Shown: positions 1 to 64,000 of the stretch, in pieces
How positions within the stretch are numbered: the first letter of the stretch is position 1
How the letters are laid out: the number at the start of each line of letters is the position of its first letter
Assembly: GCA_028716165.1 (NCBI GenBank)
Contig: JAQUQI010000002.1
Span: 183,829 to 247,828 of the forward strand
Direction of reading: 5' to 3'
DNA length: 64,000 nucleotides
Source of the DNA: Candidatus Omnitrophota bacterium
GTDB taxonomy: Bacteria; Omnitrophota; Gorgyraeia; JABMRG01
Position numbers and translations under genes: made by a program
The notes under the pieces: model-generated
Told to the model about the DNA's origin: nothing
What the model saw: the letters and a program-made list of their open reading frames with translations, nothing else
Database searches by the model: none

Positions 1-211
1 TGGATGTCGGGAAGATCCGCCGAAAGCATTTGCGCCCAGGCGGTTGCGCTAAAAGCGGCAACTAATATGACAGTGGTTAATATTATAGATAATCGTTTAG
101 TCATTGTTTTTCTCCTTTAAGGTTTTTTGCGGTATTTAAAAAGTTTATTTATTTTATCAGATAAGCATGAATTAGTCAATAATTTTTTTTAAAAAAACGA
201 AATAATTTTTT

Positions 212-493
212 TGATGACACGCGGGTCAATCCCAGATCCTTCGCGGCCTACTCTGGCCTCGCTTATCGCCGCTCTGGATGACAGGCGGAGAACGCCTGTC
301 ATTCCGAGCGAAGCGAGGAATCTGGTACTCATTTCACTCCCAGATCCTTCGCGACCTACGCTGGCCTCGCTTATTGCCGCTCTGGATGACAGGCGTATGA
401 CGCTTGCCCCGACTCGTGCCGCTCTGGATGACACACGGGGTCACCCTCTGTCATTCAGAGGAGCGCCGAAGGCGCGACGAAGAATCTAATACT
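212..493. repeat. Mosaic intergenic repeat array 1a. Modules seen: CCCAGATCCTTCGCG, CCGCTCTGGATGACAGGCG-n5-CGCCTGTCATTCCGAGCGAAGCGAGGAATC, and TGTCATTCAGAGGAGCGCCGAAGGCGCGACGAAGAATCTAATACT.
   Basis: Direct reading. The same modules recur at 11 other loci in the window in both orientations. ORFs in the track across this region (189..434, 211..489) are repeat-derived. Confidence 0.85.
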
Positions 494-764
494 TACTCAA
501 ATCATGCCAATTAGGGTTAAGCGTTTCTATTAAAGCTATTTTTTTCTCTCTGCTCCAGCCCTTAATCCGCTTTTCCCTGGTAATAGCGTCTTCTATATTA
601 TCTGTTGTTTCGTAATATACCAATTTGTCTATGTTATACTTTTTAGTGAAACCTTTGTTTGAATTATTTTTATGCTCAAGCACTCGTCTTTCTAAATTGT
701 TTGTAACGCCGGTGTATAATGTCTTGGAATGATTCGTCATGATGTAAACAAAATATTGTTTCAT
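486..764 (-). CDS. GIY-YIG nuclease family protein (URI-domain, YhbQ/UPF0213-like), nested inside repeat array 1
   Basis: 92 aa. Motifs YIMTN...LYTGVTNNLERRVLEHK and KRIKGWSREKK are typical of small stand-alone GIY-YIG proteins. Flanked on both sides by repeat modules. Confidence 0.65.
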   Translation of the reverse strand: MKQYFVYIMTNHSKTLYTGVTNNLERRVLEHKNNSNKGFTKKYNIDKLVYYETTDNIEDAITREKRIKGWSREKKIALIETLNPNWHDLSKY

Positions 765-767
765 TTG

Positions 768-1148
768 TTGACATCCCCTGCTGTTTCACACCCATGTCAT
801 TCCGGGTGCCCCTGTGACACGCGGACAACGCCTGTCATTCAGAGGAGCGCCGAAGGCGCGACGAAGAATCCAGTACTCATTTCACTCCCAGATCCTTCGC
901 GGCTGACGCGTGCCTCAATTATTGCCGCTCTGGATGACACACGTATGACGCTTGCCCCGCCGTCCGCCGCTCTGGATGACACACGGGTCACCCTCTGTCA
1001 TTCCGAGTGCCCCTGTGACATGCGGACAACGCCTGTCATTCAGAGGAGCGCCGAAGGCGCGACGAAGAATCTAATACTCGTCCGACCGTAACACATGAGT
1101 CACTCTTGTGACACACGGCCTACTCTAGCCCCGCTTACTGCCGCTCTA
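768..1148. repeat. Mosaic intergenic repeat array 1b (continuation of array 1 on the other side of the GIY-YIG gene)
   Basis: Repeated GTCATTCAGAGGAGCGCCGAAGGCGCGACGAAGAATC, CCGCTCTGGATGACA and CCCAGATCCTTCGCG modules. ORF 729..1091 is repeat-derived. Confidence 0.85.
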
Positions 1149-2154
1149 ATTTTGCGTCTTGGCTGGATATCAATGACGATTCATATGATATGTCTGTTAA
1201 TACGCCCTGGAGCATTGCCACTGCCGCGTAATCCGACGGGTTGTATTGCTTAATATTCTGGCTAACCATATTTATCTTTGTTATAAGCGCTTTATGGAGT
1301 GAGTCCAAATCTTCAAACTTTCTTATATCTTTGGCTAATTTATTTATGTCCTCGCCACTGCTTAATATGATATAGCGTTTAAGAAGGCCTGCCAGAGAGG
1401 GCAGTTTTTCCGGATTTATTATACCCCTTGACTGCCACGATTCAAACACACTGTTAATAGCATTATCAAGTTTGGTATTGCTAATATTGAACGCGGGTTC
1501 CACGCCGGCATAGCTGCTTCCGTCATATACTTTTTTCAAAGCGCTAAGCGCTGATGTAAGGCCCGTGTTTTCATAGATCTTTACTGCCGCCGCGGGCGAA
1601 AGCGCCTGTATCCTGCCTATCCATAATTTTTCAATAGCCGAAGATACCTGTGACTGCATACCGGGCCAGTGCATTGCGTCAATATGCTTATCCTGTGTTA
1701 TGGTGGCATTATTGACAGGCACAATCAGGCTCGCGTTATAATTATAGGCATTTCTGGCAATATTGGCATGGTTTATAACTACCGGGTCAGCTACTTTGGA
1801 TAATTCAAGTGATTTTTTATATACCTTTATCTTGTCTTCAAAACGAGGCAGATAATAATCTTTTATCATACCATAAGCTATTTCATTGGTGATTACCCTC
1901 ATTTCCGAAGGATTTATTTGATTATCAAACTGGACAATATTATATTTTTTAAGCAGTTGCGACATCTTGTCAACGGAGATTGTATTGGCCTTGCCGTTTA
2001 CCAGATCTATGGCCATCTTATTATAAAGATAGTCATTATTTTTCCACAGATTTTTATAACCCTTGATTTTATTATCCTGGGCATAGGTCGAGCCGGACTG
2101 GCATCCTATCGCGTATAATATTACAAGTATTAAGCTTATTTTTCTTATAAACAT
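1135..2154 (-). CDS. Hypothetical lipoprotein (signal peptide with lipobox-like LILVILYAIGC)
   Basis: 339-aa ORF, N-terminal hydrophobic segment followed by Cys. No family recognised. Confidence 0.5.
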   Translation of the reverse strand: MFIRKISLILVILYAIGCQSGSTYAQDNKIKGYKNLWKNNDYLYNKMAIDLVNGKANTISVDKMSQLLKKYNIVQFDNQINPSEMRVITNEIAYGMIKDYYLPRFEDKIKVYKKSLELSKVADPVVINHANIARNAYNYNASLIVPVNNATITQDKHIDAMHWPGMQSQVSSAIEKLWIGRIQALSPAAAVKIYENTGLTSALSALKKVYDGSSYAGVEPAFNISNTKLDNAINSVFESWQSRGIINPEKLPSLAGLLKRYIILSSGEDINKLAKDIRKFEDLDSLHKALITKINMVSQNIKQYNPSDYAAVAMLQGVLTDISYESSLISSQDAKLERQ

Positions 2155-2397
2155 AACTACCCTTTGGCCGTTTGTTTGGAGATTTCAAACGACAGATGGT
2201 TTTTAAAATCTTATTAAATAGTTATACTTTACTACAAATATATCATTATTTCAAAAATTGTCAACGTTTTTTATGAAAATATCTAAAATATCTGAAAGAA
2301 AATTTATTAAACCTGCGTCAATACAAATAAAGACAAATCAAAACCGCTTCCTCCTCTTTGCCGGGATGGAGCAAAACCTCTAAAGAAAGGGGGGAAC

Positions 2398-2661
2398 ATG
2401 GATCAAAATATTAATGTAAACGTGGAAAGGTTGTATAAACTTGAGGGCGATGGGGCATTAAAAGGCTTTGCTGATATTTCTATCTGTAACTGTATTATTG
2501 TAAAAGGGTTACGAATAGTTTCCGGCAAAAACGGCTTATTTGTCAGCATGCCGCAGGAATTAGGCAAAGACGGCAAATGGCATAATAGGGTTTCTGTTAA
2601 TAATGACTCCTTAAAAGACAAATTGAGCGAATTGGTGCTCTCTGCTTTCCAGGATGACTGA
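2398..2661 (+). CDS. spoVG: SpoVG family protein
   Basis: 87 aa. Pattern ...ISICNCIIVKGLRIVSGKNGLFVSMPQ... matches the SpoVG core (GLFVAMP). Strong Shine-Dalgarno AAAGGGGGG 6-14 nt upstream. Confidence 0.65.
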   Translation: MDQNINVNVERLYKLEGDGALKGFADISICNCIIVKGLRIVSGKNGLFVSMPQELGKDGKWHNRVSVNNDSLKDKLSELVLSAFQDD

Positions 2662-3034
2662 TAGACAGTTTGCCAATAGGCTCTCTCTTGGCAAAATTTC
2701 CGAAGGCATTGCCGTTAGATATTTGAGGCGTAAGCGATTCAAGATAATCGGGCGCAATTATTACTGCCGGGCAGGGGAGCTTGATATTATTGCCAAAAGA
2801 GGCCCGATATTTATCTTTGTTGAAGTGCGAAGCATCCGGGAGGGTTTTTTTGAAGACCCGCTGGATTCAATTACTCCTCTAAAAATTGAACGCATTAAGA
2901 CCCTTGCGCAGATATGGCTTATGAACAATCGTATTGATAATGTCCCCGTTCGTTTTGACGCCATAGGAATCATTCATAATAAACGTTTTTTCGGGAAAAG
3001 ATACACCATAACACATATTCAGGATGCCTTTTAA
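2654..3034 (+). CDS. yraN: YraN family endonuclease (UPF0102)
   Basis: 126 aa. GIAVRYLRRKRFKIIGRNYY..GELDIIAKRG..IFVEVRS matches the YraN signature. 8-nt overlap with spoVG. Followed by comM, the conserved yraN-yifB neighbourhood. Confidence 0.65.
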   Translation: MTDRQFANRLSLGKISEGIAVRYLRRKRFKIIGRNYYCRAGELDIIAKRGPIFIFVEVRSIREGFFEDPLDSITPLKIERIKTLAQIWLMNNRIDNVPVRFDAIGIIHNKRFFGKRYTITHIQDAF

Positions 3035-3075
3035 AGCTAAAAAGACAGCCAACAGCCCTATCAATTATATAAAAA

Positions 3076-4638
3076 ATGGCCAGAAACCTTTGCCAGAGGA
3101 GCCTGCAGATGCTTGCCAAATGCCAATCAAGGACAATAACCGGAACAAGTTCACGCCACATAGACGTTGAGGTTGATATCTCAAGCGGCATACGGTCATT
3201 TACCATAGTAGGCCTTCCTGATGCCGCCTGCCGCGAATCTGCCAAAAGAGTCATGTCTGCTATAAAAAATTCAGGTTTTAAGATGTCATGCTCAAAAATA
3301 ACCGTCAATCTCGCTCCTGCCCATCTGCGTAAAGAAGGCGCGATGTTTGACCTTGCCATTGCCATAGCAATATTGTCTGCCGAGTCCAAGATCAGCCAGA
3401 AGGCCTTGGACAGCAAGGTATTTTGCGGAGAGCTTTCTCTTGACGGAAGCCTTAGGCCGGTAAACGGTATGCTTTGCGTGGCAGATGATATTAAAGAAAC
3501 GCCTGATACGGAACTTATCCTGCCCTGGCAAAACATGCCCGAAGCGCGCGCGATAAATAATGCCCGATTAATGCCTGTTTCCTGCCTTGCTGAAACCGTC
3601 AGCTATATCGCCAATGGCACATTGCCCGAGCCAAGAGTTTGGCCTGCTTTGCCGGCTGATAATAATGAAAATAATGATATGGATTTTTCCGATATTAGAG
3701 GTAATTATCACGCTAAAAGGGCTGTAGAAATTGCCGTAGCCGGCGGCCACAATATATTGTTTATAGGCCCTCCTGGCACCGGCAAGACAATGCTTGCCCA
3801 GCGTATCCCTACCATTATGGGCGCCCTGACCAATGAAGAGTCTATCCAGACGAGCAAGGTTTATAGTATCCAGGGCTTACTTAATAACAAAAGCTTGATT
3901 ACCAGGCCGCCTTTCAGGGCCTTGCATCACTTTTCATCCGATGCCGGCATGCTCGGAGGCGGGTCAAATTATATAAACCCCGGCGAGATAAGCCTTGCCC
4001 ATAATGGCGTGCTCTTTCTTGATGAGCTTCCGGAATTCAGGCGCGATGTCCTTGAGGCGCTTAGACAGCCTATTGAGGACAAGGTTATCCGCATCACACG
4101 CGCCGGCAAATCAGTCACATATCCATGCGATTTCATGCTTGTTGCCGCCATGAATCCCTGCCCGTGCGGATATCTGACACACCCCAAAAAGACCTGCGTA
4201 TGCACACCCCATCAGGTCCACAAGTATTTATCTAAAATATCAGGCCCTCTCTTAGACCGCATAGATATGCATGTTGAGATAAGCCCGATTGATTACGACC
4301 AGTTATCGTCGGAATCAGGCATTGAGTCATCTTCCGCGATAAAATCAAGAATTGACAATGCCAAGGCCATACAGAGCGCGCGTTATCGCGGAAATAGATA
4401 TGCCCTGAACGCGCGGATTTCATATAAGGATATAGAAAAAGTATGCGCGCTCACAAAAGAGGCCTCTTCTATACTGAAACAAGCTATGCATGAATTGTTT
4501 GTAAGCGCTAGAGGATATGCCAAACTTCTCAAGGTGGCACGAACCATAGCTGATATCGCGGCAAGGCCTGTGATTGATGTTGAGGATATTGCTGAAGCCG
4601 TAAGCTATCGCAGTCTTGATACCCGCGCATGGCTTTAA
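3076..4638 (+). CDS. comM: YifB/ComM family Mg-chelatase-like AAA+ ATPase
   Basis: 520 aa. Lon-like N-terminal domain, Walker A GPPGTGKT, and a C-terminal ChlI-like region. The more likely start is the Met of MLAKCQS at 3106, by comparison with YifB N-termini. Confidence 0.8.
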   Translation: MARNLCQRSLQMLAKCQSRTITGTSSRHIDVEVDISSGIRSFTIVGLPDAACRESAKRVMSAIKNSGFKMSCSKITVNLAPAHLRKEGAMFDLAIAIAILSAESKISQKALDSKVFCGELSLDGSLRPVNGMLCVADDIKETPDTELILPWQNMPEARAINNARLMPVSCLAETVSYIANGTLPEPRVWPALPADNNENNDMDFSDIRGNYHAKRAVEIAVAGGHNILFIGPPGTGKTMLAQRIPTIMGALTNEESIQTSKVYSIQGLLNNKSLITRPPFRALHHFSSDAGMLGGGSNYINPGEISLAHNGVLFLDELPEFRRDVLEALRQPIEDKVIRITRAGKSVTYPCDFMLVAAMNPCPCGYLTHPKKTCVCTPHQVHKYLSKISGPLLDRIDMHVEISPIDYDQLSSESGIESSSAIKSRIDNAKAIQSARYRGNRYALNARISYKDIEKVCALTKEASSILKQAMHELFVSARGYAKLLKVARTIADIAARPVIDVEDIAEAVSYRSLDTRAWL

Positions 4639-4640
4639 TA

Positions 4641-5048
4641 TCTTGCCGAAGGCCCCCTCTGCCCTTGCGAGCGTCACGAGGCGAGGCCGGAGTCATACGC
4701 CTGTCATCCAGAGCCGCCGAAGGCGGGGCAAGCGTCATACGTGTGTCATCCAGAGCGGCGATCATTGAGGCAAGAGTCAGCCGCGAAGGATCTGGGTGTG
4801 ACCCCTCTGTCATCCAGAGCATCAGTACTAGATTCCTCGCTTCGCTCGGAATGACAACGGGTGCCCCACTTGTCATCCAGAGCGGCGATAATTGCGGCAC
4901 GCGTCAGCCGCGAAGGATCTGGGAGTGAAACGAGTACTGGATTCTTCGTCGCGCCTTCGGCGCTCCTCTTAAATGACAGTGGTGACTTTCGGAATGGCAA
5001 AAGTGGTACTCGGAATGACAGAAGTTGCCATCTGTCATTCAGAGCGGC
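4641..5048. repeat. Mosaic repeat array 2 (modules in reverse orientation: TGTCATCCAGAGCGG, GATTCCTCGCTTCGCTCGGAATGAC, GATTCTTCGTCGCGCCTTCGGCGCTCCTC)
   Basis: Direct reading. Starts immediately after the comM stop codon. ORFs 4529..4900, 4629..4928, 4746..5000 and 4861..5067 are repeat-derived. Confidence 0.85.
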
Positions 5049-5099
5049 AAAAAAAGCAACCTCTTAAGAAGAAGCTACTTATGGTGCTACAGATGCGGG

Positions 5100-5348
5100 T
5101 TAAGCCATTTGGAATATACCCATCAAATGCTTATTTATCATTCTGGGCTTGTTAGATGAAAACTTTTTTTGAAAGTCCACTATGGTTAACCCAAAAACTT
5201 TTTTAGTTATAGGGTCTTTTCTAATTATAATACCGTTTTCATCCATGTCACTAATTCCTTTTTTAGGAACGCCTAAGCACAAATAAAGCACATCCGCTGT
5301 TTTATCGTAGGCCATTCTTAGTGGAGCAAAAGGCTTTTGTCTATCCAT
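5100..5348 (-). CDS. DUF2283 family small protein (antitoxin-like partner of DUF4258)
   Basis: 82 aa. YDKTADVLYLCL ... GIIIRKD..TKKVFGLTIVDF matches the DUF2283 pattern. Overlaps the upstream small ORF by 31 nt. Confidence 0.55.
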   Translation of the reverse strand: MDRQKPFAPLRMAYDKTADVLYLCLGVPKKGISDMDENGIIIRKDPITKKVFGLTIVDFQKKFSSNKPRMINKHLMGIFQMA

Positions 5349-5692
5349 ATTAAATCACCTTTCTTCAATTTATCACTAATATAAGCAGTTTTTATAACTC
5401 TATTAATAATGTTTGCCACGACCACACGATAAAGGCTCTTACTTTTTATATTGTAATAAAGATAAATTTCTCTACTCTTCGTGCTTTCATATATAGCAAA
5501 TGTTTTGTCAAAAACTTTTTGTATAAATGTAACCGGGTTTTCAATTTCTGGGTGCATTAATCGGATATGTTTACAAGTATCAGGATACAGCTTGTATTTA
5601 TAACCTTTTATATCACTAAAATAACAAGTCTGCGCAATAATTTGATCACCAGCAGATATTTTTTTCTTCTTCATGTGGATATATATTATCAA
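5318..5692 (-). CDS. Small protein, possible DUF4258-like toxin partner. The start is more likely the Met of MKKKKIS.
   Basis: Overlapping two-gene cassette with the DUF2283 gene. The weak H..R....I motif (KHIRLMHPEI) is only suggestive. The assignment rests mostly on the conserved DUF2283/DUF4258 pairing. Confidence 0.3.
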   Translation of the reverse strand: MIIYIHMKKKKISAGDQIIAQTCYFSDIKGYKYKLYPDTCKHIRLMHPEIENPVTFIQKVFDKTFAIYESTKSREIYLYYNIKSKSLYRVVVANIINRVIKTAYISDKLKKGDLIWIDKSLLLH

Positions 5693-5769
5693 AAAAGATT
5701 ATATATATCAAGAACTATTTAAAACGGGGTTACGTCTGGGCTGACCCATGTGTCAGTATATGTATTGCA

Positions 5770-6226
5770 GGCGTCCTATTTGGACACACCCTATGTGCTC
5801 AATGGAAATGCCCCCTATCATCCAGAGTGGCCGAAGGCGGAGCAAGCGTCATACGCCTGTCATCCAGAGCGGCGATAATTGCAGCACGCGTCAGCCGCGA
5901 AGGATCTGGGAGTGAAATGAGTACTGAATTTTTCGTCGCGCCTTCGGCGCTCCTCTTAAATGACAGTGGTGACGTTCGGAATGACAGAAGTGGTGCTCGG
6001 AATGACAGAGGGTGACCCGCCTGAAAGTCAGTATTGGATTCCTCGCTTCGCTCGGAATGACAGGCGTTCTTCGCCTGTCATCCAGAGCGGAACCGGCAAA
6101 GTAAGAGTCGTTAGCGAAGGATCTGGGTGTGACTTCCGTGTGCCGTCCGGAGTGAGAGTACTAGATTCTTCGTCGCGCCTTCGGCGCTCCTCTGAATGAC
6201 AATAGGGATGCTCGGAATGACAAACG
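5770..6226. repeat. Mosaic repeat array 3. Terminal module E (GGCGTCCTATTTGG) is at the left end; CTCGGAATGACA-type units are at the right end.
   Basis: Direct reading. ORFs 5827..6015 and 5960..6199 are repeat-derived. Confidence 0.85.
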
Positions 6227-6234
6227 ATCTTGTC

Positions 6235-6813
6235 TCATTTAAGCTTTATGATTTTAGATTTAAAAATATTGTTCAGAAAAGGGTTCTTACCCTTTTTTTT
6301 CTTCTCAAACTCTTTATCGCTTAAGTTTATCACATTAAATTCGCGGCCTGTATCTTTCTGTAATATAGCGATGGCTCTTTGCAATTCCAAAACAGAATGT
6401 GTGCCAATAGCTAAAATATCTATATCGCTTGAAGAATCCATTTTGTTAGCCGCGTATGAACCGAATAAATAAGCTTCCTGAAGCCCTTTGATCCTATTAA
6501 CCATATCGCTAAGTTTTTTCTCTATACCGTAGGTTTTTAAGAATATTTGGCGATAATGCTCCAAAATCGGATTATTTTTCGCAAGGAAATAATATCTTTG
6601 CTTTCCACGAAACTCACTTTTTAAGAGGCCTCCTTTTTCCAATTCCTTAAGCTTGGTTTCGGTATTTTTAGGGTCAATTTCTAAAATCCTGGCCAACTCA
6701 TTAATGTAAGCCTGGGCATCGGGGTTAAGAAAAAAATAATCCAGCAATTTTATTGTTATTTTAGAACGAAAAGATATCATATTTTCACCATAATTATGGT
6801 AATAAATTACCAT
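6235..6813 (-). CDS. Winged-helix (ArsR-like) DNA-binding domain fused to a Pol-beta-type nucleotidyltransferase domain
   Basis: 192 aa. The N-terminal half is wHTH-like. The C-terminal half carries GSYAANKMDSSSDIDIL, the G[SG]x9-13Dx[DE] NTase signature. Confidence 0.55.
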   Translation of the reverse strand: MVIYYHNYGENMISFRSKITIKLLDYFFLNPDAQAYINELARILEIDPKNTETKLKELEKGGLLKSEFRGKQRYYFLAKNNPILEHYRQIFLKTYGIEKKLSDMVNRIKGLQEAYLFGSYAANKMDSSSDIDILAIGTHSVLELQRAIAILQKDTGREFNVINLSDKEFEKKKKGKNPFLNNIFKSKIIKLK

Positions 6814-6852
6814 AATTGTCTATTTTGTCAAGTGAATTATATGCGCGGTATT

Positions 6853-7088
6853 GGAGGCGTCCTATTTGCGGAAGTAAGACGAGTATTGGATTCTTCGTCG
6901 CGCCTTCGGCGCTCCTCTGAATGACAAGGCGTACTCCATGTGTCATCCAGAGCGGAACCGGCGAAGCCAGAGTCGTTAGCGAAGGATCTGGGGGTGAAAT
7001 GAGTACTGGATTCTTCGTCGCGCCTTCGGCGCTCCTCTGAATGACAGTGGTAACGCTCGGAATGACAAGCGAGGCTCGGAATGACACA
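6853..7088. repeat. Mosaic repeat array 4 (module E at the left end, reverse-orientation modules, CTCGGAATGACA units at the right end)
   Basis: Direct reading. ORF 6794..7096 is repeat-derived. Confidence 0.85.
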
Positions 7089-7118
7089 TGAGCCACCCCT
7101 ATAGCCTTTTAAGCCGCG

Positions 7119-7442
7119 TTATGACCTATCATTTAGACAGTTTTCAATATCCTTAAGGCGGGAATCAAAGTTGTCAAGGCGGTTTTCTATGTTTTCAAGG
7201 CGAGAATTTGTCTCAAGAAACCTGCGGGCAGTAAACTCATCAATACTTTCAAATATTATTAGCCCATTAACATCAGTTACTTGCGTTCCTTCCGGCACAA
7301 GCCGGTTTACAGAACCTACCTTTTTAAATTCCATACCCGGTTTGGGACCCACGCTTTGATTTTGCGGTTTGTCCTCGGCAAAAGAGCAGGTATTGACAGC
7401 AAATATCAATATCATTACGCATAATATAGCGGGTATTTTCAT
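7119..7442 (-). CDS. Small secreted hypothetical protein (signal peptide)
   Basis: 107 aa. N-terminal MKIPAILCVMILIFAVNTCSFA. C-terminal half is charged and coiled-coil-like. Confidence 0.4.
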   Translation of the reverse strand: MKIPAILCVMILIFAVNTCSFAEDKPQNQSVGPKPGMEFKKVGSVNRLVPEGTQVTDVNGLIIFESIDEFTARRFLETNSRLENIENRLDNFDSRLKDIENCLNDRS

Positions 7443-7443
7443 A

Positions 7444-8445
7444 TTATCCGCGTGCCCTTTCTGTTATTTTCATGATTTTATCAAAAACCTCATCAACCCT
7501 TATCTCCTGCATACACGGGCCAAAATCATGCCTTATCACGTCTTTGTTGCAAACTACATTCATCCCCGGACAGCACGGCATGCATGGCAAAGTTTTTGCG
7601 GCCCTTACTATGTTATGGCGGTGAAAATACGGATAAAAACAATCAATAGATGTCGGGCCGTATAGGCCTATGCTATTGATGCCCATACAGCTGGCAATGT
7701 GTAAAAGGCTTGAATCAGGCCCGATAAAGACATTGCACTTACTTATTAAGGCGATGGCCTGTTCTAAAGTAGTCTGGCCCGCCCTTATTATATCGGCCGA
7801 AAGCGATGACAATACGGTGCTTGAGAATTTACTCCCGTCACTCTTGCCAAGGGCGATTACTTTCAAGCCTTTTTCGCGCTTTAACCTGTCCGCTAAGCTG
7901 TTCCATCTTTCAACAGGCCAGCTTTTGAGCGTCCATGCCGCCAAAGGCATTATACCGGCGATGGCCTCGCCTTGCCTGATATTATTTTTTTTAAAAAAAT
8001 CAAGGGCGAAATCTTCGTCTTTTCGCGCGAGAGCAAAATCAAAACGCGCCGAAGGGCAATTTATCCCATTTTGCCTTAACAGGGCAAGATATCTATCAAC
8101 AGGGTGTATATGGGCATTTTTATTGTTCCCAACGCTCCATACCGAACGTGAGCGCAAAAAAACATATCTGGCAGAGCTTTTGAGCGCGATTGCCAGGTCA
8201 AAGTTTGTTTTTCTTAAACCCATGACAAACCTGGCCTGGTTTATAAAACCTTTGTCCGCGCCGCTCCTGTCATAGATTATCACATTATCTATGCCTCTGT
8301 ATCCTTCCACGAGTTCGCGGCAGCGCGGCGATGTCACAAAAGACAACACAGCGCCGGGATAGGCATCTTTCAAAGGCCGCACAACGGCCATATTATAGCA
8401 AACATCGCCGATATTGGAATGCCCGATAATCAGTATATTTTTCAT
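7444..8445 (-). CDS. Glycosyltransferase family 9 (ADP-heptose:LPS heptosyltransferase-like)
   Basis: 333 aa. N-terminal ILIIGHSNIGDV and overall architecture typical of RfaF/RfaC-type GT9 enzymes. Confidence 0.65.
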   Translation of the reverse strand: MKNILIIGHSNIGDVCYNMAVVRPLKDAYPGAVLSFVTSPRCRELVEGYRGIDNVIIYDRSGADKGFINQARFVMGLRKTNFDLAIALKSSARYVFLRSRSVWSVGNNKNAHIHPVDRYLALLRQNGINCPSARFDFALARKDEDFALDFFKKNNIRQGEAIAGIMPLAAWTLKSWPVERWNSLADRLKREKGLKVIALGKSDGSKFSSTVLSSLSADIIRAGQTTLEQAIALISKCNVFIGPDSSLLHIASCMGINSIGLYGPTSIDCFYPYFHRHNIVRAAKTLPCMPCCPGMNVVCNKDVIRHDFGPCMQEIRVDEVFDKIMKITERARG

Positions 8446-8451
8446 ACAAGG

Positions 8452-9396
8452 CTAAAAAGATATGTTAAAGGCTTCTTTGGCGCCGGGTTTTTTAAACGCG
8501 TGCCCTTCCGAGTCACATGGGTTGCAAAATCCATAATCATGACAGAGGAAAAAATCGGAAGGCATGCTGATGTTTAATCCTTTGCTGAATATATTGCCAA
8601 ATTTATCATTGTGCGCGGTATAAAGCTTGTAATGGCAATTATATATATCTCCGTTTGGGGCAAACAATACCTTGCCCATGCGGCAAAACATATCTTCTTT
8701 GTTCTTTTGGCTGAATCCCTGCCTGTAATCGGCATAATTGCGTATCCCGTCCTGCTGTTGACATTCAATATCGTAACCGTTTTCAACAGGATACAGGGTA
8801 TTTTTGTAATAGCCCGTAAAGCGCTGGAGCTTTACCAGCGGATGAGCCTTTAGCAGTTTGTCACGGTATCTTTTGACGTCGTCAATATGGTCAGGGTGGG
8901 CAACGATAAATATAATATGGACATACAGCCCCCCGTCTTTTACTCTTTTAAGGTTATCTATGAATTTATCAACGGGTGTATACAAAAAATGGTGTGAAAA
9001 ATTAAATTTCAGGCCCGAGCGCCGGCTTATGCTTTTAATGGACGAATTATTTCTGTAAAAGGGTGAAAATAAATTTGATGTCACGGTAATGGCCCAGTCC
9101 CTGTCAAGATTATTGACAATAAAGGCAAAATCAGGATGAAGCGTCGGCTCGCCGCCGGTTATGGAAATTTTTTTGCGTTTGGCTCTCCTTAAAAAACGCT
9201 TTTTTCTCCTGTTGGCAAGGCTGTTTAATGCCTCAACCCAATCAGCTCCCCGCCTTACGGGATATTTCGCCGCAGCGACCGCCGGGCAGGATATCTTTTG
9301 CACGCAATATTCACAGCTTAAAGTGCACGAGAGTGTTAAAAAAACACAGTAATAACTTTCAAATGATGCATCAATAACCTTTATATCTTTTTTCAC
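8452..9396 (-). CDS. Radical SAM domain protein
   Basis: CTLSCEYC (CxxxCxxC) near the N-terminus. A C-terminal Cys cluster (CHDYGFCNPC) is possibly an auxiliary cluster. 4-nt overlap with the downstream membrane glycosyltransferase. Confidence 0.55.
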   Translation of the reverse strand: MKKDIKVIDASFESYYCVFLTLSCTLSCEYCVQKISCPAVAAAKYPVRRGADWVEALNSLANRRKKRFLRRAKRKKISITGGEPTLHPDFAFIVNNLDRDWAITVTSNLFSPFYRNNSSIKSISRRSGLKFNFSHHFLYTPVDKFIDNLKRVKDGGLYVHIIFIVAHPDHIDDVKRYRDKLLKAHPLVKLQRFTGYYKNTLYPVENGYDIECQQQDGIRNYADYRQGFSQKNKEDMFCRMGKVLFAPNGDIYNCHYKLYTAHNDKFGNIFSKGLNISMPSDFFLCHDYGFCNPCDSEGHAFKKPGAKEAFNISF

Positions 9397-10580
9397 GCGT
9401 CACATCCTTTTGATTTAATGATTAGAAGCGCCCAGAACAGCAAAAGGCTTGAACATATTATCGCTCCATAATATTCAAACATTGCCTGGGCCGCTTTGCC
9501 GGCTATTGAATAACTTCCCGACGATGACAGCACGAACGAGGCAATCAGCAGAAAAAGAACCCCCCGCTCCTTAAAACCCCCTTTTAACAGATAATAAAAA
9601 ACTACTGTCAGGGGAAATACCATTGCCGCGAAGTTATGAAGCCAGGCATTGGGGTTAAAAAGCACCATGATTATAAAAAGCATGGCATAATCAACGCTCT
9701 GGATAAAAAGCGTTTTGCCGTTATTTTGCTTATCCTTCGGCGACGGTTTCAAGATTAAATAAAATGTCAATATGAAGATAACAACTGTTGCTATCAAGGC
9801 AGGCATCTCGTTTCCTGCCCCTGCCAGCCTTCTTGTTATGGTCCAAAGCGAATGGTTTTTAATATCAAGAAAAGACCCGCCGTCAAGAGATGTTGACGTG
9901 ATATGCGGAAGCCATTGCCCCAAAAGCGTGATATTGGCCTTAAAACCCGTGATAACCGACGGTAAAAAAGCGTAAAAGGCCATGGCCGCTATCACGGCGC
10001 ATGCCGCTTTTATTTTCTTTTTTGCCAAAAAATATAAAACAAACACAAATGGCATATACTTTATCATAACGGCAAAACCTATCAAGAAACCTGCCGCTAT
10101 ATCACGCCCGCGGCCTATAAGAAACAGCCCGTATAAAACCAAAAAGACTATTAAAATACCTACCTGGCCGCTGTGCAGGCAATGAAGAATTGACCTGAAT
10201 GATATCAAAAAAACCGCCGCGAAAACAAGATATTGGCGCCCTGAAGCCATTTTTTCAAAAAATATCATCCGGCGCGAGATCTCAAAGATCAAAAAAAGCC
10301 ATAACATGTTAAGGGTGAAAAATATTCCTGCCGAGACAGGTTTGCTAAATACCGATATAGGCGCCATAAATACCGCGAATACCGGAGCGTATTTAAAAGG
10401 GGTTATCTCATCGGCATTGTATTCATAGATACTTCTGCCTTCAAGCATGTCTTTTCCGGCGTCATAATATACGCGGTAATCCGAAAAACCTCTTTTTGGC
10501 GCGCGAACCTGATACTGGCATAGCAGTATCAGTGAAATCAACGCGAACACGGCAATATAGACTGCCCTATCTTTTTTCAT
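9393..10580 (-). CDS. Polytopic membrane protein, DUF2029/GT87-like putative glycosyltransferase
   Basis: 395 aa with multiple hydrophobic segments. The N-terminal region resembles DUF2029 mannosyltransferase-like proteins. Embedded between GT2 and radical SAM genes. Confidence 0.45.
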   Translation of the reverse strand: MKKDRAVYIAVFALISLILLCQYQVRAPKRGFSDYRVYYDAGKDMLEGRSIYEYNADEITPFKYAPVFAVFMAPISVFSKPVSAGIFFTLNMLWLFLIFEISRRMIFFEKMASGRQYLVFAAVFLISFRSILHCLHSGQVGILIVFLVLYGLFLIGRGRDIAAGFLIGFAVMIKYMPFVFVLYFLAKKKIKAACAVIAAMAFYAFLPSVITGFKANITLLGQWLPHITSTSLDGGSFLDIKNHSLWTITRRLAGAGNEMPALIATVVIFILTFYLILKPSPKDKQNNGKTLFIQSVDYAMLFIIMVLFNPNAWLHNFAAMVFPLTVVFYYLLKGGFKERGVLFLLIASFVLSSSGSYSIAGKAAQAMFEYYGAIICSSLLLFWALLIIKSKGCDA

Positions 10581-11304
10581 ATTGGCCTGTAATTGCCCTA
10601 ATTTTAATGATGAAAAGCCCCAAAAGCATTCTTAATGAATCTCTGATAACCCTTATCTTGGAATCTCTCCTGTTCAGCCATACCACAGGGACCGGCTTTA
10701 CGGCATAGCCCAAAAGGCCGGCAAGATACAAAATCTCTACATCAAAACAAAAACCCATATGCTTTTGCATTTTAAAAATGTCATGCGCCGCCCTCCGGGT
10801 AAATAGTTTGAATCCGCATTGGGTATCATGAAATTTTGTCAGGCCAAGCAGGCGCGTAATAAAATTAAAGACCCTTCCCATGCCGCGCCTCATAACAGTC
10901 TGGTTCAATATTACAGACCCTTTTGCCGTCCTTTCGCCGATAATAATGTCATAATTATCGGCCGTCAAGGCAAGCATCTTGTCAAGCTCTTCAATGGGGG
11001 TTGAAAGATCGGCATCACAAAAGGCGATATAATCCCCAGACGCGGCAAGCATACCGCAATTAACGCTAAAACCTTTACCCTTATTGACCGGGCTTGATAT
11101 GGCCCTTATCTGACAAAATCTACGCGCTAAATCCGCCACGATAACTCCGGTTTTATCGGAGCTGGCATCATTAACAACTATTATTTCAAAAGTAATTTTC
11201 TTGGCGGTAAAATACGCCAGTATTTTTTTTAAGTTTTGGGCAATTACCTTTTCTTCATTATATGCCGGTATTACCAGCGAAATGGATATACGATCGGTTG
11301 TCAT
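10567..11304 (-). CDS. GT2 family glycosyltransferase (polyprenol-phosphate sugar transferase-like)
   Basis: 245 aa. LVIPAYNEE...VNDASSD...CDADL motifs of GT2 / dolichol-P-mannose-synthase-like enzymes. Confidence 0.7.
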   Translation of the reverse strand: MTTDRISISLVIPAYNEEKVIAQNLKKILAYFTAKKITFEIIVVNDASSDKTGVIVADLARRFCQIRAISSPVNKGKGFSVNCGMLAASGDYIAFCDADLSTPIEELDKMLALTADNYDIIIGERTAKGSVILNQTVMRRGMGRVFNFITRLLGLTKFHDTQCGFKLFTRRAAHDIFKMQKHMGFCFDVEILYLAGLLGYAVKPVPVVWLNRRDSKIRVIRDSLRMLLGLFIIKIRAITGQYEKR

Positions 11305-11321
11305 TTTTTTAAGATGATTTT

Positions 11322-11924
11322 TTAAAGCCTGTTTTTTGACCCCGGCCGATACGCGCCGCGGCTGTCTTTGCCGCCCATATCATCATCACGGGTATATTCT
11401 TTACGGTTTCTCCACGTATCGTATATCATAATCAGCGCCTTCGTACTGCCGGTATCCATTACCCATTTTATGCCGCATATGCCGGAAACAAGCAGTAATT
11501 GCATAAAATATTTTTTAAATGCAAATGATAATGCCAAAAAAATACAACCTATAACCATAAAACTATTGCGTTTTAAGAAAGCCTTAAGACGGCCTCCCTT
11601 ATTTGCCCGGGCCAGTCCGGCCGCCCGTTTTCTGGCCAAGACCGAAGGCGCGGACAGGCCATAGACAGGGTAATCTTCTCCGTTAAGCGCCTTAAGGCTT
11701 ATGGCGACGGTATTAAAACATTTGGCGCAGGAGAGAACATGCTCCGATATCCTTTCCCGGACTTCAGGCGCCATATTATTACTGATGAAATCCGCCATTT
11801 CAATATCGCTTGGGCAGGGGCCGGCATCCTTTTGGCATCGCGCAGGTAAAAAAGATTTTCGTAAAATGTCTTCTGCCTTGCGGTTTATCTCTTCGCTGTC
11901 ATATCCCATAACCTTTTTCCTCAA
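11322..11924 (-). CDS. Putative zinc-finger (zf-HC2-like) anti-sigma factor with one transmembrane segment
   Basis: 200 aa. HVLSCAKCF motif and a TM segment (FMVIGCIFLALSFAF). Immediately downstream of, and overlapping, an ECF sigma gene. Confidence 0.5.
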   Translation of the reverse strand: MRKKVMGYDSEEINRKAEDILRKSFLPARCQKDAGPCPSDIEMADFISNNMAPEVRERISEHVLSCAKCFNTVAISLKALNGEDYPVYGLSAPSVLARKRAAGLARANKGGRLKAFLKRNSFMVIGCIFLALSFAFKKYFMQLLLVSGICGIKWVMDTGSTKALIMIYDTWRNRKEYTRDDDMGGKDSRGAYRPGSKNRL

Positions 11925-12492
11925 GCCTTTGCCGCAGGGCCTGTTTTAAGCGCGATATTATCGTTGAGACCGTATTAACGGGAATACCCATTATAAACGC
12001 TATTTCGCGGTGTTTCAATTGATGCACAAGCTCAAGGCTCATTACGCGCTGTTCCTTTTCGGTAAGGCCTTTTATGAATTCATTGATGGTTTCGCTAAGG
12101 CAATTATCTTCCGCGATATCCCTGGGCCCAATGCCAGGCCGAGGCTGATAAAGCTGGTTTTGCCGCCATGCCTGTTTAGTATTATCCTGGTGTATGTTTT
12201 CCCTGAAAAAATCTATCGTAGCATGTTGAGCAATTACCGTAAGGTATGCCGGGATGGACTTGGCCTTTGCTATGCGCTCAAGCGATTTCCTGCGCCAGAT
12301 ATTGGTAAACGTTTGCTGGTATATCTCATCTGCGTCATCCGACGACAGCCGCATAAAAAGAGACAATGCCTTGTGCCTTATGGCCCTGTTGACCAATGGG
12401 GTAAACATCTCAACAAACAAAGCCCAGGCATTATTATCTCCCTGCGCGCAAAGCCTGAAAATCTGCTCAAGGTCTTTTGTCTCATCAGGCAT
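11899..12492 (-). CDS. ECF-type sigma-70 family RNA polymerase sigma factor
   Basis: 197 aa. Region 2 (FFRENI...) and region 4 (HREIAFIMGIPVNTVSTIISRL) recognisable. 26-nt overlap with the anti-sigma gene. Confidence 0.7.
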   Translation of the reverse strand: MPDETKDLEQIFRLCAQGDNNAWALFVEMFTPLVNRAIRHKALSLFMRLSSDDADEIYQQTFTNIWRRKSLERIAKAKSIPAYLTVIAQHATIDFFRENIHQDNTKQAWRQNQLYQPRPGIGPRDIAEDNCLSETINEFIKGLTEKEQRVMSLELVHQLKHREIAFIMGIPVNTVSTIISRLKQALRQRLEEKGYGI

Positions 12493-12527
12493 AACCCGCC
12501 TCTTTCTTTACAGCGCGAGGCCGGGGG

Positions 12528-12767
12528 TTATTCAGCGAGTAGGTTGTTTTTTCTTAAGGCCTCTTCCAGGCTCATCACAGCCTTCTTAAACTGCGGGAAC
12601 AGTTCAATGTTCAAAGAAAGGCCTTTTGCCGTCGGTACCTTTGAACCGGCCTCTTTTGAATCAACCCAGACCCTAAGGTCTATAAGGTCAAAACCCTTAT
12701 ATTCTTTTATGCCTATTCTTATCTCCTCAAACTTATTCTTATTAAACGTGGCGATTGTTTCATTCAT
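12528..12767 (-). CDS. PC4/p15-like (YdbC-like) ssDNA-binding domain protein
   Basis: 79 aa. FEEIRIGIKEYKGFDLIDLRVW resembles the bacterial PC4-like family. Tentative. Confidence 0.4.
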   Translation of the reverse strand: MNETIATFNKNKFEEIRIGIKEYKGFDLIDLRVWVDSKEAGSKVPTAKGLSLNIELFPQFKKAVMSLEEALRKNNLLAE

Positions 12768-12789
12768 ACCTTACCTCCTTATTTATATA

Positions 12790-13263
12790 TTACCTTGCGA
12801 TCTCATTTAAAAAATTATTTAATACAACCCTGTCCTGATCGCTGATTTTTAAAAATCTGATACCGGCATTGAATACGCGCTCAATGCCGTTTTCGCCTTG
12901 CTGTATTTCATTGACCCAGACAGTCTCACCGGTAAGCCTGATATATCTGTTGTCCGGAATACCAATCTCCAGCTCAACTATTCCGCCCTGGGGTATCATT
13001 TCCGGGACAGACAGGCATATGCCCTCTCCCGAAACGTTTTTTGTAAAGGTTTTATAGGTGTATCCGGATTTACCCGGTATATTGCAATTCACATTAAGCT
13101 CTTTTTTAAACCTGCGGAACCTCCTTTTTTCTTCCGAATCATCCCAATAGCCGCCGAGTGTTGCTTTTACCTGAGAAAAATTTCTGACCCGTTGGCGCCA
13201 AAGCAAAAAAATAACGCTTGAAAATGTAATTACAATAACAAGAAATGAAAGGATATTTCTCAT
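12790..13263 (-). CDS. Membrane-anchored PilZ domain protein (c-di-GMP receptor candidate)
   Basis: 157 aa. N-terminal TM helix, RRFRR (RxxxR) and NVSGEG (D/NxSxxG) PilZ motifs. Confidence 0.6.
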   Translation of the reverse strand: MRNILSFLVIVITFSSVIFLLWRQRVRNFSQVKATLGGYWDDSEEKRRFRRFKKELNVNCNIPGKSGYTYKTFTKNVSGEGICLSVPEMIPQGGIVELEIGIPDNRYIRLTGETVWVNEIQQGENGIERVFNAGIRFLKISDQDRVVLNNFLNEIAR

Positions 13264-13598
13264 TCCGCGTCCTTTTCCTTGTAGCCTACAAGCGCGCGGC
13301 CTGCGAATATCAGGTTGTCGCCTTTAACGAGCATCTTAGGCTCTATTTCAATGACAGGCAGTTTTCTGCCGGCATAGACCCATTCTTCTTTAACAAGGCC
13401 TACTTCGTCATGGCCTAAATCTTTAATATACTCCGGCTCTCCCCACTGCTCGCGGACATAGTCCTTGCTGTCGCCTAAATGCAGAGGTGAGGCGCCGCTC
13501 CATGGCGGAATAAAACGCTGTGGCGAAGGAGCTTCCAAACCGGCGCATCCCGTAAATACCAGCAACCCTAATAGAAGGCACGTATATAAAGTTTTCAT
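13260..13598 (-). CDS. Hypothetical lipoprotein
   Basis: 112 aa. MKTLYTCLLLGLLVFTGCAG lipobox. Confidence 0.45.
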   Translation of the reverse strand: MKTLYTCLLLGLLVFTGCAGLEAPSPQRFIPPWSGASPLHLGDSKDYVREQWGEPEYIKDLGHDEVGLVKEEWVYAGRKLPVIEIEPKMLVKGDNLIFAGRALVGYKEKDAE

Positions 13599-13704
13599 TA
13601 ATTACCCCTTTCTATTTATACTAATTATAATACTATACATATAGGAGTGTCAATTGATTAGTAGTATTAAATTCAATTTAAAATAAACGTCTAAGGCGCG
13701 GAGG

Positions 13705-14076
13705 AAGGATACAGTACTGATTTTACTCCCAGATCCTTCGCTAACGACTCTTGTCTCGCCGGTTCCGCTCAGGATGACATAAGGGTCACCCCCAGATCCT
13801 TCGCGACCGAGGCGTGCTTTGCTTGGCTGTCGCTCTGGATGACAGGCAAAGAACGCCTGTCATTCCGGGCGCTCCACTCTGTCATTGGGAGCGCCTCGCT
13901 TGTCATTCAGAGGAGCGCCGAAGGCGCGACGAAGAATCTAGTACTCATTTCACTTCCAGATCCTTCGCTAACGAAACTTGCTTCGCCGTTCCCGCTCAGG
14001 ATGACAGGCAAAGTACGCCTGTCATTCCGAGCGAAGCGAGGAATCTAATACTCTCACTCCGAACGGCACATACGGA
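13705..14076. repeat. Mosaic repeat array 5 (forward-orientation modules, ends with CTCACTCCGAACGGCACATACGG)
   Basis: Direct reading. ORFs 13814..14152 and 13839..14048 are repeat-derived. Confidence 0.85.
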
Positions 14077-14131
14077 TTACTTCGGATGGCATAGTACGAA
14101 GGATGCCTTAAAACAGGACATTTGCAACAAC

Positions 14132-14170
14132 AAAAAAGAACCCCCGGATTGACCCGGGGGTTCTTTTTAT
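14132..14170. terminator. Bidirectional Rho-independent terminator (GAACCCCCGG-attgac-CCGGGGGTTC, A-run upstream and T-run downstream)
   Basis: Perfect 10-bp GC-rich stem at 14138-14147/14154-14163, flanked by AAAAAA (14132-14137) and TTTTTAT (14164-14170). Lies 22 nt downstream of the OMP gene (minus strand). Confidence 0.75.
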
Positions 14171-14191
14171 ATCTAACTTCTAAGAAATTTA

Positions 14192-15502
14192 TTAGAAGTC
14201 TACTGATACACCTGCGATTATCTGTGAAGCTGCTTTGTTATCAGGTGACTTGTAGTACTTACCTGGCCAGAATACGCCACCCATAACATTGAATTCCACA
14301 TCTTCTGTGTAATCATAAGCGACCTTACCATCAATTTCATGGCCAAGCCTCTTGCTTTCATCGCCTGATGAAGTCAGCTTCTGATCATGCCACAGATATG
14401 TCCACCTTGCGTCCATTGTGATATCTGTCATAGGCGCAATTGAACCGAATAGTGCGATTGACTGCTGGTTTGTCATGCCATAATCATTGGCTGCAGCAAT
14501 ACTACCGCCCTGTGTGGCAAGTTTTGTAATATTTCTGAAATCAGAAATATAGCTGTCAAACTTACCTCTGAAGAGAGGATCCCAGGCTTCGTATTTGTTT
14601 GTACCTTCCTTATCACCGGAAAGCCATGTCCACTCTGCTCCGACCTTCGGTGTCCATTTTACATCAGCAAATGTGTAATCAATACCAGCATCAACCGCAC
14701 CGGCCTTGCGTGTTTCGTTAACCGATGATGTGCGATATTCGCCGCACTGATAAGCACCTTCTGCCCATAGATTCATGTTGTCAAAGGGAACCAAACTGCC
14801 TCTCAAACCGATAGTATGGAGGTTATTGGTCTTGCCCGTTATGGTGCGGTTCTGCTTGTCGTGAACATATATATAATAGGCTTCAGCTTCAGCGTCATAT
14901 TTTGTAAAATCATAGCCTACGTTCGCGACATAAAGATTCCTATCTTCATATGAAGCAACGTCATCTTCAATGATCTTGGAATAGATCAAATCAACTGTCC
15001 AGGGATCATAGTCTAATGTGGCTCTGACAGCATCAAATGCTGTTAAGTCGCTTAATTCCCTAACTGTTGAAGGCAGTGATCCTAATGCCCACTGCGAAAC
15101 GCCGGCATTACCGATCACAAAACCCTTACCAAGCCAAATATTCTGACGGCCAAGTTTAACGGTTAAAGGAGCATAAAGCATTTCCTTTAATGTTACGTAG
15201 GCCTCATCCAACATGATGTCAAAATTTGTGCTTGATGAATTGATACCGTCCCAATCCCTTTCATTAATCAGACGAACGTATGTTGATACATTGTCTGTTA
15301 AGTCTGCTTCTACATTTAAACCGACCTGCTGAACAAAGAAGTTCTGGTTATTCTTGTCGTTGTCTGTGTAATCAAGGTTCTTCTGATACACATAAGCGGC
15401 TTTGATGTCACCAGATACTTTAATATTCTGTGTTTCAGCAAATGCCGGAACAGCAAAAGCAACTACTAATGCTGCTACGCATAATACTGTGAATAATCTC
15501 AT
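14192..15502 (-). CDS. Outer-membrane beta-barrel protein (putative porin)
   Basis: 436 aa. Cleavable signal peptide ending AFA. Alternating amphipathic strands rich in Y/G/T/N. C-terminal residue Phe (…GVSVDF), typical of OMPs. Confidence 0.6.
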   Translation of the reverse strand: MRLFTVLCVAALVVAFAVPAFAETQNIKVSGDIKAAYVYQKNLDYTDNDKNNQNFFVQQVGLNVEADLTDNVSTYVRLINERDWDGINSSSTNFDIMLDEAYVTLKEMLYAPLTVKLGRQNIWLGKGFVIGNAGVSQWALGSLPSTVRELSDLTAFDAVRATLDYDPWTVDLIYSKIIEDDVASYEDRNLYVANVGYDFTKYDAEAEAYYIYVHDKQNRTITGKTNNLHTIGLRGSLVPFDNMNLWAEGAYQCGEYRTSSVNETRKAGAVDAGIDYTFADVKWTPKVGAEWTWLSGDKEGTNKYEAWDPLFRGKFDSYISDFRNITKLATQGGSIAAANDYGMTNQQSIALFGSIAPMTDITMDARWTYLWHDQKLTSSGDESKRLGHEIDGKVAYDYTEDVEFNVMGGVFWPGKYYKSPDNKAASQIIAGVSVDF

Positions 15503-15758
15503 TCGTGAATCTCCTTGTTTTTATTTTAAATGGGCACTATGTTATCTAACTTAGGCCCTTATTGTTTGCTATATTACTCACCATATATTTGATGACCCTG
15601 CGGCTTTTTGAGTTCACCCCTTTCTTTGCCTTATTCAGATCATCTATGGCGTCTGAGCCGTTTTAAATTACTTTAATAATAACAAACAAAGCGCGTTGTG
15701 TCAATAATTATATTCATTAATATATAACATATTTAGCGCGGCAATATCTACAAAACCC

Positions 15759-16214
15759 CTATTCTTTTTTAATGGGTTTATACGTAGCCGCTCTACCGGC
15801 TTTCGGGGCAACGGAAATTGTAAGCAATGTGCTCATGCCTGAAGGTTCAATGAGTATTGTGCAATTCTGGTCGTCTCTTTCAAAACTCATTATACGCTTG
15901 CCATATTCAACTATATTAACAAAGTGCCAATTGTAAAGCGGCATTTGGTCTTTATAAAATGTCACTGTCTGGTCAGGATTGATCCTGCCGGAAAATTTCA
16001 GGATACCAACACGCAAAGCATCATTTTCAAAGGTAAAGGATTGCTGGCCGATAATTTTGAATCCTGTAGGCACGGGCACATCCTCAAATTTCAAGGCAGT
16101 AGCAACATCAAGGCTCTTATAGGCAGTACTGTCACTGCTTTTATAGGAACCTGAACTCGCGCAACCGGAAAAAAGAATTGCCGCAACTGCCAATAACGCG
16201 ATATGCTTTATCAT
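15759..16214 (-). CDS. Hypothetical lipoprotein
   Basis: 151 aa. MIKHIALLAVAAILFSGCAS lipobox. Confidence 0.45.
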   Translation of the reverse strand: MIKHIALLAVAAILFSGCASSGSYKSSDSTAYKSLDVATALKFEDVPVPTGFKIIGQQSFTFENDALRVGILKFSGRINPDQTVTFYKDQMPLYNWHFVNIVEYGKRIMSFERDDQNCTILIEPSGMSTLLTISVAPKAGRAATYKPIKKE

Positions 16215-16304
16215 TTACGATCCCTCCCTTTTTATCTAATAATATAAAATATCCAACGAATTGTCAACAGCATAATTGGATAAATGCCTAACGTTTATTA
16301 TTTC

Positions 16305-16630
16305 AAGCGGCTCTGTCATTGGGAGCAAAGCGAGGAATCCAGTACTCATTTCACGCCCAGATCCTTCGCGGCCGAGGCGTGCTTCGCCTTGTGCCGCTCT
16401 GGATGACAGGTGGGGTACTCCCAGATCCTTCGCGGCCGAGGCGTGCTTTGCTTGGCTGTCGCTCTGGATGACAGGTGGGGTACTCCCAGATCCTTCGCGG
16501 CCGAGGCGTGCTTCGCCTTGTGCCGCTCTGGATGACAGGCGAAGAACGCCTGTCATTCCGAGCAAAGCGAGGAATCTAATACTCGTCTCACTCCAGAAAT
16601 AGGACGCTTGCAATACTCGATACCCGCGAT
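16305..16630. repeat. Mosaic repeat array 6 (forward-orientation modules; module E in reverse, CAAATAGGACGC, at the right end)
   Basis: Direct reading. ORFs 16236..16613 and 16276..16602 are repeat-derived. Confidence 0.85.
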
Positions 16631-16631
16631 A

Positions 16632-17288
16632 CTATATGCCAAGCGCTTTATTCAATAAGCGCTCCTTATTGGCATCTATTGCGGCTATGTCTTTGGAAGA
16701 AAGCCCTGCAGACCTTGCTACGCGCGCGAATAATTGCCTGCTTGGCATATTGCGCGGTTCATGAAAATCGGTATTTATAACAAGAGAGGCTTTTGTATTG
16801 ACAGCTACCCGCGCGACATGACAATTACCCAGGCAATGCCCCTTTCTTGTAGTTATCTCAAGATAGACATTATTATTTTTAGCAAGCAGGCTATCCTCAA
16901 CAGAGATTTTTCCCGGATGAGCCAGGATATCAACCCCCGCCTCAATAGCCGCCCTGTTTGTGCCTTCAATAACCGGCTCAACAGGCGTTTGCCCATGGGC
17001 AACGATAATCTTCGCGCCGTTTTCTCTGGCATATTTTACCAAAGGAGCAAATTGTTCAAGCGGGATATGCGTAAGTTCTATGCCAGGTATAGCGCGTATT
17101 GCCCAGTATTTATTAATTTCCCGGCATACCTTAACAAGTGAAGCCACTATATTATCAATATTGGACGAATCGGCATGATCGGTAATGGCTATCGCGTCAA
17201 AACCCGCTACAGCATATCTACGTATAAGTTCGCTTGGCAATAAAACACCATCACTTAACAGGCTGTGCGAATGGAAATCAATCAGCAT
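16632..17288 (-). CDS. PHP domain (polymerase/histidinol-phosphatase-like) metal-dependent phosphoesterase
   Basis: 218 aa. N-terminal IDFHSHSLLSDG and downstream His/Asp ligand pattern of the PHP family. Confidence 0.65.
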   Translation of the reverse strand: MLIDFHSHSLLSDGVLLPSELIRRYAVAGFDAIAITDHADSSNIDNIVASLVKVCREINKYWAIRAIPGIELTHIPLEQFAPLVKYARENGAKIIVAHGQTPVEPVIEGTNRAAIEAGVDILAHPGKISVEDSLLAKNNNVYLEITTRKGHCLGNCHVARVAVNTKASLVINTDFHEPRNMPSRQLFARVARSAGLSSKDIAAIDANKERLLNKALGI

Positions 17289-18049
17289 GTCTTTTCGCTC
17301 TTTTCTTTAAGTTCCGCGTATTTCGCGTAGGCAAGTATCTGATAAAAACCGCCCATTAACGCAAGCATAAAGCCTGTAAAACCGTCCTTATAGCCTTGCT
17401 TGAGCACAAATGCCTTAATAAACCTATCTATAGTCTTGCGTATAGCCCGCGCCAGAGACATCTTTCTTTTATCGCGAAACCATTTCCTGGCCTCAAAATT
17501 GGTCTGATGGTTTACCTTACTAACCATATCAGCAATGTCCTTATAAGCCAAATGAATCAGCTCTCCTTTAAGGCGCATGCGTTTTCCTGCCATAACAGCC
17601 GGCGGATGATATTCTTCTTCTTTGTATCTGAATTCCGATTTTTTAAAAAGTTTTGTTTTGGCATTGGGATACCATCCGCCGTATTGTATCCAATACCCTC
17701 CTATATAGTTTCTGTGGGGAATATCGTATCCATTGTGCTTGAAACCGGATTCAATTAAAGAAATTATTTCTTGGGCTAATTCAGGCGTCACCCTTTCATC
17801 GCTGTCCAAGCTAAGTATATATTCATTTTTGGCCAAATCATAAGCAAAATTTCTGTGTATGCCTTCATTATCCCATTTCCGCTGACATATATTGGATGTG
17901 TATTTTTTCACAAGCTCAAGTGTATTATCTTTGCTAAAGTCATCCACAATAACAATATCATCACACCATATCACGCTATCAAGACAGTCAATAATCTTAT
18001 CAGCGGAATTCTTAGTCAATGTAACAACTGATAATGGGTATTTTTTCAT
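17282..18049 (-). CDS. GT2 family glycosyltransferase
   Basis: 255 aa. LSVVTLTKNSADKI...DDFSKD...LDSDE motifs. Confidence 0.65.
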   Translation of the reverse strand: MKKYPLSVVTLTKNSADKIIDCLDSVIWCDDIVIVDDFSKDNTLELVKKYTSNICQRKWDNEGIHRNFAYDLAKNEYILSLDSDERVTPELAQEIISLIESGFKHNGYDIPHRNYIGGYWIQYGGWYPNAKTKLFKKSEFRYKEEEYHPPAVMAGKRMRLKGELIHLAYKDIADMVSKVNHQTNFEARKWFRDKRKMSLARAIRKTIDRFIKAFVLKQGYKDGFTGFMLALMGGFYQILAYAKYAELKEKSEKTC

Positions 18050-18192
18050 AGTCCCTCTTATTTATGTTGCTGATTGTTCAATTAATGATACGGTTACAGC
18101 AAATAGCAACGATACGGTTCCGGACAGATTAAAAGATAAAAGCCAATATAATTTATGATACGGTTAGTGTATTAATTAAGAAAATTTCAAAT

Positions 18193-18618
18193 CACTTCCA
18201 GATCCTTCGCGGCCAACGCCTGCTCCGATTATTGCCGCTCTGGATGACATAAGGGTCACGTCCAGATCCTTCGCGGCTCACTCTTGCCCCGATTATCGCC
18301 GCTCTGGATGACAGGCGCATGACACTGGCCCCGCCCCCCGCTGCTCTGGATGACACGTGGGTTACCCCCTGTCATTCAGAGGAGCGCCGAAGGCGCGACG
18401 AAGAATCCAGTACTCATTTCACTCCCAGATCCTTCGCTAACGAAGCTTACCTCGCTGATACCGCTCTGGATGACACAGGGGTCACGTCCAGATCCTTCGC
18501 GGCTTACTCTGGCCTCGCAGCCTGCCGCTCTGGATGACACATGGGCAACGTCTGTCATTGGGAGCGAAGCGAGGGATCTAGTACTCTCACTTCAAACGAC
18601 AAGTACGAGTCACTCCAA
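18193..18618. repeat. Mosaic repeat array 7, abutting the 3' end of tRNA-Arg
   Basis: Direct reading. ORFs 18319..18537, 18350..18622 and 18376..18558 are repeat-derived. Confidence 0.85.
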
Positions 18619-18626
18619 TTAAAGAT

Positions 18627-18702
18627 GGTGCCCCTACCGCGACTCGAACACGGCCACATGGTTTAGGAAACCACTGCTCTATCCATCTGAGCTATAGGGG
18701 CA
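18627..18702 (-). tRNA. tRNA-Arg (anticodon CCU), with encoded 3' CCA
   Basis: Read from the minus strand: GCCCCTATAGCTCAGATGGATAGAGCAGTGGTTTCCTAAACCATGTGGCCGTGTTCGAGTCGCGGTAGGGGCACCA. The 7-bp acceptor stem GCCCCTA/TAGGGGC, D-arm GCTC/GAGC, anticodon loop TTCCTAA and T-arm GTTCGAGTC were folded by eye. Confidence 0.75.
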
Positions 18703-18717
18703 ATTAGAATCAAAATC

Positions 18718-19236
18718 TCAATATATTATTTGTGAAAAAACTTTATAGCCCTGCAATTTTTGCCTGCCGCATAGGTCGCTAAGCTCAATCGCGAATGCCA
18801 GCTCAACAATCTTGGCATTAAGGGTATTCACCAAATCGCATACTGCTTTGGCGGTCCCGCCTGTTGCCAAAAGGTCATCAACTATCAAAACACGCTCATT
18901 AGCTTTAAGGCCGTCTTCATGAATACACAGTGTATCCGTGCCGTATTCAAGCTCATATTGGACTGATACGGTTTTATATGGCAGTTTGCCTTTTTTACGA
19001 ACAGGCACAAAACCGGCGCCAAGTTTATAGGCAATCGCTCCGCCAAAAATAAAACCCCTGGCATCAATAGCAACTACCTTATCAATCGCGCTTTGGGCAT
19101 ATCGCGTGGCGAATACGTCAATAATATCTTTGAAGTTTTGGCCTCGCGATAAAAGGGTGGTAATATCCCTGAATATTATCCCTTCCTTTGGAAAATCTTT
19201 TATATCCCGTATCCATTGCTTAAAATCGTTTGTCAC
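18718..19236 (-). CDS. apt: Adenine phosphoribosyltransferase
   Basis: 172 aa. PRPP-binding motif VLIVDDLLATGGTA. Overall APRT length and pattern. Confidence 0.8.
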   Translation of the reverse strand: MTNDFKQWIRDIKDFPKEGIIFRDITTLLSRGQNFKDIIDVFATRYAQSAIDKVVAIDARGFIFGGAIAYKLGAGFVPVRKKGKLPYKTVSVQYELEYGTDTLCIHEDGLKANERVLIVDDLLATGGTAKAVCDLVNTLNAKIVELAFAIELSDLCGRQKLQGYKVFSQIIY

Positions 19237-20081
19237 AGAGACACGCCCTCTCCGGAGCCGTTTTTGATAGCGTCTTCAATGATAAGCTCCTTAAGCTGTT
19301 TGATGGCCCTAAACTCTATCTGACGAACCCGCTCTTTTGTTATTTTAAGTTTTTTGGCGATTTCCTGCAGTGTGAGAATATCGTTGCCGTCTATACCAAA
19401 TCTCAAAAGCAGTATCCTCTTGTCTCTATCGCGCAAACAGGTAAGCAGTTTCTGTATTCTTTCATCCCTGAAAGTTTCAGCCAATCTCTCATCAGGTAAT
19501 GTAGCCGACTCATCCTCAATAAGCTCTAAAAATTTACCCGTGTCTTCATCACCTATAGGGGTTTCTATTGATGTCGGCTGGACATTGGCTATCCGGGCTA
19601 TCTTGTTTATCTTTTTTTCAGACAGCCGCATCTTTCTGGCTATTTCTTTGGCAGTAGGCGTGCGGGAATGCTTATGGTTGAGTTCTTCTATAGCCTTTTT
19701 ATAACGCACTATCAGTTCATTCATATATACAGGCACCCTGATAGTCTTTGCCTGGTTTGAGATGGCCCTCATCATATATTGTTTTATCCACCAGGCGGCA
19801 TATGTGGAAAACCTGTAACCTTTTTTGGGGTCAAATTTCTTTACAGCCTTCATAAGGCCCATATTACCCTCTTCAATAAGGTCAAGCAGAGGAAGCCCTG
19901 TATATATAAATTTTTTCGCGATACTTACCACAAGCCTTAAGTTGGACTGTATCATAAGCCTTGTCGCGCGGAGCTCATTCCTCTTGATACGCGTAGAAAG
20001 TTTTATCTCCTCGTCATGGCTTAACAGGGGAAAACTCTCTATGTCCTTAAAATAAAGCATCAGGACACTCTTATCGGGCAT
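19233..20081 (-). CDS. Sigma-70 family RNA polymerase sigma factor (RpoD/RpoS-like, regions 2-4, no region 1.1)
   Basis: 282 aa. FDPKKGYRFSTYAAWWIKQ (region 2.2-2.4), region 3, and region 4 LTLQEIAKKLKITKERVRQIE. Confidence 0.75.
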   Translation of the reverse strand: MPDKSVLMLYFKDIESFPLLSHDEEIKLSTRIKRNELRATRLMIQSNLRLVVSIAKKFIYTGLPLLDLIEEGNMGLMKAVKKFDPKKGYRFSTYAAWWIKQYMMRAISNQAKTIRVPVYMNELIVRYKKAIEELNHKHSRTPTAKEIARKMRLSEKKINKIARIANVQPTSIETPIGDEDTGKFLELIEDESATLPDERLAETFRDERIQKLLTCLRDRDKRILLLRFGIDGNDILTLQEIAKKLKITKERVRQIEFRAIKQLKELIIEDAIKNGSGEGVSL

Positions 20082-20220
20082 ATTGTAGTCTCCTGTTCAA
20101 AAAAAGTTTTACTTGTTGTCCAAATCAATATCTTTCAAGGTATCAAACGTATTTACGCCTCCAGGCAGGCTTTTTTAAAAAGCTTTGCCCGGAGGCACCA
20201 TCACGCTTGAACAATAGACG

Positions 20221-22890
20221 TTATTTCTTTAAAACAGCATGCGCCGCGGCCAATCTTGCCACAGGCACACGGTATGGCGAACAGCTTACATAGTCCAGGC
20301 CTATCTTGTGGCAGAATTCAACGCTGGCTGGATCTCCGCCGTGTTCACCGCAGATACCGATTTTAAGGCCCGGCTTAACCGACCTGCCGCGGTCAACGCC
20401 TATTTTCATGAACTGGCCTATGCCTGCCGTGTCAATCGTGGCAAACGGGTCATTTTCAAGTATGCCGTCCTGTATATAAGAGGGCAAAAACTTTCCTACA
20501 TCATCCCTTGAAAAACCAAAACCCATCTGTGTCAGGTCATTGGTACCGAAGCTAAAGAACTCTGCCTCGGCGGCAATTTCATTGGCTGTAAGCGCGGCGC
20601 GGGGTATCTCTATCATGGTGCCTATGAGATACTGCATACGCACTTTATGCTTGGCCAAAACCGACTGGCATACTTCTTCGGCATGTTTTTTCGTGAATAT
20701 AAGTTCATTGACATGGCCGACAAGAGGTATCATTATTTCGGGTATTATTTTCTGCCCGTTCTTGGCAAGCTCGCATGCCGCTTCCATTATGGCCCGCACC
20801 TGCATCCTGTATATCTCGGGATACGTGATACCGAGCCTGCATCCGCGGTGGCCGAGCATGGGATTAAGCTCGTGCAGTTTCTGGCATACTGTCAATATTT
20901 GTTTCCTGTCAACCTTCATCATCCTTGCCATCTCATCTACGTCTTTATCTGTATTGGGCAAGAATTCATGAAGCGGCGGGTCAAGAAGCCTGATTGTCAC
21001 AGGTTTTCCTTTCATTACTTTGAATATGCCTTTAAAGTCGTTTTTCTGGAAAGGCATAAGTTTGGAAAGCGCCTTTTCACGGCTTTCCTTGTCTTCGGCA
21101 AGTATCATTTCCCTGACAAGAGGTATCCTTTCTTTGCCAAAGAACATATGCTCTGTTCTGCAAAGCCCGATGCCTTCGGCGCCGAAATTAACGGCCACTT
21201 CGGCATCAAGGGGCGTGTCGGCATTGGTCCTGACCTTGAGCTTTCTGACTTTATCAGCCCAATCCATCAGTATCTTGAAACTGCCCGTTACCTTAGGCTC
21301 AATAAGATTTACCTGGCCGAGTATGACCTCGCCGGTATTTCCATTAAGCGTTATATAATCGCCTTCAACTATTTTTTTGTCTTTGGCGATAAAGTATTTG
21401 TCCTTTACGTGAACAGATATGCCGTTACAGCCTACCACACAGCATTTACCCATACCGCGCCCTACAACAGCGGCGTGCGATGTCATGCCGCCAAAGGCCG
21501 TCAATATGCCCTGTGCCACAGCCATACCGCCTATGTCATCAGGGGATGTCTCAAGCCTTACAAGCACGACCTTTTCGCCTTTACCTGCCAATTCTTCGGC
21601 CCTATCAGCGGTAAACACGACCTTGCCGACAGCAGCGCCCGGTGAAGCCGGAAGGCCTTTGGCAATAGGGCTTACCTTCGCCTTTGGGTCTATCATCGGA
21701 TGAAGCATCTGATCAAGCTGGCTTGGCTGGACCCTTAAAACAGCCTGTTCTTTTGTAATAAGGCCTTCGGATACCATGTCAACAGCAATCTTGAGGGCCG
21801 CTTGCGCGGTGCGCTTGCCATTCCTGGTCTGAAGCATATAAAGCTTTTTCTCCTGGATGGTAAACTCTATATCCTGCATGTCCTTGTAATGGCGCTCAAG
21901 TTTCTTGTATATGGAAACCAGCTCAAGATACGCCCTCGGCATGGTCTTTTTGAGGTCATCTATCGGATGCGGCGTCCTTATACCGGCAACAACGTCTTCT
22001 CCCTGGGCATTCATCAGATATTCGCCATAAAACTTTTTAGCGCCTGTGCCGGGGTCTCTTGTAAAAGCGACACCGGTGCCTGAATCTTCGCCGAGGTTAC
22101 CGTAAACCATGGTTTGTATATTAACGGCTGTCCCCCAGGTATGCGGTATATTATTTAAGTTTCTATATTTTATCGCGCGGTCATTGTTCCATGAGCCGAA
22201 TACGGCGTCTATGGCCATCTTCAACTGCCGCATGGGATCTTCTGGAAAAGAAAACCCTTTTTCCTTTTTTATCAACGCCTTATATTTAGATACGATATCT
22301 TTTAAGTCATTCGTATCAAGTTCCGTGTCAAGCTTGACGTTTTTCTGGACCTTTTTCGCATGCAGTATCTCTTCAAACTTGGCATGCTCAACGTCAAGAA
22401 CGACATCGCCGAACATCTGGCAGAACCTGCGATAGGCGTCATAGGCAAAACGCTCATTACCGGATTTCTCGGCAAGCCCTTTAACGGATGTATCATTTAA
22501 CCCAAGGTTAAGCACCGTGTCCATCATACCCGGCATAGACACCCTGGCGCCTGACCGCACCGATACCAAAAGCGGGTCTTTAGGATCGCCGAGTTTCTTG
22601 CCCATTACGGATTCCAGCTTGCGCAGGTTATTTTCCACCTGCTCCATCATGCCCTGGGGGTACTTTTTATTGTTTTCATAAAATTTTATACACGCCTCTG
22701 TTGTTATGGTAAATCCCGGAGGCACAGGTATGCCCATAAGCGCCATTTCGGCAAGATTAGAGCCCTTGCCGCCGATAAGATTTTTCATAGACGCGTTTCC
22801 CTCGGTCTTATTGCCTCCGAAGAAGTAAACGTATTTTAACTTCTTGCCGGACTTGACCGCCTTTTTCTTTGATGCGACTGCAACTGCCAT
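20221..22890 (-). CDS. ppdK: Pyruvate, phosphate dikinase
   Basis: 889 aa. N-terminal KYVYFFGG..EG..SMKNLIGGKGSNLAEM. Phospho-His region GGMTSHAAVVGRGMGKCCVVGC. C-terminal PEP-utilising domain. Confidence 0.9.
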   Translation of the reverse strand: MAVAVASKKKAVKSGKKLKYVYFFGGNKTEGNASMKNLIGGKGSNLAEMALMGIPVPPGFTITTEACIKFYENNKKYPQGMMEQVENNLRKLESVMGKKLGDPKDPLLVSVRSGARVSMPGMMDTVLNLGLNDTSVKGLAEKSGNERFAYDAYRRFCQMFGDVVLDVEHAKFEEILHAKKVQKNVKLDTELDTNDLKDIVSKYKALIKKEKGFSFPEDPMRQLKMAIDAVFGSWNNDRAIKYRNLNNIPHTWGTAVNIQTMVYGNLGEDSGTGVAFTRDPGTGAKKFYGEYLMNAQGEDVVAGIRTPHPIDDLKKTMPRAYLELVSIYKKLERHYKDMQDIEFTIQEKKLYMLQTRNGKRTAQAALKIAVDMVSEGLITKEQAVLRVQPSQLDQMLHPMIDPKAKVSPIAKGLPASPGAAVGKVVFTADRAEELAGKGEKVVLVRLETSPDDIGGMAVAQGILTAFGGMTSHAAVVGRGMGKCCVVGCNGISVHVKDKYFIAKDKKIVEGDYITLNGNTGEVILGQVNLIEPKVTGSFKILMDWADKVRKLKVRTNADTPLDAEVAVNFGAEGIGLCRTEHMFFGKERIPLVREMILAEDKESREKALSKLMPFQKNDFKGIFKVMKGKPVTIRLLDPPLHEFLPNTDKDVDEMARMMKVDRKQILTVCQKLHELNPMLGHRGCRLGITYPEIYRMQVRAIMEAACELAKNGQKIIPEIMIPLVGHVNELIFTKKHAEEVCQSVLAKHKVRMQYLIGTMIEIPRAALTANEIAAEAEFFSFGTNDLTQMGFGFSRDDVGKFLPSYIQDGILENDPFATIDTAGIGQFMKIGVDRGRSVKPGLKIGICGEHGGDPASVEFCHKIGLDYVSCSPYRVPVARLAAAHAVLKK

Positions 22891-22944
22891 TTACTCTTCC
22901 TCCTTTAAATCAGCGCCTTTGCCTTTTAGAGCAAACAGTTCGCC

Positions 22945-25101
22945 TTATTTACCCTGCCGCGGTTTTACAGCAGGGCCTTTGCGTGAATTATCTTTATTTT
23001 CAACCGCTATCAATGACAAATTCGCTATATTGTCCGTATAAAGCTTATTGATAGCGGACAACAAGGCCAAACGGTTGGCCCTGACACGCTTATCGTCAAC
23101 GTTTACCATCACTTTATCAAAATAATCCCCAAGATCGCCGGATAGCGCCGCTGCAATATTATCCGTCGCTTTGGAGAAAAGGCCCTCTTTGCATAGAGCC
23201 ATAAATTCGTCTTTTGTGTTGTTAAACCCGCCAAAGACCTTATTTTCCTGTTCCTGGGAAAACAATTTTTCGTCTATCTCCGGAAGGCTTATGCCCGCCG
23301 CCGCGACGATATTGTGTGTCCTTTCAACAATAACACGCGCCTGTTCAAATTCAGGACTATTGATTATACTATTTAACTCATTTAATTTCAAGCAAGTTTT
23401 ATATATATCATCCGCTCCGCTTGCCATTACGGATTCTATCAGGTCATGGCGGTATTGCCCCTTAGCTTTCAGGATTGATACAAGCCTGTCTTTTAAAAAT
23501 AATTGTATTGCCTGCCGGCATTTGGATTTTGTTTCAGAGCCGGCATACTGCTCAAGGCAGAAGTCAATGACCCCTGATAAAGACAATGATTTTTTAGTTT
23601 CCATGAGGATCAAAATTATTCCTATTGCCTGGCGCCTTAAAGCGTATGGATCCCAATTACCTTTGGGGGATTTGCCTATGCTAAAATAAGACACGATATT
23701 ATCAAATTTATCGGCAAGCGAAAACAGCGAACCCATATCCGTGGAAGGCAGTTTGTCCGAGGCAAAACGCGGAAGATAGTGCTCGGATATGGCCCGGGAA
23801 ACAGCGTCTGGATATCCGCTGTCCTTGGCGTAATACATGCCCATAATTCCCTGCAGGCTCGGGAATTCTCTGACCATAGACGTAAGCAGGTCTGCCTTAA
23901 GCAAAGGCGCGGCCTTGGCAATATCATTTTCATCAATGCCGGGATAATAATTCCGCGATATAAAGAGCGCTATTTTTTTTATCCTTTGCGCCTTATCGTG
24001 AATTGTCCCCAGGCCTTTGTAAAAAACTATGCCGTCAAGGCCTTGTGCCCATTCCGTAAGCGGCTTTTTTGTGTCTGATTTATAGAAAAACAGCGCGTCT
24101 TTAAGTCTTGCCTCAAGAACGTTTTCAAAGTTTTTGATTATTTGTTTTGTGTTTTTTTTGGCCCCGTTCAATACCCCTGCGAAGCGGCTGGCAAGGGCTG
24201 AATTTTTATCTTCAAGGCAGAATATCCTCTGATGTTTGGACATGGCGGCAAGCAGGACCTCGCGCGGTATCTGAAGATATTTTTTGTCAAAAGAGCCTTC
24301 TATAAAACAGGGCTTTTCAACGAGATTGACCACCTCGGAAAGCAATTCGTCATTTGGATGCCAGCGTTTTTTCTCAAGGAAAGAAAGAATGATCTTTCTT
24401 CGCTCATTATTGTCCCAGACAACATGATTTTTCTTAAGAGTTTTAAAATAATGGCAGGGATTTTTTACTTTTATAAAATCCCTGCCGAGAAACCTGTGGC
24501 CGCGGGTGGCATTTGACGATTTTATGCCGGCATATTCAAACGACAATACCTTGTCTCCGAACAGGGCCACAATCCATCTGATGGGCCTTGAAAAAGCCGC
24601 CCCTGTGCCATTCCATCTCATTGTTTTGGCAAAATTCATAAGGCCTGCTATTTTGGCAAGCGCAGAAGGCAGTATTCCGGCATTTGATATATCCTGTCTT
24701 TTGATTGAAACCCTCAAATCTCCGGAGCCGGCGGCGGCAGGCTTTATAATGTCGCTTATAGCGGCATTGTTCTTTTTAAGAAACGCCTCCAGGGCCTTGG
24801 TCGGCCTGTTCTGCTCATCATAGGCTATCCTTACAGGCGGGCCTTCAATAAGCATATCCTGGCAAAGCGGTATATCGCTTATATGCAGTATAAGCCTGCG
24901 CGGCGTCGCGTAGGCGGATGCCTTGCTGTATTTTATATTGTTTGAGAGAAATAAAGCCTCTATGGGACTGCCTTTACGAAAAGCCAGCGACTCAAGCGCC
25001 GCGTCAAGGTCATGGGACGGCAGTTCCTCTGTGCCTATTTCAAGTATCAGATCTGTTGTGCTCATTTTGTTCCATGTAAAGCCTGGCGCAGGCGCGGGCA
25101 A
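22945..25101 (-). CDS. glyS: Glycine--tRNA ligase beta subunit
   Basis: Typical GlyS start DLILEIGTEELP. The true start is probably the Met at about 25065, giving a small overlap with glyQ. Confidence 0.85.
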   Translation of the reverse strand: MPAPAPGFTWNKMSTTDLILEIGTEELPSHDLDAALESLAFRKGSPIEALFLSNNIKYSKASAYATPRRLILHISDIPLCQDMLIEGPPVRIAYDEQNRPTKALEAFLKKNNAAISDIIKPAAAGSGDLRVSIKRQDISNAGILPSALAKIAGLMNFAKTMRWNGTGAAFSRPIRWIVALFGDKVLSFEYAGIKSSNATRGHRFLGRDFIKVKNPCHYFKTLKKNHVVWDNNERRKIILSFLEKKRWHPNDELLSEVVNLVEKPCFIEGSFDKKYLQIPREVLLAAMSKHQRIFCLEDKNSALASRFAGVLNGAKKNTKQIIKNFENVLEARLKDALFFYKSDTKKPLTEWAQGLDGIVFYKGLGTIHDKAQRIKKIALFISRNYYPGIDENDIAKAAPLLKADLLTSMVREFPSLQGIMGMYYAKDSGYPDAVSRAISEHYLPRFASDKLPSTDMGSLFSLADKFDNIVSYFSIGKSPKGNWDPYALRRQAIGIILILMETKKSLSLSGVIDFCLEQYAGSETKSKCRQAIQLFLKDRLVSILKAKGQYRHDLIESVMASGADDIYKTCLKLNELNSIINSPEFEQARVIVERTHNIVAAAGISLPEIDEKLFSQEQENKVFGGFNNTKDEFMALCKEGLFSKATDNIAAALSGDLGDYFDKVMVNVDDKRVRANRLALLSAINKLYTDNIANLSLIAVENKDNSRKGPAVKPRQGK

Positions 25102-25903
25102 GTTCGCGCACCCTGGCTATATAAGAAGCTCTCTCGGTAACCGAGACCGCGCCGCGGGCATCTAAAAGGTTAAAGGTATGTGATGTTTTAAGCATATATT
25201 CATAAGCAGGAAGCAGAAGCCCGGTTTTTATAAGCCTGGCTGATTCTTTCTCATAAATATCAAAAAGCCCTGCCGCCATTACGGGATCAAGTTGTTCAAA
25301 ATTGTACGCGGAGCCTTCTTTTTCCTGTTGATAATGCATATCCGCGTATGTAGTATCCTTGTTCCATTGTATGGAAAAAACATCGGTTTTACGCTGTAAA
25401 AACATGGCTATTCTCTCAAGCCCGTATGTTATCTCACACGAAACATTCTTAAGCTCAATTCCGCCCATCTGCTGGAAATATGTAAATTGCGTTATCTCAA
25501 GGCTGTCAAGCCAGACCTCCCAGCCAAGCCCGCTGGCTCCAAGCGTAGGCGATTCCCAGTCATCCTGGACAAACCTTATGTCATGCTGTCTGCAGTCTAT
25601 GCCGATATGACGCAGGCTGGCAAGGTATGATTCCTGTATATCGCAAGGAGCGGGTTTTATCAGGACCTGATACTGATAGTATCTCTGCATCCTTAAAGGG
25701 TTATCGGCAAACCTTCCGTCAGCCGGCCTGCGCGAAGGCTGGACGAAGCCTACACGCCATGGTTTATCGTCAAGGCTTTTGAAAAAAGTCAAAGGATGAA
25801 ATGTGCCTGCACCGATTTCAATATCATAGCCATGGGCTATTACCGCGCCGGCCTGTTTCCAGAATCCGTTAAGCCTTTCTATAATATCATGAAAATATAT
25901 CAT
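25040..25903 (-). CDS. glyQ: Glycine--tRNA ligase alpha subunit
   Basis: 287 aa. FQDIIERLNGFW... highly conserved GlyQ sequence. Confidence 0.9.
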   Translation of the reverse strand: MIYFHDIIERLNGFWKQAGAVIAHGYDIEIGAGTFHPLTFFKSLDDKPWRVGFVQPSRRPADGRFADNPLRMQRYYQYQVLIKPAPCDIQESYLASLRHIGIDCRQHDIRFVQDDWESPTLGASGLGWEVWLDSLEITQFTYFQQMGGIELKNVSCEITYGLERIAMFLQRKTDVFSIQWNKDTTYADMHYQQEKEGSAYNFEQLDPVMAAGLFDIYEKESARLIKTGLLLPAYEYMLKTSHTFNLLDARGAVSVTERASYIARVRELARACARLYMEQNEHNRSDT

Positions 25904-25924
25904 AATGTCCTTGTGCTATTTCTT

Positions 25925-26263
25925 GCGCTCGCCTGCCCGTCACGCAAGGGGCAGTACCAGATCCTTCGCGGCCTACTCTGGCCTCGCCTCCTGCCGCTCT
26001 GGATGACAGACAGAGTACGTCTATCATTCCGAGCGAAGCGAGGAATCTAATACTTGTCTGCCCGCTACGCAAGGGGCAGTACCAGATCCTTCGCGGCCAA
26101 GGCGTGCTCTGCCTTCCGCCGCTCTGGATGACATAATATGACTCGTGCCCCGCTTATTGCCGCTCTGGATGACATAATATGACTCATGCCCCGCTTATTG
26201 CCGCTCTGGATGACAGACAGAGTACGTCTGTCATTCCGAGCGAAGCGAGGAATCTAATACTCG
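25925..26263. repeat. Mosaic repeat array 8, with an internal 41-bp tandem duplication (26119-26200)
   Basis: Direct reading. ORFs 25887..26072, 26179..26511 (5' part) and 26184..26369 are repeat-derived. Confidence 0.85.
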
Positions 26264-26265
26264 CC

Positions 26266-26838
26266 TTACTCATCAATACTTGTCTCAACATGTTGCGCCA
26301 TAAGCTCGCCAACCTGATACGGCACCTTGGTAATAAAATAATGCTCGGTGATAACATGGCCCAGCTCATGCGCCATGATACCGCGCGCTATGGTGCTTTC
26401 GCAGGTATATATTGTTTTGAGAGCATGTATATAATAAGATACCAGTTCCTGGCCTTCTATTTTTTTACCAATCCGGACAAGGTTGTCATTAAGCTGTTTT
26501 TGATTTTTTAATATCCTTATATCAATCTTGACATTTCTCGGATACATATCCAATATTCTGCAAGCCTTTAAGAAAAGGCTGTCAAATTCATCGGCAAAGC
26601 CTTTGTCTGTATAAGGTTTTGATGAGCCGAACAATCCAAACAATGAGTCACCCGATGAAGCTATGCGCCTAAAAGTTTTTTCCTTATTGACATCAGCGCC
26701 TACAATAAGCCTTACATATTTGCCGTCAATGTATTGCGCTAAGGTTTCAGAATTTGTATCCTGCCCAAGGCAAATGCCCACGTTCAAAAGACAGGCGGCC
26801 AGGCAAAGAGATATCGCGATCCCCGTCGTTTTAATCAT
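26266..26838 (-). CDS. Lipoprotein with HExxH motif (putative zinc metallopeptidase)
   Basis: 190 aa. Lipobox ISLCLAAC. MAHELGHVITEH near the C-terminus. Family not recognised. Confidence 0.4.
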   Translation of the reverse strand: MIKTTGIAISLCLAACLLNVGICLGQDTNSETLAQYIDGKYVRLIVGADVNKEKTFRRIASSGDSLFGLFGSSKPYTDKGFADEFDSLFLKACRILDMYPRNVKIDIRILKNQKQLNDNLVRIGKKIEGQELVSYYIHALKTIYTCESTIARGIMAHELGHVITEHYFITKVPYQVGELMAQHVETSIDE

Positions 26839-27431
26839 TTACCGTCGGTTTTAAAATAATTTAATTTTTCAGACAGTTCTTTTATTCTGCCGGCTAAATT
26901 ACCCAGCCCGTTTTCCAGAAAATTGCCGGGATTATTCTTATCTATCTTTGATATGTCATCATTAATGCCTGACATTATTTTTTTCATCTCGGACAGCTTT
27001 TCCGATAAAACTTTTGCTATACTATTGACGCCTTCAGCCATATCCTGCGCCTGGTCTGTTGAGCGCAATTTTATATAAGCCGTAAGGTCGCCGTTTCCTA
27101 TCTGGTTCAGGCGGTGTTCTATATTAAACATAGCCCCTGCTATCCTGTGGCTCATATACATTACCACAAGAGTCGTTATGATGCCCATTACAAAAAGCAC
27201 CAAAAGGACCGCCCAGATTAATGCCGGTAAGATATAATCGGATGTATTGACTATGGAAAGGCGTGAATGGATAAATGATGTTGTAGTGCTTGACCTGGAA
27301 TACAGATAAAGCCCCAATGCCGATACCGCCAGGCCTATACCCATAAGCAGGCAGAACCTTAATATAAATATGCCCTGAAATTTCTTTTTGATAAAATAAT
27401 TTTTTCTTCTGGAGTCTTTTTGACCTATCAT
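26835..27431 (-). CDS. Membrane protein with HAMP domain
   Basis: 198 aa. Two TM segments followed by a HAMP-like linker (HRIAGAMFNIEHRLNQIGNGDLTAYIKLRSTDQAQDMAEGVN). No output domain. Confidence 0.45.
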   Translation of the reverse strand: MIGQKDSRRKNYFIKKKFQGIFILRFCLLMGIGLAVSALGLYLYSRSSTTTSFIHSRLSIVNTSDYILPALIWAVLLVLFVMGIITTLVVMYMSHRIAGAMFNIEHRLNQIGNGDLTAYIKLRSTDQAQDMAEGVNSIAKVLSEKLSEMKKIMSGINDDISKIDKNNPGNFLENGLGNLAGRIKELSEKLNYFKTDGK

Positions 27432-27898
27432 TTCGCGTCCTCCAATACGCGCAAAAACTTATCTACGCGCGCTTTTTTATACAGCTTATTATACCAACTC
27501 TGCATCATCTTGGCTTTTTCGCTGTCAGAAAGGCCTTGTTTGCCGGATATCTCCCGGTCTTTCCTGTCTAAAAGCTCTTTTCTTAGGGCATGCTTCCAGT
27601 AGCGCTCTATTGTTTTCATAAAAGTTTTTTCTTTGTCAAGGCCCAGCCTTTGCGCCTCCTGGACAAGTATTTCGTTTGCTATGATATCATCCAACATCTG
27701 CTCGCCGCTTAATACGCCTTTTTTACCCATATATGTTGTGTCAAGTTCTGACTTATAGTCTTCAACGGTCATGTAATAGTCGTTAATTCTGGCGACTGTT
27801 TTTTGGGGGTCATATTTTTTACCACAGCCGCATAAAAAAACCGGTAATATAAGAAGGACGGCTGATAAAATATTTATTATTGTTGGAAGAGTTTTCAT
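27428..27898 (-). CDS. Lipoprotein with SurA N-terminal-like chaperone domain
   Basis: 156 aa. Lipobox LPVFLCGC. VARINDYYMTVEDY...ILVQEAQRLGL resembles the SurA/PpiD N-terminal domain. Confidence 0.4.
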   Translation of the reverse strand: MKTLPTIINILSAVLLILPVFLCGCGKKYDPQKTVARINDYYMTVEDYKSELDTTYMGKKGVLSGEQMLDDIIANEILVQEAQRLGLDKEKTFMKTIERYWKHALRKELLDRKDREISGKQGLSDSEKAKMMQSWYNKLYKKARVDKFLRVLEDAK

Positions 27899-27940
27899 AT
27901 TGCCTCCAATTTTGTCAGTCTGATTATAACCCCGCCCGCT

Positions 27941-28400
27941 ATTTGGGGCAAAACGCCTGTCACTCCAAGCGCTACATCTGTCATTCCGGACGGTACATAC
28001 GGGTCAATCCCAGATCCTTCGCGGCCTACTCTGACCCCGACTCCTGCCGCTCTGGATGACAGGTGAAGTACACCTGTCATTCCGAGCGAAGCGAGGAATC
28101 TAATACTCGTCTCACTCCCAGATCCTTCGCGACCGAGGCGTGCTTTGCTTGGCTGTCGCTCTGGATGACACATGGGTCAACTTTGTCATTCAGAGGAGCG
28201 CCGAAGGCGCGACGAAGAATCTAATACTGGCTTCACTTCCAGATCCTTCGCTAACGACTCTTGCCTCGCCGGTTCCGCTCTGGATGACAGGAGCATGACG
28301 CTTACCCCGACTCCTGCCGCTCTGGATGACAGGCGGGATACTTCCCGTTGAGCACGCAGGGTGTCTCCAAATAGGACGCCTGCGATATTCGATATTGCGA
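27941..28400. repeat. Mosaic repeat array 9 (forward-orientation modules; module E reverse, CCAAATAGGACGCC, at the right end)
   Basis: Direct reading. ORF 27895..28173 is repeat-derived. Confidence 0.85.
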
Positions 28401-28402
28401 TA

Positions 28403-29158
28403 TCACTGCGATAAACTCTTTTTCATAAAATCCAGGGTTTTGAGATGCTCCCCGAGATGATAATCTATCAGCCTGTCAAGCATATTAGACAATTCAGCCA
28501 TAAGAGCGACTGTTACCATGGCGCTTGCAAGCTTTTCACAGCCCTGCCTTCTTATCATTTTTATTGAAGCGACAGCTCCTTTTGACAACGGCATTACCTG
28601 CATGTCCGATTTAAGGCATTCCTGGCACAAGAGCCCTGAAAACCTTAGGCTGAAGGCGGCATTCTGCCTTTCAATTCTCTTGCCGCAATTCATGCAGGAA
28701 TCAATCTGGGGCAAAAAACCGGTGTATTCAAGGAGCATGATCCTAAAAACAATCAGCGCTTTTTCCGTAAATTTCTCGGCGTCTAACCTGCGCAGTATCC
28801 ATTCAAGAAGCTTGTATATATCAGGGTTATCATCGCACAAAACCGTGAATTTGTCAACGAGCTCAAGGACATAAAAAGCCTTAAGCCTTTTATCAAGGTC
28901 CTGGGTTATTTTCCCAAATGGCTCCACAAGGTCGCATTGGGTAACCATATGTGTATCGGCCCTGGGCCTTTCATAAAAGATTATGTCAAACTCGGCAAAT
29001 TCATGCAGATAAGTTCCGCATCTGGCCATGGGCCCGCGGGCAGACTTGATAAGGGCTTTTATCTTGCCGAAATCCTTTGTGTAAAACGACGCTATAACGC
29101 TGGTCTCTCTTATGTCCCTTTTATAAAGCAATATAGCACGGGTCTTCTGTATACTCAC
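28403..29158 (-). CDS. recO: DNA repair protein RecO
   Basis: 251 aa. N-terminal OB-fold region (AILLYKRDIRETSVIASFYTKDFGKI) and C-terminal Cys4 zinc motif (CMNCG...CQEC). Confidence 0.8.
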   Translation of the reverse strand: MSIQKTRAILLYKRDIRETSVIASFYTKDFGKIKALIKSARGPMARCGTYLHEFAEFDIIFYERPRADTHMVTQCDLVEPFGKITQDLDKRLKAFYVLELVDKFTVLCDDNPDIYKLLEWILRRLDAEKFTEKALIVFRIMLLEYTGFLPQIDSCMNCGKRIERQNAAFSLRFSGLLCQECLKSDMQVMPLSKGAVASIKMIRRQGCEKLASAMVTVALMAELSNMLDRLIDYHLGEHLKTLDFMKKSLSQ

Positions 29159-29817
29159 TCTGGATTTTCCGGCGCCGGTTTGTTTAAATTTGCCGGCGAT
29201 ATCGCGCCGGCGGAAATGATGACCTTAAGCGCGTCTTCAATACTCATATCAACAGGATGTATTTCTTCCTTTTTTAACAGCACAAAATAACCGCTTGTAG
29301 GGTTCGGCGTGGTAGGCACATATACGGAGATCAGATTGCTTTCCCCGAGGGATTCCTGCATGGCCGGGGCATCCTCCGACGTTATAAAACCTAAAGCGTA
29401 AAGGCCTTTTCTCGGGTATTCTATAAGCACCACCTTTTTTAAAGCGCTTCTTTTTTTGTTAAACAACGCGCCGCTTATCTGCTTTATTGAGCCGTAGATC
29501 TTGTTTACCATAGGAAGCCTTAACAGGATACTTTCAAAAAAAGAAAAGAACTGCCTTAAAAAAAGTATCCTTGTCATAAAACCCGCCATGGCGATCAATA
29601 TCATCGCGGCGGAAAACACAAGGGCCTTTGCCAGAAACAGCCTCTGGTCCTCATAAAGCGGGTAGGGTTTGAGCCATTTTGTAAAGGGATCAAGCATGAC
29701 AGCATTCAGGCTGATGACAAAGAACCTTATGACAAAAACCGTGATAGTGATAGGCAGTATCGCGATTATTCCCGCGATAAAATTATCTCTGAAAAATTTG
29801 AATATTTTTTTAAACAT
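29155..29817 (-). CDS. DUF502 family membrane protein
   Basis: 220 aa. Two N-terminal TM helices. The C-terminal GSIKQISG... region is typical of DUF502. Confidence 0.55.
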   Translation of the reverse strand: MFKKIFKFFRDNFIAGIIAILPITITVFVIRFFVISLNAVMLDPFTKWLKPYPLYEDQRLFLAKALVFSAAMILIAMAGFMTRILFLRQFFSFFESILLRLPMVNKIYGSIKQISGALFNKKRSALKKVVLIEYPRKGLYALGFITSEDAPAMQESLGESNLISVYVPTTPNPTSGYFVLLKKEEIHPVDMSIEDALKVIISAGAISPANLNKPAPENPE

Positions 29818-29851
29818 GCCGCACCCCTTTATCCTCTCCCGGACGGGACAG

Positions 29852-30583
29852 CTAAGCCGTTAATAACCTGAATAAAAAAAGCGTAAGAAAGATGCCCAGC
29901 AGGCCGCCTATCACAACCTCCGGCACCGTGTGATAATTCCTTCGCACCCTGCTCTGCGCGACCATGAAAGCAAGAAGCGATACCATAAAAACAATAAGCG
30001 TATTATCGCATAATAGAGCGGTAATCATCCATACGGAAAACGCCACTGCCGAATGCCCGCTCGGCATGCCGCCTCTTAAGGGCCTGCCCCTGCGCAGGAC
30101 GGCTTTGGAAATTATAACAATTCCGATAAGCGTGATCAAAATAAAAACATATATATGCCAATCCGAGGAACTAAGCTTTGATATCTCGGATCTGAATAAT
30201 CTGTCAAATACGTTATCCTTAAAAAAAAGGAAATATCCGGCTACCATCGCGTTTATTGAGGCGATAAATACGGCCCCGGCGCTTACATCCTTGACCGCCT
30301 TTACCCACCGTGAATGAGAAGATTCCACATGGTCCATAACTATTTCAATTGACGTATTTATCATCTCCGCGACAAGCACCAGCGAACTCGTAAAAACAAG
30401 CGCTATCATTTCAATGCGGGAAAAATTCAGGTATATGCCCAACAGTATCACAAAAAGGGCCGCGAGAAAATGCACCCTCATATTTCTCTGGGTCCTTACC
30501 ACAAACAAAAATCCTTCTATGGCGGCGTTAAAACTGTCCGCTATGCTTCTTCCTGTCTTCGGGGAATTCAACTTGTCCGTCAT
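29852..30583 (-). CDS. dgkA: Fusion protein: prokaryotic diacylglycerol/undecaprenol kinase (DgkA) domain plus PAP2 phosphatase domain
   Basis: N-terminal half: AAIEGFLFVVRTQRNMRVHF...AEMINTSIE (DgkA). C-terminal half: K-x6-RP, PSGH and SR-x5-H PAP2 motifs (KAVLRRGRP, PSGHSAV, SRVRRNYH). Confidence 0.65.
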   Translation of the reverse strand: MTDKLNSPKTGRSIADSFNAAIEGFLFVVRTQRNMRVHFLAALFVILLGIYLNFSRIEMIALVFTSSLVLVAEMINTSIEIVMDHVESSHSRWVKAVKDVSAGAVFIASINAMVAGYFLFFKDNVFDRLFRSEISKLSSSDWHIYVFILITLIGIVIISKAVLRRGRPLRGGMPSGHSAVAFSVWMITALLCDNTLIVFMVSLLAFMVAQSRVRRNYHTVPEVVIGGLLGIFLTLFLFRLLTA

Positions 30584-31017
30584 TTTTTAATCAACCAGTT
30601 CTGTTTTTGCCACATCTTTTTTTTAGGCCCCGGCTTCGTGTCGTCATAGCCTAAAAGATGCAGTATGCCGTGGACGATACACAGAGAAAGCTCGCAGGGA
30701 TAGGGTTGTTTATACCGCGCGGCATTTTCTCTGACACGGACAGGGCATATGAATATATCGCCTAAATAACCGTCATAAAGCGGCCGGCAGGAACCACTAC
30801 GTTGCCGCTTATATGCCAGAGCTATAACGTCTGTCAGGCGGTCTTTTTTAAAAAAATTCCTGTTCAGTTTTTTAATAACCGCCGTATCCACAAAACTCAC
30901 GCTGATAAAACCGTTTTTGTCAACACCGAGCCTTTTAAGCGTGTTTAAGGCAAGTCTCCTTGAGGCCTTTAACGGCACAGGGCACAAGCTCTGGCCGTTA
31001 TGCAGTATGACTTTCAT
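30580..31017 (-). CDS. ybeY: Endoribonuclease YbeY
   Basis: 145 aa. HGILHLLGYDD zinc-binding motif. Confidence 0.85.
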   Translation of the reverse strand: MKVILHNGQSLCPVPLKASRRLALNTLKRLGVDKNGFISVSFVDTAVIKKLNRNFFKKDRLTDVIALAYKRQRSGSCRPLYDGYLGDIFICPVRVRENAARYKQPYPCELSLCIVHGILHLLGYDDTKPGPKKKMWQKQNWLIKK

Positions 31018-33269
31018 GCCTGGCCCGTTTTCATGTCCGGGTATTTAATGCGGGAATGGTATGTTCCCGTCAATATTTTCACAAAACTTTCGGAGATCCT
31101 GCTTATGTCTTTGAGGGACAGGTCGCATTCGTCAAGCTGATGGTCAAGGAACTTGTTATTAATGATTTTCCGGACAAGTTCTTTCAGTTTTTGCGGGGTC
31201 GGATCCTCTACAAGCCTTGACGCCGCCTCAACGGAATCAGCGAGCATAACAATGGCCGATTCGCGCGATTGCGGCCTCGGCCCGGGGTATCTGAAAGACT
31301 CTTCGTTAACTTCCTCGTCTTTTTTCTTTTTTTCCAGCGCCTGATGATAAAAAAAAGTCATAAGCCCTGTGCCGTGATGCTGTTTTATTATGTCTTTTAT
31401 CGCCGAACCGAGCTTGTATTTTTCGGCAAGTTCATCGCCGTCTTTAACGTGATTGGTAATTACAAGAGAGCTCATTGAAGGAGACAGTCCTTCGTGGCTT
31501 TCGGCAGGGACCTGGACGTTTTCGGCAAAATATTCCGCCTTCTCAATTTTTCCTATATCATGGTAATACGCTCCGATACGGCATAGCAGTGAATTGGCGC
31601 CTATCGCCTCGGCCGCGGCTTCGGCAAGATTGCCGACAATGATACTATGATGGTAAGTGCCTGTGGCTGTTGTCACCATTTTTTTGAGCAAGGGATGGTT
31701 AAGGTCGGCAAGTTCAAGCAATTTTATGTTTGTCGTTATCTTAAAAATAAATTCAAAAACAGGCAGAAAAATCATCGTGATCGCGGCCGATACAATGCCG
31801 CTTGCCATGCCCCACAATGCCTGCCTCAAGAACACATTGGCCTCAAAAGTAAACATAACCCCTATCGCTGAAATAACTATAAAATTCATGGCGCCAACCA
31901 GCGCTCCGGACCTAATTATGTGGGTGCGCGAACGCGCGTTATGAACGGTGCAAATAGCCGTAATGCCTCCAATAAGCGAAACAAGAAAAACGTCAAATTG
32001 TATGCCTGCTACGAGCGCCGCGATGGCTGATATCACGATAAGCACTGCTATGGAAACAGTGCCTCCGGCAAGAAGTGTCAGAAGCATCGGGACCGAAGCG
32101 ATAGGCAAAAAGAGGCTCGGCAAAGGAGACGTGGCCATGCCTCTCGCGGAAGCGGCGGTTAGTATGATAAACAATCCTATAAGAACGAGCATCTTCTCCT
32201 GCGCGTAAATACGTTTTTCAAAGATTTTTACAAAGACAAACATGGAAAATAACATAAGCGCGATAATGACCGCGATGCCAAAGAGCTGAAAATAGGCCTC
32301 TTCAGGGGCAATCTTACTGCTTATAGCGTCAAACTGTATGACATGCGTCCTGTTTATCTTCTGGCCTTTGCGGATAATGGCTTCACCTTTGAGGCACTCC
32401 GCTTTCAGATACACAGCCTCTACCGAGGCCCGCGCTTTAAGGCGAGCGGAATCGGTCTCATTTTTATTAAATATCAGGTTGGGATACGCCCAGGCGGATA
32501 TAAGTTTAAAAACAAGGGCCTTTTCTTTTTTATCACTTATGCCGAATTCTGCCGCGCTCTCCTGCGCGCGCTCAAGAGCGCCGGCAATTGTATCTATGTC
32601 GGAAATATTTATGTCGCTTTTCTTTTTTGAAGAAGGCTCATACAGGGAAAGTATTGCCGCACCGGATGATAAAAGCCGGGCCAAGTCATCATCGGAGATG
32701 ATGGGCCTCGTGTAAATATTGTCTATAGCTTTATCAAGCCCGGACTCAATAACCGATATATCATCCATGTTCAGCAAAAAGTCAAAGTCTTCACTGCTTA
32801 GGGCGGGATTTACCGCTTCATTAAGCTGGATAAGCAGGCTCTCCCTAACCTCCCGGCCTGTTTCGTCAGGCACGGGAAAACTTTTTATCTCTTTGATAAC
32901 GCTCAAAAAAAGCTGCATTGCTTTTTTCGCGTTTTGCGCAATATCCGCGTCAAGATTATAAACCTCATTAACAGCGCTTTCAGCCGCCTGCAAAAGCGCC
33001 GATGTCCTGGCTTCGTCAATACCCGCCCTGTACGAAAAATCAAAAGGCGCGTAGATATCCTCCGACGCGATATCTCCTTCGTTAAATAAAAACCGGACTG
33101 GAAGGCGCGAAGAAAATACGACGCCCGCGGCAATCAATATGGTTATAATAGCCGTAAAGGCCCTCGTGGAACCCTGGGCCAGCGCTTTATTCCGTTTGCT
33201 TCGCTCTGAAGCAAACGGCCTGCGCAATTCCTTAAGCCTGAAGAGAGTTTTTTTAATTAGAGGTGTCAT
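31014..33269 (-). CDS. 7TM receptor with intracellular HD hydrolase domain (YqfF/PgpH-like)
   Basis: 751 aa. N-terminal extracellular region, seven-TM block, C-terminal HD domain (HHSIIVGNLA...YYHDIGK). Conserved phoH-HD-ybeY neighbourhood. Confidence 0.7.
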   Translation of the reverse strand: MTPLIKKTLFRLKELRRPFASERSKRNKALAQGSTRAFTAIITILIAAGVVFSSRLPVRFLFNEGDIASEDIYAPFDFSYRAGIDEARTSALLQAAESAVNEVYNLDADIAQNAKKAMQLFLSVIKEIKSFPVPDETGREVRESLLIQLNEAVNPALSSEDFDFLLNMDDISVIESGLDKAIDNIYTRPIISDDDLARLLSSGAAILSLYEPSSKKKSDINISDIDTIAGALERAQESAAEFGISDKKEKALVFKLISAWAYPNLIFNKNETDSARLKARASVEAVYLKAECLKGEAIIRKGQKINRTHVIQFDAISSKIAPEEAYFQLFGIAVIIALMLFSMFVFVKIFEKRIYAQEKMLVLIGLFIILTAASARGMATSPLPSLFLPIASVPMLLTLLAGGTVSIAVLIVISAIAALVAGIQFDVFLVSLIGGITAICTVHNARSRTHIIRSGALVGAMNFIVISAIGVMFTFEANVFLRQALWGMASGIVSAAITMIFLPVFEFIFKITTNIKLLELADLNHPLLKKMVTTATGTYHHSIIVGNLAEAAAEAIGANSLLCRIGAYYHDIGKIEKAEYFAENVQVPAESHEGLSPSMSSLVITNHVKDGDELAEKYKLGSAIKDIIKQHHGTGLMTFFYHQALEKKKKDEEVNEESFRYPGPRPQSRESAIVMLADSVEAASRLVEDPTPQKLKELVRKIINNKFLDHQLDECDLSLKDISRISESFVKILTGTYHSRIKYPDMKTGQA

Positions 33270-34261
33270 GTGTGTTCCTGCTCGGGTATGGACGAACGCC
33301 CAAGCTTACGGGGCAAAGATCTGGCCTGCTCATAAGCGCTGATTATCTTCTGGACCAGTTCATGCCTTACCACGTCACGGCCGGATAGAGAGATTATCTT
33401 GATATCGTCAATACCCCGCAATATCTTCATTACCTGCAGAAGGCCCTTAGCCCCCTGCCCCGGCAGATCGCTCTGTGTTAAATCGCCGGTTATAACGACC
33501 TTGGAGTCAAAGCCGAGACGCGTCAGGAACATCTTAAGCTGTTCCGGAGTGGCATTCTGCGCTTCATCCATAATAATAAAAGAATCGTTAAGTGTCCTGC
33601 CCCTCATAAATGCCAGCGGCGCTACTTCAATGATCCCGCTTTCAATAAACTTGCGCGCGCGGTCGGCATCCATCATTTCATATAAAGCGTCATATAAAGG
33701 CCTAAGATACGGCAGGACCTTATCATATAAACTGCCCGGTAAAAATCCAAGGCTTTCACCCGCTTCAACGGCAGGCCTTGTCAATATTATCCTGCTTACG
33801 CGGTTTTTCATAAGATAGGATACAGCCATCGCCATGGCAAGATACGTCTTGCCTGTGCCGGCGGGCCCTGAAGCTATGGTTATATCGTGCGAGGCAATGG
33901 CCTCAATATATTCTTTCTGGCCTTCGGTTTTTGGCGCTATAAACGCTTTTTTTGACGGCACATCCACGCGCAGGCCCGGGCCCTGAAAAAACGACAGGGC
34001 GCTGTCATGCGTAATGGATTTTATAAAATAATGGACCTGCTGGTTTTTAAAGCTTTTACCCTCGCGCAGAAGAAGCAGGAGCTTGGAAAATATATCAAAA
34101 GCCTTGCCGACACACGGCTCATCCCCGTCAACGGAAAGGTTCTCTCCCCGGGCCACTATCCTGACGCCGCAGGCCTGCTCAATCAGCTTGAGGTTTTCAT
34201 CATGGCTTCCAAATAAAAGCCTCGCCTCTTCGTCATTATTTAATTTAAGGCACCTTGTCAT
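33266..34261 (-). CDS. phoH: PhoH family ATPase
   Basis: 331 aa. Walker A GPAGTGKT. PhoH-like conservation throughout. Confidence 0.85.
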   Translation of the reverse strand: MTRCLKLNNDEEARLLFGSHDENLKLIEQACGVRIVARGENLSVDGDEPCVGKAFDIFSKLLLLLREGKSFKNQQVHYFIKSITHDSALSFFQGPGLRVDVPSKKAFIAPKTEGQKEYIEAIASHDITIASGPAGTGKTYLAMAMAVSYLMKNRVSRIILTRPAVEAGESLGFLPGSLYDKVLPYLRPLYDALYEMMDADRARKFIESGIIEVAPLAFMRGRTLNDSFIIMDEAQNATPEQLKMFLTRLGFDSKVVITGDLTQSDLPGQGAKGLLQVMKILRGIDDIKIISLSGRDVVRHELVQKIISAYEQARSLPRKLGRSSIPEQEHT

Positions 34262-34270
34262 AAAAATAAC

Positions 34271-34945
34271 CTATTTGGTATAATTCGTTTTATCGCTGTC
34301 TAAAGAAGGTATCTTAAGTTTCATGCCTTCCCTGACCTTGGCAGGGTCTTTTATCGTATCCGCGTTTGCTTCGTATATCAGCGTCCACTTGGCGGCCTTT
34401 CCGTAAAATGCCTTTGCTATATGCGAAAGGGTATCGCCCTGTTTTACAATATACTCCTGATAATCCTCTATAGAGGGCTTGCTTTCATAAGATGTGCCGG
34501 CAGGCTCGGTATATACGTCAATCTCATATTCATCATATTCATACGCGGCAGGCGCCGTAGTATTTCTTGTGGAGACATAACCCCTGTTCCCTGATAATTG
34601 AGTGTCGGCCCTGGCTGACCGCGGCGCATATTCCTCCTGCGCCGGGGTTGAGACATACTCATCCTGCGCGGTATTCTGGTTTATTTTTACATCCTGCTCC
34701 CCGGAATACTTGACGGCAGGGGCAGTAACTTCCTGCCATGTGGGAAACTCAACCCTTATATCAATGTATTCTCTGTCAACCGGCTTACCGCTGTTGACAG
34801 CGGCATCCCCTTCTCCGGCTATATAGCCTCTATTGCCGCTAACATCCTGGTCCACCCTTTCTCTTACGACTTTTTTTACGGTCACGCATCCGCCAACGGA
34901 TAAAGCGAATATAGATATCAATAAAACCGCCAAAAACTTATTCAT
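34271..34945 (-). CDS. LysM domain protein (N-terminal signal/lipobox, C-terminal LysM)
   Basis: 224 aa. C-terminal YIVKQGDTLSHIAKAFYG...KLKIP LysM motif. Confidence 0.6.
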   Translation of the reverse strand: MNKFLAVLLISIFALSVGGCVTVKKVVRERVDQDVSGNRGYIAGEGDAAVNSGKPVDREYIDIRVEFPTWQEVTAPAVKYSGEQDVKINQNTAQDEYVSTPAQEEYAPRSARADTQLSGNRGYVSTRNTTAPAAYEYDEYEIDVYTEPAGTSYESKPSIEDYQEYIVKQGDTLSHIAKAFYGKAAKWTLIYEANADTIKDPAKVREGMKLKIPSLDSDKTNYTK

Positions 34946-34961
34946 CCCGCACCCCCCTTAA

Positions 34962-36725
34962 TTATAATTGTTCTTTAACTTTTAAACCCAATTCATCAAG
35001 CTGTCTTTTTGAGATACCGGCAGGCGCCGAAGTCATCGGGCATATCGCCTTCTGCGTCTTAGGGAATGCTATCACATCCCTGATTGAATCCCTTTGGCAT
35101 AAGATAGCCGTAAGCCTGTCAACGCCTATGGCAAAACCGCCGTGGGGCGGGGCCCCAAAACTCAATGCCTTAGTCAAAAACCCAAACCTGTCTTCCGCTT
35201 CCCGCTCATCAATGCCTATGACCGAAAATATCATCTTCTGGGTTTTGGGCGAATGTATTCTGATACTGCCGCTTCCAAGTTCAACACCATTAAGCACGAG
35301 GTCGTATGAACGAGAGCGCACGCGGGCGGGCTCCGATAGTATATATCCCATGTCATCGTTATTGGGCGCCGTAAAGGGATGATGCTCCGATTCCCAGCGT
35401 TTTTCCTCGTCATTATATTTAAACAGCGGAAACTCGTTTACCCAGAGCAATTTAAAGGTATTGGCATTGATCAGGCCTTCTTCCCTGCCCAATTTATTAC
35501 GCAGGCATGAAAGGGCATTATTACATACCGGCCGTTCGGCGGCGGCAAAAAAAACATAGTCTCCTGATGAAGCCGCCGTTTTTTCCTTTATCGCGGATTG
35601 CTCTTTAGCAGATAGAAACTTTACTATAGGGCCCTGGAAATTGTCTCCGTCGCGTTTAAGATAGGCAAGGCCTTTAAGCCCGGATTCTTTGGCAAAATCG
35701 GTCAATTCGTCTATTCTGCTTCTCGGCATTTCTCCGGGCCGGGAAAGCTTAAGCGCCTTGACAATGCCGCCGTTATTAATGGTCTCGGAAAATACTTTAA
35801 ACGATGAATGACGAAAATCATCCGTCAAATCCGTCAATTCCATGCCAAAACGCGTATCAGGCTTATCACAGCCATAAAGCGCCATGGCATCCTTATAGTT
35901 GAGCACCTGAAATGGCGTTTCGAGCTCAATATTGAGAACTTCTTTAAAAATATTCTTCATAAGAGCTTCAATGTGCGAAAATATATCTTTCTCTTCAACA
36001 AATGATGCCTCCATGTCAAGCTGTGTGAATTCAGGCTGACGGTCGGCGCGCAGGTCTTCGTCCCTGAAGCACTTGGCTATCTGGTAATATTTATCAAGGC
36101 CGGCGACCATGAGTATCTGCTTGAATAACTGCGGCGACTGGGGCAGGGCGTAAAACTTTCCGTTATTTACCCTGCTGGGAACAAGGTAATCACGGGCGCC
36201 TTCCGGGGTTGATTTTGTCAGCACGGGCGTTTCTACCTCAATAAAACCCCGGCCGTTAAGGTAATCGCGCATTATCCTGCACACATTACTGCGGACAATG
36301 AGGTTTTTCTGCATAGACGGCCGCCTCAAATCCAGATAACGGTGCGCGTATCTTATGTCTTCGGAAAATTCCGTCGTATCGTCAATGGGAAAAACAGGCG
36401 TCCTGGACTCATTCAATACCTCCAGAGACGACACGCGGACTTCTATACGGCCTGTGGGCAATTTGGCATTTATTGTGCCTTCGGGCCTGGGACAAACGAA
36501 ACCTTTTGCCTGTATCACGAATTCATCCCTTAACTGCTCCGCCTTAAGATGAAGCGCTTTGTCAAGTTCCGGATTAAAAACAAGCTGTGTGATACCGTAG
36601 CGGTCCCTGACATCAATAAATATAAGATTTCCATGGTCGCGCCTTGCCGATACCCATCCGGCCAGAGTGACCTCTCTGTCTATGTCTTTTTCAGACAGCT
36701 CCGCGCATGTGCATGTCCTAAGCAT
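34962..36725 (-). CDS. aspS: Aspartate--tRNA ligase
   Basis: 587 aa. Class II aaRS motifs. N-terminal OB-fold GWV..RRDHGNLIFIDVRDR. Confidence 0.9.
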   Translation of the reverse strand: MLRTCTCAELSEKDIDREVTLAGWVSARRDHGNLIFIDVRDRYGITQLVFNPELDKALHLKAEQLRDEFVIQAKGFVCPRPEGTINAKLPTGRIEVRVSSLEVLNESRTPVFPIDDTTEFSEDIRYAHRYLDLRRPSMQKNLIVRSNVCRIMRDYLNGRGFIEVETPVLTKSTPEGARDYLVPSRVNNGKFYALPQSPQLFKQILMVAGLDKYYQIAKCFRDEDLRADRQPEFTQLDMEASFVEEKDIFSHIEALMKNIFKEVLNIELETPFQVLNYKDAMALYGCDKPDTRFGMELTDLTDDFRHSSFKVFSETINNGGIVKALKLSRPGEMPRSRIDELTDFAKESGLKGLAYLKRDGDNFQGPIVKFLSAKEQSAIKEKTAASSGDYVFFAAAERPVCNNALSCLRNKLGREEGLINANTFKLLWVNEFPLFKYNDEEKRWESEHHPFTAPNNDDMGYILSEPARVRSRSYDLVLNGVELGSGSIRIHSPKTQKMIFSVIGIDEREAEDRFGFLTKALSFGAPPHGGFAIGVDRLTAILCQRDSIRDVIAFPKTQKAICPMTSAPAGISKRQLDELGLKVKEQL

Positions 36726-36748
36726 TTTATTTTATCCTTATTTCATAT

Positions 36749-38017
36749 TTATTTTACGGCATTAAGATTGCTTGCAAGCCGGTCAAACCGCAGATGCCTC
36801 TGCGAAGAATCCTTCATGTCTTTTAAAACACATTCGCCTTTCTCAAGCTCCTCGTCTCCGACGATGACGACAAATTCCGATTTAATTTTATTCGCATGGC
36901 GCATCTGGGCCTTGAATGACCTTGATTCATAATCCATGTCGCAGGAAATATTTTCTTTTCTAAGATCAGAGAGTATGCCAAAGCACATATTCCGCGCCTT
37001 ATCGCCAAGGCAGACGATAAATACCTTTAAGCCTTCGGGCTGGCAGTATCTGGATGGATTTTCGTCTTTTATAATTTGCGCGATTCGTTCCATGCCCAGG
37101 GCAAATCCCGTAGCGCCGGCGCGTGGCCCGCCAAAATCAGATATAAGGTTGTCATAGCGCCCGCCGGCGGCCAAGGCGTCCTGCGCGCCGAGAGATTTTG
37201 ACTTTACCTCAAACACTATGCCCGTATAATAATCAAGGCCACGGACGAGTTTATCGTCAACGGTATAACCTATTCCTGCTTTTTTAAGAATTCCCTCAAG
37301 GCTTGAAAACGCTTTAGCGCACTCATCGCAAAGAGCCCCGTTAAGCTCTATTCCGGAAATAATTTTTTTACACGAGGAAACCTTGCAATCCAATATCCTC
37401 AACGTATTCGTATCATACCTGCGCCGGCAATCAGGGCAGAGCTCATCCAGAGCAGGCTTAAGGGCCTGCCTTATTTTTTCTTTTATAACTGATTTATCCT
37501 TATCACAGCCAAGCGAATTGATATGGAACACACAGCCTGCGACGCCTGACCTTTTCAGTATATCGTTAAGAAGCATTATCACTTCGGCATCAAGATATAC
37601 GGAATATGAGCCTATGGCCTCAACCCCTATCTGATGGAATTGCCTGAACCTGCCTGCCTGCGGCCTTTCGCTTCTGAACATAGGGCCCGAATAAAAAAAC
37701 TTGACGAAACCCTCGGTCTTATCCAGGCAGTTTTCAATATACGCGCGGCATACGGAGGCCGTGGCCTCGGGCCTTAGGCATATCTCTCTTTTGCCCTGAT
37801 CGGAGAAAGAGTATATCTGCTTTTTAACTATATCGCTTTCTTCCCCTGAACTGCGCGCGAACAGGCATGTCTGTTCAATAATAGGCGTGCGGATAGGCCT
37901 GTAACCATACACAAGCGCGGTATCACGGGCAGTGTCTTCAATCTCCTGCCAAAGGCATGCTTCCTGGGACATTATATCCTGCGTGCCCTTGAGCCGGTTT
38001 ATCTTATTTGCGGACAT
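36749..38017 (-). CDS. hisS: Histidine--tRNA ligase
   Basis: 422 aa. GTQDI...YRPIRTPIIE and class II motifs. Confidence 0.9.
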   Translation of the reverse strand: MSANKINRLKGTQDIMSQEACLWQEIEDTARDTALVYGYRPIRTPIIEQTCLFARSSGEESDIVKKQIYSFSDQGKREICLRPEATASVCRAYIENCLDKTEGFVKFFYSGPMFRSERPQAGRFRQFHQIGVEAIGSYSVYLDAEVIMLLNDILKRSGVAGCVFHINSLGCDKDKSVIKEKIRQALKPALDELCPDCRRRYDTNTLRILDCKVSSCKKIISGIELNGALCDECAKAFSSLEGILKKAGIGYTVDDKLVRGLDYYTGIVFEVKSKSLGAQDALAAGGRYDNLISDFGGPRAGATGFALGMERIAQIIKDENPSRYCQPEGLKVFIVCLGDKARNMCFGILSDLRKENISCDMDYESRSFKAQMRHANKIKSEFVVIVGDEELEKGECVLKDMKDSSQRHLRFDRLASNLNAVK

Positions 38018-38025
38018 AGGCTGTA

Positions 38026-38298
38026 TTATTTAACTTTCTGCTTCATGACAAGGCCGGGCTTGAAAGAAACGACCTTTTTGCCAGGTACATTTACCGCCTC
38101 GCCTGTGCGCGGGTTCCTTCCCATGCGGCCCTTACGCTCTTTGACTTTAAACACGCCAAAATTCCTAAGCTCAAGAGTCTTTCCATTGGACAAGGCCTCT
38201 ATCATCGCGTCTATGGTCTTTTGCACGATCTCTTTTACAATTATCTGTTTTATTCCGGTTTCATCCGAAATCTTTATTACAATATCTTTTTTTGTCAT
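38026..38298 (-). CDS. hup: HU family DNA-binding protein
   Basis: 90 aa. GFGKF..R..R.GRNPRTGE arm motif. Confidence 0.85.
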   Translation of the reverse strand: MTKKDIVIKISDETGIKQIIVKEIVQKTIDAMIEALSNGKTLELRNFGVFKVKERKGRMGRNPRTGEAVNVPGKKVVSFKPGLVMKQKVK

Positions 38299-38387
38299 AT
38301 GCCCTCCGGTCTTTGCAAACCCGATACTACGCGTATTTGTCAGTGTGTTTATAAGGGGAACCGGTTTTTAGAAGACAGCGTCCTTGG

Positions 38388-38873
38388 CTATTGAGCGTTT
38401 TTAATAACATGCCAGAAAAAGATCACAGCCATAAAAAAGGCGAAAATTACCACCCCGTAAAGGGCTAATTTCGCCGCCGGTATAAATGAGGTAAGCTTAA
38501 GGCCGCCGCCCTGGGGGCCTGAAGACAGCTGGGCTTCAAGATGGCCCAACAGCCTGTTTAGCGAAATGTATGACTGGTGCCAGTCGGTATCCATTTTCCT
38601 TATCGCTTCTTCGGATATGGTTGAAATAGATTTGAGAGAAAGGACATTATTTATAACGTCATAGGTGCGGTCTATTGTGGCCCTTTCAATGGCAAGCGAA
38701 TCAACGAGGGTTTGGAATTTACGGGCGACTATTGACTTGGTCTCCAGAAAAAGCAGTTCCTCTTCTTCGCTGATGGCAGATTTGCCCATGGCTTCTTTAT
38801 ATATCTGGTTAAATTTTTTCCAGAGCTCAATAAACTCTTTTGTCCGCGCTATGCCTTCTTTGGAACTTAACAT
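38388..38873 (-). CDS. Hypothetical protein with C-terminal transmembrane anchor
   Basis: 161 aa. C-terminal LALYGVVIFAFFMAVIFFW. No recognisable family. Confidence 0.4.
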   Translation of the reverse strand: MLSSKEGIARTKEFIELWKKFNQIYKEAMGKSAISEEEELLFLETKSIVARKFQTLVDSLAIERATIDRTYDVINNVLSLKSISTISEEAIRKMDTDWHQSYISLNRLLGHLEAQLSSGPQGGGLKLTSFIPAAKLALYGVVIFAFFMAVIFFWHVIKNAQ

Positions 38874-38971
38874 AAAAACCCTTTCATCTTTACATAACTT
38901 GTTTGTTTAATCTAACATATAATAACTGACATGTCAATATTATTCATTAACCATAAACATAAAAAGCCGGC

Positions 38972-41900
38972 CTATACCCATACGCTTACAGCCCCTTCAC
39001 CCACCAGAGACTCAATCTCGCCGATAAGAGCGTCTGTCGGCAGAACCGACAGGTCCTTTCCGGCGGCCATCTGCACCTTCTTTTTATCAGGCGTAGTAAA
39101 ATTTATATAAACAGGCGTTTGGCCCTTATGCTTTTTTAATATATCATTAAGTTTAGCAAGGGTCTGCTGTTCCATGGCCGTGGTGACAAGCTCTATAGAC
39201 AAGGCCTGGGTATATTTGTTCCTTGCCTCCTCAAGCGGCAGGACCTCTTCCGCGATGATCTTGGGGCTGTCCTCCCTAAGATTGACCTTGCCCCTTACAA
39301 AAACAATATTATCTTCCGCTATGTTTTTTTCAGCGTCTTTAAATGTCCGGGGAAAGACAAGGACCTCAACAGTTCCTTTCAAATCCTCAAGGCGCAATAT
39401 GGCCATCTTTTCATTGTTTCGTTTCGTAAACGTGTATTTTGCCTTTGTTATAATACCGCCGATAGATGCCTCATCGCCGTCGTGTAAATGGCCGAGTGTC
39501 TGGGTTGTTGATGAGGCGTAAAGCTTGAGGCTCTTTTCATATGTGGCAAGCGGATGGCTTGAGATATAAAATCCCAGCAATCCCTTTTCAAAGGCAAGAA
39601 GCTGTGACTCAGGCCATTCCTTTACGTCGGGGGCCTGCTGGAAATGCGATTTATATTTATCATCGGGTTCCATTCCGTCAAATAAAGAAAATTGGCCGCT
39701 TAAGCGGTCTTTTTGCAGGACGCCGGCAACCTCAAGGGCATGGTCAAGCATGGCCGTCATCTGCGAACGGTGAAGTTTGAAGCTGTCCATAGCGCCGCAC
39801 TTTATCAGGCTTTCTATCACTTTCCTGTTTACAAGCCTTAGGTCAACGTGTTCGGTAAAATCATAAAGATTTTGGAAACTTCCTTTATTCTTCCTTGCTG
39901 AAACTATGGAATCAATGGCGCCTTCACCGACATTCTTTACCGCCCCCAGGCCAAAACGTATGCTCTTATTGACAACCGTAAAATGCGCGAAGCTCTCATT
40001 TACATCGGGCGGCAAAACACCGATATTCATGCGCTGGCATTCCTCTATATACTGCGCTACCTTATCGGTATTATCGCGCTCGCTTGTCAGAAGCGCTGCC
40101 ATGAATTCAACCGGATAATGCGCCTTGAGATAGGCCGTTCTGTATGAGATCAAAGCATATGCCGCCGAATGGCTTTTATTGAAACCGTAGTTTGAAAAAT
40201 ATTCTATAAGGCTGAACACCTTATCCGCTATTGCCTTGTCCACATTGTGCTGTTGACAGCCGTCTATAAAATGCTTTCTCTGCTGTTGTATTACCTCCGG
40301 GTCTTTCTTGCTTATGGCCCGCCTTAGAAGGTCCGCCTGCGAGAGGCTGAAGCCCGCCAGCCTGTTAACTATCTGCATGACCTGTTCCTGATACAGTATG
40401 ATACCGTGCGTGGCCTTCAAAATCGGTTCAAGGAGCGGGTGGTCGTATTTGACGCGCAGGCGGCCGTGTTTTCTGTTGATAAAATCATCAACCATGCCGC
40501 TTCCTATAGGCCCCGGCCTGTATAATGCCAAAAGGGCTATTATGTCCTCAAAAACAGCGGGCTTGAGCTTTCTTAAAATGTCCCGCATGCCGCGGCTTTC
40601 AACCTGGAACACGCCTGATGATTCAGCCTGTTGAAGCAGTTTATATGTCTGCTTGTCATTAAGCGGTATATTTTTTATGTCAAGGTCTTTGGACTGCGTG
40701 CGCTTGATTATCTTTACCGCCTGGTCTATTACCGTAAGCGTTTTAAGCCCGAGAAAATCCATCTTGAGAAGGCCTATCTTCTCAAGCGAACCCATAGGAT
40801 AGCCTGTTGAGATCTGGTCGTCGTTTGTCTTAAACAGGGGTATATGGCTTGACAGCTTTTTATCGCTTATGACAACTCCGGCGGCATGCGTTGAGGCGTG
40901 GCGCGTAACACCTTCCAGCGTGCTTGCTATATCAATGAGCTCGGTCACCCGCTTATCGTTCTTATACATCTGCATAAGCTCGGGCTCCTGCCTTAATGCC
41001 TGCTCTATGGTAATATTCAGGTCATTAGGGACAAGCTTGGCTATCCTGTCCGCGTCGGAATACGTAAAACCCAGCACCCTGGCAACATCTCTGATTGAGC
41101 CTTTTGCCATCATAGTGCCGAAGGTTATTATCTGCGCGACATTTTCATCTCCGTATTTATGCCTGACATATTGAATTACCTCGTCACGCCTTTCATAGCA
41201 AAAATCAATATCTATATCGGGCAGGCTTATGCGCTCGGGGTTTAAAAACCTCTCAAAAAGCAGATTGTATTTTAACGGGTCAAGGTCTGTTATGTCCAGG
41301 CAATAGCTTACGACACTGCCCGCCGCGCTTCCCCTGCCCGGGCCTATGGGTATATTATTTTCCTTGGCATAACGTATAAAATCCCAGACAATCAAAAAAT
41401 AGCTGATAAAGCCGCTGTCGGCTATTACCTTCAGTTCGTTTTCTATCCTTGACTCTACCTGGCTGTCGTGTTCGGCATATTTCTTCTTCATGCCTTCATA
41501 AACAAGCCCTTTAAGATATTCCCTGCCGTCTTTTCCGTCGGGCGGGCTAAACTTGGGCAAATGTTTGCTTTTGAGGTCAAGTTTCAGGTCGCATTTTTCG
41601 GCAATAACAAGGGTATTGCTTATCGCTTCAGGCGTATCACGGAAAAGCCTGTTCATTTCCTCCGGAGTCTTTAGATAAAATTCATCTGTCTGCATCTTCA
41701 TTCTATCCGGATCTTCAAGGGTTGTCTGGGTCTGTATGGCAAGTAAAGCTTCCTGGGCTCTGGCATGCTGGCGCTGTAGATAGTGGCAGTCGTTCGTCGC
41801 GACAAGGCCTATGCCCAGCGCCTTGGACATCCGGATCAGGTGAGCATTCACCCTTATCTGTTCGGGTATGCCGTGGTCCATCATTTCAAGGTAAAAATTG

Positions 41901-42415
41901 CCTTTACCGAACAGCTCATTAAATTCTCCGGCAACACGCTCGGCAGGCTCCTGCTGGCCCGCATTCAAAAGGTGGGCTATTTCACCTTTAAGGCAGGCGC
42001 TTGTGCATATAAGGCCTTTGGAATGGGCGGCTAATGTTTCTTTATCAATACGGGGCCTGTAATAAAACCCTTCAAGGTATCCTATGCTGACAAGCTCCAT
42101 AAGGTTATGATAGCCTGTTTCATCCCGGGCAAGTAATACAAGGTGATAGGCCGCGTCATGGATACCGTGGCTGGATTTATCAAATCTGCTGGCAGGCGCC
42201 ATATACATCTCGCATCCGATTATGGGCTTGATACCCGCTTCTTTACAAAGCAGGTAGAACTCAATGGCGCCGAACATATTCCCATGGTCGGTTATGGCGA
42301 TAGAAGGCATATTATAAAGCTGGACAAGCTTGATAAGTTCGGTCAATAATGAGGCGCCGTCAAGAAGGCTGTATTGCGTATGATTGTGAAGATGGACAAA
42401 TTGAGAATTTTTCAT
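38972..42415 (-). CDS. dnaE: DNA polymerase III alpha subunit
   Basis: 1147 aa. N-terminal PHP domain (FVHLHNHTQYSLLDG), polymerase core and C-terminal OB domain. Confidence 0.9.
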   Translation of the reverse strand: MKNSQFVHLHNHTQYSLLDGASLLTELIKLVQLYNMPSIAITDHGNMFGAIEFYLLCKEAGIKPIIGCEMYMAPASRFDKSSHGIHDAAYHLVLLARDETGYHNLMELVSIGYLEGFYYRPRIDKETLAAHSKGLICTSACLKGEIAHLLNAGQQEPAERVAGEFNELFGKGNFYLEMMDHGIPEQIRVNAHLIRMSKALGIGLVATNDCHYLQRQHARAQEALLAIQTQTTLEDPDRMKMQTDEFYLKTPEEMNRLFRDTPEAISNTLVIAEKCDLKLDLKSKHLPKFSPPDGKDGREYLKGLVYEGMKKKYAEHDSQVESRIENELKVIADSGFISYFLIVWDFIRYAKENNIPIGPGRGSAAGSVVSYCLDITDLDPLKYNLLFERFLNPERISLPDIDIDFCYERRDEVIQYVRHKYGDENVAQIITFGTMMAKGSIRDVARVLGFTYSDADRIAKLVPNDLNITIEQALRQEPELMQMYKNDKRVTELIDIASTLEGVTRHASTHAAGVVISDKKLSSHIPLFKTNDDQISTGYPMGSLEKIGLLKMDFLGLKTLTVIDQAVKIIKRTQSKDLDIKNIPLNDKQTYKLLQQAESSGVFQVESRGMRDILRKLKPAVFEDIIALLALYRPGPIGSGMVDDFINRKHGRLRVKYDHPLLEPILKATHGIILYQEQVMQIVNRLAGFSLSQADLLRRAISKKDPEVIQQQRKHFIDGCQQHNVDKAIADKVFSLIEYFSNYGFNKSHSAAYALISYRTAYLKAHYPVEFMAALLTSERDNTDKVAQYIEECQRMNIGVLPPDVNESFAHFTVVNKSIRFGLGAVKNVGEGAIDSIVSARKNKGSFQNLYDFTEHVDLRLVNRKVIESLIKCGAMDSFKLHRSQMTAMLDHALEVAGVLQKDRLSGQFSLFDGMEPDDKYKSHFQQAPDVKEWPESQLLAFEKGLLGFYISSHPLATYEKSLKLYASSTTQTLGHLHDGDEASIGGIITKAKYTFTKRNNEKMAILRLEDLKGTVEVLVFPRTFKDAEKNIAEDNIVFVRGKVNLREDSPKIIAEEVLPLEEARNKYTQALSIELVTTAMEQQTLAKLNDILKKHKGQTPVYINFTTPDKKKVQMAAGKDLSVLPTDALIGEIESLVGEGAVSVWV

Positions 42416-42518
42416 TGGAAACTTTTGTCAGGTTTTATCAGTTCATATGCCGGTTAAAAAGCAACAATACTTAATGTTATATTATGTTAATCTGTTTGTC
42501 AAGTTAAACCAGCATAAT

Positions 42519-42892
42519 GGCCGCTCCGCGTGTCATCCAGAGCGGCGATAATTGGGGCAAGAGTCGTTAGCGAAGGATCTGGGAATGAAGCGTGCGTCAT
42601 CCAGAGCGGCGATAATTGGGGCAAGAGTCGTTAGCGAAGGATCTGGGAATGAAATGAGTACTGGATTCTTCGTCGCGCCTTCGGCGCTCCTCTGAATGAC
42701 AAAGTGATGCGCCTGTCATCCAGAGCGGCACGAGTCGGGGTCAGAGTAGGCCGCGAAGGATCTGGGAGTGAAATGAGTACTGGATTCTTCGTCGCGCCTT
42801 CGGCGCTCCTCTGAATGACAGAAGTGGTGTTCGCAATGACAGAAGTGACGTTCGCAATGACAGAAGTGACGTTCGCAATGACACCAGATAAT
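42519..42892. repeat. Mosaic repeat array 10, with a ~64-bp tandem duplication (42527-42655) and 3 x 21-bp tandem units GACAGAAGTGACGTTCGCAAT (42827-42889)
   Basis: Direct reading. Lies between the dnaE start and the IMPDH-like stop. Confidence 0.85.
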
Positions 42893-44058
42893 TAACTTGA
42901 CGTCCCCATACCGATACCCTGGGCTTTCTGAAATACCTTACCCTCTGTCTGTATGGACGGGGCTATTATAAGCTCAACAGCATTCATTTCTTTGATATTA
43001 CGCGCGCCAAGATTGCCCATAGATGTCATAAGAGCGCCCATAAGGTTCTGTGAACCGTCATCAAGCCTTGCAGGGCCGTATAAGATCTCTTTTAATGTGC
43101 CTGTAGTTCCGACCCGTATCCTTGTTCCGCGCGGAAGATTCGCATGCGGGGTTGCCATGCCCCAGTGATAACCTCTGCCCGGCGCTTCTTTTGCCCTGGC
43201 AAAAGCAGAGCCGACCATGACCGCGTCGGCACCGGAGGCAAATGCCTTGCATATTTCCCCGCCCCTGGACATGCCGCCATCGGTAATGATTGCCACGTAT
43301 CTTTTTTTGCGCTTAAAATAACAATCTCTTGCCGCCGCGCAGTCGGCCGTAGCCGTTACTTGCGGCACTCCGATACCCAGCACGCCTCGTGTAGTGCATG
43401 CCGCGCCCGGGCCTATGCCAACAAGCAGGCCTTCTATTCCCGTATCCATCAGTTCAAGGGCTGTTTTATAACTACAGGTATTTCCAACGATAACAGGTAG
43501 TTTCAGCTTTGAACAGAATTTCCTGAAGTCAAGTACCTTGTATTCTTTTGTGATGTGTTTTACCGTTGTAACGGTTGACTGGACGATAAATATATCTGCC
43601 CCGGCTGACTGGGCAATCTGTCCGAATCTTTCGGCGCGCTGGGGTATAGAACTTACAACAGCGGGAACATTGGCGCGCTTAATCTCACATATCCTCTTTT
43701 CAATAAGCTCTTCTTTGATGGGCTTTGTGTATAATGACTGAACCAATTCAGTCGCCTTCTGCGGGCTGGCCTTGGCTATCTTGTCAAGAACCTGGCAGGG
43801 GTCTTCATAGCGGGTCTGGACACCTTCAAGGTTTAACACGGCAAAACCGCCAAGCTTGCCGAATTCAACTGCAAAGTTGACATCCACGACTCCGTCCATG
43901 GCGGCCGCGATTATAGGCACCTTGAATTTCAGCCTTCCCAGCATCCATGTCGTATCAACTTCATTAGGGTTTACGGTCACATCACCGGGCACAAGAGCCA
44001 CCTCATCAAATCCATAACAGCGCCGGGCTTTTCTGTCTTTTCCAATCCATTCACCCAT
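42892..44058 (-). CDS. IMP dehydrogenase/GMP reductase family protein (short form, apparently lacking the CBS/Bateman subdomain)
   Basis: 388 aa. Catalytic loop GIGPGAACTTR, GVPQVTA and GGMSRGGEICKAFASGADAVMVGS. About 100 aa shorter than canonical GuaB. Confidence 0.7.
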   Translation of the reverse strand: MGEWIGKDRKARRCYGFDEVALVPGDVTVNPNEVDTTWMLGRLKFKVPIIAAAMDGVVDVNFAVEFGKLGGFAVLNLEGVQTRYEDPCQVLDKIAKASPQKATELVQSLYTKPIKEELIEKRICEIKRANVPAVVSSIPQRAERFGQIAQSAGADIFIVQSTVTTVKHITKEYKVLDFRKFCSKLKLPVIVGNTCSYKTALELMDTGIEGLLVGIGPGAACTTRGVLGIGVPQVTATADCAAARDCYFKRKKRYVAIITDGGMSRGGEICKAFASGADAVMVGSAFARAKEAPGRGYHWGMATPHANLPRGTRIRVGTTGTLKEILYGPARLDDGSQNLMGALMTSMGNLGARNIKEMNAVELIIAPSIQTEGKVFQKAQGIGMGTSS

Positions 44059-44169
44059 TATAAACTCCTTGATTTATTGATTGTTTTGTTATCATATCTA
44101 AACGGATGATATTTGTCAAGCTTGTTTTTGGGCGCGTATTTTAATATATATTTAAAGCCATAAAATTTT

Positions 44170-45635
44170 CTACGGCCGTTCATTTTTAAGCGTAGAGGCG
44201 AGATATTTATTGAAGTTTGAATCCATTCTTTCAACGCTGTTGGCATAGGCTTTGGTAAACGCCTTCTGCCAGGGCTTTATTACCTTTAATTCATAAAAAA
44301 ATCTTTTAAGTTTATACGGGCCGTATTTTTCATAAAGGTAAGAAAAAAACATCCTTGACTGAAGGTATGCCGCGGTAATGGCCTGGCGCGAATCTTTATA
44401 TGAGAACATACCGTCAATGAGCTCAAGGCTGAAGGGGCCGTTGGCCTTCATATACCCGGCGAGGAATACCCTGTCCTGGGCAGTTATGGCGGAATCAGGC
44501 TCATTAAACTGCGCGAAACCCTCGTTCAGCCAAACCGGTACATCAGCGCCTAAATTTAGATACAGGACGGCATGAGAATATTCATGAAACAGCAAACGCT
44601 TTAAATTTTTATCATCACGCGATATGTCCTGATACCTAAGGCGTATCTTACCGTCATAAAGGCCCTGCGTCCAGCTCGGCTGGTCCGTGGCCTGCTCAAA
44701 CTGGCCGTCATCATATATGATCACGGGTATAATCTCTTCGGAGGATAAACCATATTTATCGCGCAGGGCTTTTCTGGCCTCGTTTAAAATATTTAATATA
44801 ATGCCGGCGTATTCAGCTCCGATATCTTTGTCAAATCGTATCTTGAAATAACTCTTCGCCTTTGTGCCGAATCCGCTCTCAACCGGCCGCTCTCTTTCCA
44901 GCGCCTCCACGCGTTTTTTGATATCGGGGTTTTGCGGGTCAAGAGTATGGGCGCGTTTAAGATATTTCAGGGCATCGCCAAATTTGTCCTGATTGTAATA
45001 GAGATTACCGGCAACTATACAAGCCGCGGCGTCATTGGGCATAAGCGAAACAGCCTCAAGCGCCCTGGCCAGGGCCTTGTCATAGCGCTTATTTTTTTGA
45101 AGATAGCCGGAATAATTCAGCAATATAACATAAAGGTTTTTCTTTAATACATCATCAAGCGGCAGATATTTTAGCCCCTGCCTGATATTGTCAAGAGCTG
45201 ATTCGTATTCGTTGGAATTGGCAAGCTTTAGCGCGAAATTATTATAAAGCGCTGACAACTGCTTTCTGATATACTCATCATCAGGGGCTAGTTTAAAAGC
45301 GCGCAGGCTGTTCCCTATAGCCTCTTCGTCGCGGCCCTGCCGGGCATATACCGCGGCCATATTATGATAGGCATTGCTTAAATTTTTTTTAATCGTGACA
45401 TTTGCCGGTTCATTTTGCAGGGCATATTCAAAATAAGTTATCGCCTGCCTGAAATCATTATTGCGCATGCTTTCCCGGCCTTTTTTTGCAAAATCATCGG
45501 CTATGTCCGCACAGGCGGCAGAGGGCAAAAGAAAAACAGCAAAGGCCAGGCAAAAAGCCCTTAATAAAACAGCGGGGCGCGTATCACGCCGCCCCGCTGT
45601 TTTGCCATCTTGCATATGATGGGACTTGGAAAACA

Positions 45636-45636
<1 letters not shown>
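44170..45636 (-). CDS. Secreted TPR-repeat protein with C-terminal HExxH (putative metallopeptidase-like) domain
   Basis: 488 aa. Signal peptide ending SAACA, multiple TPR units, FHEYSHAVLY near the C-terminal third. Start codon overlaps the groEL stop (translational coupling). Confidence 0.5.
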
Positions 45637-47288
<1,652 letters not shown>

Positions 47289-47347
47289 TTAAAATTTTCC
47301 GCAAACCGCGTTTTTTGCAAAAAGCCGGTCCGCCGTGTTTTTAAACA

Positions 47348-47635
47348 CTATTTTACTATAGCAAGAATATCTTCTTCCTTTACGATAAGCATGTCTTCGC
47401 CGTCAATCTTTATCTCGGTGCCAGAGTATTTTCCATAAAGCACCTTGTCTCCGACCTTTACTTCCAGAGAGATAAGTTTTCCATCCTCTGTCTTGCCTTT
47501 TCCTACTGCTATCACTTTGCCTTCCTGCTGTTTTTCTTTAGCGGTATCAGGTAAAATAATACCACCCTTTGTCTTTTCTTCAGCCTCTAATGGCTGGACA
47601 AGGACCCTGTCGCCTAATGGTTGAATCTTTGCCAT
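47348..47635 (-). CDS. groES: Co-chaperonin GroES (Cpn10)
   Basis: 95 aa. Perfect SD AAGGAGGTG 5 nt upstream. Mobile-loop and roof-hairpin pattern. Confidence 0.95.
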
Positions 47636-47667
47636 TTTTGCACCTCCTTATGCTTTTTTGGCTATTG

Positions 47668-47694
47668 TTAGCACTCGCAATTGATGAGTGCTAA
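47668..47694. promoter_or_regulatory. CIRCE operator (HrcA binding site): TTAGCACTC-N9-GAGTGCTAA, perfect match to consensus
   Basis: TTAGCACTCgcaattgatGAGTGCTAA. 33 nt upstream of the groES start, downstream of the predicted promoter. Confidence 0.9.
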
Positions 47695-47753
47695 ATTTTA
47701 ATATACACATCATCATATCCGATTACATTGATTATTTTTTGTTCAGGAATTGG

Positions 47754-47781
47754 ATTATAGCAAATTCTGAAATTTTGTCAA
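47754..47781 (-). promoter_or_regulatory. Sigma-70 promoter for groESL: -35 TTGACA (47781-47776), 16-nt spacer, extended -10 TGcTATAAT (47762-47754)
   Basis: The minus strand reads cTTGACAaaatttcagaatTGcTATAATcc. Located 120-145 nt upstream of groES, with CIRCE between it and the RBS. Confidence 0.7.
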
Positions 47782-48026
47782 GAATTTTTTTTGCGGGAAT
47801 TTTTAAGATTTTTTGCGGATTTTTTTTAGGGCTTCTTAAAACAAATTTTTAACTTACCGCGTAGTCTTGAGAGATATAGTATCACGATAATCCGCCAGGA
47901 GACGTAAAGCAGTCTCTTGCGTAAGCGTCATTATACCGACGCGTAACACGCAGTATCTGCGTAAACGTCTCCACGCTTTTCGGGGTTTCTTAAACCCATA
48001 CCGGTTTATGCGCATGACACAGCTTT

Positions 48027-48413
48027 TCATACTGACGAGAGATGGCATTTGGCTGAATACACCTCTTTGGCTACTTTGTCAATCACGGCCTTATTATCTT
48101 CTCCTATGGTTGAGAATTCGGCCGCTACATGATAAAGCGCCGGGTATTTGGTGCTGACAACCTTTTCATTGCGTATTACCGTCCCTATGCAGTTGATAGG
48201 CTCCTTTGTGAAAGGAAATACTATCTTAAGCTGTATCTGGGTTCCTACAGGTATAGGCCTGTCATAATTAAAGAGCATGCCGCCCGCGCCAAGGTCTCTG
48301 GCTGTAACAATGTCCCAGTCTTTTGGAAGCGGTGGAACAGTGTTAGGGTGCATGAACTTAAACCATGACATGAACGCCCTGACAATCCTTGGATACTTAC
48401 GCTTGTCTATCAT
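48027..48413 (-). CDS. Single-domain PilZ protein (c-di-GMP receptor candidate)
   Basis: 128 aa. RKYPR (RxxxR) and DLGAGG (DxSxxG-like) motifs. Lies directly between the giant gene and groESL. Confidence 0.6.
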   Translation of the reverse strand: MIDKRKYPRIVRAFMSWFKFMHPNTVPPLPKDWDIVTARDLGAGGMLFNYDRPIPVGTQIQLKIVFPFTKEPINCIGTVIRNEKVVSTKYPALYHVAAEFSTIGEDNKAVIDKVAKEVYSAKCHLSSV

Positions 48414-48464
48414 AGTTCACCTCCTTCCTGTATCAGATTTCAAGTGAATACTCTATACTGTTTT

Positions 48465-48853
48465 ACTTGTCATTGCGAGTATTTTCGCTGTCATTCCGAG
48501 CGAAGCGAGGAATCTAATACTGACTTCACTCCCAGATCCTTCGCTAACGACTCGTGCCTCGCCTTCCGCCGCTCTGGATGACAGGCGTATGACGCTTGCC
48601 TCGCCTTCCGCCGCTCTGGATGACGCACGGGTCACTCCCAGATCCTTCGCGACCGAGGCGTGCTTTGCCTTCTGTCGCTCTGGATGACGCACGGGTCACT
48701 CCCAGATCCTTCGCTAACGACTCGTACCTCGCCTTCCGCCGCTCTGGATGACAGGCGTATGACGCTTGCCTCGCCTTCCGCCGCTCTGGATGACAGGCGG
48801 GTCACTTTGTCATTCAGAGGAGCGCCGAAGGCGCGACGAGGAATCTAATACTG
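48465..48853. repeat. Mosaic repeat array 11, immediately 3' of the giant gene
   Basis: Direct reading. Contains internal duplications: 48530-48600 resembles 48700-48790. ORFs 48453..48692, 48660..48848 and 48766..49065 (5' part) are repeat-derived. Confidence 0.85.
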
Positions 48854-48892
48854 CCGCTCCGGCCGACCCAATAACCGTATTTTTCTCCTTTT

Positions 48893-51800
48893 TTATACTG
48901 CCTGTTTTATCATATTGCCTATGCGCTCAATCGTCTCTCTGTCAACAGGCTTTATCTTTACCACGCCTTCAAGAGAATCGGCATTGGCAAACATATAACG
49001 CATCTCCTCATCAGAAATACCAATATCAATACCCGCATTTCTCAAATTCTCGGCAAACTGCCTAAACGGCATCTGGAATACAGCAAAGATAACCTGGACC
49101 GCCGTAACCATATTGTCCGCCGTCTCAAAGCCCTTCTCAACCTCAACATATCTTATATGTTCCGCGCGAATATCCACCATTTCACCGGCATCCGAATAGA
49201 CAATTGTAGCGGCATTTACCGGTTCAAGCCCGGCCACGCCCTTGGCTTTTACGCCGTAGGCGCCTAATAGCTTTATGGCATCATGGCTGTTATTGCCATA
49301 AACACTTATATTGAGCATATCCTGTTCTTCCTGCGGCAGATTATTTACGATAGCGCCTAATGTTATTGCCAATGATTCGGTTACGGTATTAGCTTCAAAC
49401 ACATAGGCATTGCCTGTTGCTATGTTCATATATTGAGGCTTTTCAATAGCGGCAATAACCAGCTTTGATATGGCAAGCACCATATCCTGCGTCAATTCGC
49501 CCTTGACTTCAAACTGGCTCATCCTGGGCTTGATTACCATTATGTCAAATATAGGATTGACAAATCCATTCCTAATGCCTTGGGGAAGGCCTTCTATATC
49601 GCTTAAATCCCTCTCCAGAGCCTCTATGGTTTCGCCCTTTCGCTTATTGATATCAATGGTTTTTGACAGTGCCGCAACAAGTTCCTGTCTCTCGCTGGGA
49701 TCTATTATCCGCTGTTTTACCAGATCAAGGTTACCCATTATTATGCCGAGATCTTCATAAAGCTTTTTGACCTGCTTTATTGTAACGCCAAGATAATCAG
49801 CCTGCGCGCCAAAAGGATCACTGCCCGCTCTTGCCGCGGCTATACCAGCCAGTATTGAAGATAGTATTGCGGCGCCATTACTGCCGAACAGGCCTAATGC
49901 CTCAATAAGCAATACAGGCATCTGAATCCTCTCGCCCAATTCGGTTATGCCTAATCCGGCAAAACCATCATGAGGCTTATTAGACGAGAGAACAAGGTCA
50001 ACATTATTATCTTTTATAATGCCGGCTATCCGTGAAGCAATAAGCGGGTCAAAGCCTGCCAAGGCGTCCTGCGCGCTTACTATGCCTGCCGACGCCTGCT
50101 TAGCTGTCGGGATTGCGGCTGACGCTGCTTTATTGGTTAGCGAAGCTAATAGTTCAGAATCAAGCATTTTCTCAATACCCGCTATCTCATTTGCCAGTTG
50201 CGCTACTTCATCAGGCGTCAAATTCCCTTTTGTTTTTGCAATAAGACCGTCAATATTAATATTCATCGCTTGGAGTATATTCTTATTATTATTAAGTTCC
50301 GCCGCGCGGCTCTCTAACGCGAATTTGGCTATAAGATTATATATTTTATCTTTGAGCCCTACAAAGTCCGGGGTTTCTTCCGCCATCTCTTTTGCTATAG
50401 CATCAGCAATGTCAGCGCGCAGAGACTCATTACCTTCTATAATTTCAATATCATAAGGAAGCGGTCTTGTGTTATTGTTACTGCTTCTTTGAGCCATGCT
50501 ATTTGTAATCTTTTCAACTACCCGCTTCCAGTCAGTTATCAATGATCTCTTGCCGGTTGCGTCGTCTTTATCCGTGAAATCCCTGATATGGCCTGCCAGG
50601 CCAGTCTTGCCTGTCATCAGGCTCGCGTTCCTTATAAGGCCGCTTACTTCCTGCTTGAGATCAGCTATCTCTTTTTCCTCTAAACTGTATAATATCTTTT
50701 CAAGATTATAGTCAATGGCAGTATAATTGCGCAATTCCTCGGCAATCTGCTGGAAGGGTTTGGATATATCGTCCGTATGCGAAAGCTCATGGATGAGTGT
50801 TTCAAATATAAGATATGATGCCGCTCTCTTGCCTTTTGATGTATCAAGTGACATCATACCTGACATGGTCCTGACCCATTGATCTGAAAGCTCTATTGTA
50901 GCTAGGCTATTGCCTTCTTCCTCAAAGGTTACCCTAAGGTTTACATCCTTGTCGGCAATACTGCCGATATCATTGCGATTGACCCTCCTTATAACAATTC
51001 CTCCCTGGTTGTTGTCATCTCTATAGCCGGAGCCGTATTTGGCCGCGTGCATAATAGCATCAAAGAGTTTCTGCAAGTCAGGATTATCTTTTATAAGCTC
51101 CTTTAATATATTAACGGCATCCTCTGTGCCTGCCATTATAAGCTCTATCAGCTCCACGTCTTTTTCACTTCCATCCTTGACTACAACAAACTTATCGTTT
51201 TCGTCAATAGTGAGCTTGATGCCATTACCGGCTGATTTTGTAAAATCGCTGTAAAGGTCAAGTTCGCTGTTGGGTATCGGGATAGGTCTAGTAGATAATG
51301 CCGGACCTTCTTTAGAATATACATCTTCAGCCAGCTCATGCACATCAGTATATGATAAAGGCGCGGCGCCTGTTTCAGCAAGGAAAAGTTTCTTGACTAT
51401 GGCTACAAGCACTTCTATTTCGGTAGGTGTTAACGTGATCTTGCCCACAGCCTTTGCCCACGCTTTGATATATTCCTCCGCCTTGTCAGCCATTCCCATA
51501 CTATCATAGGCGCCTGCATCATTGATATTATCTTTTTGAGAATAAAAGTCTACCATCAGCCTGGCCGCTTTTTCAAGGTCTTTAATGCCCGGCTTATAAC
51601 CAGCTACTGCCTGGGAACGAATTTCATCCATTGCTTTGCCGATATCAGGTAAAAACACGCATTCAAGGGCTATTTTTACTTCATCACTAAAGTTTAAGCT
51701 ATCTATCGCAGATAAGAGTTTATCTCTGCCGGCCGTGATATTATTAAAGAAGTCGTGCTTTATTATGCCCTTTTGGTTAAGCTCAATAAGCCTGTTCTTT

Positions 51801-54800
51801 ATGGCATCCCTGGCATGGTTAAGCCTGTATTCGGGGTCATCCGAGCTTATTAATAGAGCGCTCGCGCCGTGAGTACATGTTACTATGACAGCAAGGTCGC
51901 TAATCTCAAGTTTGAAATCCGTAAACACGCTCTGAATGGCGGAAACCTCGCGGGCTATTAATATAAGGTTTTCAAGGTCAAAACCCGTAAGCCTGGATAT
52001 CATACCAGCGCGGTTGGCAATAGCCAGCACAATATCAAGTATGCCGGCGCCTTGTTTCTTACTGTCATCAAGCAAAAGCCCGGCCAATGCCTGCCTGTCA
52101 GGATCCTCGGGCTTTAAACCAAAGAAACGGTTCTTTATGGTATTTGCTATATTAAATAATATCATACCGCTTGGGGTAAGCCTATCATTTGAGATCATGT
52201 TATTAGCGGTTAAAAACTTTATAAATTCGTCTACTTCGGATTGAGGCATTCCGGGTTCATCGTTTTCTCCTTCGGATGACAGCAATGTCTTGGCCGCGTC
52301 AACTGTTAGAGTGCCGCTTTGCAAGTCATCCGTCTGCGGGGCATTGGGTATTTTGGCCAAAGCATCCTGGCCATGCTGATTGATCTTGCCAGCTTCTATC
52401 AGGATTTTGGAATATACAGCACCGGCAGTATCGGCGAGCATATAATCCACAAGCCTCCTGCTTGTAAGATAGATGTCCTTCCAGCTTTGAGCGTCAATTA
52501 ATGACATAGGCCCCTGCTCGGAAGTATAAATATCCTGATTGTATTCGTCAAGTTTTACCTTCAAATCATTAATCGCGTTCTGTGCCGTATCAGTTTTTAC
52601 TTTCTCTAATTCTTGTATTATGTTCTGAAGCACCTGCCTGGCAATCTCGGAATTTTTGGTAAATATATTTTTCAGGATTTCGCCGGCATCAGCTTCAGGA
52701 CTGTATCTCAAGTTGACCAACGCGTCAGCAGGGTCTATCTCCAAAAGCTTGCGGAACTCTTTATCTATAATATCTCCTTCTTTTGTGCCTGGTTTGTATG
52801 TAAGCAATAAATCTTTCAGGCCCTCTTTTAAATAACCCTGGGCTATATCAGCTATGATAAAGTAATTGGTCGCGGAAACCTCCATAGCGCTCTTGACCTT
52901 GAAAGCGAATTGAGCGGCTTCAAGCATTGCCTCTCCCTTAAGTTTGTCAAAATTATCAAATTTCCCTGCTTTGAAAACTTCCAATAGTATTTGCGCCTGC
53001 GTATCGTATTTATCACAGCCTAATATATTGCTTATTATATCAATATGTTTAGCCGCGTATGCAAGGCGTTCTTTAACTATACCTTCATTCATATATACGA
53101 CCCTTACCGCCTGGTCTGTGAACGGATTGCGAAAAACCCTGTGCAGAGCCTGCTTAAGCAGGTCTTCTCCGAGATAATCAGCTACTATGTGAATATCAAT
53201 GTCTTTGACATAATTCAATCCGACTATGCCCGCCTGGTTGGTAAATACTATATGGCCCAGGTGAGCTTTATCGGCGATCTCATTAGTGTTTTCAGTCATT
53301 GCGAGAATACTATATTCAGAGCCCATTATATATTCCGCGATTTTATCAGCATTCTTATCAATATCGTCAAACCATGTGATGCAATCTTCCAGCAATTTTA
53401 TCAATTCTTTTGACTCATGATTCTTTATCGCCGCTTCTTGAAGTTGTGTAAATTTAACTTTTAGCTTCTTCGCATAATCATCCTTGTGATCTTTCAGGCG
53501 ATTAATCAGCTTTTCCTTGACTGTTTTTATCAGGCCCTCCATTTGCGCCTGAGGAGCATAATTCAGGACGGCGCCGCGGGATACAAGCGATTCCAATATG
53601 CCCGCGGACATATATTCAAACAACTCTTTGTCAGTTTGATAAAGCGAAAGAAGATGCAGGACCTTAGGCATACCTACTATTTCCTTTGCATCAAAATCCA
53701 TAATAGCATTACTAATCATGTCCTTCACTTCGGATAATTCTTTTACAAATTGGAATCCTAACTTTTCAAACTTAGGGTTATCCATACGCTCATAATCAAA
53801 TTCAAGGCCTGTCAAAGGGCCAAGTATGGCCACTATTTCAGTATAGGTTCCGGAACCGCCGGCCATATCGGCATCACGGTGCATCCTGAATATCTCGCGA
53901 AGTGTTGACTGCATACTGGTACGGCTGACGGTAAGACCTTTAGGATCTACCAGCTTGCCTTCTCCTTCTTTCCAGGCAAGCGCTATTACATAATTAATAT
54001 CCTGAAATACGCTTCCCGGACTTGCCGTGCCTGTTGAAACAGGGCCTATCTTCTGGTTTTTGGCGTCAATAAAGTAATTTTCGTCCTTGACATGTTTTAT
54101 GGCAAGTATGACAGACTGTATCTCCGATTCCTTATAGCCCAGTTCAGTGAGCGCGGCCAATGCGGCTATATTTAAGAATATCTTGCCTGTATCCTTGTTA
54201 TAATACATGTACATATCGTGATCACCATTATGCTTTCGAAAATCGTCCAATTTAGTCAATTCTGCTATCTTTATCTCTTTACCATCCTTGGTAGTATAGC
54301 CTGCTTTTGACAGAGCCGTAGTGATAATATTTAAAAGAGCTTTTATCTTGTTCACGCGTTCTTCTGAGACCTTATCGTCGCTTTGTTCAGACACATTGTA
54401 TGTCTCTCTTATCTTTATCACACTGTCAAACTCATCTATCCTTAAAAGGTTTGTGGCTTCTACAGCACTTCTTAGGCCCTCATAGCCCATGGATGATAGC
54501 ATGGTCTGCAAATGGCCCCTTGCAGTCCTGCTCATAGCAATTATGACGTGAGGATCTTTTAAATCCGATATAAACTTATTCAGCGCGTCATCATGAGTGC
54601 CAACATCAAGCGATTTCATTTTCTCCATATATTCATCGCCGCTTTTAAGTTTTAAACCAAAGGCATTTAAAACGCCAAGGGGGCTTTCATTAAGGCCTTG
54701 CGCCGACTTGCTAAGATATTTTTTAATGGCCTCTTCGCTTTCAAGTATAAACATGGCGCGAAAATCATTGCCTAATACCAGGCTCTTGGCCGCCATCTCA

Positions 54801-57800
54801 ACAGCAAAGGCAAGGGTCTTGCCGCCGCTCATGCCAAGACTGGAGAATTTGCCTTCCCAGAGGCCGAATATAAATTCTTGCTGGGCCGGCCATTTTTTAG
54901 CGGGATCTTCAATAGCAAGAAATTGAGAAACAGCCAAAGACAATGCCAAAGCATCCTTGGAATCAATTGCCCTGCCCATACTGTCAAGACGTATAAGACC
55001 ACTCTTGGCTATTGAAGCCACCGTAGGCTTTAAGGCTAACTGTAATCCCTCCAGCTTATCTTTATTTTCCTGGTAAACACCGATTTTATTGATTAATTCA
55101 AGGCGGCCATTGCTCAATTTAGCCTGCTCGGCGGGGTCTGCAGTATTTTTCAAGAGCTCGTCTATTTTGTTAACGCCATCCTCCGATGCTTTTAACACTC
55201 TGTTAAGATAATCAATGCCATGACCCTTGTTGTCTTCTAAACATTTTTTTAACACTTCAAATCCCTTGCTCATCCTATCTGCCTCTGCCGCAAAACCATG
55301 GATTTTTTTAAAGTTATTAATTTTACGCTCAATATCTTTTATAATATTATCATCAATAATACCATCTTTAATAATACCATCTTTTACTAACGCGTCTATT
55401 TTCTTTGAAATATCGCGAATTTCCTTATAATTATCTTCCAACCATTTAACCAATAAATCCCTTTTTGCTTTTATCTCTTCTTCATCTTTGGATGTTATGC
55501 TGAAAGGAGACGCCTTTAAGAACCTGGCCACCGCGCTCTTTTTGTCCGCTCCAAGTTGAGCGTACATTTGCAAATTATCCTTCATTTCCTGAAGCTTTTC
55601 GTAATCTCCATCCACGGCCGTCTTAAGCATACTAAACGGCGTGTTTGTTTTTGACGCGGCCTTGATCGTGCCCGCGATGGCCCGCCATACCTGCATATCC
55701 GACAAGCTTAAGTGGCCCGCAAGCCATGCCAACTTGGAAACATTAGGCACAGCTACGCCGTTATTGAGAAATGCCGACAAGACCTTTTCTGAAAGCGCCG
55801 GCACCAGTTTAACGACAGCTACTATATTATCGGCAAGCGCCTGGTCTGCCCTCGTTGACAAGCGTATATCGTTGATTATGCTTAAAGCAAGTTCCGCCTT
55901 CACTGTATCCAGCCCGAGATTTTCTAACTTGCCTGACTGGCCGGAGACGGCAACTATTGCCTCAAGATTCAAAATTATATCTTTAAACAGGATCCTTTCT
56001 GATGCGCCAATCGGATCTAATTTACCTTTATACTCTGAATTGTATAGGCTCTTTACAGCCTTTGCTATGTTCGGCATAGCATTTTTTATGCTATCTATAG
56101 AGTCGGAAACCTTAAAATCAATCATCCTGTTTATAAGGTTCACTGCCGCGAACACCGCCTTGTAATCAACGGTAAAGTCTGCATTATTAAACAATGACAC
56201 AAAACCGCTAACGGTATTGTCTATAGAAGAAGAATCAAATACTGCGCCAAAACTTTGGGCAAACGCGCTCATAACAGAAGGCACAAACTCCAGCCATCCC
56301 TCCTGGCCCATATTCCATGATATTTGGGTCGCGGACTCAAGCATATTCGTAAGCGCGGCCTGTTTAACCCGGACGAGGAGATTGGATTCAGTAATAATCT
56401 CCGCCCATTTGGCATAGGTGTCGCGGATCAAGATTTTTGAATCGTCAATCGTTTTTTTATTATAGTTTGGATTTAAGCTCAATCCAAGCATGGCAGAGCT
56501 TAACAGGCTTGAGGCGCGCATTGTCGCGTCCATCAGTGTATCGAACGTATCCGGGTTATTATTGGCAGGATCATAAACAAACTCGTTTAATCGTTTGTAT
56601 AAAGACAAGGTTTTTTCAAAGATCATTTCATTGAAATCAGTATATTGACTCTTAAGGGGCATCATATCTTTTATGCTATAAAGGCCGCTTATCACGGCTG
56701 TGACATCGGTTTCACTAAGATTATCCGCGGAAATGTTTGTTATAATATTGTAGATTTTCTCCGCCGCGTTAACTTTTACCTGGGTTATAAAGCCTATTTG
56801 CTTATTATCCAGGCCGATCTTGCTTATTTCAACATCATGTAATACGCTTAATGTCTGGCTTAAAGCGGTGATCTTCTCCGAATCTGTGATTTGAACATTA
56901 CTAATTACTGCTTGAGCAATGCCCGTCACCTTGCTAACGGCATGTTTAAGAATCGCATTGTCATCAACCGTGTTTATTACATACTGCAAGCCGTTAAGTA
57001 CGCTTACGGAACCAGCATCGCCCAGTTGGCCAATATCAATTTTGTTTATGGTTTTATCTATATAATTAACCAAATTGCTCCTAAATTTGGCATCAAAGAA
57101 ATTGTCTGATTCAATTAATACGCGCGCGATAATATCAAGATTATACCCATTGCTGATGTCAGGGGTCGTCATAGCGTTTATGGCTATCTGCTTCAAATAT
57201 TGATGGAATTCGCTATCCAAAGAATTATCGCTAAGGACTTTATAAACTTCATCCATCAAAAATAGGTTTGTCAAAGACGGCAAAAACTGCCCATCATTTG
57301 CCAATTTACTAAATTCTACCTTTAACAGACTGCGCGCGTCAGTTTGAGTCTGCTCATTCATTGATTTTGGTACATTGAGGGCGCGAACAAGTGTCATCAT
57401 AGACTGATTGTATTCAGACGTATTAGCCGTAACGCTATGCCCTCTGAAATAATTTAAAGCGGTATTAATATTTTCTGCAGTCAGGTTAATAGCATTGCCC
57501 GTGAGCTGAATCTCTTTTTGGAAAGTGCCCAAATCGGGTATTATATTGTTGAAGACGGTTTTTAAACCTTCATTTTTAAATACCGGATTATTTATAACAC
57601 CGTTTAAACCGTCGGCTGATACTCCAATCGCATTTAAGTTTAGAAGATGGCCGTGATTTACGGTCTGGGCAGTGCTAAACAAGCTGCGTGAATTAAGCAG
57701 CTTCATACTCATCTTTGCCTGCGTGTTTATCGTATACATATCAGCGGCATATTGCATGAAACTGTTGTTTCCATAAATTTCAGAAAAGTTTAATTTAAAT

Positions 57801-60800
57801 GCCTCGGACTGGGAGTCTATTCGTTGTAAATTGTTCAAGAAATAATTTGTCTGCGCTAGCAAGCCCGCAAGCTGAATCCTTTGTGCGTCTGTCGCATTGC
57901 CGAATACTTCTTTATAGTTATCCAATAAAACGCCGGTTGCATGTAAAACGCGTGTCAAATTTTGGCCTAATTTCATTTTGCCGAATTCCTTGCCAAGAGC
58001 CTTCATAATACTATTTCTATCAGCGCCAGAGATACCCGCAAACTGGGTGATCACGCCCAATACTTGGTCAACCCCGCTTAAAGCGTTTATATAAGCGCTT
58101 GGATTCATATTGTATGACGTGTTGCCGTCCATGCTTAAAAATTCAACGACAAACTCCTGCGTATTGTCAGGCAAGCCTGAAAGAAACATCGTTTGCAAAA
58201 GAGGCTCAACCAATGCCTCTTCACACACCCCGCCAAGGCCTCTGCTGATAAAAGCGAAGAATTTACTCTTAAAGGAATCGGCCGCGCTGCCTGTGACAAA
58301 ACTACCGAATTTTAAAATGTTCTTGCCTATAAATTTCATGCCCTCATACGAATATTTTAAAAAGAATGATCCCGCGCTTTTAATACCGAAGGAAAAAAGT
58401 GTAAGGAATGGATTAGTTGCACTCCCCATTAGAGCATTAATCGCGGTAATTGAAGTAAGCGATTGCGCATGCGATTTCACAAACTGAACAGCCTTGCCTG
58501 TCCAAGTATTAAATGAACTCTTGAGCGGGGTTATAATTTTGCTTTGCATCCATGCGCCCCCCATATTCATGACAGGGCCTAAAAGAGAGAAAAAGCCGAT
58601 AAATGCCAGGCCTTCAGGCGTGCCAACATGATTTAGTATACTGCTATATGGCGAACCACTGCCCATATAATGCGTCGTATTAAGTATATCCTTCAAAAAG
58701 CCCGGACCCATTCTGCTTACGCTATCCTGATCAAGACCGGCAAGATTTAGGCCCAAGCTAATAGCTTTTGACATAGTATGTGTCATGAAACCTAAGCCTA
58801 CAGTCATATTATATGCTGCTGCAGGAATCGTGCCTAAATAGGTAACTAAGGGTTTTATAAACCGGCCGGCAGTCGAAACAACGCTGGATACATTAGCGCT
58901 AATGAATGCGAGCTTGGCGGCACCTAAACTACCGAGGTATCCCCATGTTAATATATCAACCACTATTTCGCCTATATCCAGAACATTACCATACCAGCCC
59001 CCCCAGCCCTGGTTTTTTCTATAGAGCGTGTCAATACTCGCATAGTTTCCTAATTCGCTTGACTTTGCCCACGAACCTAAAGTAAAAATATTGCCGAATG
59101 TCACGATCAACGAGTCCACAACCCATCTTACAGAATTCCCGATTCTGTTTACCCACAAAGCGGTAGGGCTAAAAGTATCAACTGCATTATAGCTTAGCTT
59201 TGAAGGATTAAAATAACCTGTCTGTGTTATCATTTCACTGCCATACCAGTAATTAACTTTATTTTGGGCATACCCTATAAGCGAATTATCAAAATAAAAG
59301 GTATCGTAATCCTCAGGCCCGAAGACACTATTACTTCCTCTTGGAGTTGATTCCAGAGAAGATACATAATGCCCATTTTTCCAAGTGTATTCAAATTTTA
59401 TAGGCTTGCCCCAGCCATCTGAACCGCTAGCCATAAAGCCTTCTAATGCGCCATTTTTAATATGTGTATAGCTATTAATTCCGTTATAGCCTACACTGGC
59501 GGTGACAGATGTTGTTTTTGAACTGGCAGTAAAACTAAGGTTGTCGTTTTGGCCTAAATTGGAATACCATGTCCAATTGACATTATCTGGATGTAACCCT
59601 GTTTGATGAGTTATGTCCTGTATAGAGGTATCAACTCTCGCCTTGTGCTCACTGGTTAAAGAACTGTATGGCACTACTTTATCAGCGTTTATAAAGGAAT
59701 GGTTAACGCCCATAGTAAGAACGATTGGCATGCCATCGTAAAGTGTGCCGGCCGACGGCAGTCCATATCCAAGCAAGCTGGAGAAAATTTCGGCGTCAGC
59801 AGAAGTGAGAGATCCTGCAAGAGTAAAACTCCACGAAACATCATCAAACAACTGGGTGGCATTTGCTCCATTAGGCCTGACGTATTCATATCTTAATCCA
59901 TAGTTAAGGCTCTTATCTGATGCAAATCCAAATTGCCTATTATTCAGGTTAAATATCATCTGGTCCAGCTCGTTTGTCTTTTTTGGAATCCCCGCCCCTA
60001 TTGCTTGGATTTCGGCCACAGCATATGGATTGGAGGAGATATCATGTGAGGTATTTAATTGTTCTTCTTGCATCAAAGCTTGAAGCTCATTTGTGTCTCG
60101 TGTAATCTCACGAGTCAAATCGTCTATTTGTTTTTGATTACTTACTCTATACGCTTCAGTCACTTTTCCAATCACGCCCATACCTTCTTCGCTTAACCCC
60201 GGCACATCGTATGTGCCATTAAGTATGCCTTGGACAATGTCAGAATCCATATCTATCAAATGCCCGCCTTGCTTAATCCAGCCCTGATTAATCGCAATCT
60301 CGTATAAACCTGTAATTACATTTTCGCCTCCATCATTTAATGCTAGATTTGTCAACAATACTCCAAGGGCCATTGGGTACATACCTGCTTTACCTCCGGC
60401 AATTGAAGCGGGCACAATCCTGAAGCGTTCTATACCGTGCTCTCTATAATAAATAGGCTCATAATTGTCAAGAGTCAAATCGTCATGCGCTTTTTTAGCC
60501 ACGACAATCTTGCCGGTTTCTTCTGCTGTGAAAGAATTGCTGTAAGCTGTTAAGGCATTCGTTACGTTGTCGTGGGCTATACTATAATTGTAAATACACT
60601 CTTTTATAGTACTAACTTTGTCTTTAATACGTGTATCTTTATTAATAAAATCTTTCGCGAATAACTTAAAGCCTTCTTCGCAATCAAATGGAGCAAACGC
60701 TTCTTTGGCTTTTACAACATTCTGGCGTAAGGTAGCAATGTTTTGTGGAATGTCGCCAATTATGCCAATATTATTTGGCATCTTCGTAACATCTTTTAAG

Positions 60801-63800
60801 GCATTATAAACTTCTATTTGGGCCTCAACTTTGCCAATTTTGCTTTCCTTTGTAGCTGTAATATATTTTTCTTGTGGACTACAAACTTCGTCTAATGTGT
60901 AACCAATTAAATCAACCAAGCGAGTGTTTGCTTGTTCTAATGAAGTAAAATTATTTTCTTCCAAGAACGAGCTCATTACGCCTGACCCGAGCGGATCGCC
61001 ATACTCTTTTTTGAATGTAGTATAACCGGTTAAGGGATTGTCGTATTTCACGCGTATTGCATCAGCCTTGGCAAAAATAACTTGGGACGCATTAGTAATA
61101 TTCGTAGTCAAAGTTTCAATATTTTTTCTGATGTCTTTGCACGTCGCGTCATTTAGAATAATTGTAGCATACAAGCTTCCCAATTCGCTTCCCGACGCAT
61201 ATTGCTCATCAGGGCCTAATGAAGAGCCATAATTGTGCCCAGTAATCTCAAAAATCCTTTGCTTCGCCGCATCAGGGTCCATTCCATTATCCCTTATGAA
61301 ATCAGTTTTTAATCCATTAAGACTCACGTCTTGTTTCAGATAATCAGCTTTAAAGTCTTCAAAGGTCATATTTTTCCAAGTTTCAAGTTGGCTAATATAG
61401 CCCTTTAGCTTCCCTTCATCTGTCTCAGTCATTTTATTCTTTTGGGTTGTAATTGTTTTATATTGGGGGTTGGCATTATATGCTGCTTCGCTTAAAATCT
61501 TTCCTACGGCAGTGTCGTACGCAGCCTTCGCTGTACCAGTAGCTGCTTTAGCATTTTCCCATGAACTATTGGCTGTACTAGCCTCACCTTCTGCCGTTAA
61601 CAGATTACCGGTTTTTATTCTTAGATCATTTTCTAAGCCGGCGATCTTTTCATTACCGCTGTACGAATAAGAGCCATAATATTCATTTCGATACGACTCA
61701 GATTCATAGTATTTAACATCCTTATCAATCTGTTTTACCCGTTCGTCTTTTATGCCAATCTGTTCTTCTACACGTTGTAATTCTTTTTCCTTTAATGAAA
61801 GAGCATTAAGACTCGATATCTTGGTTTCCAAATCAGCTATATCTGATACCAAAGCAGTATATGCTGCTTGATTCGGAAGAATTTTTTCCATTGCACTTTT
61901 AATGTTGGACTGCTTGATTTTTGCTTGATCAATGCCATATTGTGTCTGCAATCTGTTTTTTTCATGCGTCAGGTTAACTAAGTCTTGCTGGGCTGTAGTT
62001 ATATTATTTTGGAATGTATCCTTTATGGCTTTATTTTTTGGATCGTCCCGATATCCTTCATTCATTGTAATTCGTGTTTTGATTTTGGCAAAATCCGCCT
62101 CTTTAGGAAATACATAAGTTAATTCATAAGCTTTTTTGCTGTCATTTGTCCCTGCTGCGAAATATGCATTGCTAAGTTTATTATACTCATCTCTTTTGTC
62201 CTTTTTAGTTTTTAATTCACTTTCTAAACTCTCCATATTCTTTCCGGCTATCCCAGACATGCTATTTATATCGCTCAAGAGGCTTACCTTATCAGTTCTT
62301 AGCTTTTGTAGTTCTGCTTGAAGGCCCCTTCTTTCAGTATACAATGGTGTTAGAATATCTTGCAAATGCGTTGCAAAAGCACTACTCCTAACTGTTGTCT
62401 TTGCATTAGTAACCTGAGTTTCAAGGGATCCTTTTTCATATTCAAGTGTTTTCACTTTATCATTAGCAGTGTTTAGAGCCGTTAACGCTATAGCTTCAGC
62501 AACAACAGCGGCATCCCACGCTGTTTTCAAACCTTCTATACCGAGAGAAGATTCTAAACTGCTTTTGTATGATGAATAATTGATTCTTGTTTTTGTTATT
62601 TCTGTTGTCGGTAAATTTTGCTTTTCTAATTCTATCTCTGCTTCTAACCCATTATATTTAGATTGAAGTACCCAATTATCAGGAGTATTTATGTCTACAT
62701 TATAATAATAAGTATCCAATGCCCCAGTGAGCTTGCTAAGCTCTGCTTCTAATCTTGTTTTTTCACCACCAGCACCTTTTACAGCCGCAGTTTCGGCATC
62801 CGTAAGATTTCCACGCGCGGTTATTAGATTATTAATCCAACCATTGATAATTGTCAAATCTATGGACTCATCTATTCCCACCGTTACACCGCCGGAAGTG
62901 TATTCTGGAACACTAATGCCAGCTCTAGAAAGTGCTCTCTTAAGATTTTCCACGCCGCTCCCGATCCCTTTTAGATAACTCGTATAAGCATTAGAAATTT
63001 GAGTTTCATCTGTCGAGTGTTGCTTAGTAGACAAATATCCATCTATTATCGTCTGAGCCTCTTCTACATTATTTAAGTTTGATGTTCTTATTGATGAGAT
63101 TTTACTATCAATAGCCTCATCTAAGTCTTTCTGCGCCGTAGAACTGGCGCCTTTTAGGCTATCCCATGCGTCTTCTAGAAATACACCAGAACTATTCGTT
63201 ATTTGAGAATAATAAAGCCGTTCGTACAATACCGTGTACTCTCCTATTTCTATATTCAAATTATCATAGTTTGTTTTATAATTATCATACACGTTTTTAT
63301 CAACAAAAGATTTGACATCTATAAATTTTGGTACCTTATAAGGAGCGCCATAGCTGTCTATGCCCTGACCGGATAAGTCAGTTAACGCGGTTTCAACATT
63401 ATTGTGCAGTGTTAAAGTCTCCTGCCATTCCTCGTAAAGGCTTCTCTTCTTTTCTTCATACGCCTTTTTCGCATCGGTTATAGTCTTCGCCGGTTGGATG
63501 CATTGGACGGTTAAGTCCGCAAGTTCTTCCTGAGGCATAATATGCTCTGTAATCAGGTCCGTCAATGACGCAATATCCTGCGATACAAACAACCCGAGAG
63601 TATCCCAATCAGTTTGTACTTTATACTCACCCTTATCGCTGTCATAAGTAATGAATATTTTTGAGAAAATATCGCCTTCTCGGATGTCAGAGTTTAATGA
63701 CTTGATTACGTCGTCTTGAATAGTTTCAATTATATTATAAAACGCATTTATGGTGGCTTCCGCTACAGTAGGCTGTTCACCATCCGCAATGTTCCTCTTT

Positions 63801-64000
63801 TCCTCAATCTTACCATTTAAAATAAGCTTTATAGTGTTATCTACGCGGATAAAGCCTGACTGGAGCTGTATGTCTCCATTATTTAAAACAGTGAATTTGA
63901 TACCGCCGACAAGCTCTCCTTTTTTGCCGTCTATTTCAAATTCTTTAGTATTGGCTAACAATTGAAAAGAGCCGTCTCCTGTTAATGCGGCGCTTATCGT
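48893..64000 (-). CDS. Giant protein, 5' end truncated by the window edge. At least 5,035 codons are in the window.
   Basis: Single uninterrupted minus-strand ORF. The ORF track starts it at a TTG (63961), but the frame stays open through 64000 (…TISAALTGDGSFQ-LLANTKEF…), so the N-terminus lies outside the window. Tripartite composition: residues ~1-1350 charged/helical; ~1350-2150 W/Y/F/G/S/T/N-rich with hydrophobic segments; ~2150-5022 acidic helical. Isolated HELSH motif at nt 50777-50791. No recognisable catalytic family. Confidence 0.8.
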   Translation of the reverse strand, partial: TISAALTGDGSFQLLANTKEFEIDGKKGELVGGIKFTVLNNGDIQLQSGFIRVDNTIKLILNGKIEEKRNIADGEQPTVAEATINAFYNIIETIQDDVIKSLNSDIREGDIFSKIFITYDSDKGEYKVQTDWDTLGLFVSQDIASLTDLITEHIMPQEELADLTVQCIQPAKTITDAKKAYEEKKRSLYEEWQETLTLHNNVETALTDLSGQGIDSYGAPYKVPKFIDVKSFVDKNVYDNYKTNYDNLNIEIGEYTVLYERLYYSQITNSSGVFLEDAWDSLKGASSTAQKDLDEAIDSKISSIRTSNLNNVEEAQTIIDGYLSTKQHSTDETQISNAYTSYLKGIGSGVENLKRALSRAGISVPEYTSGGVTVGIDESIDLTIINGWINNLITARGNLTDAETAAVKGAGGEKTRLEAELSKLTGALDTYYYNVDINTPDNWVLQSKYNGLEAEIELEKQNLPTTEITKTRINYSSYKSSLESSLGIEGLKTAWDAAVVAEAIALTALNTANDKVKTLEYEKGSLETQVTNAKTTVRSSAFATHLQDILTPLYTERRGLQAELQKLRTDKVSLLSDINSMSGIAGKNMESLESELKTKKDKRDEYNKLSNAYFAAGTNDSKKAYELTYVFPKEADFAKIKTRITMNEGYRDDPKNKAIKDTFQNNITTAQQDLVNLTHEKNRLQTQYGIDQAKIKQSNIKSAMEKILPNQAAYTALVSDIADLETKISSLNALSLKEKELQRVEEQIGIKDERVKQIDKDVKYYESESYRNEYYGSYSYSGNEKIAGLENDLRIKTGNLLTAEGEASTANSSWENAKAATGTAKAAYDTAVGKILSEAAYNANPQYKTITTQKNKMTETDEGKLKGYISQLETWKNMTFEDFKADYLKQDVSLNGLKTDFIRDNGMDPDAAKQRIFEITGHNYGSSLGPDEQYASGSELGSLYATIILNDATCKDIRKNIETLTTNITNASQVIFAKADAIRVKYDNPLTGYTTFKKEYGDPLGSGVMSSFLEENNFTSLEQANTRLVDLIGYTLDEVCSPQEKYITATKESKIGKVEAQIEVYNALKDVTKMPNNIGIIGDIPQNIATLRQNVVKAKEAFAPFDCEEGFKLFAKDFINKDTRIKDKVSTIKECIYNYSIAHDNVTNALTAYSNSFTAEETGKIVVAKKAHDDLTLDNYEPIYYREHGIERFRIVPASIAGGKAGMYPMALGVLLTNLALNDGGENVITGLYEIAINQGWIKQGGHLIDMDSDIVQGILNGTYDVPGLSEEGMGVIGKVTEAYRVSNQKQIDDLTREITRDTNELQALMQEEQLNTSHDISSNPYAVAEIQAIGAGIPKKTNELDQMIFNLNNRQFGFASDKSLNYGLRYEYVRPNGANATQLFDDVSWSFTLAGSLTSADAEIFSSLLGYGLPSAGTLYDGMPIVLTMGVNHSFINADKVVPYSSLTSEHKARVDTSIQDITHQTGLHPDNVNWTWYSNLGQNDNLSFTASSKTTSVTASVGYNGINSYTHIKNGALEGFMASGSDGWGKPIKFEYTWKNGHYVSSLESTPRGSNSVFGPEDYDTFYFDNSLIGYAQNKVNYWYGSEMITQTGYFNPSKLSYNAVDTFSPTALWVNRIGNSVRWVVDSLIVTFGNIFTLGSWAKSSELGNYASIDTLYRKNQGWGGWYGNVLDIGEIVVDILTWGYLGSLGAAKLAFISANVSSVVSTAGRFIKPLVTYLGTIPAAAYNMTVGLGFMTHTMSKAISLGLNLAGLDQDSVSRMGPGFLKDILNTTHYMGSGSPYSSILNHVGTPEGLAFIGFFSLLGPVMNMGGAWMQSKIITPLKSSFNTWTGKAVQFVKSHAQSLTSITAINALMGSATNPFLTLFSFGIKSAGSFFLKYSYEGMKFIGKNILKFGSFVTGSAADSFKSKFFAFISRGLGGVCEEALVEPLLQTMFLSGLPDNTQEFVVEFLSMDGNTSYNMNPSAYINALSGVDQVLGVITQFAGISGADRNSIMKALGKEFGKMKLGQNLTRVLHATGVLLDNYKEVFGNATDAQRIQLAGLLAQTNYFLNNLQRIDSQSEAFKLNFSEIYGNNSFMQYAADMYTINTQAKMSMKLLNSRSLFSTAQTVNHGHLLNLNAIGVSADGLNGVINNPVFKNEGLKTVFNNIIPDLGTFQKEIQLTGNAINLTAENINTALNYFRGHSVTANTSEYNQSMMTLVRALNVPKSMNEQTQTDARSLLKVEFSKLANDGQFLPSLTNLFLMDEVYKVLSDNSLDSEFHQYLKQIAINAMTTPDISNGYNLDIIARVLIESDNFFDAKFRSNLVNYIDKTINKIDIGQLGDAGSVSVLNGLQYVINTVDDNAILKHAVSKVTGIAQAVISNVQITDSEKITALSQTLSVLHDVEISKIGLDNKQIGFITQVKVNAAEKIYNIITNISADNLSETDVTAVISGLYSIKDMMPLKSQYTDFNEMIFEKTLSLYKRLNEFVYDPANNNPDTFDTLMDATMRASSLLSSAMLGLSLNPNYNKKTIDDSKILIRDTYAKWAEIITESNLLVRVKQAALTNMLESATQISWNMGQEGWLEFVPSVMSAFAQSFGAVFDSSSIDNTVSGFVSLFNNADFTVDYKAVFAAVNLINRMIDFKVSDSIDSIKNAMPNIAKAVKSLYNSEYKGKLDPIGASERILFKDIILNLEAIVAVSGQSGKLENLGLDTVKAELALSIINDIRLSTRADQALADNIVAVVKLVPALSEKVLSAFLNNGVAVPNVSKLAWLAGHLSLSDMQVWRAIAGTIKAASKTNTPFSMLKTAVDGDYEKLQEMKDNLQMYAQLGADKKSAVARFLKASPFSITSKDEEEIKAKRDLLVKWLEDNYKEIRDISKKIDALVKDGIIKDGIIDDNIIKDIERKINNFKKIHGFAAEADRMSKGFEVLKKCLEDNKGHGIDYLNRVLKASEDGVNKIDELLKNTADPAEQAKLSNGRLELINKIGVYQENKDKLEGLQLALKPTVASIAKSGLIRLDSMGRAIDSKDALALSLAVSQFLAIEDPAKKWPAQQEFIFGLWEGKFSSLGMSGGKTLAFAVEMAAKSLVLGNDFRAMFILESEEAIKKYLSKSAQGLNESPLGVLNAFGLKLKSGDEYMEKMKSLDVGTHDDALNKFISDLKDPHVIIAMSRTARGHLQTMLSSMGYEGLRSAVEATNLLRIDEFDSVIKIRETYNVSEQSDDKVSEERVNKIKALLNIITTALSKAGYTTKDGKEIKIAELTKLDDFRKHNGDHDMYMYYNKDTGKIFLNIAALAALTELGYKESEIQSVILAIKHVKDENYFIDAKNQKIGPVSTGTASPGSVFQDINYVIALAWKEGEGKLVDPKGLTVSRTSMQSTLREIFRMHRDADMAGGSGTYTEIVAILGPLTGLEFDYERMDNPKFEKLGFQFVKELSEVKDMISNAIMDFDAKEIVGMPKVLHLLSLYQTDKELFEYMSAGILESLVSRGAVLNYAPQAQMEGLIKTVKEKLINRLKDHKDDYAKKLKVKFTQLQEAAIKNHESKELIKLLEDCITWFDDIDKNADKIAEYIMGSEYSILAMTENTNEIADKAHLGHIVFTNQAGIVGLNYVKDIDIHIVADYLGEDLLKQALHRVFRNPFTDQAVRVVYMNEGIVKERLAYAAKHIDIISNILGCDKYDTQAQILLEVFKAGKFDNFDKLKGEAMLEAAQFAFKVKSAMEVSATNYFIIADIAQGYLKEGLKDLLLTYKPGTKEGDIIDKEFRKLLEIDPADALVNLRYSPEADAGEILKNIFTKNSEIARQVLQNIIQELEKVKTDTAQNAINDLKVKLDEYNQDIYTSEQGPMSLIDAQSWKDIYLTSRRLVDYMLADTAGAVYSKILIEAGKINQHGQDALAKIPNAPQTDDLQSGTLTVDAAKTLLSSEGENDEPGMPQSEVDEFIKFLTANNMISNDRLTPSGMILFNIANTIKNRFFGLKPEDPDRQALAGLLLDDSKKQGAGILDIVLAIANRAGMISRLTGFDLENLILIAREVSAIQSVFTDFKLEISDLAVIVTCTHGASALLISSDDPEYRLNHARDAIKNRLIELNQKGIIKHDFFNNITAGRDKLLSAIDSLNFSDEVKIALECVFLPDIGKAMDEIRSQAVAGYKPGIKDLEKAARLMVDFYSQKDNINDAGAYDSMGMADKAEEYIKAWAKAVGKITLTPTEIEVLVAIVKKLFLAETGAAPLSYTDVHELAEDVYSKEGPALSTRPIPIPNSELDLYSDFTKSAGNGIKLTIDENDKFVVVKDGSEKDVELIELIMAGTEDAVNILKELIKDNPDLQKLFDAIMHAAKYGSGYRDDNNQGGIVIRRVNRNDIGSIADKDVNLRVTFEEEGNSLATIELSDQWVRTMSGMMSLDTSKGKRAASYLIFETLIHELSHTDDISKPFQQIAEELRNYTAIDYNLEKILYSLEEKEIADLKQEVSGLIRNASLMTGKTGLAGHIRDFTDKDDATGKRSLITDWKRVVEKITNSMAQRSSNNNTRPLPYDIEIIEGNESLRADIADAIAKEMAEETPDFVGLKDKIYNLIAKFALESRAAELNNNKNILQAMNINIDGLIAKTKGNLTPDEVAQLANEIAGIEKMLDSELLASLTNKAASAAIPTAKQASAGIVSAQDALAGFDPLIASRIAGIIKDNNVDLVLSSNKPHDGFAGLGITELGERIQMPVLLIEALGLFGSNGAAILSSILAGIAAARAGSDPFGAQADYLGVTIKQVKKLYEDLGIIMGNLDLVKQRIIDPSERQELVAALSKTIDINKRKGETIEALERDLSDIEGLPQGIRNGFVNPIFDIMVIKPRMSQFEVKGELTQDMVLAISKLVIAAIEKPQYMNIATGNAYVFEANTVTESLAITLGAIVNNLPQEEQDMLNISVYGNNSHDAIKLLGAYGVKAKGVAGLEPVNAATIVYSDAGEMVDIRAEHIRYVEVEKGFETADNMVTAVQVIFAVFQMPFRQFAENLRNAGIDIGISDEEMRYMFANADSLEGVVKIKPVDRETIERIGNMIKQAV

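Follow-up and report, generated by a model that had tools for sequence, protein, structure and literature searches.

Dense intergenic arrays of a TGTC-tagged hairpin element in an Omnitrophota genome: probable recognition sites of an adjacent SsnA-like GIY-YIG nuclease

The stretch of Omnitrophota DNA analysed here (64 kb in full, hereafter the window) contains 12 repeat arrays, which raises the question of what these arrays consist of and which enzyme might act on them. All 12 segments listed in an initial annotation of this DNA are present at their positions, and all are located in intergenic DNA, where they total 4,450 bp, or 6.95% of the window (Table 1). The sequence modules are shared far above chance: module A (CCCAGATCCTTCGCG, up to two mismatches allowed) is found in 29 copies against 0.16 expected, module C in 11 copies against 0 expected, and the core motif GTCAT[CT]CNGAG in 66 copies, all within arrays, against approximately 0.24 expected by a simple arithmetic estimate. 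A 12-mer repeat map of the window independently picked out these 12 blocks, with no comparable block in the remainder. According to the ORF map, 12 of the approximately 19 intergenic gaps of at least 100 bp contain an array, so that the statement that arrays occupy nearly all operon boundaries is broadly correct. Module A is on the plus strand in eight arrays and on the minus strand in four (those starting at 4641, 5770, 6853 and 42519), in agreement with the reported occurrence of arrays in either orientation. The characterization of the arrays as mosaic, structured, REP/BIME-like intergenic repeats of unusual density is upheld.

The four modules, A to D, are not independent as originally proposed, and reduce to a single hairpin element, denoted X here, because A..B, when read on the complementary strand, is the C/D hairpin element with a longer insert. 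This element consists of an unpaired 5' TGTC tag, a stem, an apical loop or insert, and an invariant C immediately 3' of the stem followed by Y-R (the observed tails are C-T-A, C-C-A and C-T-G). After its initial AT, the stem has two base pairs that covary, then C-G, then either T-A or C-G, a tandem of two G.A/A.G mismatches that never vary, and a 2-bp clamp. Three size classes differ at the apex, namely type C (24 nt) with a GNA triloop, type D (36 nt) with the extension GCGCC-GAA-GGCGC, which had been correctly assigned to module D, and type A..B (46-48 nt, read on the opposite strand) with an insert of 20-26 nt. The definition of X yields 52 matches in the window, of which three are read-throughs that contain another listed element, leaving 49 distinct elements (8 of type C, 12 of type D and 29 of type A..B). 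The tag is TGTC in 50 of the 52 matches and CGTC in the other two, and the stem starts with AT throughout; in a 25-nt alignment of X from all sources, no variation is seen in the G-T-C-A of the tag, the two G.A mismatches or the 3' T-C. The density appears very high, X recurring about every 1.3 kb and arrays making up 7% of the DNA.

Within the arrays, X elements alternate in orientation (head-to-head and tail-to-tail), as in BIMEs or the Neisseria NIMEs, and tandem repeats of the element's 5' half are also present; X is found on both strands of each array, and the spacers between X elements are short (15-16 nt). The unit lengths are 24, 36, 42, 46-48 and 64/65 nt. The spacing is not CRISPR-like, as was noted at the outset, the periods being mixed (21-23, 42 and 64/65 bp), and a CRISPR interpretation was rejected for this reason and because the apparent spacers are themselves repeated.

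Table 1. Repeat arrays and the nuclease gene in the window; the strand of an array is the one on which its C/D-type X reads TGTCAT.
Feature	Coordinates	Strand	Content and surroundings
Array 1	212..493	+	X-AB(-), X-C(+), X-AB(-), half-X(-), X-D(+); abuts ssn stop codon
ssn	486..764	-	Intact 92-aa single-domain GIY-YIG protein, SsnA homologue and predicted nuclease
Array 2	768..1148	+	Degenerate half-X, X-D, X-AB(-), half-X(-), half-X, X-D, truncated X-AB; directly upstream of ssn start
Array 3	4641..5048	-	Flanked by comM-like gene (+) and toxin-antitoxin-like pair (-)
Array 4	5770..6226	-	Outer end carries module E (CCAAATAGGACGCCTGCAATAC)
Array 5	6853..7088	-	
Array 6	13705..14076	+	Flanked by strong bidirectional terminator (14133-14168) and 12/12 consensus promoter (13653-13624, -)
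Array 7	16305..16630	+	X-C elements bracket three tandem 64/65-bp X-AB units
Array 8	18193..18618	+	Adjoins tRNA gene 18629-18701(-)
Array 9	25925..26263	+	Upstream of glyQ; one boundary of a 3-gene insertion absent in relatives
Array 10	27941..28400	+	Downstream of recO; other boundary of the same insertion
Array 11	42519..42892	-	Between dnaE and IMPDH-like gene; includes three tandem 21-nt half-X units (TGTCATTGCGAACGTCACTTC)
Array 12	48465..48853	+	Between PilZ gene and giant ORF

The X hairpin is real. In a set of elements gathered without requiring complementarity, the outer triplets, of six types, are fully complementary in 42 of the 49 unique short X elements, 26 of which have GNA loops. 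Double compensatory changes are found at six of the seven stem pairs, with 91% of the cells paired; none of 500 shuffles reached the covariation score, and slid controls were 17-48% paired. The stem reported at the B-C junction is confirmed as a 10-bp perfect inverted repeat (ATGACAGGCG / CGCCTGTCAT), and the three-part unit of X-AB, junction and X-C has a folding energy of -29.7 kcal/mol (z = -6.3). Single X elements fold weakly under nearest-neighbour parameters (z = -0.5 for C, -1.0 for D, and -0.2 to -3.5 for A..B); we assume that the folding parameters may give incomplete credit for sheared G.A pairs and GNA loops.

The only ssn gene seen within the window lies between arrays 1 and 2 and is flanked by them on both sides; its TAG stop codon falls within the TAATACT tail after module D in array 1. 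The initial annotation suggested a RAYT as the partner of the repeats and missed this candidate nuclease gene within the coordinates of its own finding. The only Pfam domain in the product is GIY-YIG (residues 3-75, E 2e-15), and the solved relatives are limited to UPF0213 proteins with weak matches (E 4e-6 and 7e-4), as would fit a separate Ssn family (cd10448-type GIY-YIG). The product is 44% identical to Neisseria gonorrhoeae SsnA over 88 aa (pairwise BLASTP E 3e-25; the gonococcal orthologue was used rather than CAX49033.1 itself). A tblastn search detects the 94-aa gonococcal ORF with E 1e-15, 95% coverage and 44% identity, within the thresholds that define Ssn homologues (E below 1e-10 and at least 75% coverage; Chenal et al., 2025, Nat Commun 16:2388, PMC11893778), and this ORF has the canonical NTS (CGTCATTCCCGCGCAGGCGGGAATCTAG) on both sides. 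Residues Y7, Y17 and E64 of the ssn product do not vary among 25 members of the family and line up with the gonococcal ones; the catalytic residues of SsnA are Y6, Y17 and E64 (Chenal et al., 2025).

The association of such genes with tagged hairpins extends to several phyla. In 15 independent loci encoding homologues of the ssn product, 36 tagged hairpins are located within 300 bp of the gene compared to 1.8 expected from the remainder of the same loci, an approximately 20-fold enrichment (P ~5e-34). Tagged hairpins adjoin the gene in 11 of these loci and were not found with the detector used in the other four; Ssn-related motifs (SRMs) have been reported near 71% of ssnA homologues (Chenal et al., 2025). 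The repeat sequence varies with the protein clade and the tag is kept. Proteins with 70-77% identity are encoded in Omnitrophota, Planctomycetota, Nitrospirota, Thermodesulfobacteriota and Cyanobacteriota; in particular, the gene for a homologue on a Planktothrix plasmid (71% identity) is flanked by arrays of the same grammar as those in the window. In unrelated taxa, ssn cassettes bracketed by X are found inside otherwise conserved operons, namely hsdM/hsdS, nuoD/nuoH and MmeI/DISARM drmA.

As judged from the sequence, it is likely that the arrays are clusters of X, a divergent form of the CGTC/TGTC-tagged REP/NTS/SRM elements, and that X is the cognate ssDNA recognition site of the SsnA homologue encoded by ssn. 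The tagged REP type, which lacks a transposase (Di Nocera, De Gregorio & Rocco, 2013, BMC Genomics 14:522, PMC3733652), is the recognition motif of the Ssn GIY-YIG single-strand nucleases (Chenal et al., 2025). The Ssn/repeat system having been described in 2025, the arrays are a divergent and very dense example of it rather than a new kind of element. As in the Ssn/NTS system, the enzyme has a single GIY-YIG domain and a length of about 92-94 aa; its gene is embedded among, and flanked by, tagged hairpin repeats; the repeats have a (C/T)GTC tag, an AT stem start and C-Y-R past the stem; and they are intergenic, in both orientations and clustered around genes. Unlike in NTS, the stem of X is broken by the invariant tandem G.A mismatches and the loops are GNA triloops or long inserts, and the host range differs, with X in Omnitrophota and its variant also in Nitrospirota, Thermodesulfobacteriota, Planctomycetota and on a cyanobacterial plasmid. 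The published SRM search string, HGTCWYN(0-2)YYVSBRHN(0-5)WNVSBRGN(0-2)RNCYNB, matches the window once, compared with 0.28 times in shuffled sequence, and none of the X elements fits it. This string is narrow, and near-canonical elements in loci L063 and L064 are also missed.

The CGTC-tagged REPs, in which the tag is often TGTC (Di Nocera et al., 2013), share with X the unpaired 5' tag, AT at stem positions 1-2, the short 3' tail, head-to-head dimers and the lack of an associated transposase. In the described families of these REPs, the stem is a perfect helix of 8-9 bp with a loop of 4-5 nt (families 1-4) and the tail is CCA; clusters are rare, and Omnitrophota is not among the five phyla of origin (Di Nocera et al., 2013). 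In contrast, the stems of X are G.A-mismatched, so that no perfect 8-9-bp stem with a 4-5-nt loop is present, the elements fall into three size classes, and almost every copy is part of a cluster. The Neisseria NIMEs (dRS3/NTS with RS elements) are likewise mosaic intergenic arrays with the Ssn motif in both orientations, including around ssnA itself. The spacers in NIMEs are distinct RS elements of 50-150 bp. The repeat sequences and spacer modules of the window differ from those of NIMEs, the supposed modules being parts of X.

The proposed mechanism is modelled on the characterized enzymes of Neisseria, N. elongata, N. wadsworthii and Wolbachia, which are ssDNA-specific and strand-specific (Chenal et al., 2025). 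In Neisseria, cleavage depends on the three nucleotides 5' of the palindrome, and the C that directly follows the palindrome matters for binding (Chenal et al., 2025); both determinants are conserved in X. By analogy, each X would fold in single-stranded DNA on the strand that reads TGTCAT, and Ssn would bind the hairpin and the following C and cut a few nucleotides 5' of the tag, leaving dsDNA and RNA untouched. Conjectural sources of ssDNA are incoming transforming or conjugative DNA and intermediates of replication or repair. Because X is present in both orientations at 12 of the approximately 19 operon boundaries, either chromosome strand would be cut into operon-sized pieces. If so, homologous recombination across array-bearing operon boundaries would be limited or patterned.

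With regard to their origin, comparison with related sequences indicates that the arrays are lineage-specific expansions, since the syntenic regions of related Omnitrophota genomes lack arrays. A relative with 81% GlyQ identity has 20 kb of synteny and no X, and another with 87% identity has one intact X-C and fragments at one shared site. Identical X-AB inserts recur in arrays up to 14 kb apart, and the inserts are themselves recombinant. The arrays could have grown in this lineage by local tandem duplication and by the spread of units from one array to another through dispersal or gene conversion, probably promoted by Ssn nicking followed by host repair. GIY-YIG enzymes cannot transpose DNA alone because no covalent intermediates are formed.

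Under a different view of purpose and origin, with the same identity of the components, X and ssn would be a selfish replicator pair analogous to REPIN/RAYT, in which X is non-autonomous mobile DNA copied via Ssn nicking and host repair or template switching, and the X-ssn-X cassette is an autonomous, horizontally moving unit. The bracketed cassettes in conserved operons of unrelated taxa, the highly similar proteins in five phyla, the lack of arrays at orthologous sites in relatives and the scattering of identical units among arrays all fit such a pair, and a resemblance to insertion sequences has been raised (Chenal et al., 2025). We nevertheless consider this possibility rather doubtful: no pair of empty and filled sites with precise boundaries and no target-site duplications were found, the orientation of X relative to ssn is not fixed, strand transfer is absent from GIY-YIG chemistry, and the CGTC REPs have no transposase (Di Nocera et al., 2013).

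It is improbable that the arrays act mainly as RNA, that is, as 3'-UTR stabilizers, terminators, insulators or processed small RNAs, as proposed for E. coli REPs. The location of arrays between the end of an operon and the promoter of the next one is compatible with such a role, X hairpins would form in RNA as well, and many REPs have been argued to be transcribed (Di Nocera et al., 2013). However, no Rfam family matches at the gathering threshold or at E <=5, the arrays contain no T-tracts or terminator-like sites (array 6 has a separate canonical terminator beside it), their orientation relative to transcription is 8:3 with X on both strands in every array, and SsnA does not bind RNA (Chenal et al., 2025).

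The initial annotation likened the arrays to BIME/REP or Correia-type repeats, of which the REP/BIME likeness holds, although they are neither GTAG/RAYT REPs nor Correia-type MITEs. In outline, the REP/BIME/REPIN-RAYT systems of E. coli and Pseudomonas resemble the recognition system proposed here for ssn and X: a small nuclease, encoded by a single-copy gene with the repeats at its flanks, recognizes a tagged hairpin on ssDNA, and the arrays are mosaics of alternating orientation. In those systems, the tag is GTAG and the enzyme, an HUH Y1 transposase, acts through a covalent intermediate, unlike the TGTC tag and the GIY-YIG nuclease found here. Mobilization by a RAYT (an IS200/IS605-like Y1 transposase) whose gene would lie in another part of the genome, the original lead, would account for the BIME-like mosaic of alternating hairpins but is very improbable given the tag, the specific association of X with a different nuclease, and the published survey in which RAYT genes never flank CGTC/TGTC REPs (Di Nocera et al., 2013); no Y1_Tnp domain was found in the window ORFs scanned.

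Nested Correia-like MITEs or degenerate coding repeats, suggested by the high copy number and by long ORFs through the arrays on both strands, are hardly credible because terminal inverted repeats with target-site duplications are absent, the array ends are ragged with truncated X lacking duplications, the unit lengths do not keep the reading frame, and the pseudo-ORFs have no Pfam match above threshold and, in arrays 1 and 2, were not called as genes by JGI, in agreement with the original view of the arrays as non-coding. The related warning that automated annotation would create many false genes is borne out in part. Pseudo-ORFs are indeed present on both strands, but the JGI gene calls for the same DNA include none in arrays 1 and 2. 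In other loci (L067, L068 and L081), short orphan ORFs were called over repeats, and in many of the database entries homologous to the nuclease, repeats have been translated as N- or C-terminal extensions.

The repeat modules of this window can be reduced to a single tagged hairpin, denoted here X. The reverse complement of the A..B unit reads GTCATCCAGAGCGGC-insert-GCGAAGGATCTGG, module C is GTCATTCCGAGC-GAA-GCGAGGAATC, and the frame common to these two is also that of module D, so that one definition fits all three: GTCA, a 3-nt arm, NGAR, an interior, YGAR, the complementary arm, and then T. This definition matches the window 52 times; three of the matches are read-throughs with another listed element inside them, so that 49 distinct elements of three types remain (see the table). 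Read in one orientation, an array consists of C or D, a 16-nt spacer, A-N22-B, a palindromic spacer of ~15 nt and again C or D, with optional additional B units of 42 bp. The arrays are X in alternating orientation, head-to-head and tail-to-tail, together with tandem copies of its 5' half (half-X) at periods of 21-23 nt and 42 nt. The half-X units, which comprise the tag and the left arm, are unable to fold the hairpin.

Coordinates and sizes of X elements and associated features (window positions unless another locus is named)
Feature	Position (strand)	Length	Distinct elements	Remark
X, type C		24 nt	8	X-definition scan of window
X, type D		36 nt	12	X-definition scan of window
X, type A..B		46-48 nt	29	X-definition scan of window
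Half-X tandems	42800-42880, 384-432, 932-980
Half-X tandems, Planktothrix plasmid (L086)	397-465, 1038-1106
ssn	486-764 (-)	92 aa		between arrays 1 and 2
Module E, CCAAATAGGACGCCTGCAATAC	e.g. 5770-5800, 16590-16615			common to outer ends of arrays 4, 5, 7 and 10
Sigma-70 consensus promoter (12/12)	13624-13653 (-)			immediately outside array 6
Bidirectional terminator	14133-14168	16-bp stem		immediately outside array 6
recO-glyQ insertion	25925-28400	~2.5 kb		three genes plus arrays 9 and 10
Cargo genes of the insertion	26266-27898			three genes
Different repeat in relative L081	4083-4314, 11500-12124, 13552-13862
Small cassettes	5100-5692, 6235-6813			between arrays 3, 4 and 5
Giant ORF	48893-63961 (-)	>5,022 aa		runs past window end

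The initial annotation listed 12 repeat segments that cover ~7% of the window, and both the module counts and an independent map of repeated 12-mers agree. Module A (up to 2 mismatches) is present in 29 copies compared to 0.16 expected and module C in 11 copies compared to 0 expected; the 12-mer map recovered the same 12 blocks, with a summed length of 4,450 bp, and nothing comparable in the rest of the window. All 66 window copies of the core GTCAT[CT]CNGAG are located within the arrays. Module A is on the + strand in eight arrays and on the - strand in four. Module E is not part of X; a sigma-54 promoter in this module was considered and dropped because of wrong spacing.

Short X elements, which were gathered by a pattern without a complementarity requirement to avoid circularity, provide comparative evidence of the hairpin and of its conservation across many phyla. 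The outer arms are perfectly complementary in 42 of the 49 unique short sequences and fall into six arm types, the inner pairs switch from T-A to C-G and from G-C to A-T, and GNA loops are present in 26 of the 49. In an alignment of 35 sequences, double compensatory changes were detected at six of the seven pairs, 91% of the cells pair (17-48% in slid-register controls), and the observed covariation score was reached by none of 500 shuffles; the GTCA tag, both G.A/A.G mismatches and the T-C that follows the stem are invariant. The loop-clamp of type C, GCGAAGC, corresponds to the classic, extraordinarily stable DNA mini-hairpin of Hirao and Yoshizawa (1990s), an identity that fits a DNA-level structure. 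In folding programs, single X elements score weakly (z -0.2 to -3.5), and the composite of X-AB, the junction and X-C reaches -29.7 kcal/mol (z = -6.3).

A metagenome scan with the pattern A[2-30 nt]B yielded 34 contigs with a GC content of 38-69%, in which unchanging flanks enclose a small hairpin that differs from case to case. Among the GTDB species representatives, the pattern A-N18-26-B was found in one Anaerolineaceae MAG only, along with a short-form relative of the repeat. In scans of viral contigs, neither module D nor the A..B unit was found, and the exact 25-nt module C turned up in 12 viral or proviral contigs from IMG/VR (L005-L016), whose GC content is much higher. Its copies there often make up one arm of a long perfect inverted repeat (C, ~30 nt, C reverse complement), and a GIY-YIG gene is absent from the fetched flanks of these copies. 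Literature searches with the exact module sequences and the translated-repeat peptides returned only chance primer matches or POLRMT noise.

The gene ssn, the probable cognate nuclease gene of X, is located between arrays 1 and 2. It is an intact ORF (MKQYFVYIMTN...LYTGVTNNLERRV) whose stop codon falls within the TAATACT tail after module D of array 1, and encodes a single GIY-YIG domain. In Neisseria, SsnA, a 94-aa single-domain GIY-YIG nuclease, cuts the NTS (CGTCATTCCCGCGMAVGCGGGAATCYRG), which is part of dRS3 (Chenal et al., 2025, PMC11893778). Binding and cleavage of the NTS require single-stranded DNA and are confined to one strand, where the cut is placed a few nucleotides 5' of the tag; cleavage is also possible with the NTS halves on separate strands. 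Motifs of this kind (SRMs) are found near 71% of ssnA homologues, transformation of N. meningitidis by NTS-bearing DNA is lowered by the Ssn system, and the NTS-ssnA-NTS arrangement has been likened to an insertion sequence and to REP/BIME-RAYT (PMC11893778). The gene-hairpin association re-derived here is, then, already published. The gonococcal SsnA orthologue (94 aa), which was taken from the N. gonorrhoeae chromosome NZ_CP119140.1 (L085; 2.17 Mb, filed as a plasmid in PLSDB), is bordered on either side by canonical NTS, in a mosaic where the NTS run in both orientations. The ssn product shows 44% identity to this protein over 88 residues (tblastn E 1e-15 at 95% coverage; pairwise BLASTP 3e-25), and its Y7, Y17 and E64 align to residues whose mutation abolished SsnA activity.

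The NTS is the Neisseria version of the 'CGTC-tagged REPs', which Di Nocera et al. (2013, PMC3733652) defined as repeats with a tag commonly reading TGTC, AT at the start of the stem and a short tail, which form head-to-head dimers and 'apparently lack a dedicated transposase'. X retains the positions on which the Neisseria system depends, namely the three nucleotides 5' of the palindrome and the C after it; unlike the described CGTC REPs, it lacks the perfect 8-9-bp stem and the 4-5-nt loop. The published SRM string has one match in the window (0.28 expected by chance) and does not match X; it also misses near-canonical elements in two comparison loci (L063 and L064). Given these departures from both the stem-loop and the SRM string, X is classed as a variant rather than a standard member. 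Judged by sequence, the window arrays and ssn represent the Ssn/SRM system of an Omnitrophota genome in a dense and divergent form. The REP/BIME-like reading of the initial annotation survives in spirit but not with respect to the family (the tag is TGTC, of the Ssn type) or the enzyme (GIY-YIG); RAYT-type REPs are very unlikely because the tag is wrong and no Y1 transposase, of the RAYT or IS200/IS605-like TnpA kind suggested there, was found among the scanned window ORFs.

The ssn product has 6,702 database homologues at E <=1e-10, and the closest ones (70-88% identity) include proteins from Planctomycetota, Nitrospirota and Thermodesulfobacteriota. At independent loci, the homologues are encoded between hsdM and hsdS of type I R-M operons, between nuoD and nuoH, and next to a Piwi (pAgo-like) gene, with tagged hairpins directly on one or both sides of the gene and rare elsewhere in the locus. 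A total of 36 tagged hairpins were counted no more than 300 bp from the gene at 15 independent loci, compared to 1.8 predicted from the rest of those loci (P ~5e-34); the hairpin detector used a 5-bp stem, the 6-bp version having missed most X elements. Homologues with 51-61% identity are flanked by different hairpins in which the tag is kept (e.g., CGTCATTGCCGGGCTTGACCCGGCAATCCAT and GTCATTCCCGCGGAAGCGGGAACCCAT); near distant viral homologues, no exact X core was found, and clade-specific tagged hairpins were seen on inspection. On a Planktothrix agardhii plasmid, a homologue with 71% identity is located between an MmeI-type enzyme and DISARM drmA and, as in the window, is flanked by three half-X, X, an inverted long X and three half-X, so that this architecture is not unique to the present genome. 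Flanking hairpins accompany the homologues in L052, L054, L055-57, L068-L074, L075-76, L077-80 and L086. Such insertion settings suggest mobility of the cassette or a link to defence islands. A tblastn search with the nuclease against 50 loci found by DNA pattern gave one match only (L024), indicating that the repeats far outnumber the ssn genes. Translated X forms N- or C-terminal extensions of many homologues (e.g., CHSERSKGG and SQILRLAQNDRG), such that annotated GIY-YIG proteins gain spurious tails from the arrays. These data extend the Ssn/SRM system to Omnitrophota and to a subfamily spread across phyla, the motif of which is missed by the published search pattern; surveys that use this pattern would therefore undercount such systems.

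All 12 arrays are intergenic and belong to a housekeeping chromosomal region that includes dnaE, groEL, aspS, hisS, glyQS, ppdk, recO, ybeY and a sigma-70 factor gene. The arrays had been described as lying at almost every operon boundary, and by our count from the ORF map they occupy 12 of the ~19 gaps of at least 100 bp, in rough agreement with that description. The promoter and the terminator just outside array 6 imply that the arrays fill the space between terminators and promoters and replace neither. An RNA element or terminator is unlikely given that there is no Rfam match, there are no T-tracts and both strands are occupied; the 8:3 orientation relative to transcription and the presence of a canonical terminator and consensus promoters of their own next to the arrays also oppose this role. 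Rfam returned only a tRNA in the whole window at the gathering threshold and only a chance snoRNA-like match at E <=5 in 150-7150. MITEs are disfavoured for want of inverted terminal repeats with target duplications, coding repeats because the unit lengths break any reading frame, and hammerhead, box C/D-like motifs and TIGR arrays were dropped as no supporting features were found. Short-read assemblies are broken by the arrays; a JGI contig of 2,845 bp (L051) spans the ssn end of the window.

Synteny from hisS to algE extends to related genomes. One of them, with 81% GlyQ identity, has intergenic gaps of 59-365 bp and no X within 20 kb; the closest one (L081; 87% GlyQ identity) has one intact X-C plus X fragments at the PRT/tRNA-GT2 site and, at three of the same operon boundaries, a different repeat (CAGACGTTTTGAAAA...GGACAGTGTC...). 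An insertion between recO and glyQ with an array-cargo-array layout is absent from the syntenic contigs of both relatives (L081-L084); its three cargo genes had no Pfam or PADLOC match and have no assigned function. Identical X-AB inserts are found in arrays 6, 7 and 10, and shuffling of left and right insert halves between subtypes is seen as well. Taken together with the gaps of the relatives, these inserts indicate that the arrays are lineage-specific expansions that arose via duplication, dispersal and recombination.

It is conceivable, albeit rather unlikely in our estimate, that X and ssn constitute a replicator driven by the GIY-YIG nuclease, whereby Ssn would nick extruded or single-stranded X and host repair would copy X to new intergenic sites and genomes, occasionally as an X-ssn-X cassette. 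If so, the CGTC-tagged REP superfamily would gain its missing 'transposase', DNA mobility would proceed without HUH, DDE or serine/tyrosine recombinase chemistry, and cargo capture would have left its traces in the arrays that bracket the three-gene insertion, which the relatives lack. How such repeats multiply has been a standing question since CGTC REPs were found without a transposase, and 49 X elements at 12 boundaries, one nuclease gene and array-less syntenic relatives make a natural system to address it. The tandem G.A mismatches and GNA triloops of X also represent a distinct, well-defined candidate specificity for single-stranded DNA tools, an application highlighted by the Ssn authors (PMC11893778).

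Several other genes in the window deserve mention. Neither half of the giant ORF at the window end contains a Pfam domain at E <=1e-5; giant genes are a recognised peculiarity of this phylum. One of the two small cassettes between arrays combines a DUF2283-like gene with an unknown gene and looks like a toxin-antitoxin pair. The other encodes an HTH-nucleotidyltransferase that matches the PADLOC candidate defence family PDC-M05A (5e-33), the sole match of a PADLOC search that covered the genes carried between arrays and ssn.

Follow-up and report, generated by a model that had tools for sequence, protein, structure and literature searches.

Repeat arrays, a toxin–antitoxin-like pair and an orphan nucleotidyltransferase gene in a variable gap downstream of comM in an Omnitrophota bacterium

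Layout of the locus

Downstream of comM in the 64-kb stretch of DNA analysed here (the window), which comes from an uncultured bacterium, three repeat arrays bracket two small gene cassettes, each encoded on the minus strand, and this arrangement raises the question of whether the arrays capture accessory genes or have simply come to share a site with them. A sequence-only reading of the locus had placed three arrays within 2.5 kb, and these are present almost exactly where it put them, the limits used here being 4641/4679-5048, 5735/5762-6226 and 6848-7091. The genes between the arrays are also as it described, with the start codons of the toxin gene (5674) and the nucleotidyltransferase gene (6780) now refined. 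Besides the three arrays, the gap 3' of comM contains one complete toxin–antitoxin (TA)-like pair, termed cassette 1, and one antitoxin-type gene without a toxin, termed cassette 2. The features are as follows.

3109-4638, plus strand: comM/yifB-type Mg-chelatase-like AAA ATPase gene (Pfam Mg_chelatase, ChlI and Mg_chelatase_C); conserved left anchor
4641-5048, plus strand: repeat array 3, starting a few nucleotides past the comM stop codon
5054-5080, minus strand: terminator-like hairpin with a T-run, 3' of the DUF2283 gene
5100-5348, minus strand: DUF2283-type protein of 82 aa, putative antitoxin (from Pfam, orthologues and pairing)
5318-5674, minus strand: PBECR2-like (BECR-group) putative RNase toxin of 118 aa (from a profile search and a Pfam scan of the family)
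5683-5723, minus strand: promoter-like site of cassette 1, TTGATA-17-TAATAT
5735-6226, plus strand: repeat array 4, a full-length element with its head motif at 5762-5782
6235-6780, minus strand: orphan winged-helix plus minimal nucleotidyltransferase (PDC-M05A / MNT antitoxin type)
6794-6831, minus strand: putative operator/promoter of the nucleotidyltransferase module (from DNA conservation and a palindrome)
6848-7091, plus strand: repeat array 5, a short element with its head motif at 6848-6868
7119-7442, minus strand: 107-aa secreted or coiled-coil-like protein with a 109-aa orthologue in L009; right anchor
7444-8445: GT9 gene (Pfam GT9 match), forming the conserved right anchor together with the 107-aa gene

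The comM gap in related genomes

Informative relatives came from exact-protein look-ups of ComM homologues; a scan of metagenome contigs with ComM returned only the contig that the genome scan had found (L028, which is the same as L009). The comparison is based on one close relative (L009) and, for cassette 1, on one independent context. ComM orthologues in L009, L051, L053 and L055 are 69-87% identical. In five related lineages the gap 3' of comM is either empty or holds a Y1 transposase and/or REPIN-like repeats, and the cassettes are present there in none of the five (0/5). For example, in the L009 gap inverted REPIN-like repeats of 60 nt enclose a RAYT-like Y1 transposase (Pfam E=4e-14), and L055 carries an orthologous Y1 transposase that is 62% identical to that of L009. 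A different Y1 transposase lies between two REPIN copies in L051, L052 (with an identical ComM) has one REPIN and no transposase, and the gap in L053 is empty. The same gene junction spans 35-55 nt in relatives and is free of arrays.

No RAYT/Y1 transposase and no L009-type REPIN was found in the 64-kb window, and in unit sequence its arrays show no relationship to the REPINs found in L009 and L051. From these comparisons, RAYT/REPIN elements appear to be long-standing residents of the comM 3' gap that were replaced in the present lineage. Since the gap in relatives is empty or occupied by Y1 transposases and REPINs, and never by these cassettes, the comparison across the comM–GT9 gap, which had been proposed as a check on the sequence-only reading, reveals presence/absence variation and supports the locus as a real high-turnover hotspot.

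Cassette 1 is a toxin–antitoxin-like pair

The two genes of cassette 1 are co-oriented, with the toxin gene upstream, and overlap by 31 nt; both pairing and overlap recur in L001-L006, L008 and L061. We set the toxin start at 5674, giving 118 aa as called in L007, the alternative ORF being 124 aa. Direct searches of Pfam, NCBIfam, PADLOC and PDB sequences with the 118/124-aa protein gave no match, the plasmid collection contained no homologue, and only three close homologues were found among 5.8 billion proteins, which marks this as a rare family. A profile search recovered 41 distant homologues, and in a Pfam scan of the resulting family (n=43) PBECR2 matched 20 members, PBECR3 nine and DUF4258 one. 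The family carries the motif HIxxxHPE...LYY...VVV...IKTAY..IK.G..W. An AlphaFold2 model of the toxin (pLDDT 91.9) gave weak Foldseek matches in the PDB to RelE-type toxins, namely BrnT (probability 0.77, E=0.37) and HigB. By these profile and structural matches the protein is probably related to the Barnase-EndoU-ColicinE5/D-RelE (BECR) nucleases and is a putative RNase, best called PBECR2-like rather than DUF4258. The initial guess of a DUF4258-like toxin was close, PBECR2-like being the better description (20/43 against 1/43).

The 82-aa partner, initially called a DUF2283-type protein, scores 19.4 bits for this family (PF10049), under the Pfam cut-off of 23, but its ~80%-identical orthologues in L001 and L008 reach 24.0 and 24.5 bits, so that the label holds for the orthologues and falls short for the window copy itself. 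A DUF2283 partner is also located beside P0126, a toxin homologue that is ~40% identical. DUF4258–DUF2283 is a known pair; our literature search found no paper naming both families.

Cassette 1 has its own promoter-like site and terminator-like hairpin, and its DNA homology to other copies is confined to the promoter and genes, ending 5' at the promoter-like site (AATAGTTCTTGA) in the comparison with the L001, L002 and L008 copies. A 68%-identical pair in L001-L006 follows a PMT_2 glycosyltransferase gene and precedes a tRNA, with no arrays, and this array-free location elsewhere in a related genome supports mobility of the pair. Cassette 1 is a self-contained TA-like pair for which toxicity and neutralisation are predicted, and its analysis allows a rare, unannotated family to be assigned provisionally to BECR-group toxins with DUF2283 partners.

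Cassette 2 is an orphan nucleotidyltransferase

The 192-aa ORF of cassette 2 comprises a winged helix and an NTP_transf_2/Polbeta domain (Pfam NTP_transf_2 E=5e-9; HTH matches weak). It had been described as an MntA-like fusion of these domains, and the winged helix and a match to PADLOC PDC-M05A (PDLC04368, E=5.1e-33) agree with this description, but the protein is not MntA proper because its score against the MntA equivalog of NCBIfam, NF047752, is only 29.8 bits, the cut-off being 60. The catalytic GS-x10-DxD motif is intact (FGSYAANKMDSSSDIDIL in the translation). More than 500 homologues were found, the best 120 listed being 77-84% identical, and the plasmid collection contains distant homologues only (25-29%). 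Breakage of assemblies at repeats was considered as the cause of the short contigs that carry nucleotidyltransferase homologues and was rejected, these being just low-coverage fragments.

Although the ORF reaches 6813, translation most likely starts at 6780 (M12), because the sequence upstream is conserved. This sequence includes a -35 element, TTGACA, at 6826-6831 and a perfect palindrome, TTATGGTAAT.AA.ATTACCATAA, at 6794-6815, both preserved in the DNA of L042 and L047. The palindrome, together with the promoter, is likely to be an autoregulatory operator of the nucleotidyltransferase module.

PDC-M05 has been described as a nucleotidyltransferase and HEPN module typical of TA systems (PMC12988326). 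In most of the homologous loci examined (L042-L050, L060 and L062) an overlapping HEPN-like partner follows the nucleotidyltransferase, and the partner protein in relatives matches PDC-M05B and, weakly, HEPN. Homology between the window and these two-gene loci ends at ATGA (6235-6238), the start codon of the partner, and a repeat unit lies 12 nt further on; the end of the final W unit of array 4 and the stop codon of the nucleotidyltransferase gene are 12 nt apart. As the sequence-only reading had noted, there is no HEPN partner: neither the gene nor a remnant was found in the 64-kb window (best tblastn E=0.25). The partner has decayed independently in L057-L059. The locus would therefore offer a clean natural case of TA/defence module decay, with the HEPN toxin cut at its start codon and a putatively autoregulated nucleotidyltransferase kept. 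Family assignments place both cassettes among accessory modules of TA/defence type, as originally proposed.

Structure and distribution of the repeat arrays

Motif clusters define 12 arrays with 29 X units in the 64 kb, all of them intergenic, which cover at least 3.6 kb (5.6% of the window). The X unit is ~64 nt in length (GTCATCCAGAGCGG...GAAGGATCTGGG) and is accompanied by X' (41 nt), Y (AGTACTGGATTCTTCGTCGCGCCTTCGGCGCTCCTCTGAATGACA) and W (21 nt) units, in an order and polarity that are fixed across arrays. Some arrays begin with a head motif (GTATTGSAGGCGTCCTATTTG), the four matches to which are far above chance (0.00 expected). For example, array 3 lacks the head motif and consists of X', X', X, Z, X, Y, W, W and a truncated X start, array 5 has Y, X, Y, W and W after the head motif, and array 4 is colinear with array 10 (27978-28387). 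A CRISPR-like reading of the 64-nt X tandems was rejected, as the "variable" centres are a few related variants that recur between arrays. Relatives contain scattered single units only and no arrays. As judged from these genomes, the repeat element is expanded only in this Omnitrophota lineage, where its composite palindromic repeats form a lineage-specific family of very high density. Literature searches returned nothing relevant on the repeat sequences and no report of REP-like elements in Omnitrophota.

The neighbours of the arrays are mostly housekeeping genes, including apt, a tRNA, glyQ, recO, dnaE and an IMPDH-family gene, and seven of the 12 arrays flank solely housekeeping or conserved genes. 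By our own tally, 12 of the 17 intergenic gaps longer than 100 nt contain an array. The suggestion that arrays are specific boundaries of cassettes is contradicted by this distribution.

The arrays usually follow the 3' ends of genes directly and in sense orientation, within 0-12 nt of the stop codon at many genes, and the head motif is likewise seen after core-gene stop codons. REP/BIME elements in enterobacteria are likewise found directly 3' of genes in sense orientation. The X units are imperfect palindromes, the proposed hairpin having 90% of its cells paired compared with 20-37% for slid controls, and arms are present both ways round (GCTCGGAATGACA...TGTCATCCAGAGC). Palindromy and sense placement 3' of genes, together with the intact catalytic motif and the conserved operator and promoter of the nucleotidyltransferase, might be taken to indicate a functional unit kept by selection, in which the arrays are terminators, RNA-stabilising elements or insulators shielding comM and the glycosyltransferase operon from two potentially harmful modules placed convergently to them. 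We consider this very unlikely, however, as thermodynamic folding of single units is no better than that of shuffled sequences (z -0.8 to +0.5), three arrays (4, 5 and 11) run antisense to the genes beside them, and the corresponding junction in relatives is array-free. An Rfam search of the window also detected no array family at the gathering threshold or at E≤1, the matches being a tRNA and a chance snoRNA.

Do the arrays capture genes?

Three lineage-specific insertions are present in the 17 kb syntenic with L009, a GIY-YIG gene, cassette 1 and cassette 2, and all three have arrays on both sides (3/3). More than one array is found at only two sites, the same two that have inserted genes, and at both of them n cassettes are accompanied by n+1 arrays. 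The best match among all 66 pairs of arrays is a direct repeat of 152 nt (94.7%) that flanks cassette 1, and the head motif is located directly at the upstream edge of both cassettes. All of this could be expected if the arrays were active capture platforms, between which cassettes are shuffled from gap to gap by homologous or site-specific recombination in the manner of an integron without an integrase. Other observations make such a role unlikely. The two arrays on either side of cassette 2 have no special likeness to each other (75% identity), the best match of array 5 being 36 kb away, and the cassette junctions have no common sequence except the head motif, which core-gene stop codons share. 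In addition to the many arrays that have only housekeeping or conserved neighbours, the same cassettes occur array-free in other genomes. The window ORFs scanned by Pfam or NCBIfam, a set that leaves aside a giant ORF and a few small ORFs, are housekeeping or uncharacterised, with no recombinase, integrase or transposase among them. Adjacency of arrays and cassettes is itself expected because arrays fill most of the sizeable gaps; the presence of arrays at five of five flanks corresponds to a rough p of ~0.07, for flanks that are not independent.

The direct repeat around cassette 1 has the pattern expected after a Campbell-type integration. Arrays 4 and 5 are antisense to the cassettes, and each begins with its head motif immediately at a cassette promoter; these two features are not explained by independent accumulation.

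We regard capture as a possibility only, because arrays adjoin core genes, the cassettes are found elsewhere without them and no recombinase was encountered in the scan. The idea that the arrays act as capture hotspots thus survives in part: the site is a hotspot across five lineages, but array-driven capture stays hypothetical, the one positive hint being the 152-nt direct repeat. It is conceivable, though quite improbable, that the polar modular elements provide portable homology "landing pads", at which small modules integrate and excise by recombination between copies, free of integrase. If true, this would explain both the lineage-specific small genes between two elements and the 94.7% repeat at cassette 1, and repeats that mediate cassette exchange would represent a new route of gene mobility.

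It is also possible, if somewhat doubtful, that the repeats came second, the cassettes being already in the comM gap when the element spread, occupied all three sub-gaps and in doing so eliminated the HEPN gene. The lineage-specific expansion from single units, the close spacing of arrays to stop codons at many genes, and the array unit that begins 12 nt past the HEPN start codon are all compatible with this order, as is the finding that arrays 4 and 5 are each complete, with their own head, and colinear with arrays elsewhere. However, neither cassette is present at the site in L009, and as this is the closest relative, the arrival of the cassettes is also recent and either order may hold. Moreover, no target-site duplications or mobilising enzyme were identified, RAYT included, in the window, and the duplicate around cassette 1 is explained no better than by recombination.

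On balance, we think it probable that this is a fast-turnover convergent gap in which the repeats, the TA-like pair and the orphan nucleotidyltransferase accumulated, probably independently; the comM 3' gap is in this sense a fairly ordinary variable intergenic site. The setting is a convergent intergenic gap downstream of comM that turns over quickly in this bacterial group. Its contents are three copies of a modular, polar, palindromic REP/BIME/REPIN-like element that is dense across the window, a probably horizontally mobile TA-like pair with its own promoter and terminator, and a nucleotidyltransferase–HEPN module (PADLOC PDC-M05) of which the antitoxin half is left. The cassettes may have arrived by horizontal transfer into this permissive gap, and deletion of the HEPN toxin gene up to its start codon would explain why the repeat element abuts the nucleotidyltransferase stop codon. 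The repeats would be bystanders rather than a dedicated capture machine; their part in rearrangements such as the HEPN deletion and the 152-nt direct repeat would at most have been to offer fragile DNA or homology. The surviving nucleotidyltransferase may have been kept as an orphan antitoxin or repressor.

Comparison with known systems

The arrays resemble REP/BIME and REPIN–RAYT systems (10.1101/2022.05.22.493013; 10.1101/2021.07.10.451892) in that they are built from short imperfect extragenic palindromes that occur in many copies, are clustered and often lie right after stop codons. The presence of arms in both orientations is a further similarity to REPIN–RAYT, as are the RAYT-type Y1 transposase and REPIN-like repeats at the same site in relatives. 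In contrast to REP, BIME and REPIN elements, the window arrays are polar colinear composites of 190-460 nt, with at least five unit types and an optional head motif, and they are unusually dense (at least 5.6% of 64 kb). REPIN–RAYT also differs in having a RAYT, which is absent from the window, and the window units are unrelated to the L009 and L051 REPINs.

Cassette 2 shares with HepT–MntA (HEPN–MNT, type VII) and the PADLOC candidate PDC-M05, a system with a putative antiviral role, a minimal nucleotidyltransferase with GS-x10-DxD that is usually accompanied by a small, overlapping partner of HEPN-like type carrying an Rx4H motif (RSTAGHH), but here the HEPN gene is missing and the protein has an N-terminal winged helix. 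Cassette 1 matches the arrangement of BECR/RelE toxins with DUF2283 antitoxins, in which the toxin gene is the first of a small overlapping pair, DUF2283 lies downstream and the pairing is conserved. It differs from the BECR/RelE toxins (PBECR2/PBECR3, DUF4258) in that no Pfam model is matched by the window protein itself, its family is rare and its likeness to solved RelE-type structures is weak (Foldseek E>0.1).

Integron cassette arrays also contain small accessory genes, bounded by attC sites and frequently encoding TA modules, with palindromic repeats between them. An integron reading was rejected because no integrase was found among the scanned ORFs and the arrays adjoin core genes; neither IntI nor attI was found in the window, its repeats are multi-unit arrays dispersed beside core genes, and its cassettes have their own promoters and are antisense to the repeats. 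Orphan antitoxins can serve as "anti-addiction" modules, and with these cassette 2 shares an intact antitoxin-type gene that retains its own likely operator after loss of the toxin, a loss that also took place independently in L057-L059.

Occupancy of the comM gap in related genomes

The intergenic space 3' of comM is a genuine gene-turnover hotspot, and the proposal from the sequence-only reading that genes are inserted here holds, as the contents of the gap differ among relatives. In the window we find the three arrays where that reading had placed them, and the open reading frames between them are exactly those that it listed.

Features of the comM gap
3109-4638, plus strand: comM
about 4641-5048: array 3
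5100-5723, minus strand: cassette 1, with upstream gene 5318-5674 (118 aa) and downstream gene 5100-5348 (82 aa)
about 5735-6226: array 4
6235-6831, minus strand: cassette 2, winged helix plus minimal nucleotidyltransferase
about 6848-7091: array 5

The closest genome found is a Candidatus Omnitrophota MAG (L009), whose ComM is 87% identical and whose synteny with window 1-17 kb is perfect but for two places. Its comM gap (11552-12175) encodes a 160-aa IS200/RAYT-type Y1 transposase (Pfam E=4e-14) flanked by 60-nt inverted REPIN-like copies of a repeat that is also present at other intergenic sites in L009; these transposase and REPIN-like sequences are absent from the window. At the site of arrays 1 and 2, the 280 nt of L009 contain a single Z unit and one REPIN but no GIY-YIG nuclease gene. 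In the window this gene (486-764, minus strand, 92 aa) sits between arrays 1 and 2 (region 189-1091) in the same orientation as both; the first repeat unit contains its stop codon, and it starts 30 nt past array 2, which leaves no room for a promoter of its own.

Among the other relatives, the comM gap of contig L055 (8540-9085) carries an orthologous Y1 transposase (62% identical), that of L051 (8534-9340) a different Y1 transposase with a copy of another REPIN on each side, and that of L053 is bare (55 nt). L052 has one REPIN (5497-5560) and no transposase, so that presence of the transposase differs between strains L051 and L052, which have identical ComM. Since the identities between ComM sequences place the window with L009, apart from ((L051, L053), L055), a RAYT at this site was probably ancestral and lost in the lineage of the window. 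Neither cassette occurs at the comM gap of any relative compared; no case of them at this site without flanking repeats was therefore found.

A window-wide family of repeat arrays

The three arrays of the comM gap are GC-rich (55-60%, versus about 33% in the cassettes) and are assembled from the following units.

Building blocks of the arrays
X unit: 64 nt, GTCATCCAGAGCGG...GAAGGATCTGGG
X' unit: 41 nt
Y unit: …GATTCTTCGTCGCGCCTTCGGCGCTCCTCTGAATGACA
Z unit: …GATTCCTCGCTTCGCTCGGAATGACA
W units: 21 nt
Head motif: 21 nt, GTATTGSAGGCGTCCTATTTG; copies at 5762-5782, 6848-6868, 16596-16616 and 28368-28388, with a degenerate copy at about 14100-14125

The four head-motif copies (0.00 expected in the window) each form the 5' edge of an array (4/4). 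Two lie directly 3' of core-gene stop codons (PHP phosphoesterase and recO) and the other two adjoin cassette promoters. The X units (n=29) are compatible with an imperfect hairpin, with pairing in 90% of cells versus 20-37% for a slid partner, and with both-sided changes in two pairs; folding of single units was no better than that of shuffled sequence. The 5' and 3' halves of X-unit variants are sometimes recombined, and because arm GCTCGGAATGACA is nearly the inverse of arm TGTCATCCAGAGC, unit junctions form hairpins (I8, I13). This array DNA is REP/BIME-like; an Rfam search returned no family matching the arrays, and a literature search found no description of this repeat family.

Motif clustering over the 64 kb revealed 12 arrays, which cover at least 3.6 kb (5.6% of the window, counting motif cores alone). 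All 12 are intergenic; a tally over the window gives 17 gaps of more than 100 nt, 12 of them occupied by an array. The arrays are thus a feature of the whole window and not peculiar to the comM gap; away from it they adjoin housekeeping genes (apt, a tRNA, glyQ/glyS, recO, dnaE, an IMPDH-family gene and a PHP phosphoesterase). In most cases a co-oriented gene lies upstream and the array begins 0-10 nt from its stop codon. Unit order and polarity are fixed and common to the arrays: arrays 4 and 10 are colinear from head to tail over 414 nt, and arrays 5 and 7 show this layout in shorter form. As the genomes of relatives contain GTCATTSCGAG-type units only singly and scattered, the expansion into arrays is specific to the lineage of the window. 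Array 11 (42532-42883), between the IMPDH-family gene and dnaE and antisense to both, contains a tandem of two 100% identical X units and a 21-nt W unit in 3.3 copies, suggestive of a recent amplification within the array.

Cassette 1 encodes a toxin-antitoxin-like pair

The description of cassette 1 as a toxin-antitoxin-like pair with a DUF2283 partner appears essentially right. The 82-aa protein scores 19.4 bits against DUF2283, under the cut-off, and its orthologues in contigs L001 and L008 pass it with 24.0 and 24.5 bits. The overlapping pair is kept in all contexts recovered, among them that of a homologue of about 40% identity whose adjoining gene is annotated as DUF2283. For the 118-aa protein, direct family searches gave no match and only three close homologues exist among 5.8 billion clustered proteins, but a profile of these three sequences recovered 41 distant homologues of about 100 aa. 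In this family, which keeps the motif HIxxxHPE...LYY...VVV...IKTAY..IK.G..W, Pfam matches are to PBECR2 (20/43), PBECR3 (9/43) and DUF4258 (1/43); for the putative toxin, PBECR2-like would be a better name than DUF4258-like. These Pfam families comprise phage-associated nucleases of the Barnase-EndoU-ColicinE5/D-RelE (BECR) group. A confident AlphaFold2 model built from the family alignment (pLDDT 91.9) has a beta-beta-alpha-alpha arrangement plus five strands; Foldseek found no significant match to it in the PDB, the weak matches including BrnT (probability 0.77, E=0.37) and HigB, both RelE-type toxins.

Cassette 1 bears its own promoter-like site and terminator-like hairpin. In six contigs (L001-L006) the pair is found at 68% identity, with a PMT_2 glycosyltransferase gene on one side and a tRNA on the other, in a region otherwise syntenic with window 15.7-25 kb. 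DNA homology is limited to promoter and genes, and there are no arrays at this site, only one hairpin unit downstream. Past the tRNA, a repeat of about 55 nt (ACCAAATTTATATGCCAACGTTTGTTGGCAAAATTTGGTACGTGGCAAGCCATC) is present in roughly three tandem copies in L001 (10975-11140).

Cassette 2 is a nucleotidyltransferase that has lost its partner

The sequence-only reading had called cassette 2 MntA-like. It is a nucleotidyltransferase, with a PADLOC PDC-M05A match (E=5e-33), but reaches only 29.8 bits against a cut-off of 60 for the NCBIfam MntA equivalog. PDC-M05 is described as a nucleotidyltransferase plus HEPN pair typical of toxin-antitoxin modules, with an antiviral role that is unconfirmed (PMC12988326). 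More than 500 homologues were found; the 120 best, those listed, share 77-84% identity with it, almost all have 192 aa, and those with a named source are from Omnitrophota. In L042-L050, L060 and L062 the nucleotidyltransferase is followed, with an ATGA overlap, by a 131-132-aa gene whose product matches PDC-M05B, weakly matches HEPN and contains an RSTAGHH motif. The homology of the window to these two-gene loci extends past the nucleotidyltransferase stop as far as the ATGA, and the last W unit of array 4 begins 12 nt later. No HEPN remnant was found in the window, in agreement with the earlier statement that the partner is missing. Because the partner is usual elsewhere and lost here, cassette 2 represents the remaining antitoxin half of a two-gene module. 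Independent decay of the partner is seen beside an 83%-identical nucleotidyltransferase in L057-L059; in L057 (5579-6423) it has lost its start codon, carries an internal deletion and is followed by an apparent transposase fragment.

The conserved upstream DNA, with a -35 TTGACA and a perfect palindrome (6794-6815), suggests that the nucleotidyltransferase is autoregulated. The annotated start of the 192-aa family falls within this operator palindrome (window 6780-6831), and a conserved GGTGA followed by ATG suggests a real start at 6780, 11 codons downstream, giving 181 aa.

Accessory contexts of the nucleotidyltransferase-HEPN module vary, one being a tRNA-adjacent islet with an integrase fragment. 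This islet (L047, 5935-7500), in which the 109-aa fragment lies beside tRNA genes, has at its boundaries a direct repeat of the tRNA 5' end (TTCGGGCCCATAGCTCA). L048 and L049 have a second, divergent pair in tandem.

Probable independent arrival of repeats and cassettes

Both cassettes appear to be horizontally mobile, and arrays lie on 5/5 flanks of the three inserted genes. As most sizeable gaps hold arrays, this is only weakly surprising (a rough p of about 0.07, the flanks being non-independent). An active repeat-mediated system in which arrays capture small cassettes would be interesting if true. Three points favour a role for the repeats: the highest of 66 inter-array matches (4871-5022 versus 5858-6009; 152 nt, 94.7%) is a direct repeat around cassette 1; more than one array is present only at the two sites with inserted genes; and the orientation of arrays 4 and 5 departs from the usual rule, with their head motif right at the cassette promoters. 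However, arrays mostly adjoin core genes, both cassettes are found elsewhere without arrays, and the arrays flanking cassette 2 share an identity of 75% that is not special, the best match of array 5 being at 42.6 kb. No recombinase lies near the cassettes among the window ORFs scanned, a set without a few small ORFs and a single 5022-aa ORF (48893-63961, minus strand) that reaches almost to the window end. We therefore consider such a system unlikely, and the proposed role of the arrays as capturers is not borne out.

We favour, with some reserve, a permissive, high-turnover convergent gap at which the three components arrived independently. A lineage-specific repeat element would have entered the comM gap, as would, independently of the repeats, a complete toxin-antitoxin pair and, likewise independently, a decaying nucleotidyltransferase-HEPN module. 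At most, the repeats may have contributed homology or fragile DNA to rearrangements, among them the precise loss of the HEPN gene. The parts themselves represent known kinds: a BECR-type toxin with DUF2283, an orphan MNT/PDC-M05A protein and REP/BIME-like repeats.

Follow-up and report, generated by a model that had tools for sequence, protein, structure and literature searches.

We found that twelve intergenic arrays of hairpin units occupy ~6.7% of the window, that is, of the whole 64,000-nucleotide stretch of Candidatus Omnitrophota DNA that was analysed. It is quite likely that these arrays are clusters of oriented repeats which belong to the CGTC/TGTC-tagged REP superfamily and are a divergent counterpart to NTS/dRS3 of Neisseria, and that their cognate enzyme is probably a 92-residue GIY-YIG nuclease. 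Most arrays lie just 3′ of a gene's stop codon. The features are collected in the table below.

Features of the repeat arrays and associated gene in the window
Feature	Position	Strand	Description
Array 1	216..500	.	X< Y2> X< Xs< Y1>
Array 2	795..1085	.	hL> Y1> X< Xs< hL> Y1>
Array 3	4640..5050	.	partial Xs, Xs> X> X-head Y2< X> Y1< h< h< X-head; comM upstream
Array 4	5763..6222	.	E-long, Xs> X> Y1< h< h< / Y2< X> (T linker) Y1< h<
Array 5	6849..7086	.	E, Y1< X> Y1< h< h<
Array 6	13693..14110	.	partial Y1 tail, X< X< h> h> Y1> X< Y2> T
Array 7	16313..16631	.	Y2'> X< X< X< Y2>, then E (reverse strand)
Array 8	18190..18625	.	X< X< Xs< Y1> X< X< Y2'> T; abuts tRNA-Arg(CCT) 3′ end
Array 9	25930..26265	.	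hairpin linker, X< Y2> hairpin linker X< Xs< Xs< Y2>
Array 10	27958..28402	.	h> h> (T-like) X< Y2> X< Y1> X< Xs<, then E-long (reverse strand)
Array 11	42531..42883	.	X> X> Y1< X> Y1< h< h< h<
Array 12	48468..48860	.	h> Y2> X< Xs< X< X< Xs< Y1>
E copy 1	5763..5783	+	TATTGCAGGCGTCCTATTTGG; runs on ~35 nt into Xs head
E copy 2	6849..6869	+	joined to tail-to-tail linker and Y1 tail
E copy 3	16595..16615	-	18/19 in shifted core, degenerate in 14-mer; right after PHP-domain gene stop codon
E copy 4	28367..28387	-	runs on ~35 nt into Xs head; right after recO stop codon
Clearest head-only run	42830..42883	-	three 21-nt units TGTCATTGCGAA+CGTCACTTC, directly 5′ of complete Y1
Internal head-only unit	996-1033	+	38 nt; second hL of array 2
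Internal head-only run	5975..6007	-	two h units within array 4
Internal head-only run	13858..13891	+	two h units, X head to Y1 head, array 6
T module (CTCAC..ACG)	14053-14075		array end
T module (CTCAC..ACG)	18586-18609		array end
T module, internal	6134..6157	-	CTCACTCCGGACGGCACACGGAAG; long tail-to-tail linker in array 4
ssn-like gene	486..764	-	92-aa single-domain GIY-YIG nuclease (predicted); between arrays 1 and 2

The arrays are built from three classes of hairpin unit, X (52 nt, TGTCATCCAGAGCGGC…GCCGCGAAGGATCTGG), Y1 (42 nt) and Y2 (30 nt, TGTCATTCCGAGCGAAGCGAGGAATC), with 54 complete copies in the window: 29 X, 23 Y and two variant Y1 units that were identified by eye. In each unit the 5′ tag, (T/C)GTC, is unpaired, the stem starts on A-T and T-A pairs, the interior varies, and a ..AT-C(C/T)A tail closes the unit. 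Across the 29 X and 23 Y complete units, tags, stems and tails do not vary. The inner stem carries tandem G.A mismatches in Y2, an extra GCGCC/GGCGC hairpin in Y1 and a loop of ~21 nt in X. The X stem pairs were present in 93% of cells, with 7 double-sided changes; the pairing percentage was matched by 1 of 500 shuffles and the covariation measures by 3-4 of 500, and every slid register fell far below the true one. In Y1-like units from contigs that range over 34-76% GC, the core is conserved and the outer 5-bp stem shows covariation (TTGC/GCAA, TTCC/GGAA, TCCT/AGGA, TCGC/GCGA, TCCC/GGGA). Hairpin stability was ordinary compared with shuffles (z -1.45 to +0.95).

X and Y units are always on opposite strands (54/54 complete copies, in every array). 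The basic block is a heterodimer in which X forward is joined by a conserved tail-to-tail linker, YARTACTCATTTCACTCCCA, to Y reversed, so that both 5′ tags point outward, and blocks are concatenated head to head via 13-15 nt spacers. The arrays are polar because they are assembled in this way, and the polarity with unlike sides that an earlier note had described was borne out by the placement of its module E and by the distribution of head-only runs given below. Array 4 reads as a fusion of two polar blocks.

From this polarity the earlier note had gone on to suggest a non-autonomous mobile element. The corresponding reading, in which each array is a copy of a MITE-like non-autonomous transposon with defined asymmetric termini, E on one side and CTCGGAATGACA-type units on the other, mobilised whole, we consider very unlikely. 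Module E is best defined as TATTGCAGGCGTCCTATTT, of which four copies with at most one mismatch were found, at 5763 (+), 6849 (+), 16597 (-) and 28369 (-), with 0.04 expected by chance. The 14-mer GGCGTCCTATTTGG occurs exactly at 5770-5783 (+) and 28367-28380 (-) and with 13/14 matches at 6856-6869 (+) (~0.44 matches expected by chance; at least three reached in 0/100 shuffles), in agreement with the forward copies reported near 5771 and 6855 and the reverse-complemented copy near 28369. The fourth, reported near 16590, matches the original 14-mer at only 11/14 positions and is recovered once the module is shifted outward to TATTGCAGGCGTCCTATTT. Every one of the four copies is found at the edge of an array and, with X read forward, they share one side and one orientation, which favours the transposon reading. 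However, E marks an extremity in 4 of the 12 arrays and is lacking from the other eight, no copy was found among 152 related loci, and its neighbour is of two kinds, since two of the arrays join it to an Xs head and the remaining two to a Y tail linker. We describe E as a cap, 20-55 nt long, that is specific to this lineage and sits on the X-upstream side.

At the opposite extremity, where short tandem units had been described, the CTCGGAATGACA-type motif gave 82 matches at up to two mismatches against 3.9 expected, most of them the heads of complete X and Y units; the site at 16309-16325 is likewise the head of a complete Y2. The true CTCGGAATGACA-type units are the 5′ half of Y alone, always directly 5′ of a Y head, and six of the sites claimed for them proved genuine (4988-5020, 6211-6222, 7056-7086, 27958-27990, 42830-42883 and 48468-48479). 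The h (21 nt) and Xs (41 nt) units are tandem duplications of the pre-tag spacer, tag and 5′ arm, and each is followed directly, on its 3′ side, by a complete unit that matches it in type and orientation; for the clearest run, TRF gave a period of 21, 3.3 copies and 95% matches. Head-only runs were found at 6/7 edge-facing Y heads vs 3/18 inward-facing ones (Fisher p=0.003), and half-units overall at 9/11 vs 9/43 (p=3e-4), in a small sample from a single window whose heads were classified by hand and post hoc. The enrichment of head-only runs is at the edges opposite E, as the transposon reading has it, but three such runs are internal. The same half-unit grammar recurs in a sister lineage (L019, L024, L041). 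The T module, also proposed as an end module, does occupy two array ends, but a third copy is internal, and the copies diverge from one another by more than 3 mismatches.

Internal h, Xs and T modules are not expected of a discrete element, and neither is the finding that the unit string differs in every array, with no string or length shared among the 12. Terminal inverted repeats are absent from the arrays. Target-site duplications, a suggested check, did not emerge either, the longest word shared by the two flanks averaging 4.4 nt within an array vs 4.6 nt in cross-array controls. Since the arrays are unlike one another, carry E in a third of cases and have no target-site duplication, they are not discrete transposons, nor a new kind of transposon. 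The accompanying phrase "site-specifically generated structure" remains a fair description, as the half-unit duplications span the cut point expected of an Ssn-type enzyme.

The comparison with empty sites in relatives did give a positive result, one that the transposon reading also accommodates. In the syntenic relative L067 the arrays are absent at orthologous sites, and short array-free intergenic regions stand at the sites of arrays 6, 7 and 8 (~35 nt in the case of array 7). Array 6 separates a terminator from a promoter that adjoins it in L067. These data support the arrays being insertions relative to L067. Another possibility is that the arrays act mainly as RNA, as 3′-UTR terminators, mRNA stabilisers or processing sites, with their conservation reflecting this role and the nuclease gene incidental. 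The intergenic position, mostly just past a stop codon, the ability of the units to form hairpins and the proposal of such roles for REPs in the available literature would fit; this RNA-level reading is compatible with our main explanation. As the principal function we think it unlikely: the ancestral terminator is still in place, downstream of array 6, the arrays are oriented inconsistently with respect to the preceding gene (X is the sense-strand unit in 9 and Y in 3), the arrays have no Rfam match, and the hairpin energies are ordinary. The unpaired conserved tag and strict strand asymmetry suit protein recognition of one DNA strand, and N. meningitidis SsnA is described as not binding RNA in the available text of Chenal et al. 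2025, Nat Commun 16:2388 (PMC11893778).

A candidate for such a protein is encoded between arrays 1 and 2. The 92-aa product matches Pfam GIY-YIG PF01541 (E=2e-15, residues 3-75), and P0001, which is identical to it, carries the name 'GIY-YIG nuclease family protein [Candidatus Omnitrophica bacterium]'. Among solved proteins its closest relatives belong to UPF0213, at E=5e-5 only. Read from the translation, Y7, Y17 and E64 correspond to Y6/Y17/E64 mutated in N. meningitidis SsnA, where changes at the counterparts of Y17 and E64 inactivate the enzyme (PMC11893778, available text). Y1 units stand on either side of the gene (448-489 and 832-873). Homologues of 54-55% identity in L022 and L036 are also bracketed by such units, and one of 71% identity in L151 by X-like/Y-like heterodimers. 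The gene is, as predicted from its sequence, an instance of the NTS-ssn-NTS arrangement of Ssn ssDNA nucleases and, in a search confined to the 64-kb window, probably encodes the cognate enzyme of the arrays.

The available text of Chenal et al. describes the NTS as CGTCATTCCCGCGMAVGCGGGAATCYRG (Y2 here being TGTCATTCCGAGCGAAGCGAGGAATCTAA), a 94-aa single-domain GIY-YIG protein that cuts ssDNA upstream of this motif, and motifs on both sides of the gene in 42% of homologues. The likeness to NTS/dRS3 extends to the hairpin repeats, which are oriented, start with GTCAT, form an ATTCC...GGAAT stem and have a C following the palindrome, to copies in their hundreds that cluster around genes, and to a repeat-bracketed single-domain GIY-YIG gene of ~92-94 aa. 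In contrast to Neisseria, three unit classes coexist here in strict X/Y alternation, the inner stems carry G.A mismatches, an extra hairpin or the ~21 nt loop, complete units reach a density of ~1 per 1.2 kb, and the host is an Omnitrophota MAG whose nuclease activity is predicted. The published degenerate SRM search pattern matched 0 units and gave one spurious match in the window.

According to the available text of Di Nocera, De Gregorio and Rocco 2013, BMC Genomics 14:522 (PMC3733652), CGTC REPs have a CGTC/TGTC tag, a stem starting AT and a 3-nt tail resembling CCA, are organised head to head and as heterodimers, lack a transposase, and include Neisseria dRS3, which forms large mosaic clusters. 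Our units share the 5′ CGTC/TGTC tag, A and T first in the stem, the CCA-like 3-nt tail, head-to-head and tail-to-tail dimers with frequent heterodimers, the intergenic location and the absence of transposase. They differ in that stems measure 8-9 bp and loops 4-5 nt in the defined families, whereas units here are 30-52 nt with interrupted stems, X and Y1 being longer and less regular; those families seldom cluster, while units here are nearly all in large clusters; and Omnitrophota is absent from the phyla listed. In the available text of neither paper did we find mention of head-only tandem runs or an E cap.

Alternating-orientation mosaics with conserved linkers, a REPIN-like doublet block and a small nuclease gene between its own repeats also recall E. 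coli-type REP/BIME and RAYT systems, as far as these are described in the available text of Nunvar 2010 (PMC2817692) and Bertels and Rainey 2011 (PMC3116915). The arrays could then be classical REP/BIMEs mobilised in trans by a RAYT (IS200/IS605-like Y1 HUH) encoded elsewhere in the genome, and the alternating units with conserved head-to-head and tail-to-tail linkers do amount to a BIME mosaic (PMC2817692; PMC3733652). We find this very unlikely: the tag is (T/C)GTC, here TGTC, instead of GTAG, the array-embedded gene encodes a GIY-YIG nuclease rather than a Y1 HUH transposase, neither Y1_Tnp (and so no RAYT) nor a transposase of any other family was found among the ~47 ORFs of the window, and CGTC-type REPs are reported without RAYT association (PMC3733652).

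Under the preferred reading of tagged repeats with a cognate GIY-YIG nuclease, and by analogy with Ssn of N. meningitidis, N. elongata, N. wadsworthii and Wolbachia, the nuclease would bind the folded unit, on the tag strand only, in single-stranded DNA arising in replication, repair or transformation, and would cut a few nucleotides 5′ of the tag. Since h and Xs lie immediately 5′ of a like complete unit, each spans the predicted cut site, and they may be scars of cut-and-repair or slippage there, a reading drawn from position in a small, hand-classified sample. Their accumulation at array edges follows from the tags-outward layout, in which each edge of a block is a 5′ side. These tandem half-units across the predicted cut site are the only new lead. 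Together, the arrays and the nuclease are a divergent, unusually regular variant of the system described in 2025, in which intergenic sites that vary are marked by the arrays, and accessory genes are bracketed by them, just as variable or accessory genes are by NTS clusters in Neisseria (PMC11893778, available text).

The window is a core chromosomal region encoding comM, the glycyl-, aspartyl- and histidyl-tRNA synthetases, dnaE, groES/EL, PPDK and recO, and 12 intergenic arrays (numbered from left to right) of 230-460 nt each occupy about 4.3 kb of it (6.7%). The arrays are assembled from three types of complete hairpin unit, X, Y1 and Y2, with 54 complete copies in the window. Each unit begins at its 5' end, the head, with an unpaired tag, which is TGTC in 27 of 29 X copies (CGTC in the other two) and in 22 of 23 Y copies (TATC in one). 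The AT...AT stem opening was invariant across units, and the 3' tails read CCA, CTA or CTG. The Y2 stem comprises 9 positions, including two G.A mismatches, and closes on a 3-nt loop, while Y1 and X have interrupted stems and loops that reach about 21 nt. X stem pairing was kept in 93% of cells among the window copies, with modest covariation, and the stability of the hairpins was not unusual. Exact matches to the Y1 core were found in metagenome contigs of 34-76% GC, and in most of these the core was framed as GTCAT-xyz-core-z'y'x'-ATC, with a covarying outer stem.

Hairpin units, positions of features in the window, and array sites in the relative L067
Feature	Position in window	Size	Details
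X unit		51-53 nt	TGTCATCCAGAGCGGC-(about 21 variable nt)-GCCGCGAAGGATCTGG; 29 copies
Y1 unit		42 nt	TGTCATTCAGAGGAGCGCCGAAGGCGCGACGAAGAATCYAR; 12 copies, plus 2 variants
Y2 unit		30 nt	TGTCATTCCGAGCGAAGCGAGGAATCYAR; 11 copies
Y1 unit, one side of GIY-YIG gene	448-489
GIY-YIG gene	486-764	92 aa	between arrays 1 and 2
Y1 unit, other side of GIY-YIG gene	832-873
Internal h runs	996-1033; 5975-6007; 13858-13891
Truncated X heads	4808; 5033		array 3
X plus linker (example)	4871-4935		quasi-palindromic
comM to about 11.3 kb	4640-11300	about 6.7 kb	only about 1.7 kb in L067
Array 8 region	18586-18701		stops about 17 nt from the tRNA-Arg(CCT) 3' end
Accessory block	25904-28402	2.5 kb	array 9, three ORFs (190, 198 and 156 aa), array 10
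Y unit with TATC tag	26021
Giant ORF	48893-63961 (-)	at least 5022 aa	start near window end
Array 6 site in L067			promoter-like box adjoins terminator hairpin; both flank array 6 in the window
Array 7 site in L067		about 35 nt	intergenic DNA
Array 8 site in L067		65 nt	from gene start to the same tRNA-Arg

In all arrays X and Y lie on opposite strands, an alternation kept by 54 of 54 complete units. A conserved linker, YARTACTCATTTCACTCCCA, occupies the tail-to-tail junctions, and head-to-head junctions are spacers of 13-15 nt, e.g. GGCGAAGAACGCC. This makes a heterodimer the natural building block: X in forward orientation, then the linker, then Y reversed, with the 5' TGTC tags of both units pointing outward. 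The same X-like/Y-like heterodimer was present as isolated doublets in another genome (L151), and three loci of a sister lineage from one metagenome sample (L019, L024 and L041) carried diverged versions of the complete units and of the head-only half-units h and Xs in an identical grammar. About 30 complete units lie on the minus strand and about 24 on the plus strand, GC skew is negative over nearly the entire window, and from these counts no clear strand bias of the tags was apparent. Separately, X together with its 3' tail-to-tail linker is quasi-palindromic at every X, the opposite strand reading GGTCACTCCCAGATCC... and thus presenting a second tag-like GTCAC; because of this, X may be a fused inverted pair with one common loop. 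The variable X loop is also modular (alignment A1, columns 15-40): a few types of 5' half and 3' half occur in varying combinations, the 5' half GCGATAATTG, for example, pairing with either ...GTCAGCCGC or ...GTCGTTAGC, which suggests recombination or conversion among units.

Such units resemble the CGTC-tagged REPs, for which Di Nocera 2013 (PMC3733652) gives a CGTC or TGTC tag, a stem opened by A and T, a 3-nt CCA-like tail, a head-to-head and heterodimer arrangement without a transposase, and dRS3 of Neisseria, found in large mosaic clusters, as a named member. The window units share the tag, stem opening and tail as well as the arrangement and the absence of a transposase, neither a transposase nor a Y1_Tnp domain having been found among the ORFs of the 64 kb. 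However, the same source gives CGTC families stems of 8-9 bp and loops of 4-5 nt, to which the window units do not conform, X and Y1 exceeding that size range. REP/BIME systems with RAYT also combine alternating units with conserved linkers, but their tag is GTAG and their enzyme a Y1 (HUH) transposase.

CGTC-type REPs have long been said to lack a dedicated enzyme, and in the literature drawn on here the link to the Ssn nucleases was made only in 2025 and the Ssn family was studied in Neisseria and Wolbachia only. Chenal 2025 (PMC11893778) describes the Ssn enzymes as GIY-YIG proteins of about 94 aa made up of that single domain; their target, an oriented hairpin motif (NTS/SRM), is bound in ssDNA only, and the cut falls a few nucleotides upstream of it. 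In that paper, motifs lie on both sides of 42% of ssn homologues, and N. meningitidis uses the system to restrict transforming ssDNA as it enters. Like these loci, the window has a single-domain GIY-YIG gene of the 90-100 aa class with hairpin repeats on either side. PF01541 is the sole domain of its product (residues 3-75, E=2e-15), and Y7, Y17 and E64 align with the mutated Y6, Y17 and E64 of N. meningitidis SsnA. The protein has 6724 homologues of similar length, and it resembles the solved UPF0213 proteins only weakly. One homologue (L022) lies between thiG and leuB in the order unit - gene - inverted unit, and another (L036) is flanked on both sides by tail-to-tail doublets. Two homologues with 71-75% identity to the window protein were observed within defence loci, one between hsdM/Schlafen-like and Piwi (pAgo) genes (L149, 10001-10312), the other between hsdM and hsdS with X-like/Y-like doublets on either side of it (L151, 10001-10279). 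Window Y2 has GTCATTCC...GGAATC in common with the Neisseria NTS, yet the published SRM pattern, HGTCWYN(0-2)YYVSBRHN(0-5)WNVSBRGN(0-2)RNCYNB, matched 0 of 54 complete units and gave a single, spurious match in 64 kb. To judge by sequence, the arrays belong to the known CGTC-REP/NTS-Ssn kind as a divergent and unusually regular variant, and the units and GIY-YIG gene match the system of Chenal et al. 2025.

The earlier note had described the arrays as polarised composites with a distinct module at each extremity. Module E, claimed as a 14-mer in four copies, was found twice exactly and once at 13 of 14 positions (0.44 expected), and the fourth copy failed as a 14-mer; with the core shifted outward to TATTGCAGGCGTCCTATTT, four copies with at most one mismatch were obtained against a chance expectation of 0.04. 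All four lay at an array edge, in agreement with the claim that E is confined to one extremity, and, with X taken as forward, they shared both side and orientation. The neighbours of E are of two kinds. In two arrays (4 and 10) a conserved tract of about 35 nt connects it to a head-only X; in the other two (5 and 7) it abuts a tail-to-tail linker plus a Y tail. It was missing from the other 8 of 12 arrays and absent from all 152 related loci retrieved and from the sister lineage, and a scan of viral contigs with E plus its longer tract gave no matches. A sigma-54 promoter was ruled out for E by spacing (by eye). A hairpin was likewise rejected, one copy folding well (z=-3.2) and the other not (z=-0.26), and a consistent structure is therefore lacking.

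The tandem CTCGGAATGACA units placed by the earlier note at the opposite extremity are the reverse complement of TGTCATTCCGAG, that is, the tag and 5' stem arm of Y. These free-standing 21-nt half-units (h) recur in runs whose TRF period is about 21 nt; read by eye, the repeat is a 12-nt head plus 9 nt of consensus CRYCACYWC, and the latter resembles the usual spacer 5' of a Y head. X has a head-only counterpart of 41 nt, Xs. Nearly every partial unit has a complete unit of matching type and orientation directly 3' of it, the exceptions being the two truncated X heads of array 3 and, in array 10, the two h units of the left edge, which run into an X tail. With heads classified by hand as edge or internal, h runs accompanied 6 of 7 edge-facing and 3 of 18 inward-facing Y heads (p=0.003), and with X and Y pooled head-only runs accompanied 9 of 11 edge-facing against 9 of 43 inward-facing heads (p=3e-4). 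The terminal preference held, while three h runs were internal; each array containing one reads as a pair of polar blocks set end to end. The other proposed terminal module, T, is the tail-to-tail linker in a longer form. Arrays 6 and 8 have it as their terminus; in array 4 it is internal. As a conserved terminus it was discarded, because of this internal copy and because only one copy came within 3 mismatches of the consensus.

Comparison with relatives showed that the arrays are insertions. L067, a MAG labelled Planctomycetia with 81% identity in PPDK, is syntenic with the window from 35.5 to 11.3 kb (about 24 kb) and contains no repeat heads. Where the window has arrays 6, 7 and 8, the intergenic DNA of L067 is free of arrays, which provides the empty sites that had been sought; E, T and h are therefore all part of the added material. 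Base-precise junctions were not obtained because the sequences have diverged. The block formed by arrays 9 and 10 and the three ORFs between them, which had no confident Pfam match, is missing from L067 and from a second relative, L068, in both of which recO and glyQ abut (adjacent or overlapping); it is an accessory cassette bracketed by arrays. The stretch running from comM to about 11.3 kb holds arrays 3-5, small toxin-antitoxin-like genes (DUF2283, HTH-nucleotidyltransferase) and glycosyltransferases. In L067 the tRNA-Arg next to which array 8 stops has no array. Array 12 directly follows the stop codon of the giant ORF, whose C-terminal 3000 aa had no Pfam match.

The earlier note's observation is thus confirmed in part and its interpretation borne out in part: the arrays are polar, inserted and site-specifically patterned. 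They are not discrete MITE-like transposons with fixed ends, since the twelve arrays are twelve different strings of units and only 4 of 12 carry E. Nor was the expected target-site duplication seen: the longest word common to an array's own flanks averaged 4.4 nt and that of the cross-array controls 4.6 nt, a test that very short duplications could escape because array boundaries are fuzzy. An integron attC/cassette origin for the small inter-array genes was also rejected, there being no GTTRRRY core site and many units, not one, per intergenic region.

The exact Y1 38-mer had 0 matches in species-representative genomes, which means that this collection lacks close relatives with arrays; the Y1 core had 0 matches in viral contigs, the sequence strings matched only unrelated primers in the literature, and Rfam at gathering thresholds found only tRNA in the window. 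Exact-protein look-ups returned no record for ComM and PPDK, and for the porin and the GIY-YIG protein only window-identical contigs of 2.4-2.8 kb, broken at arrays, which yielded neither population polymorphism nor an additional genome. Two short-read assemblies of the same organism (L147 and L148; SRR22315506 and JGI 3300037067) were 100% identical to the window, and L147 ends inside array 7 on one side and array 6 on the other. Repeats of this kind thus break up assemblies, and MAGs will under-represent them. In eight unrelated metagenome contigs (L013, L030, L032, L035, L049, L058, L059 and L066) a conserved tract, roughly GTCAAAGRGTTAYGG...ATATTT, was observed about 37 nt 5' of a unit, and in L032 and L013 a large serine recombinase ORF was near the unit; an integrative element that targets the repeat may end in this tract.

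By homology, the nuclease would act on ssDNA, where it would recognise the tag strand of X and/or Y and cut immediately 5' of TGTC. From their position, the h and Xs runs would be tandem duplications across this predicted cut site, and since they span it they may be repair or slippage scars; edges would collect them because a block with its tags outward exposes its 5' sides. A bolder proposal, to which we assign only a slim chance, is that the arrays grow by a nuclease-driven process and not by transposition. Ssn would cut again and again a few nucleotides 5' of the tag, and slippage or repair by template switching would then yield the 21-nt and 41-nt tandem duplications of spacer, tag and 5' arm and eventually new units, with the polar X/Y heterodimer and its E cap as the replicating block. 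If true, the amplifier so long missing for CGTC-type REPs would turn out to be a small GIY-YIG ssDNA nuclease.

In this Omnitrophota genome, a divergent, highly regular version of the system makes up about 7% of a core chromosomal region, and surveys using the published SRM pattern, which misses this version, undercount such genomes. The half-unit duplications over the predicted cut site offer a concrete handle on the origin of the arrays. In addition, the three co-resident natural variants of the putative substrate (30, 42 and 52 nt) bear on the specificity of one small ssDNA nuclease, and on the biotechnological uses proposed for Ssn enzymes.
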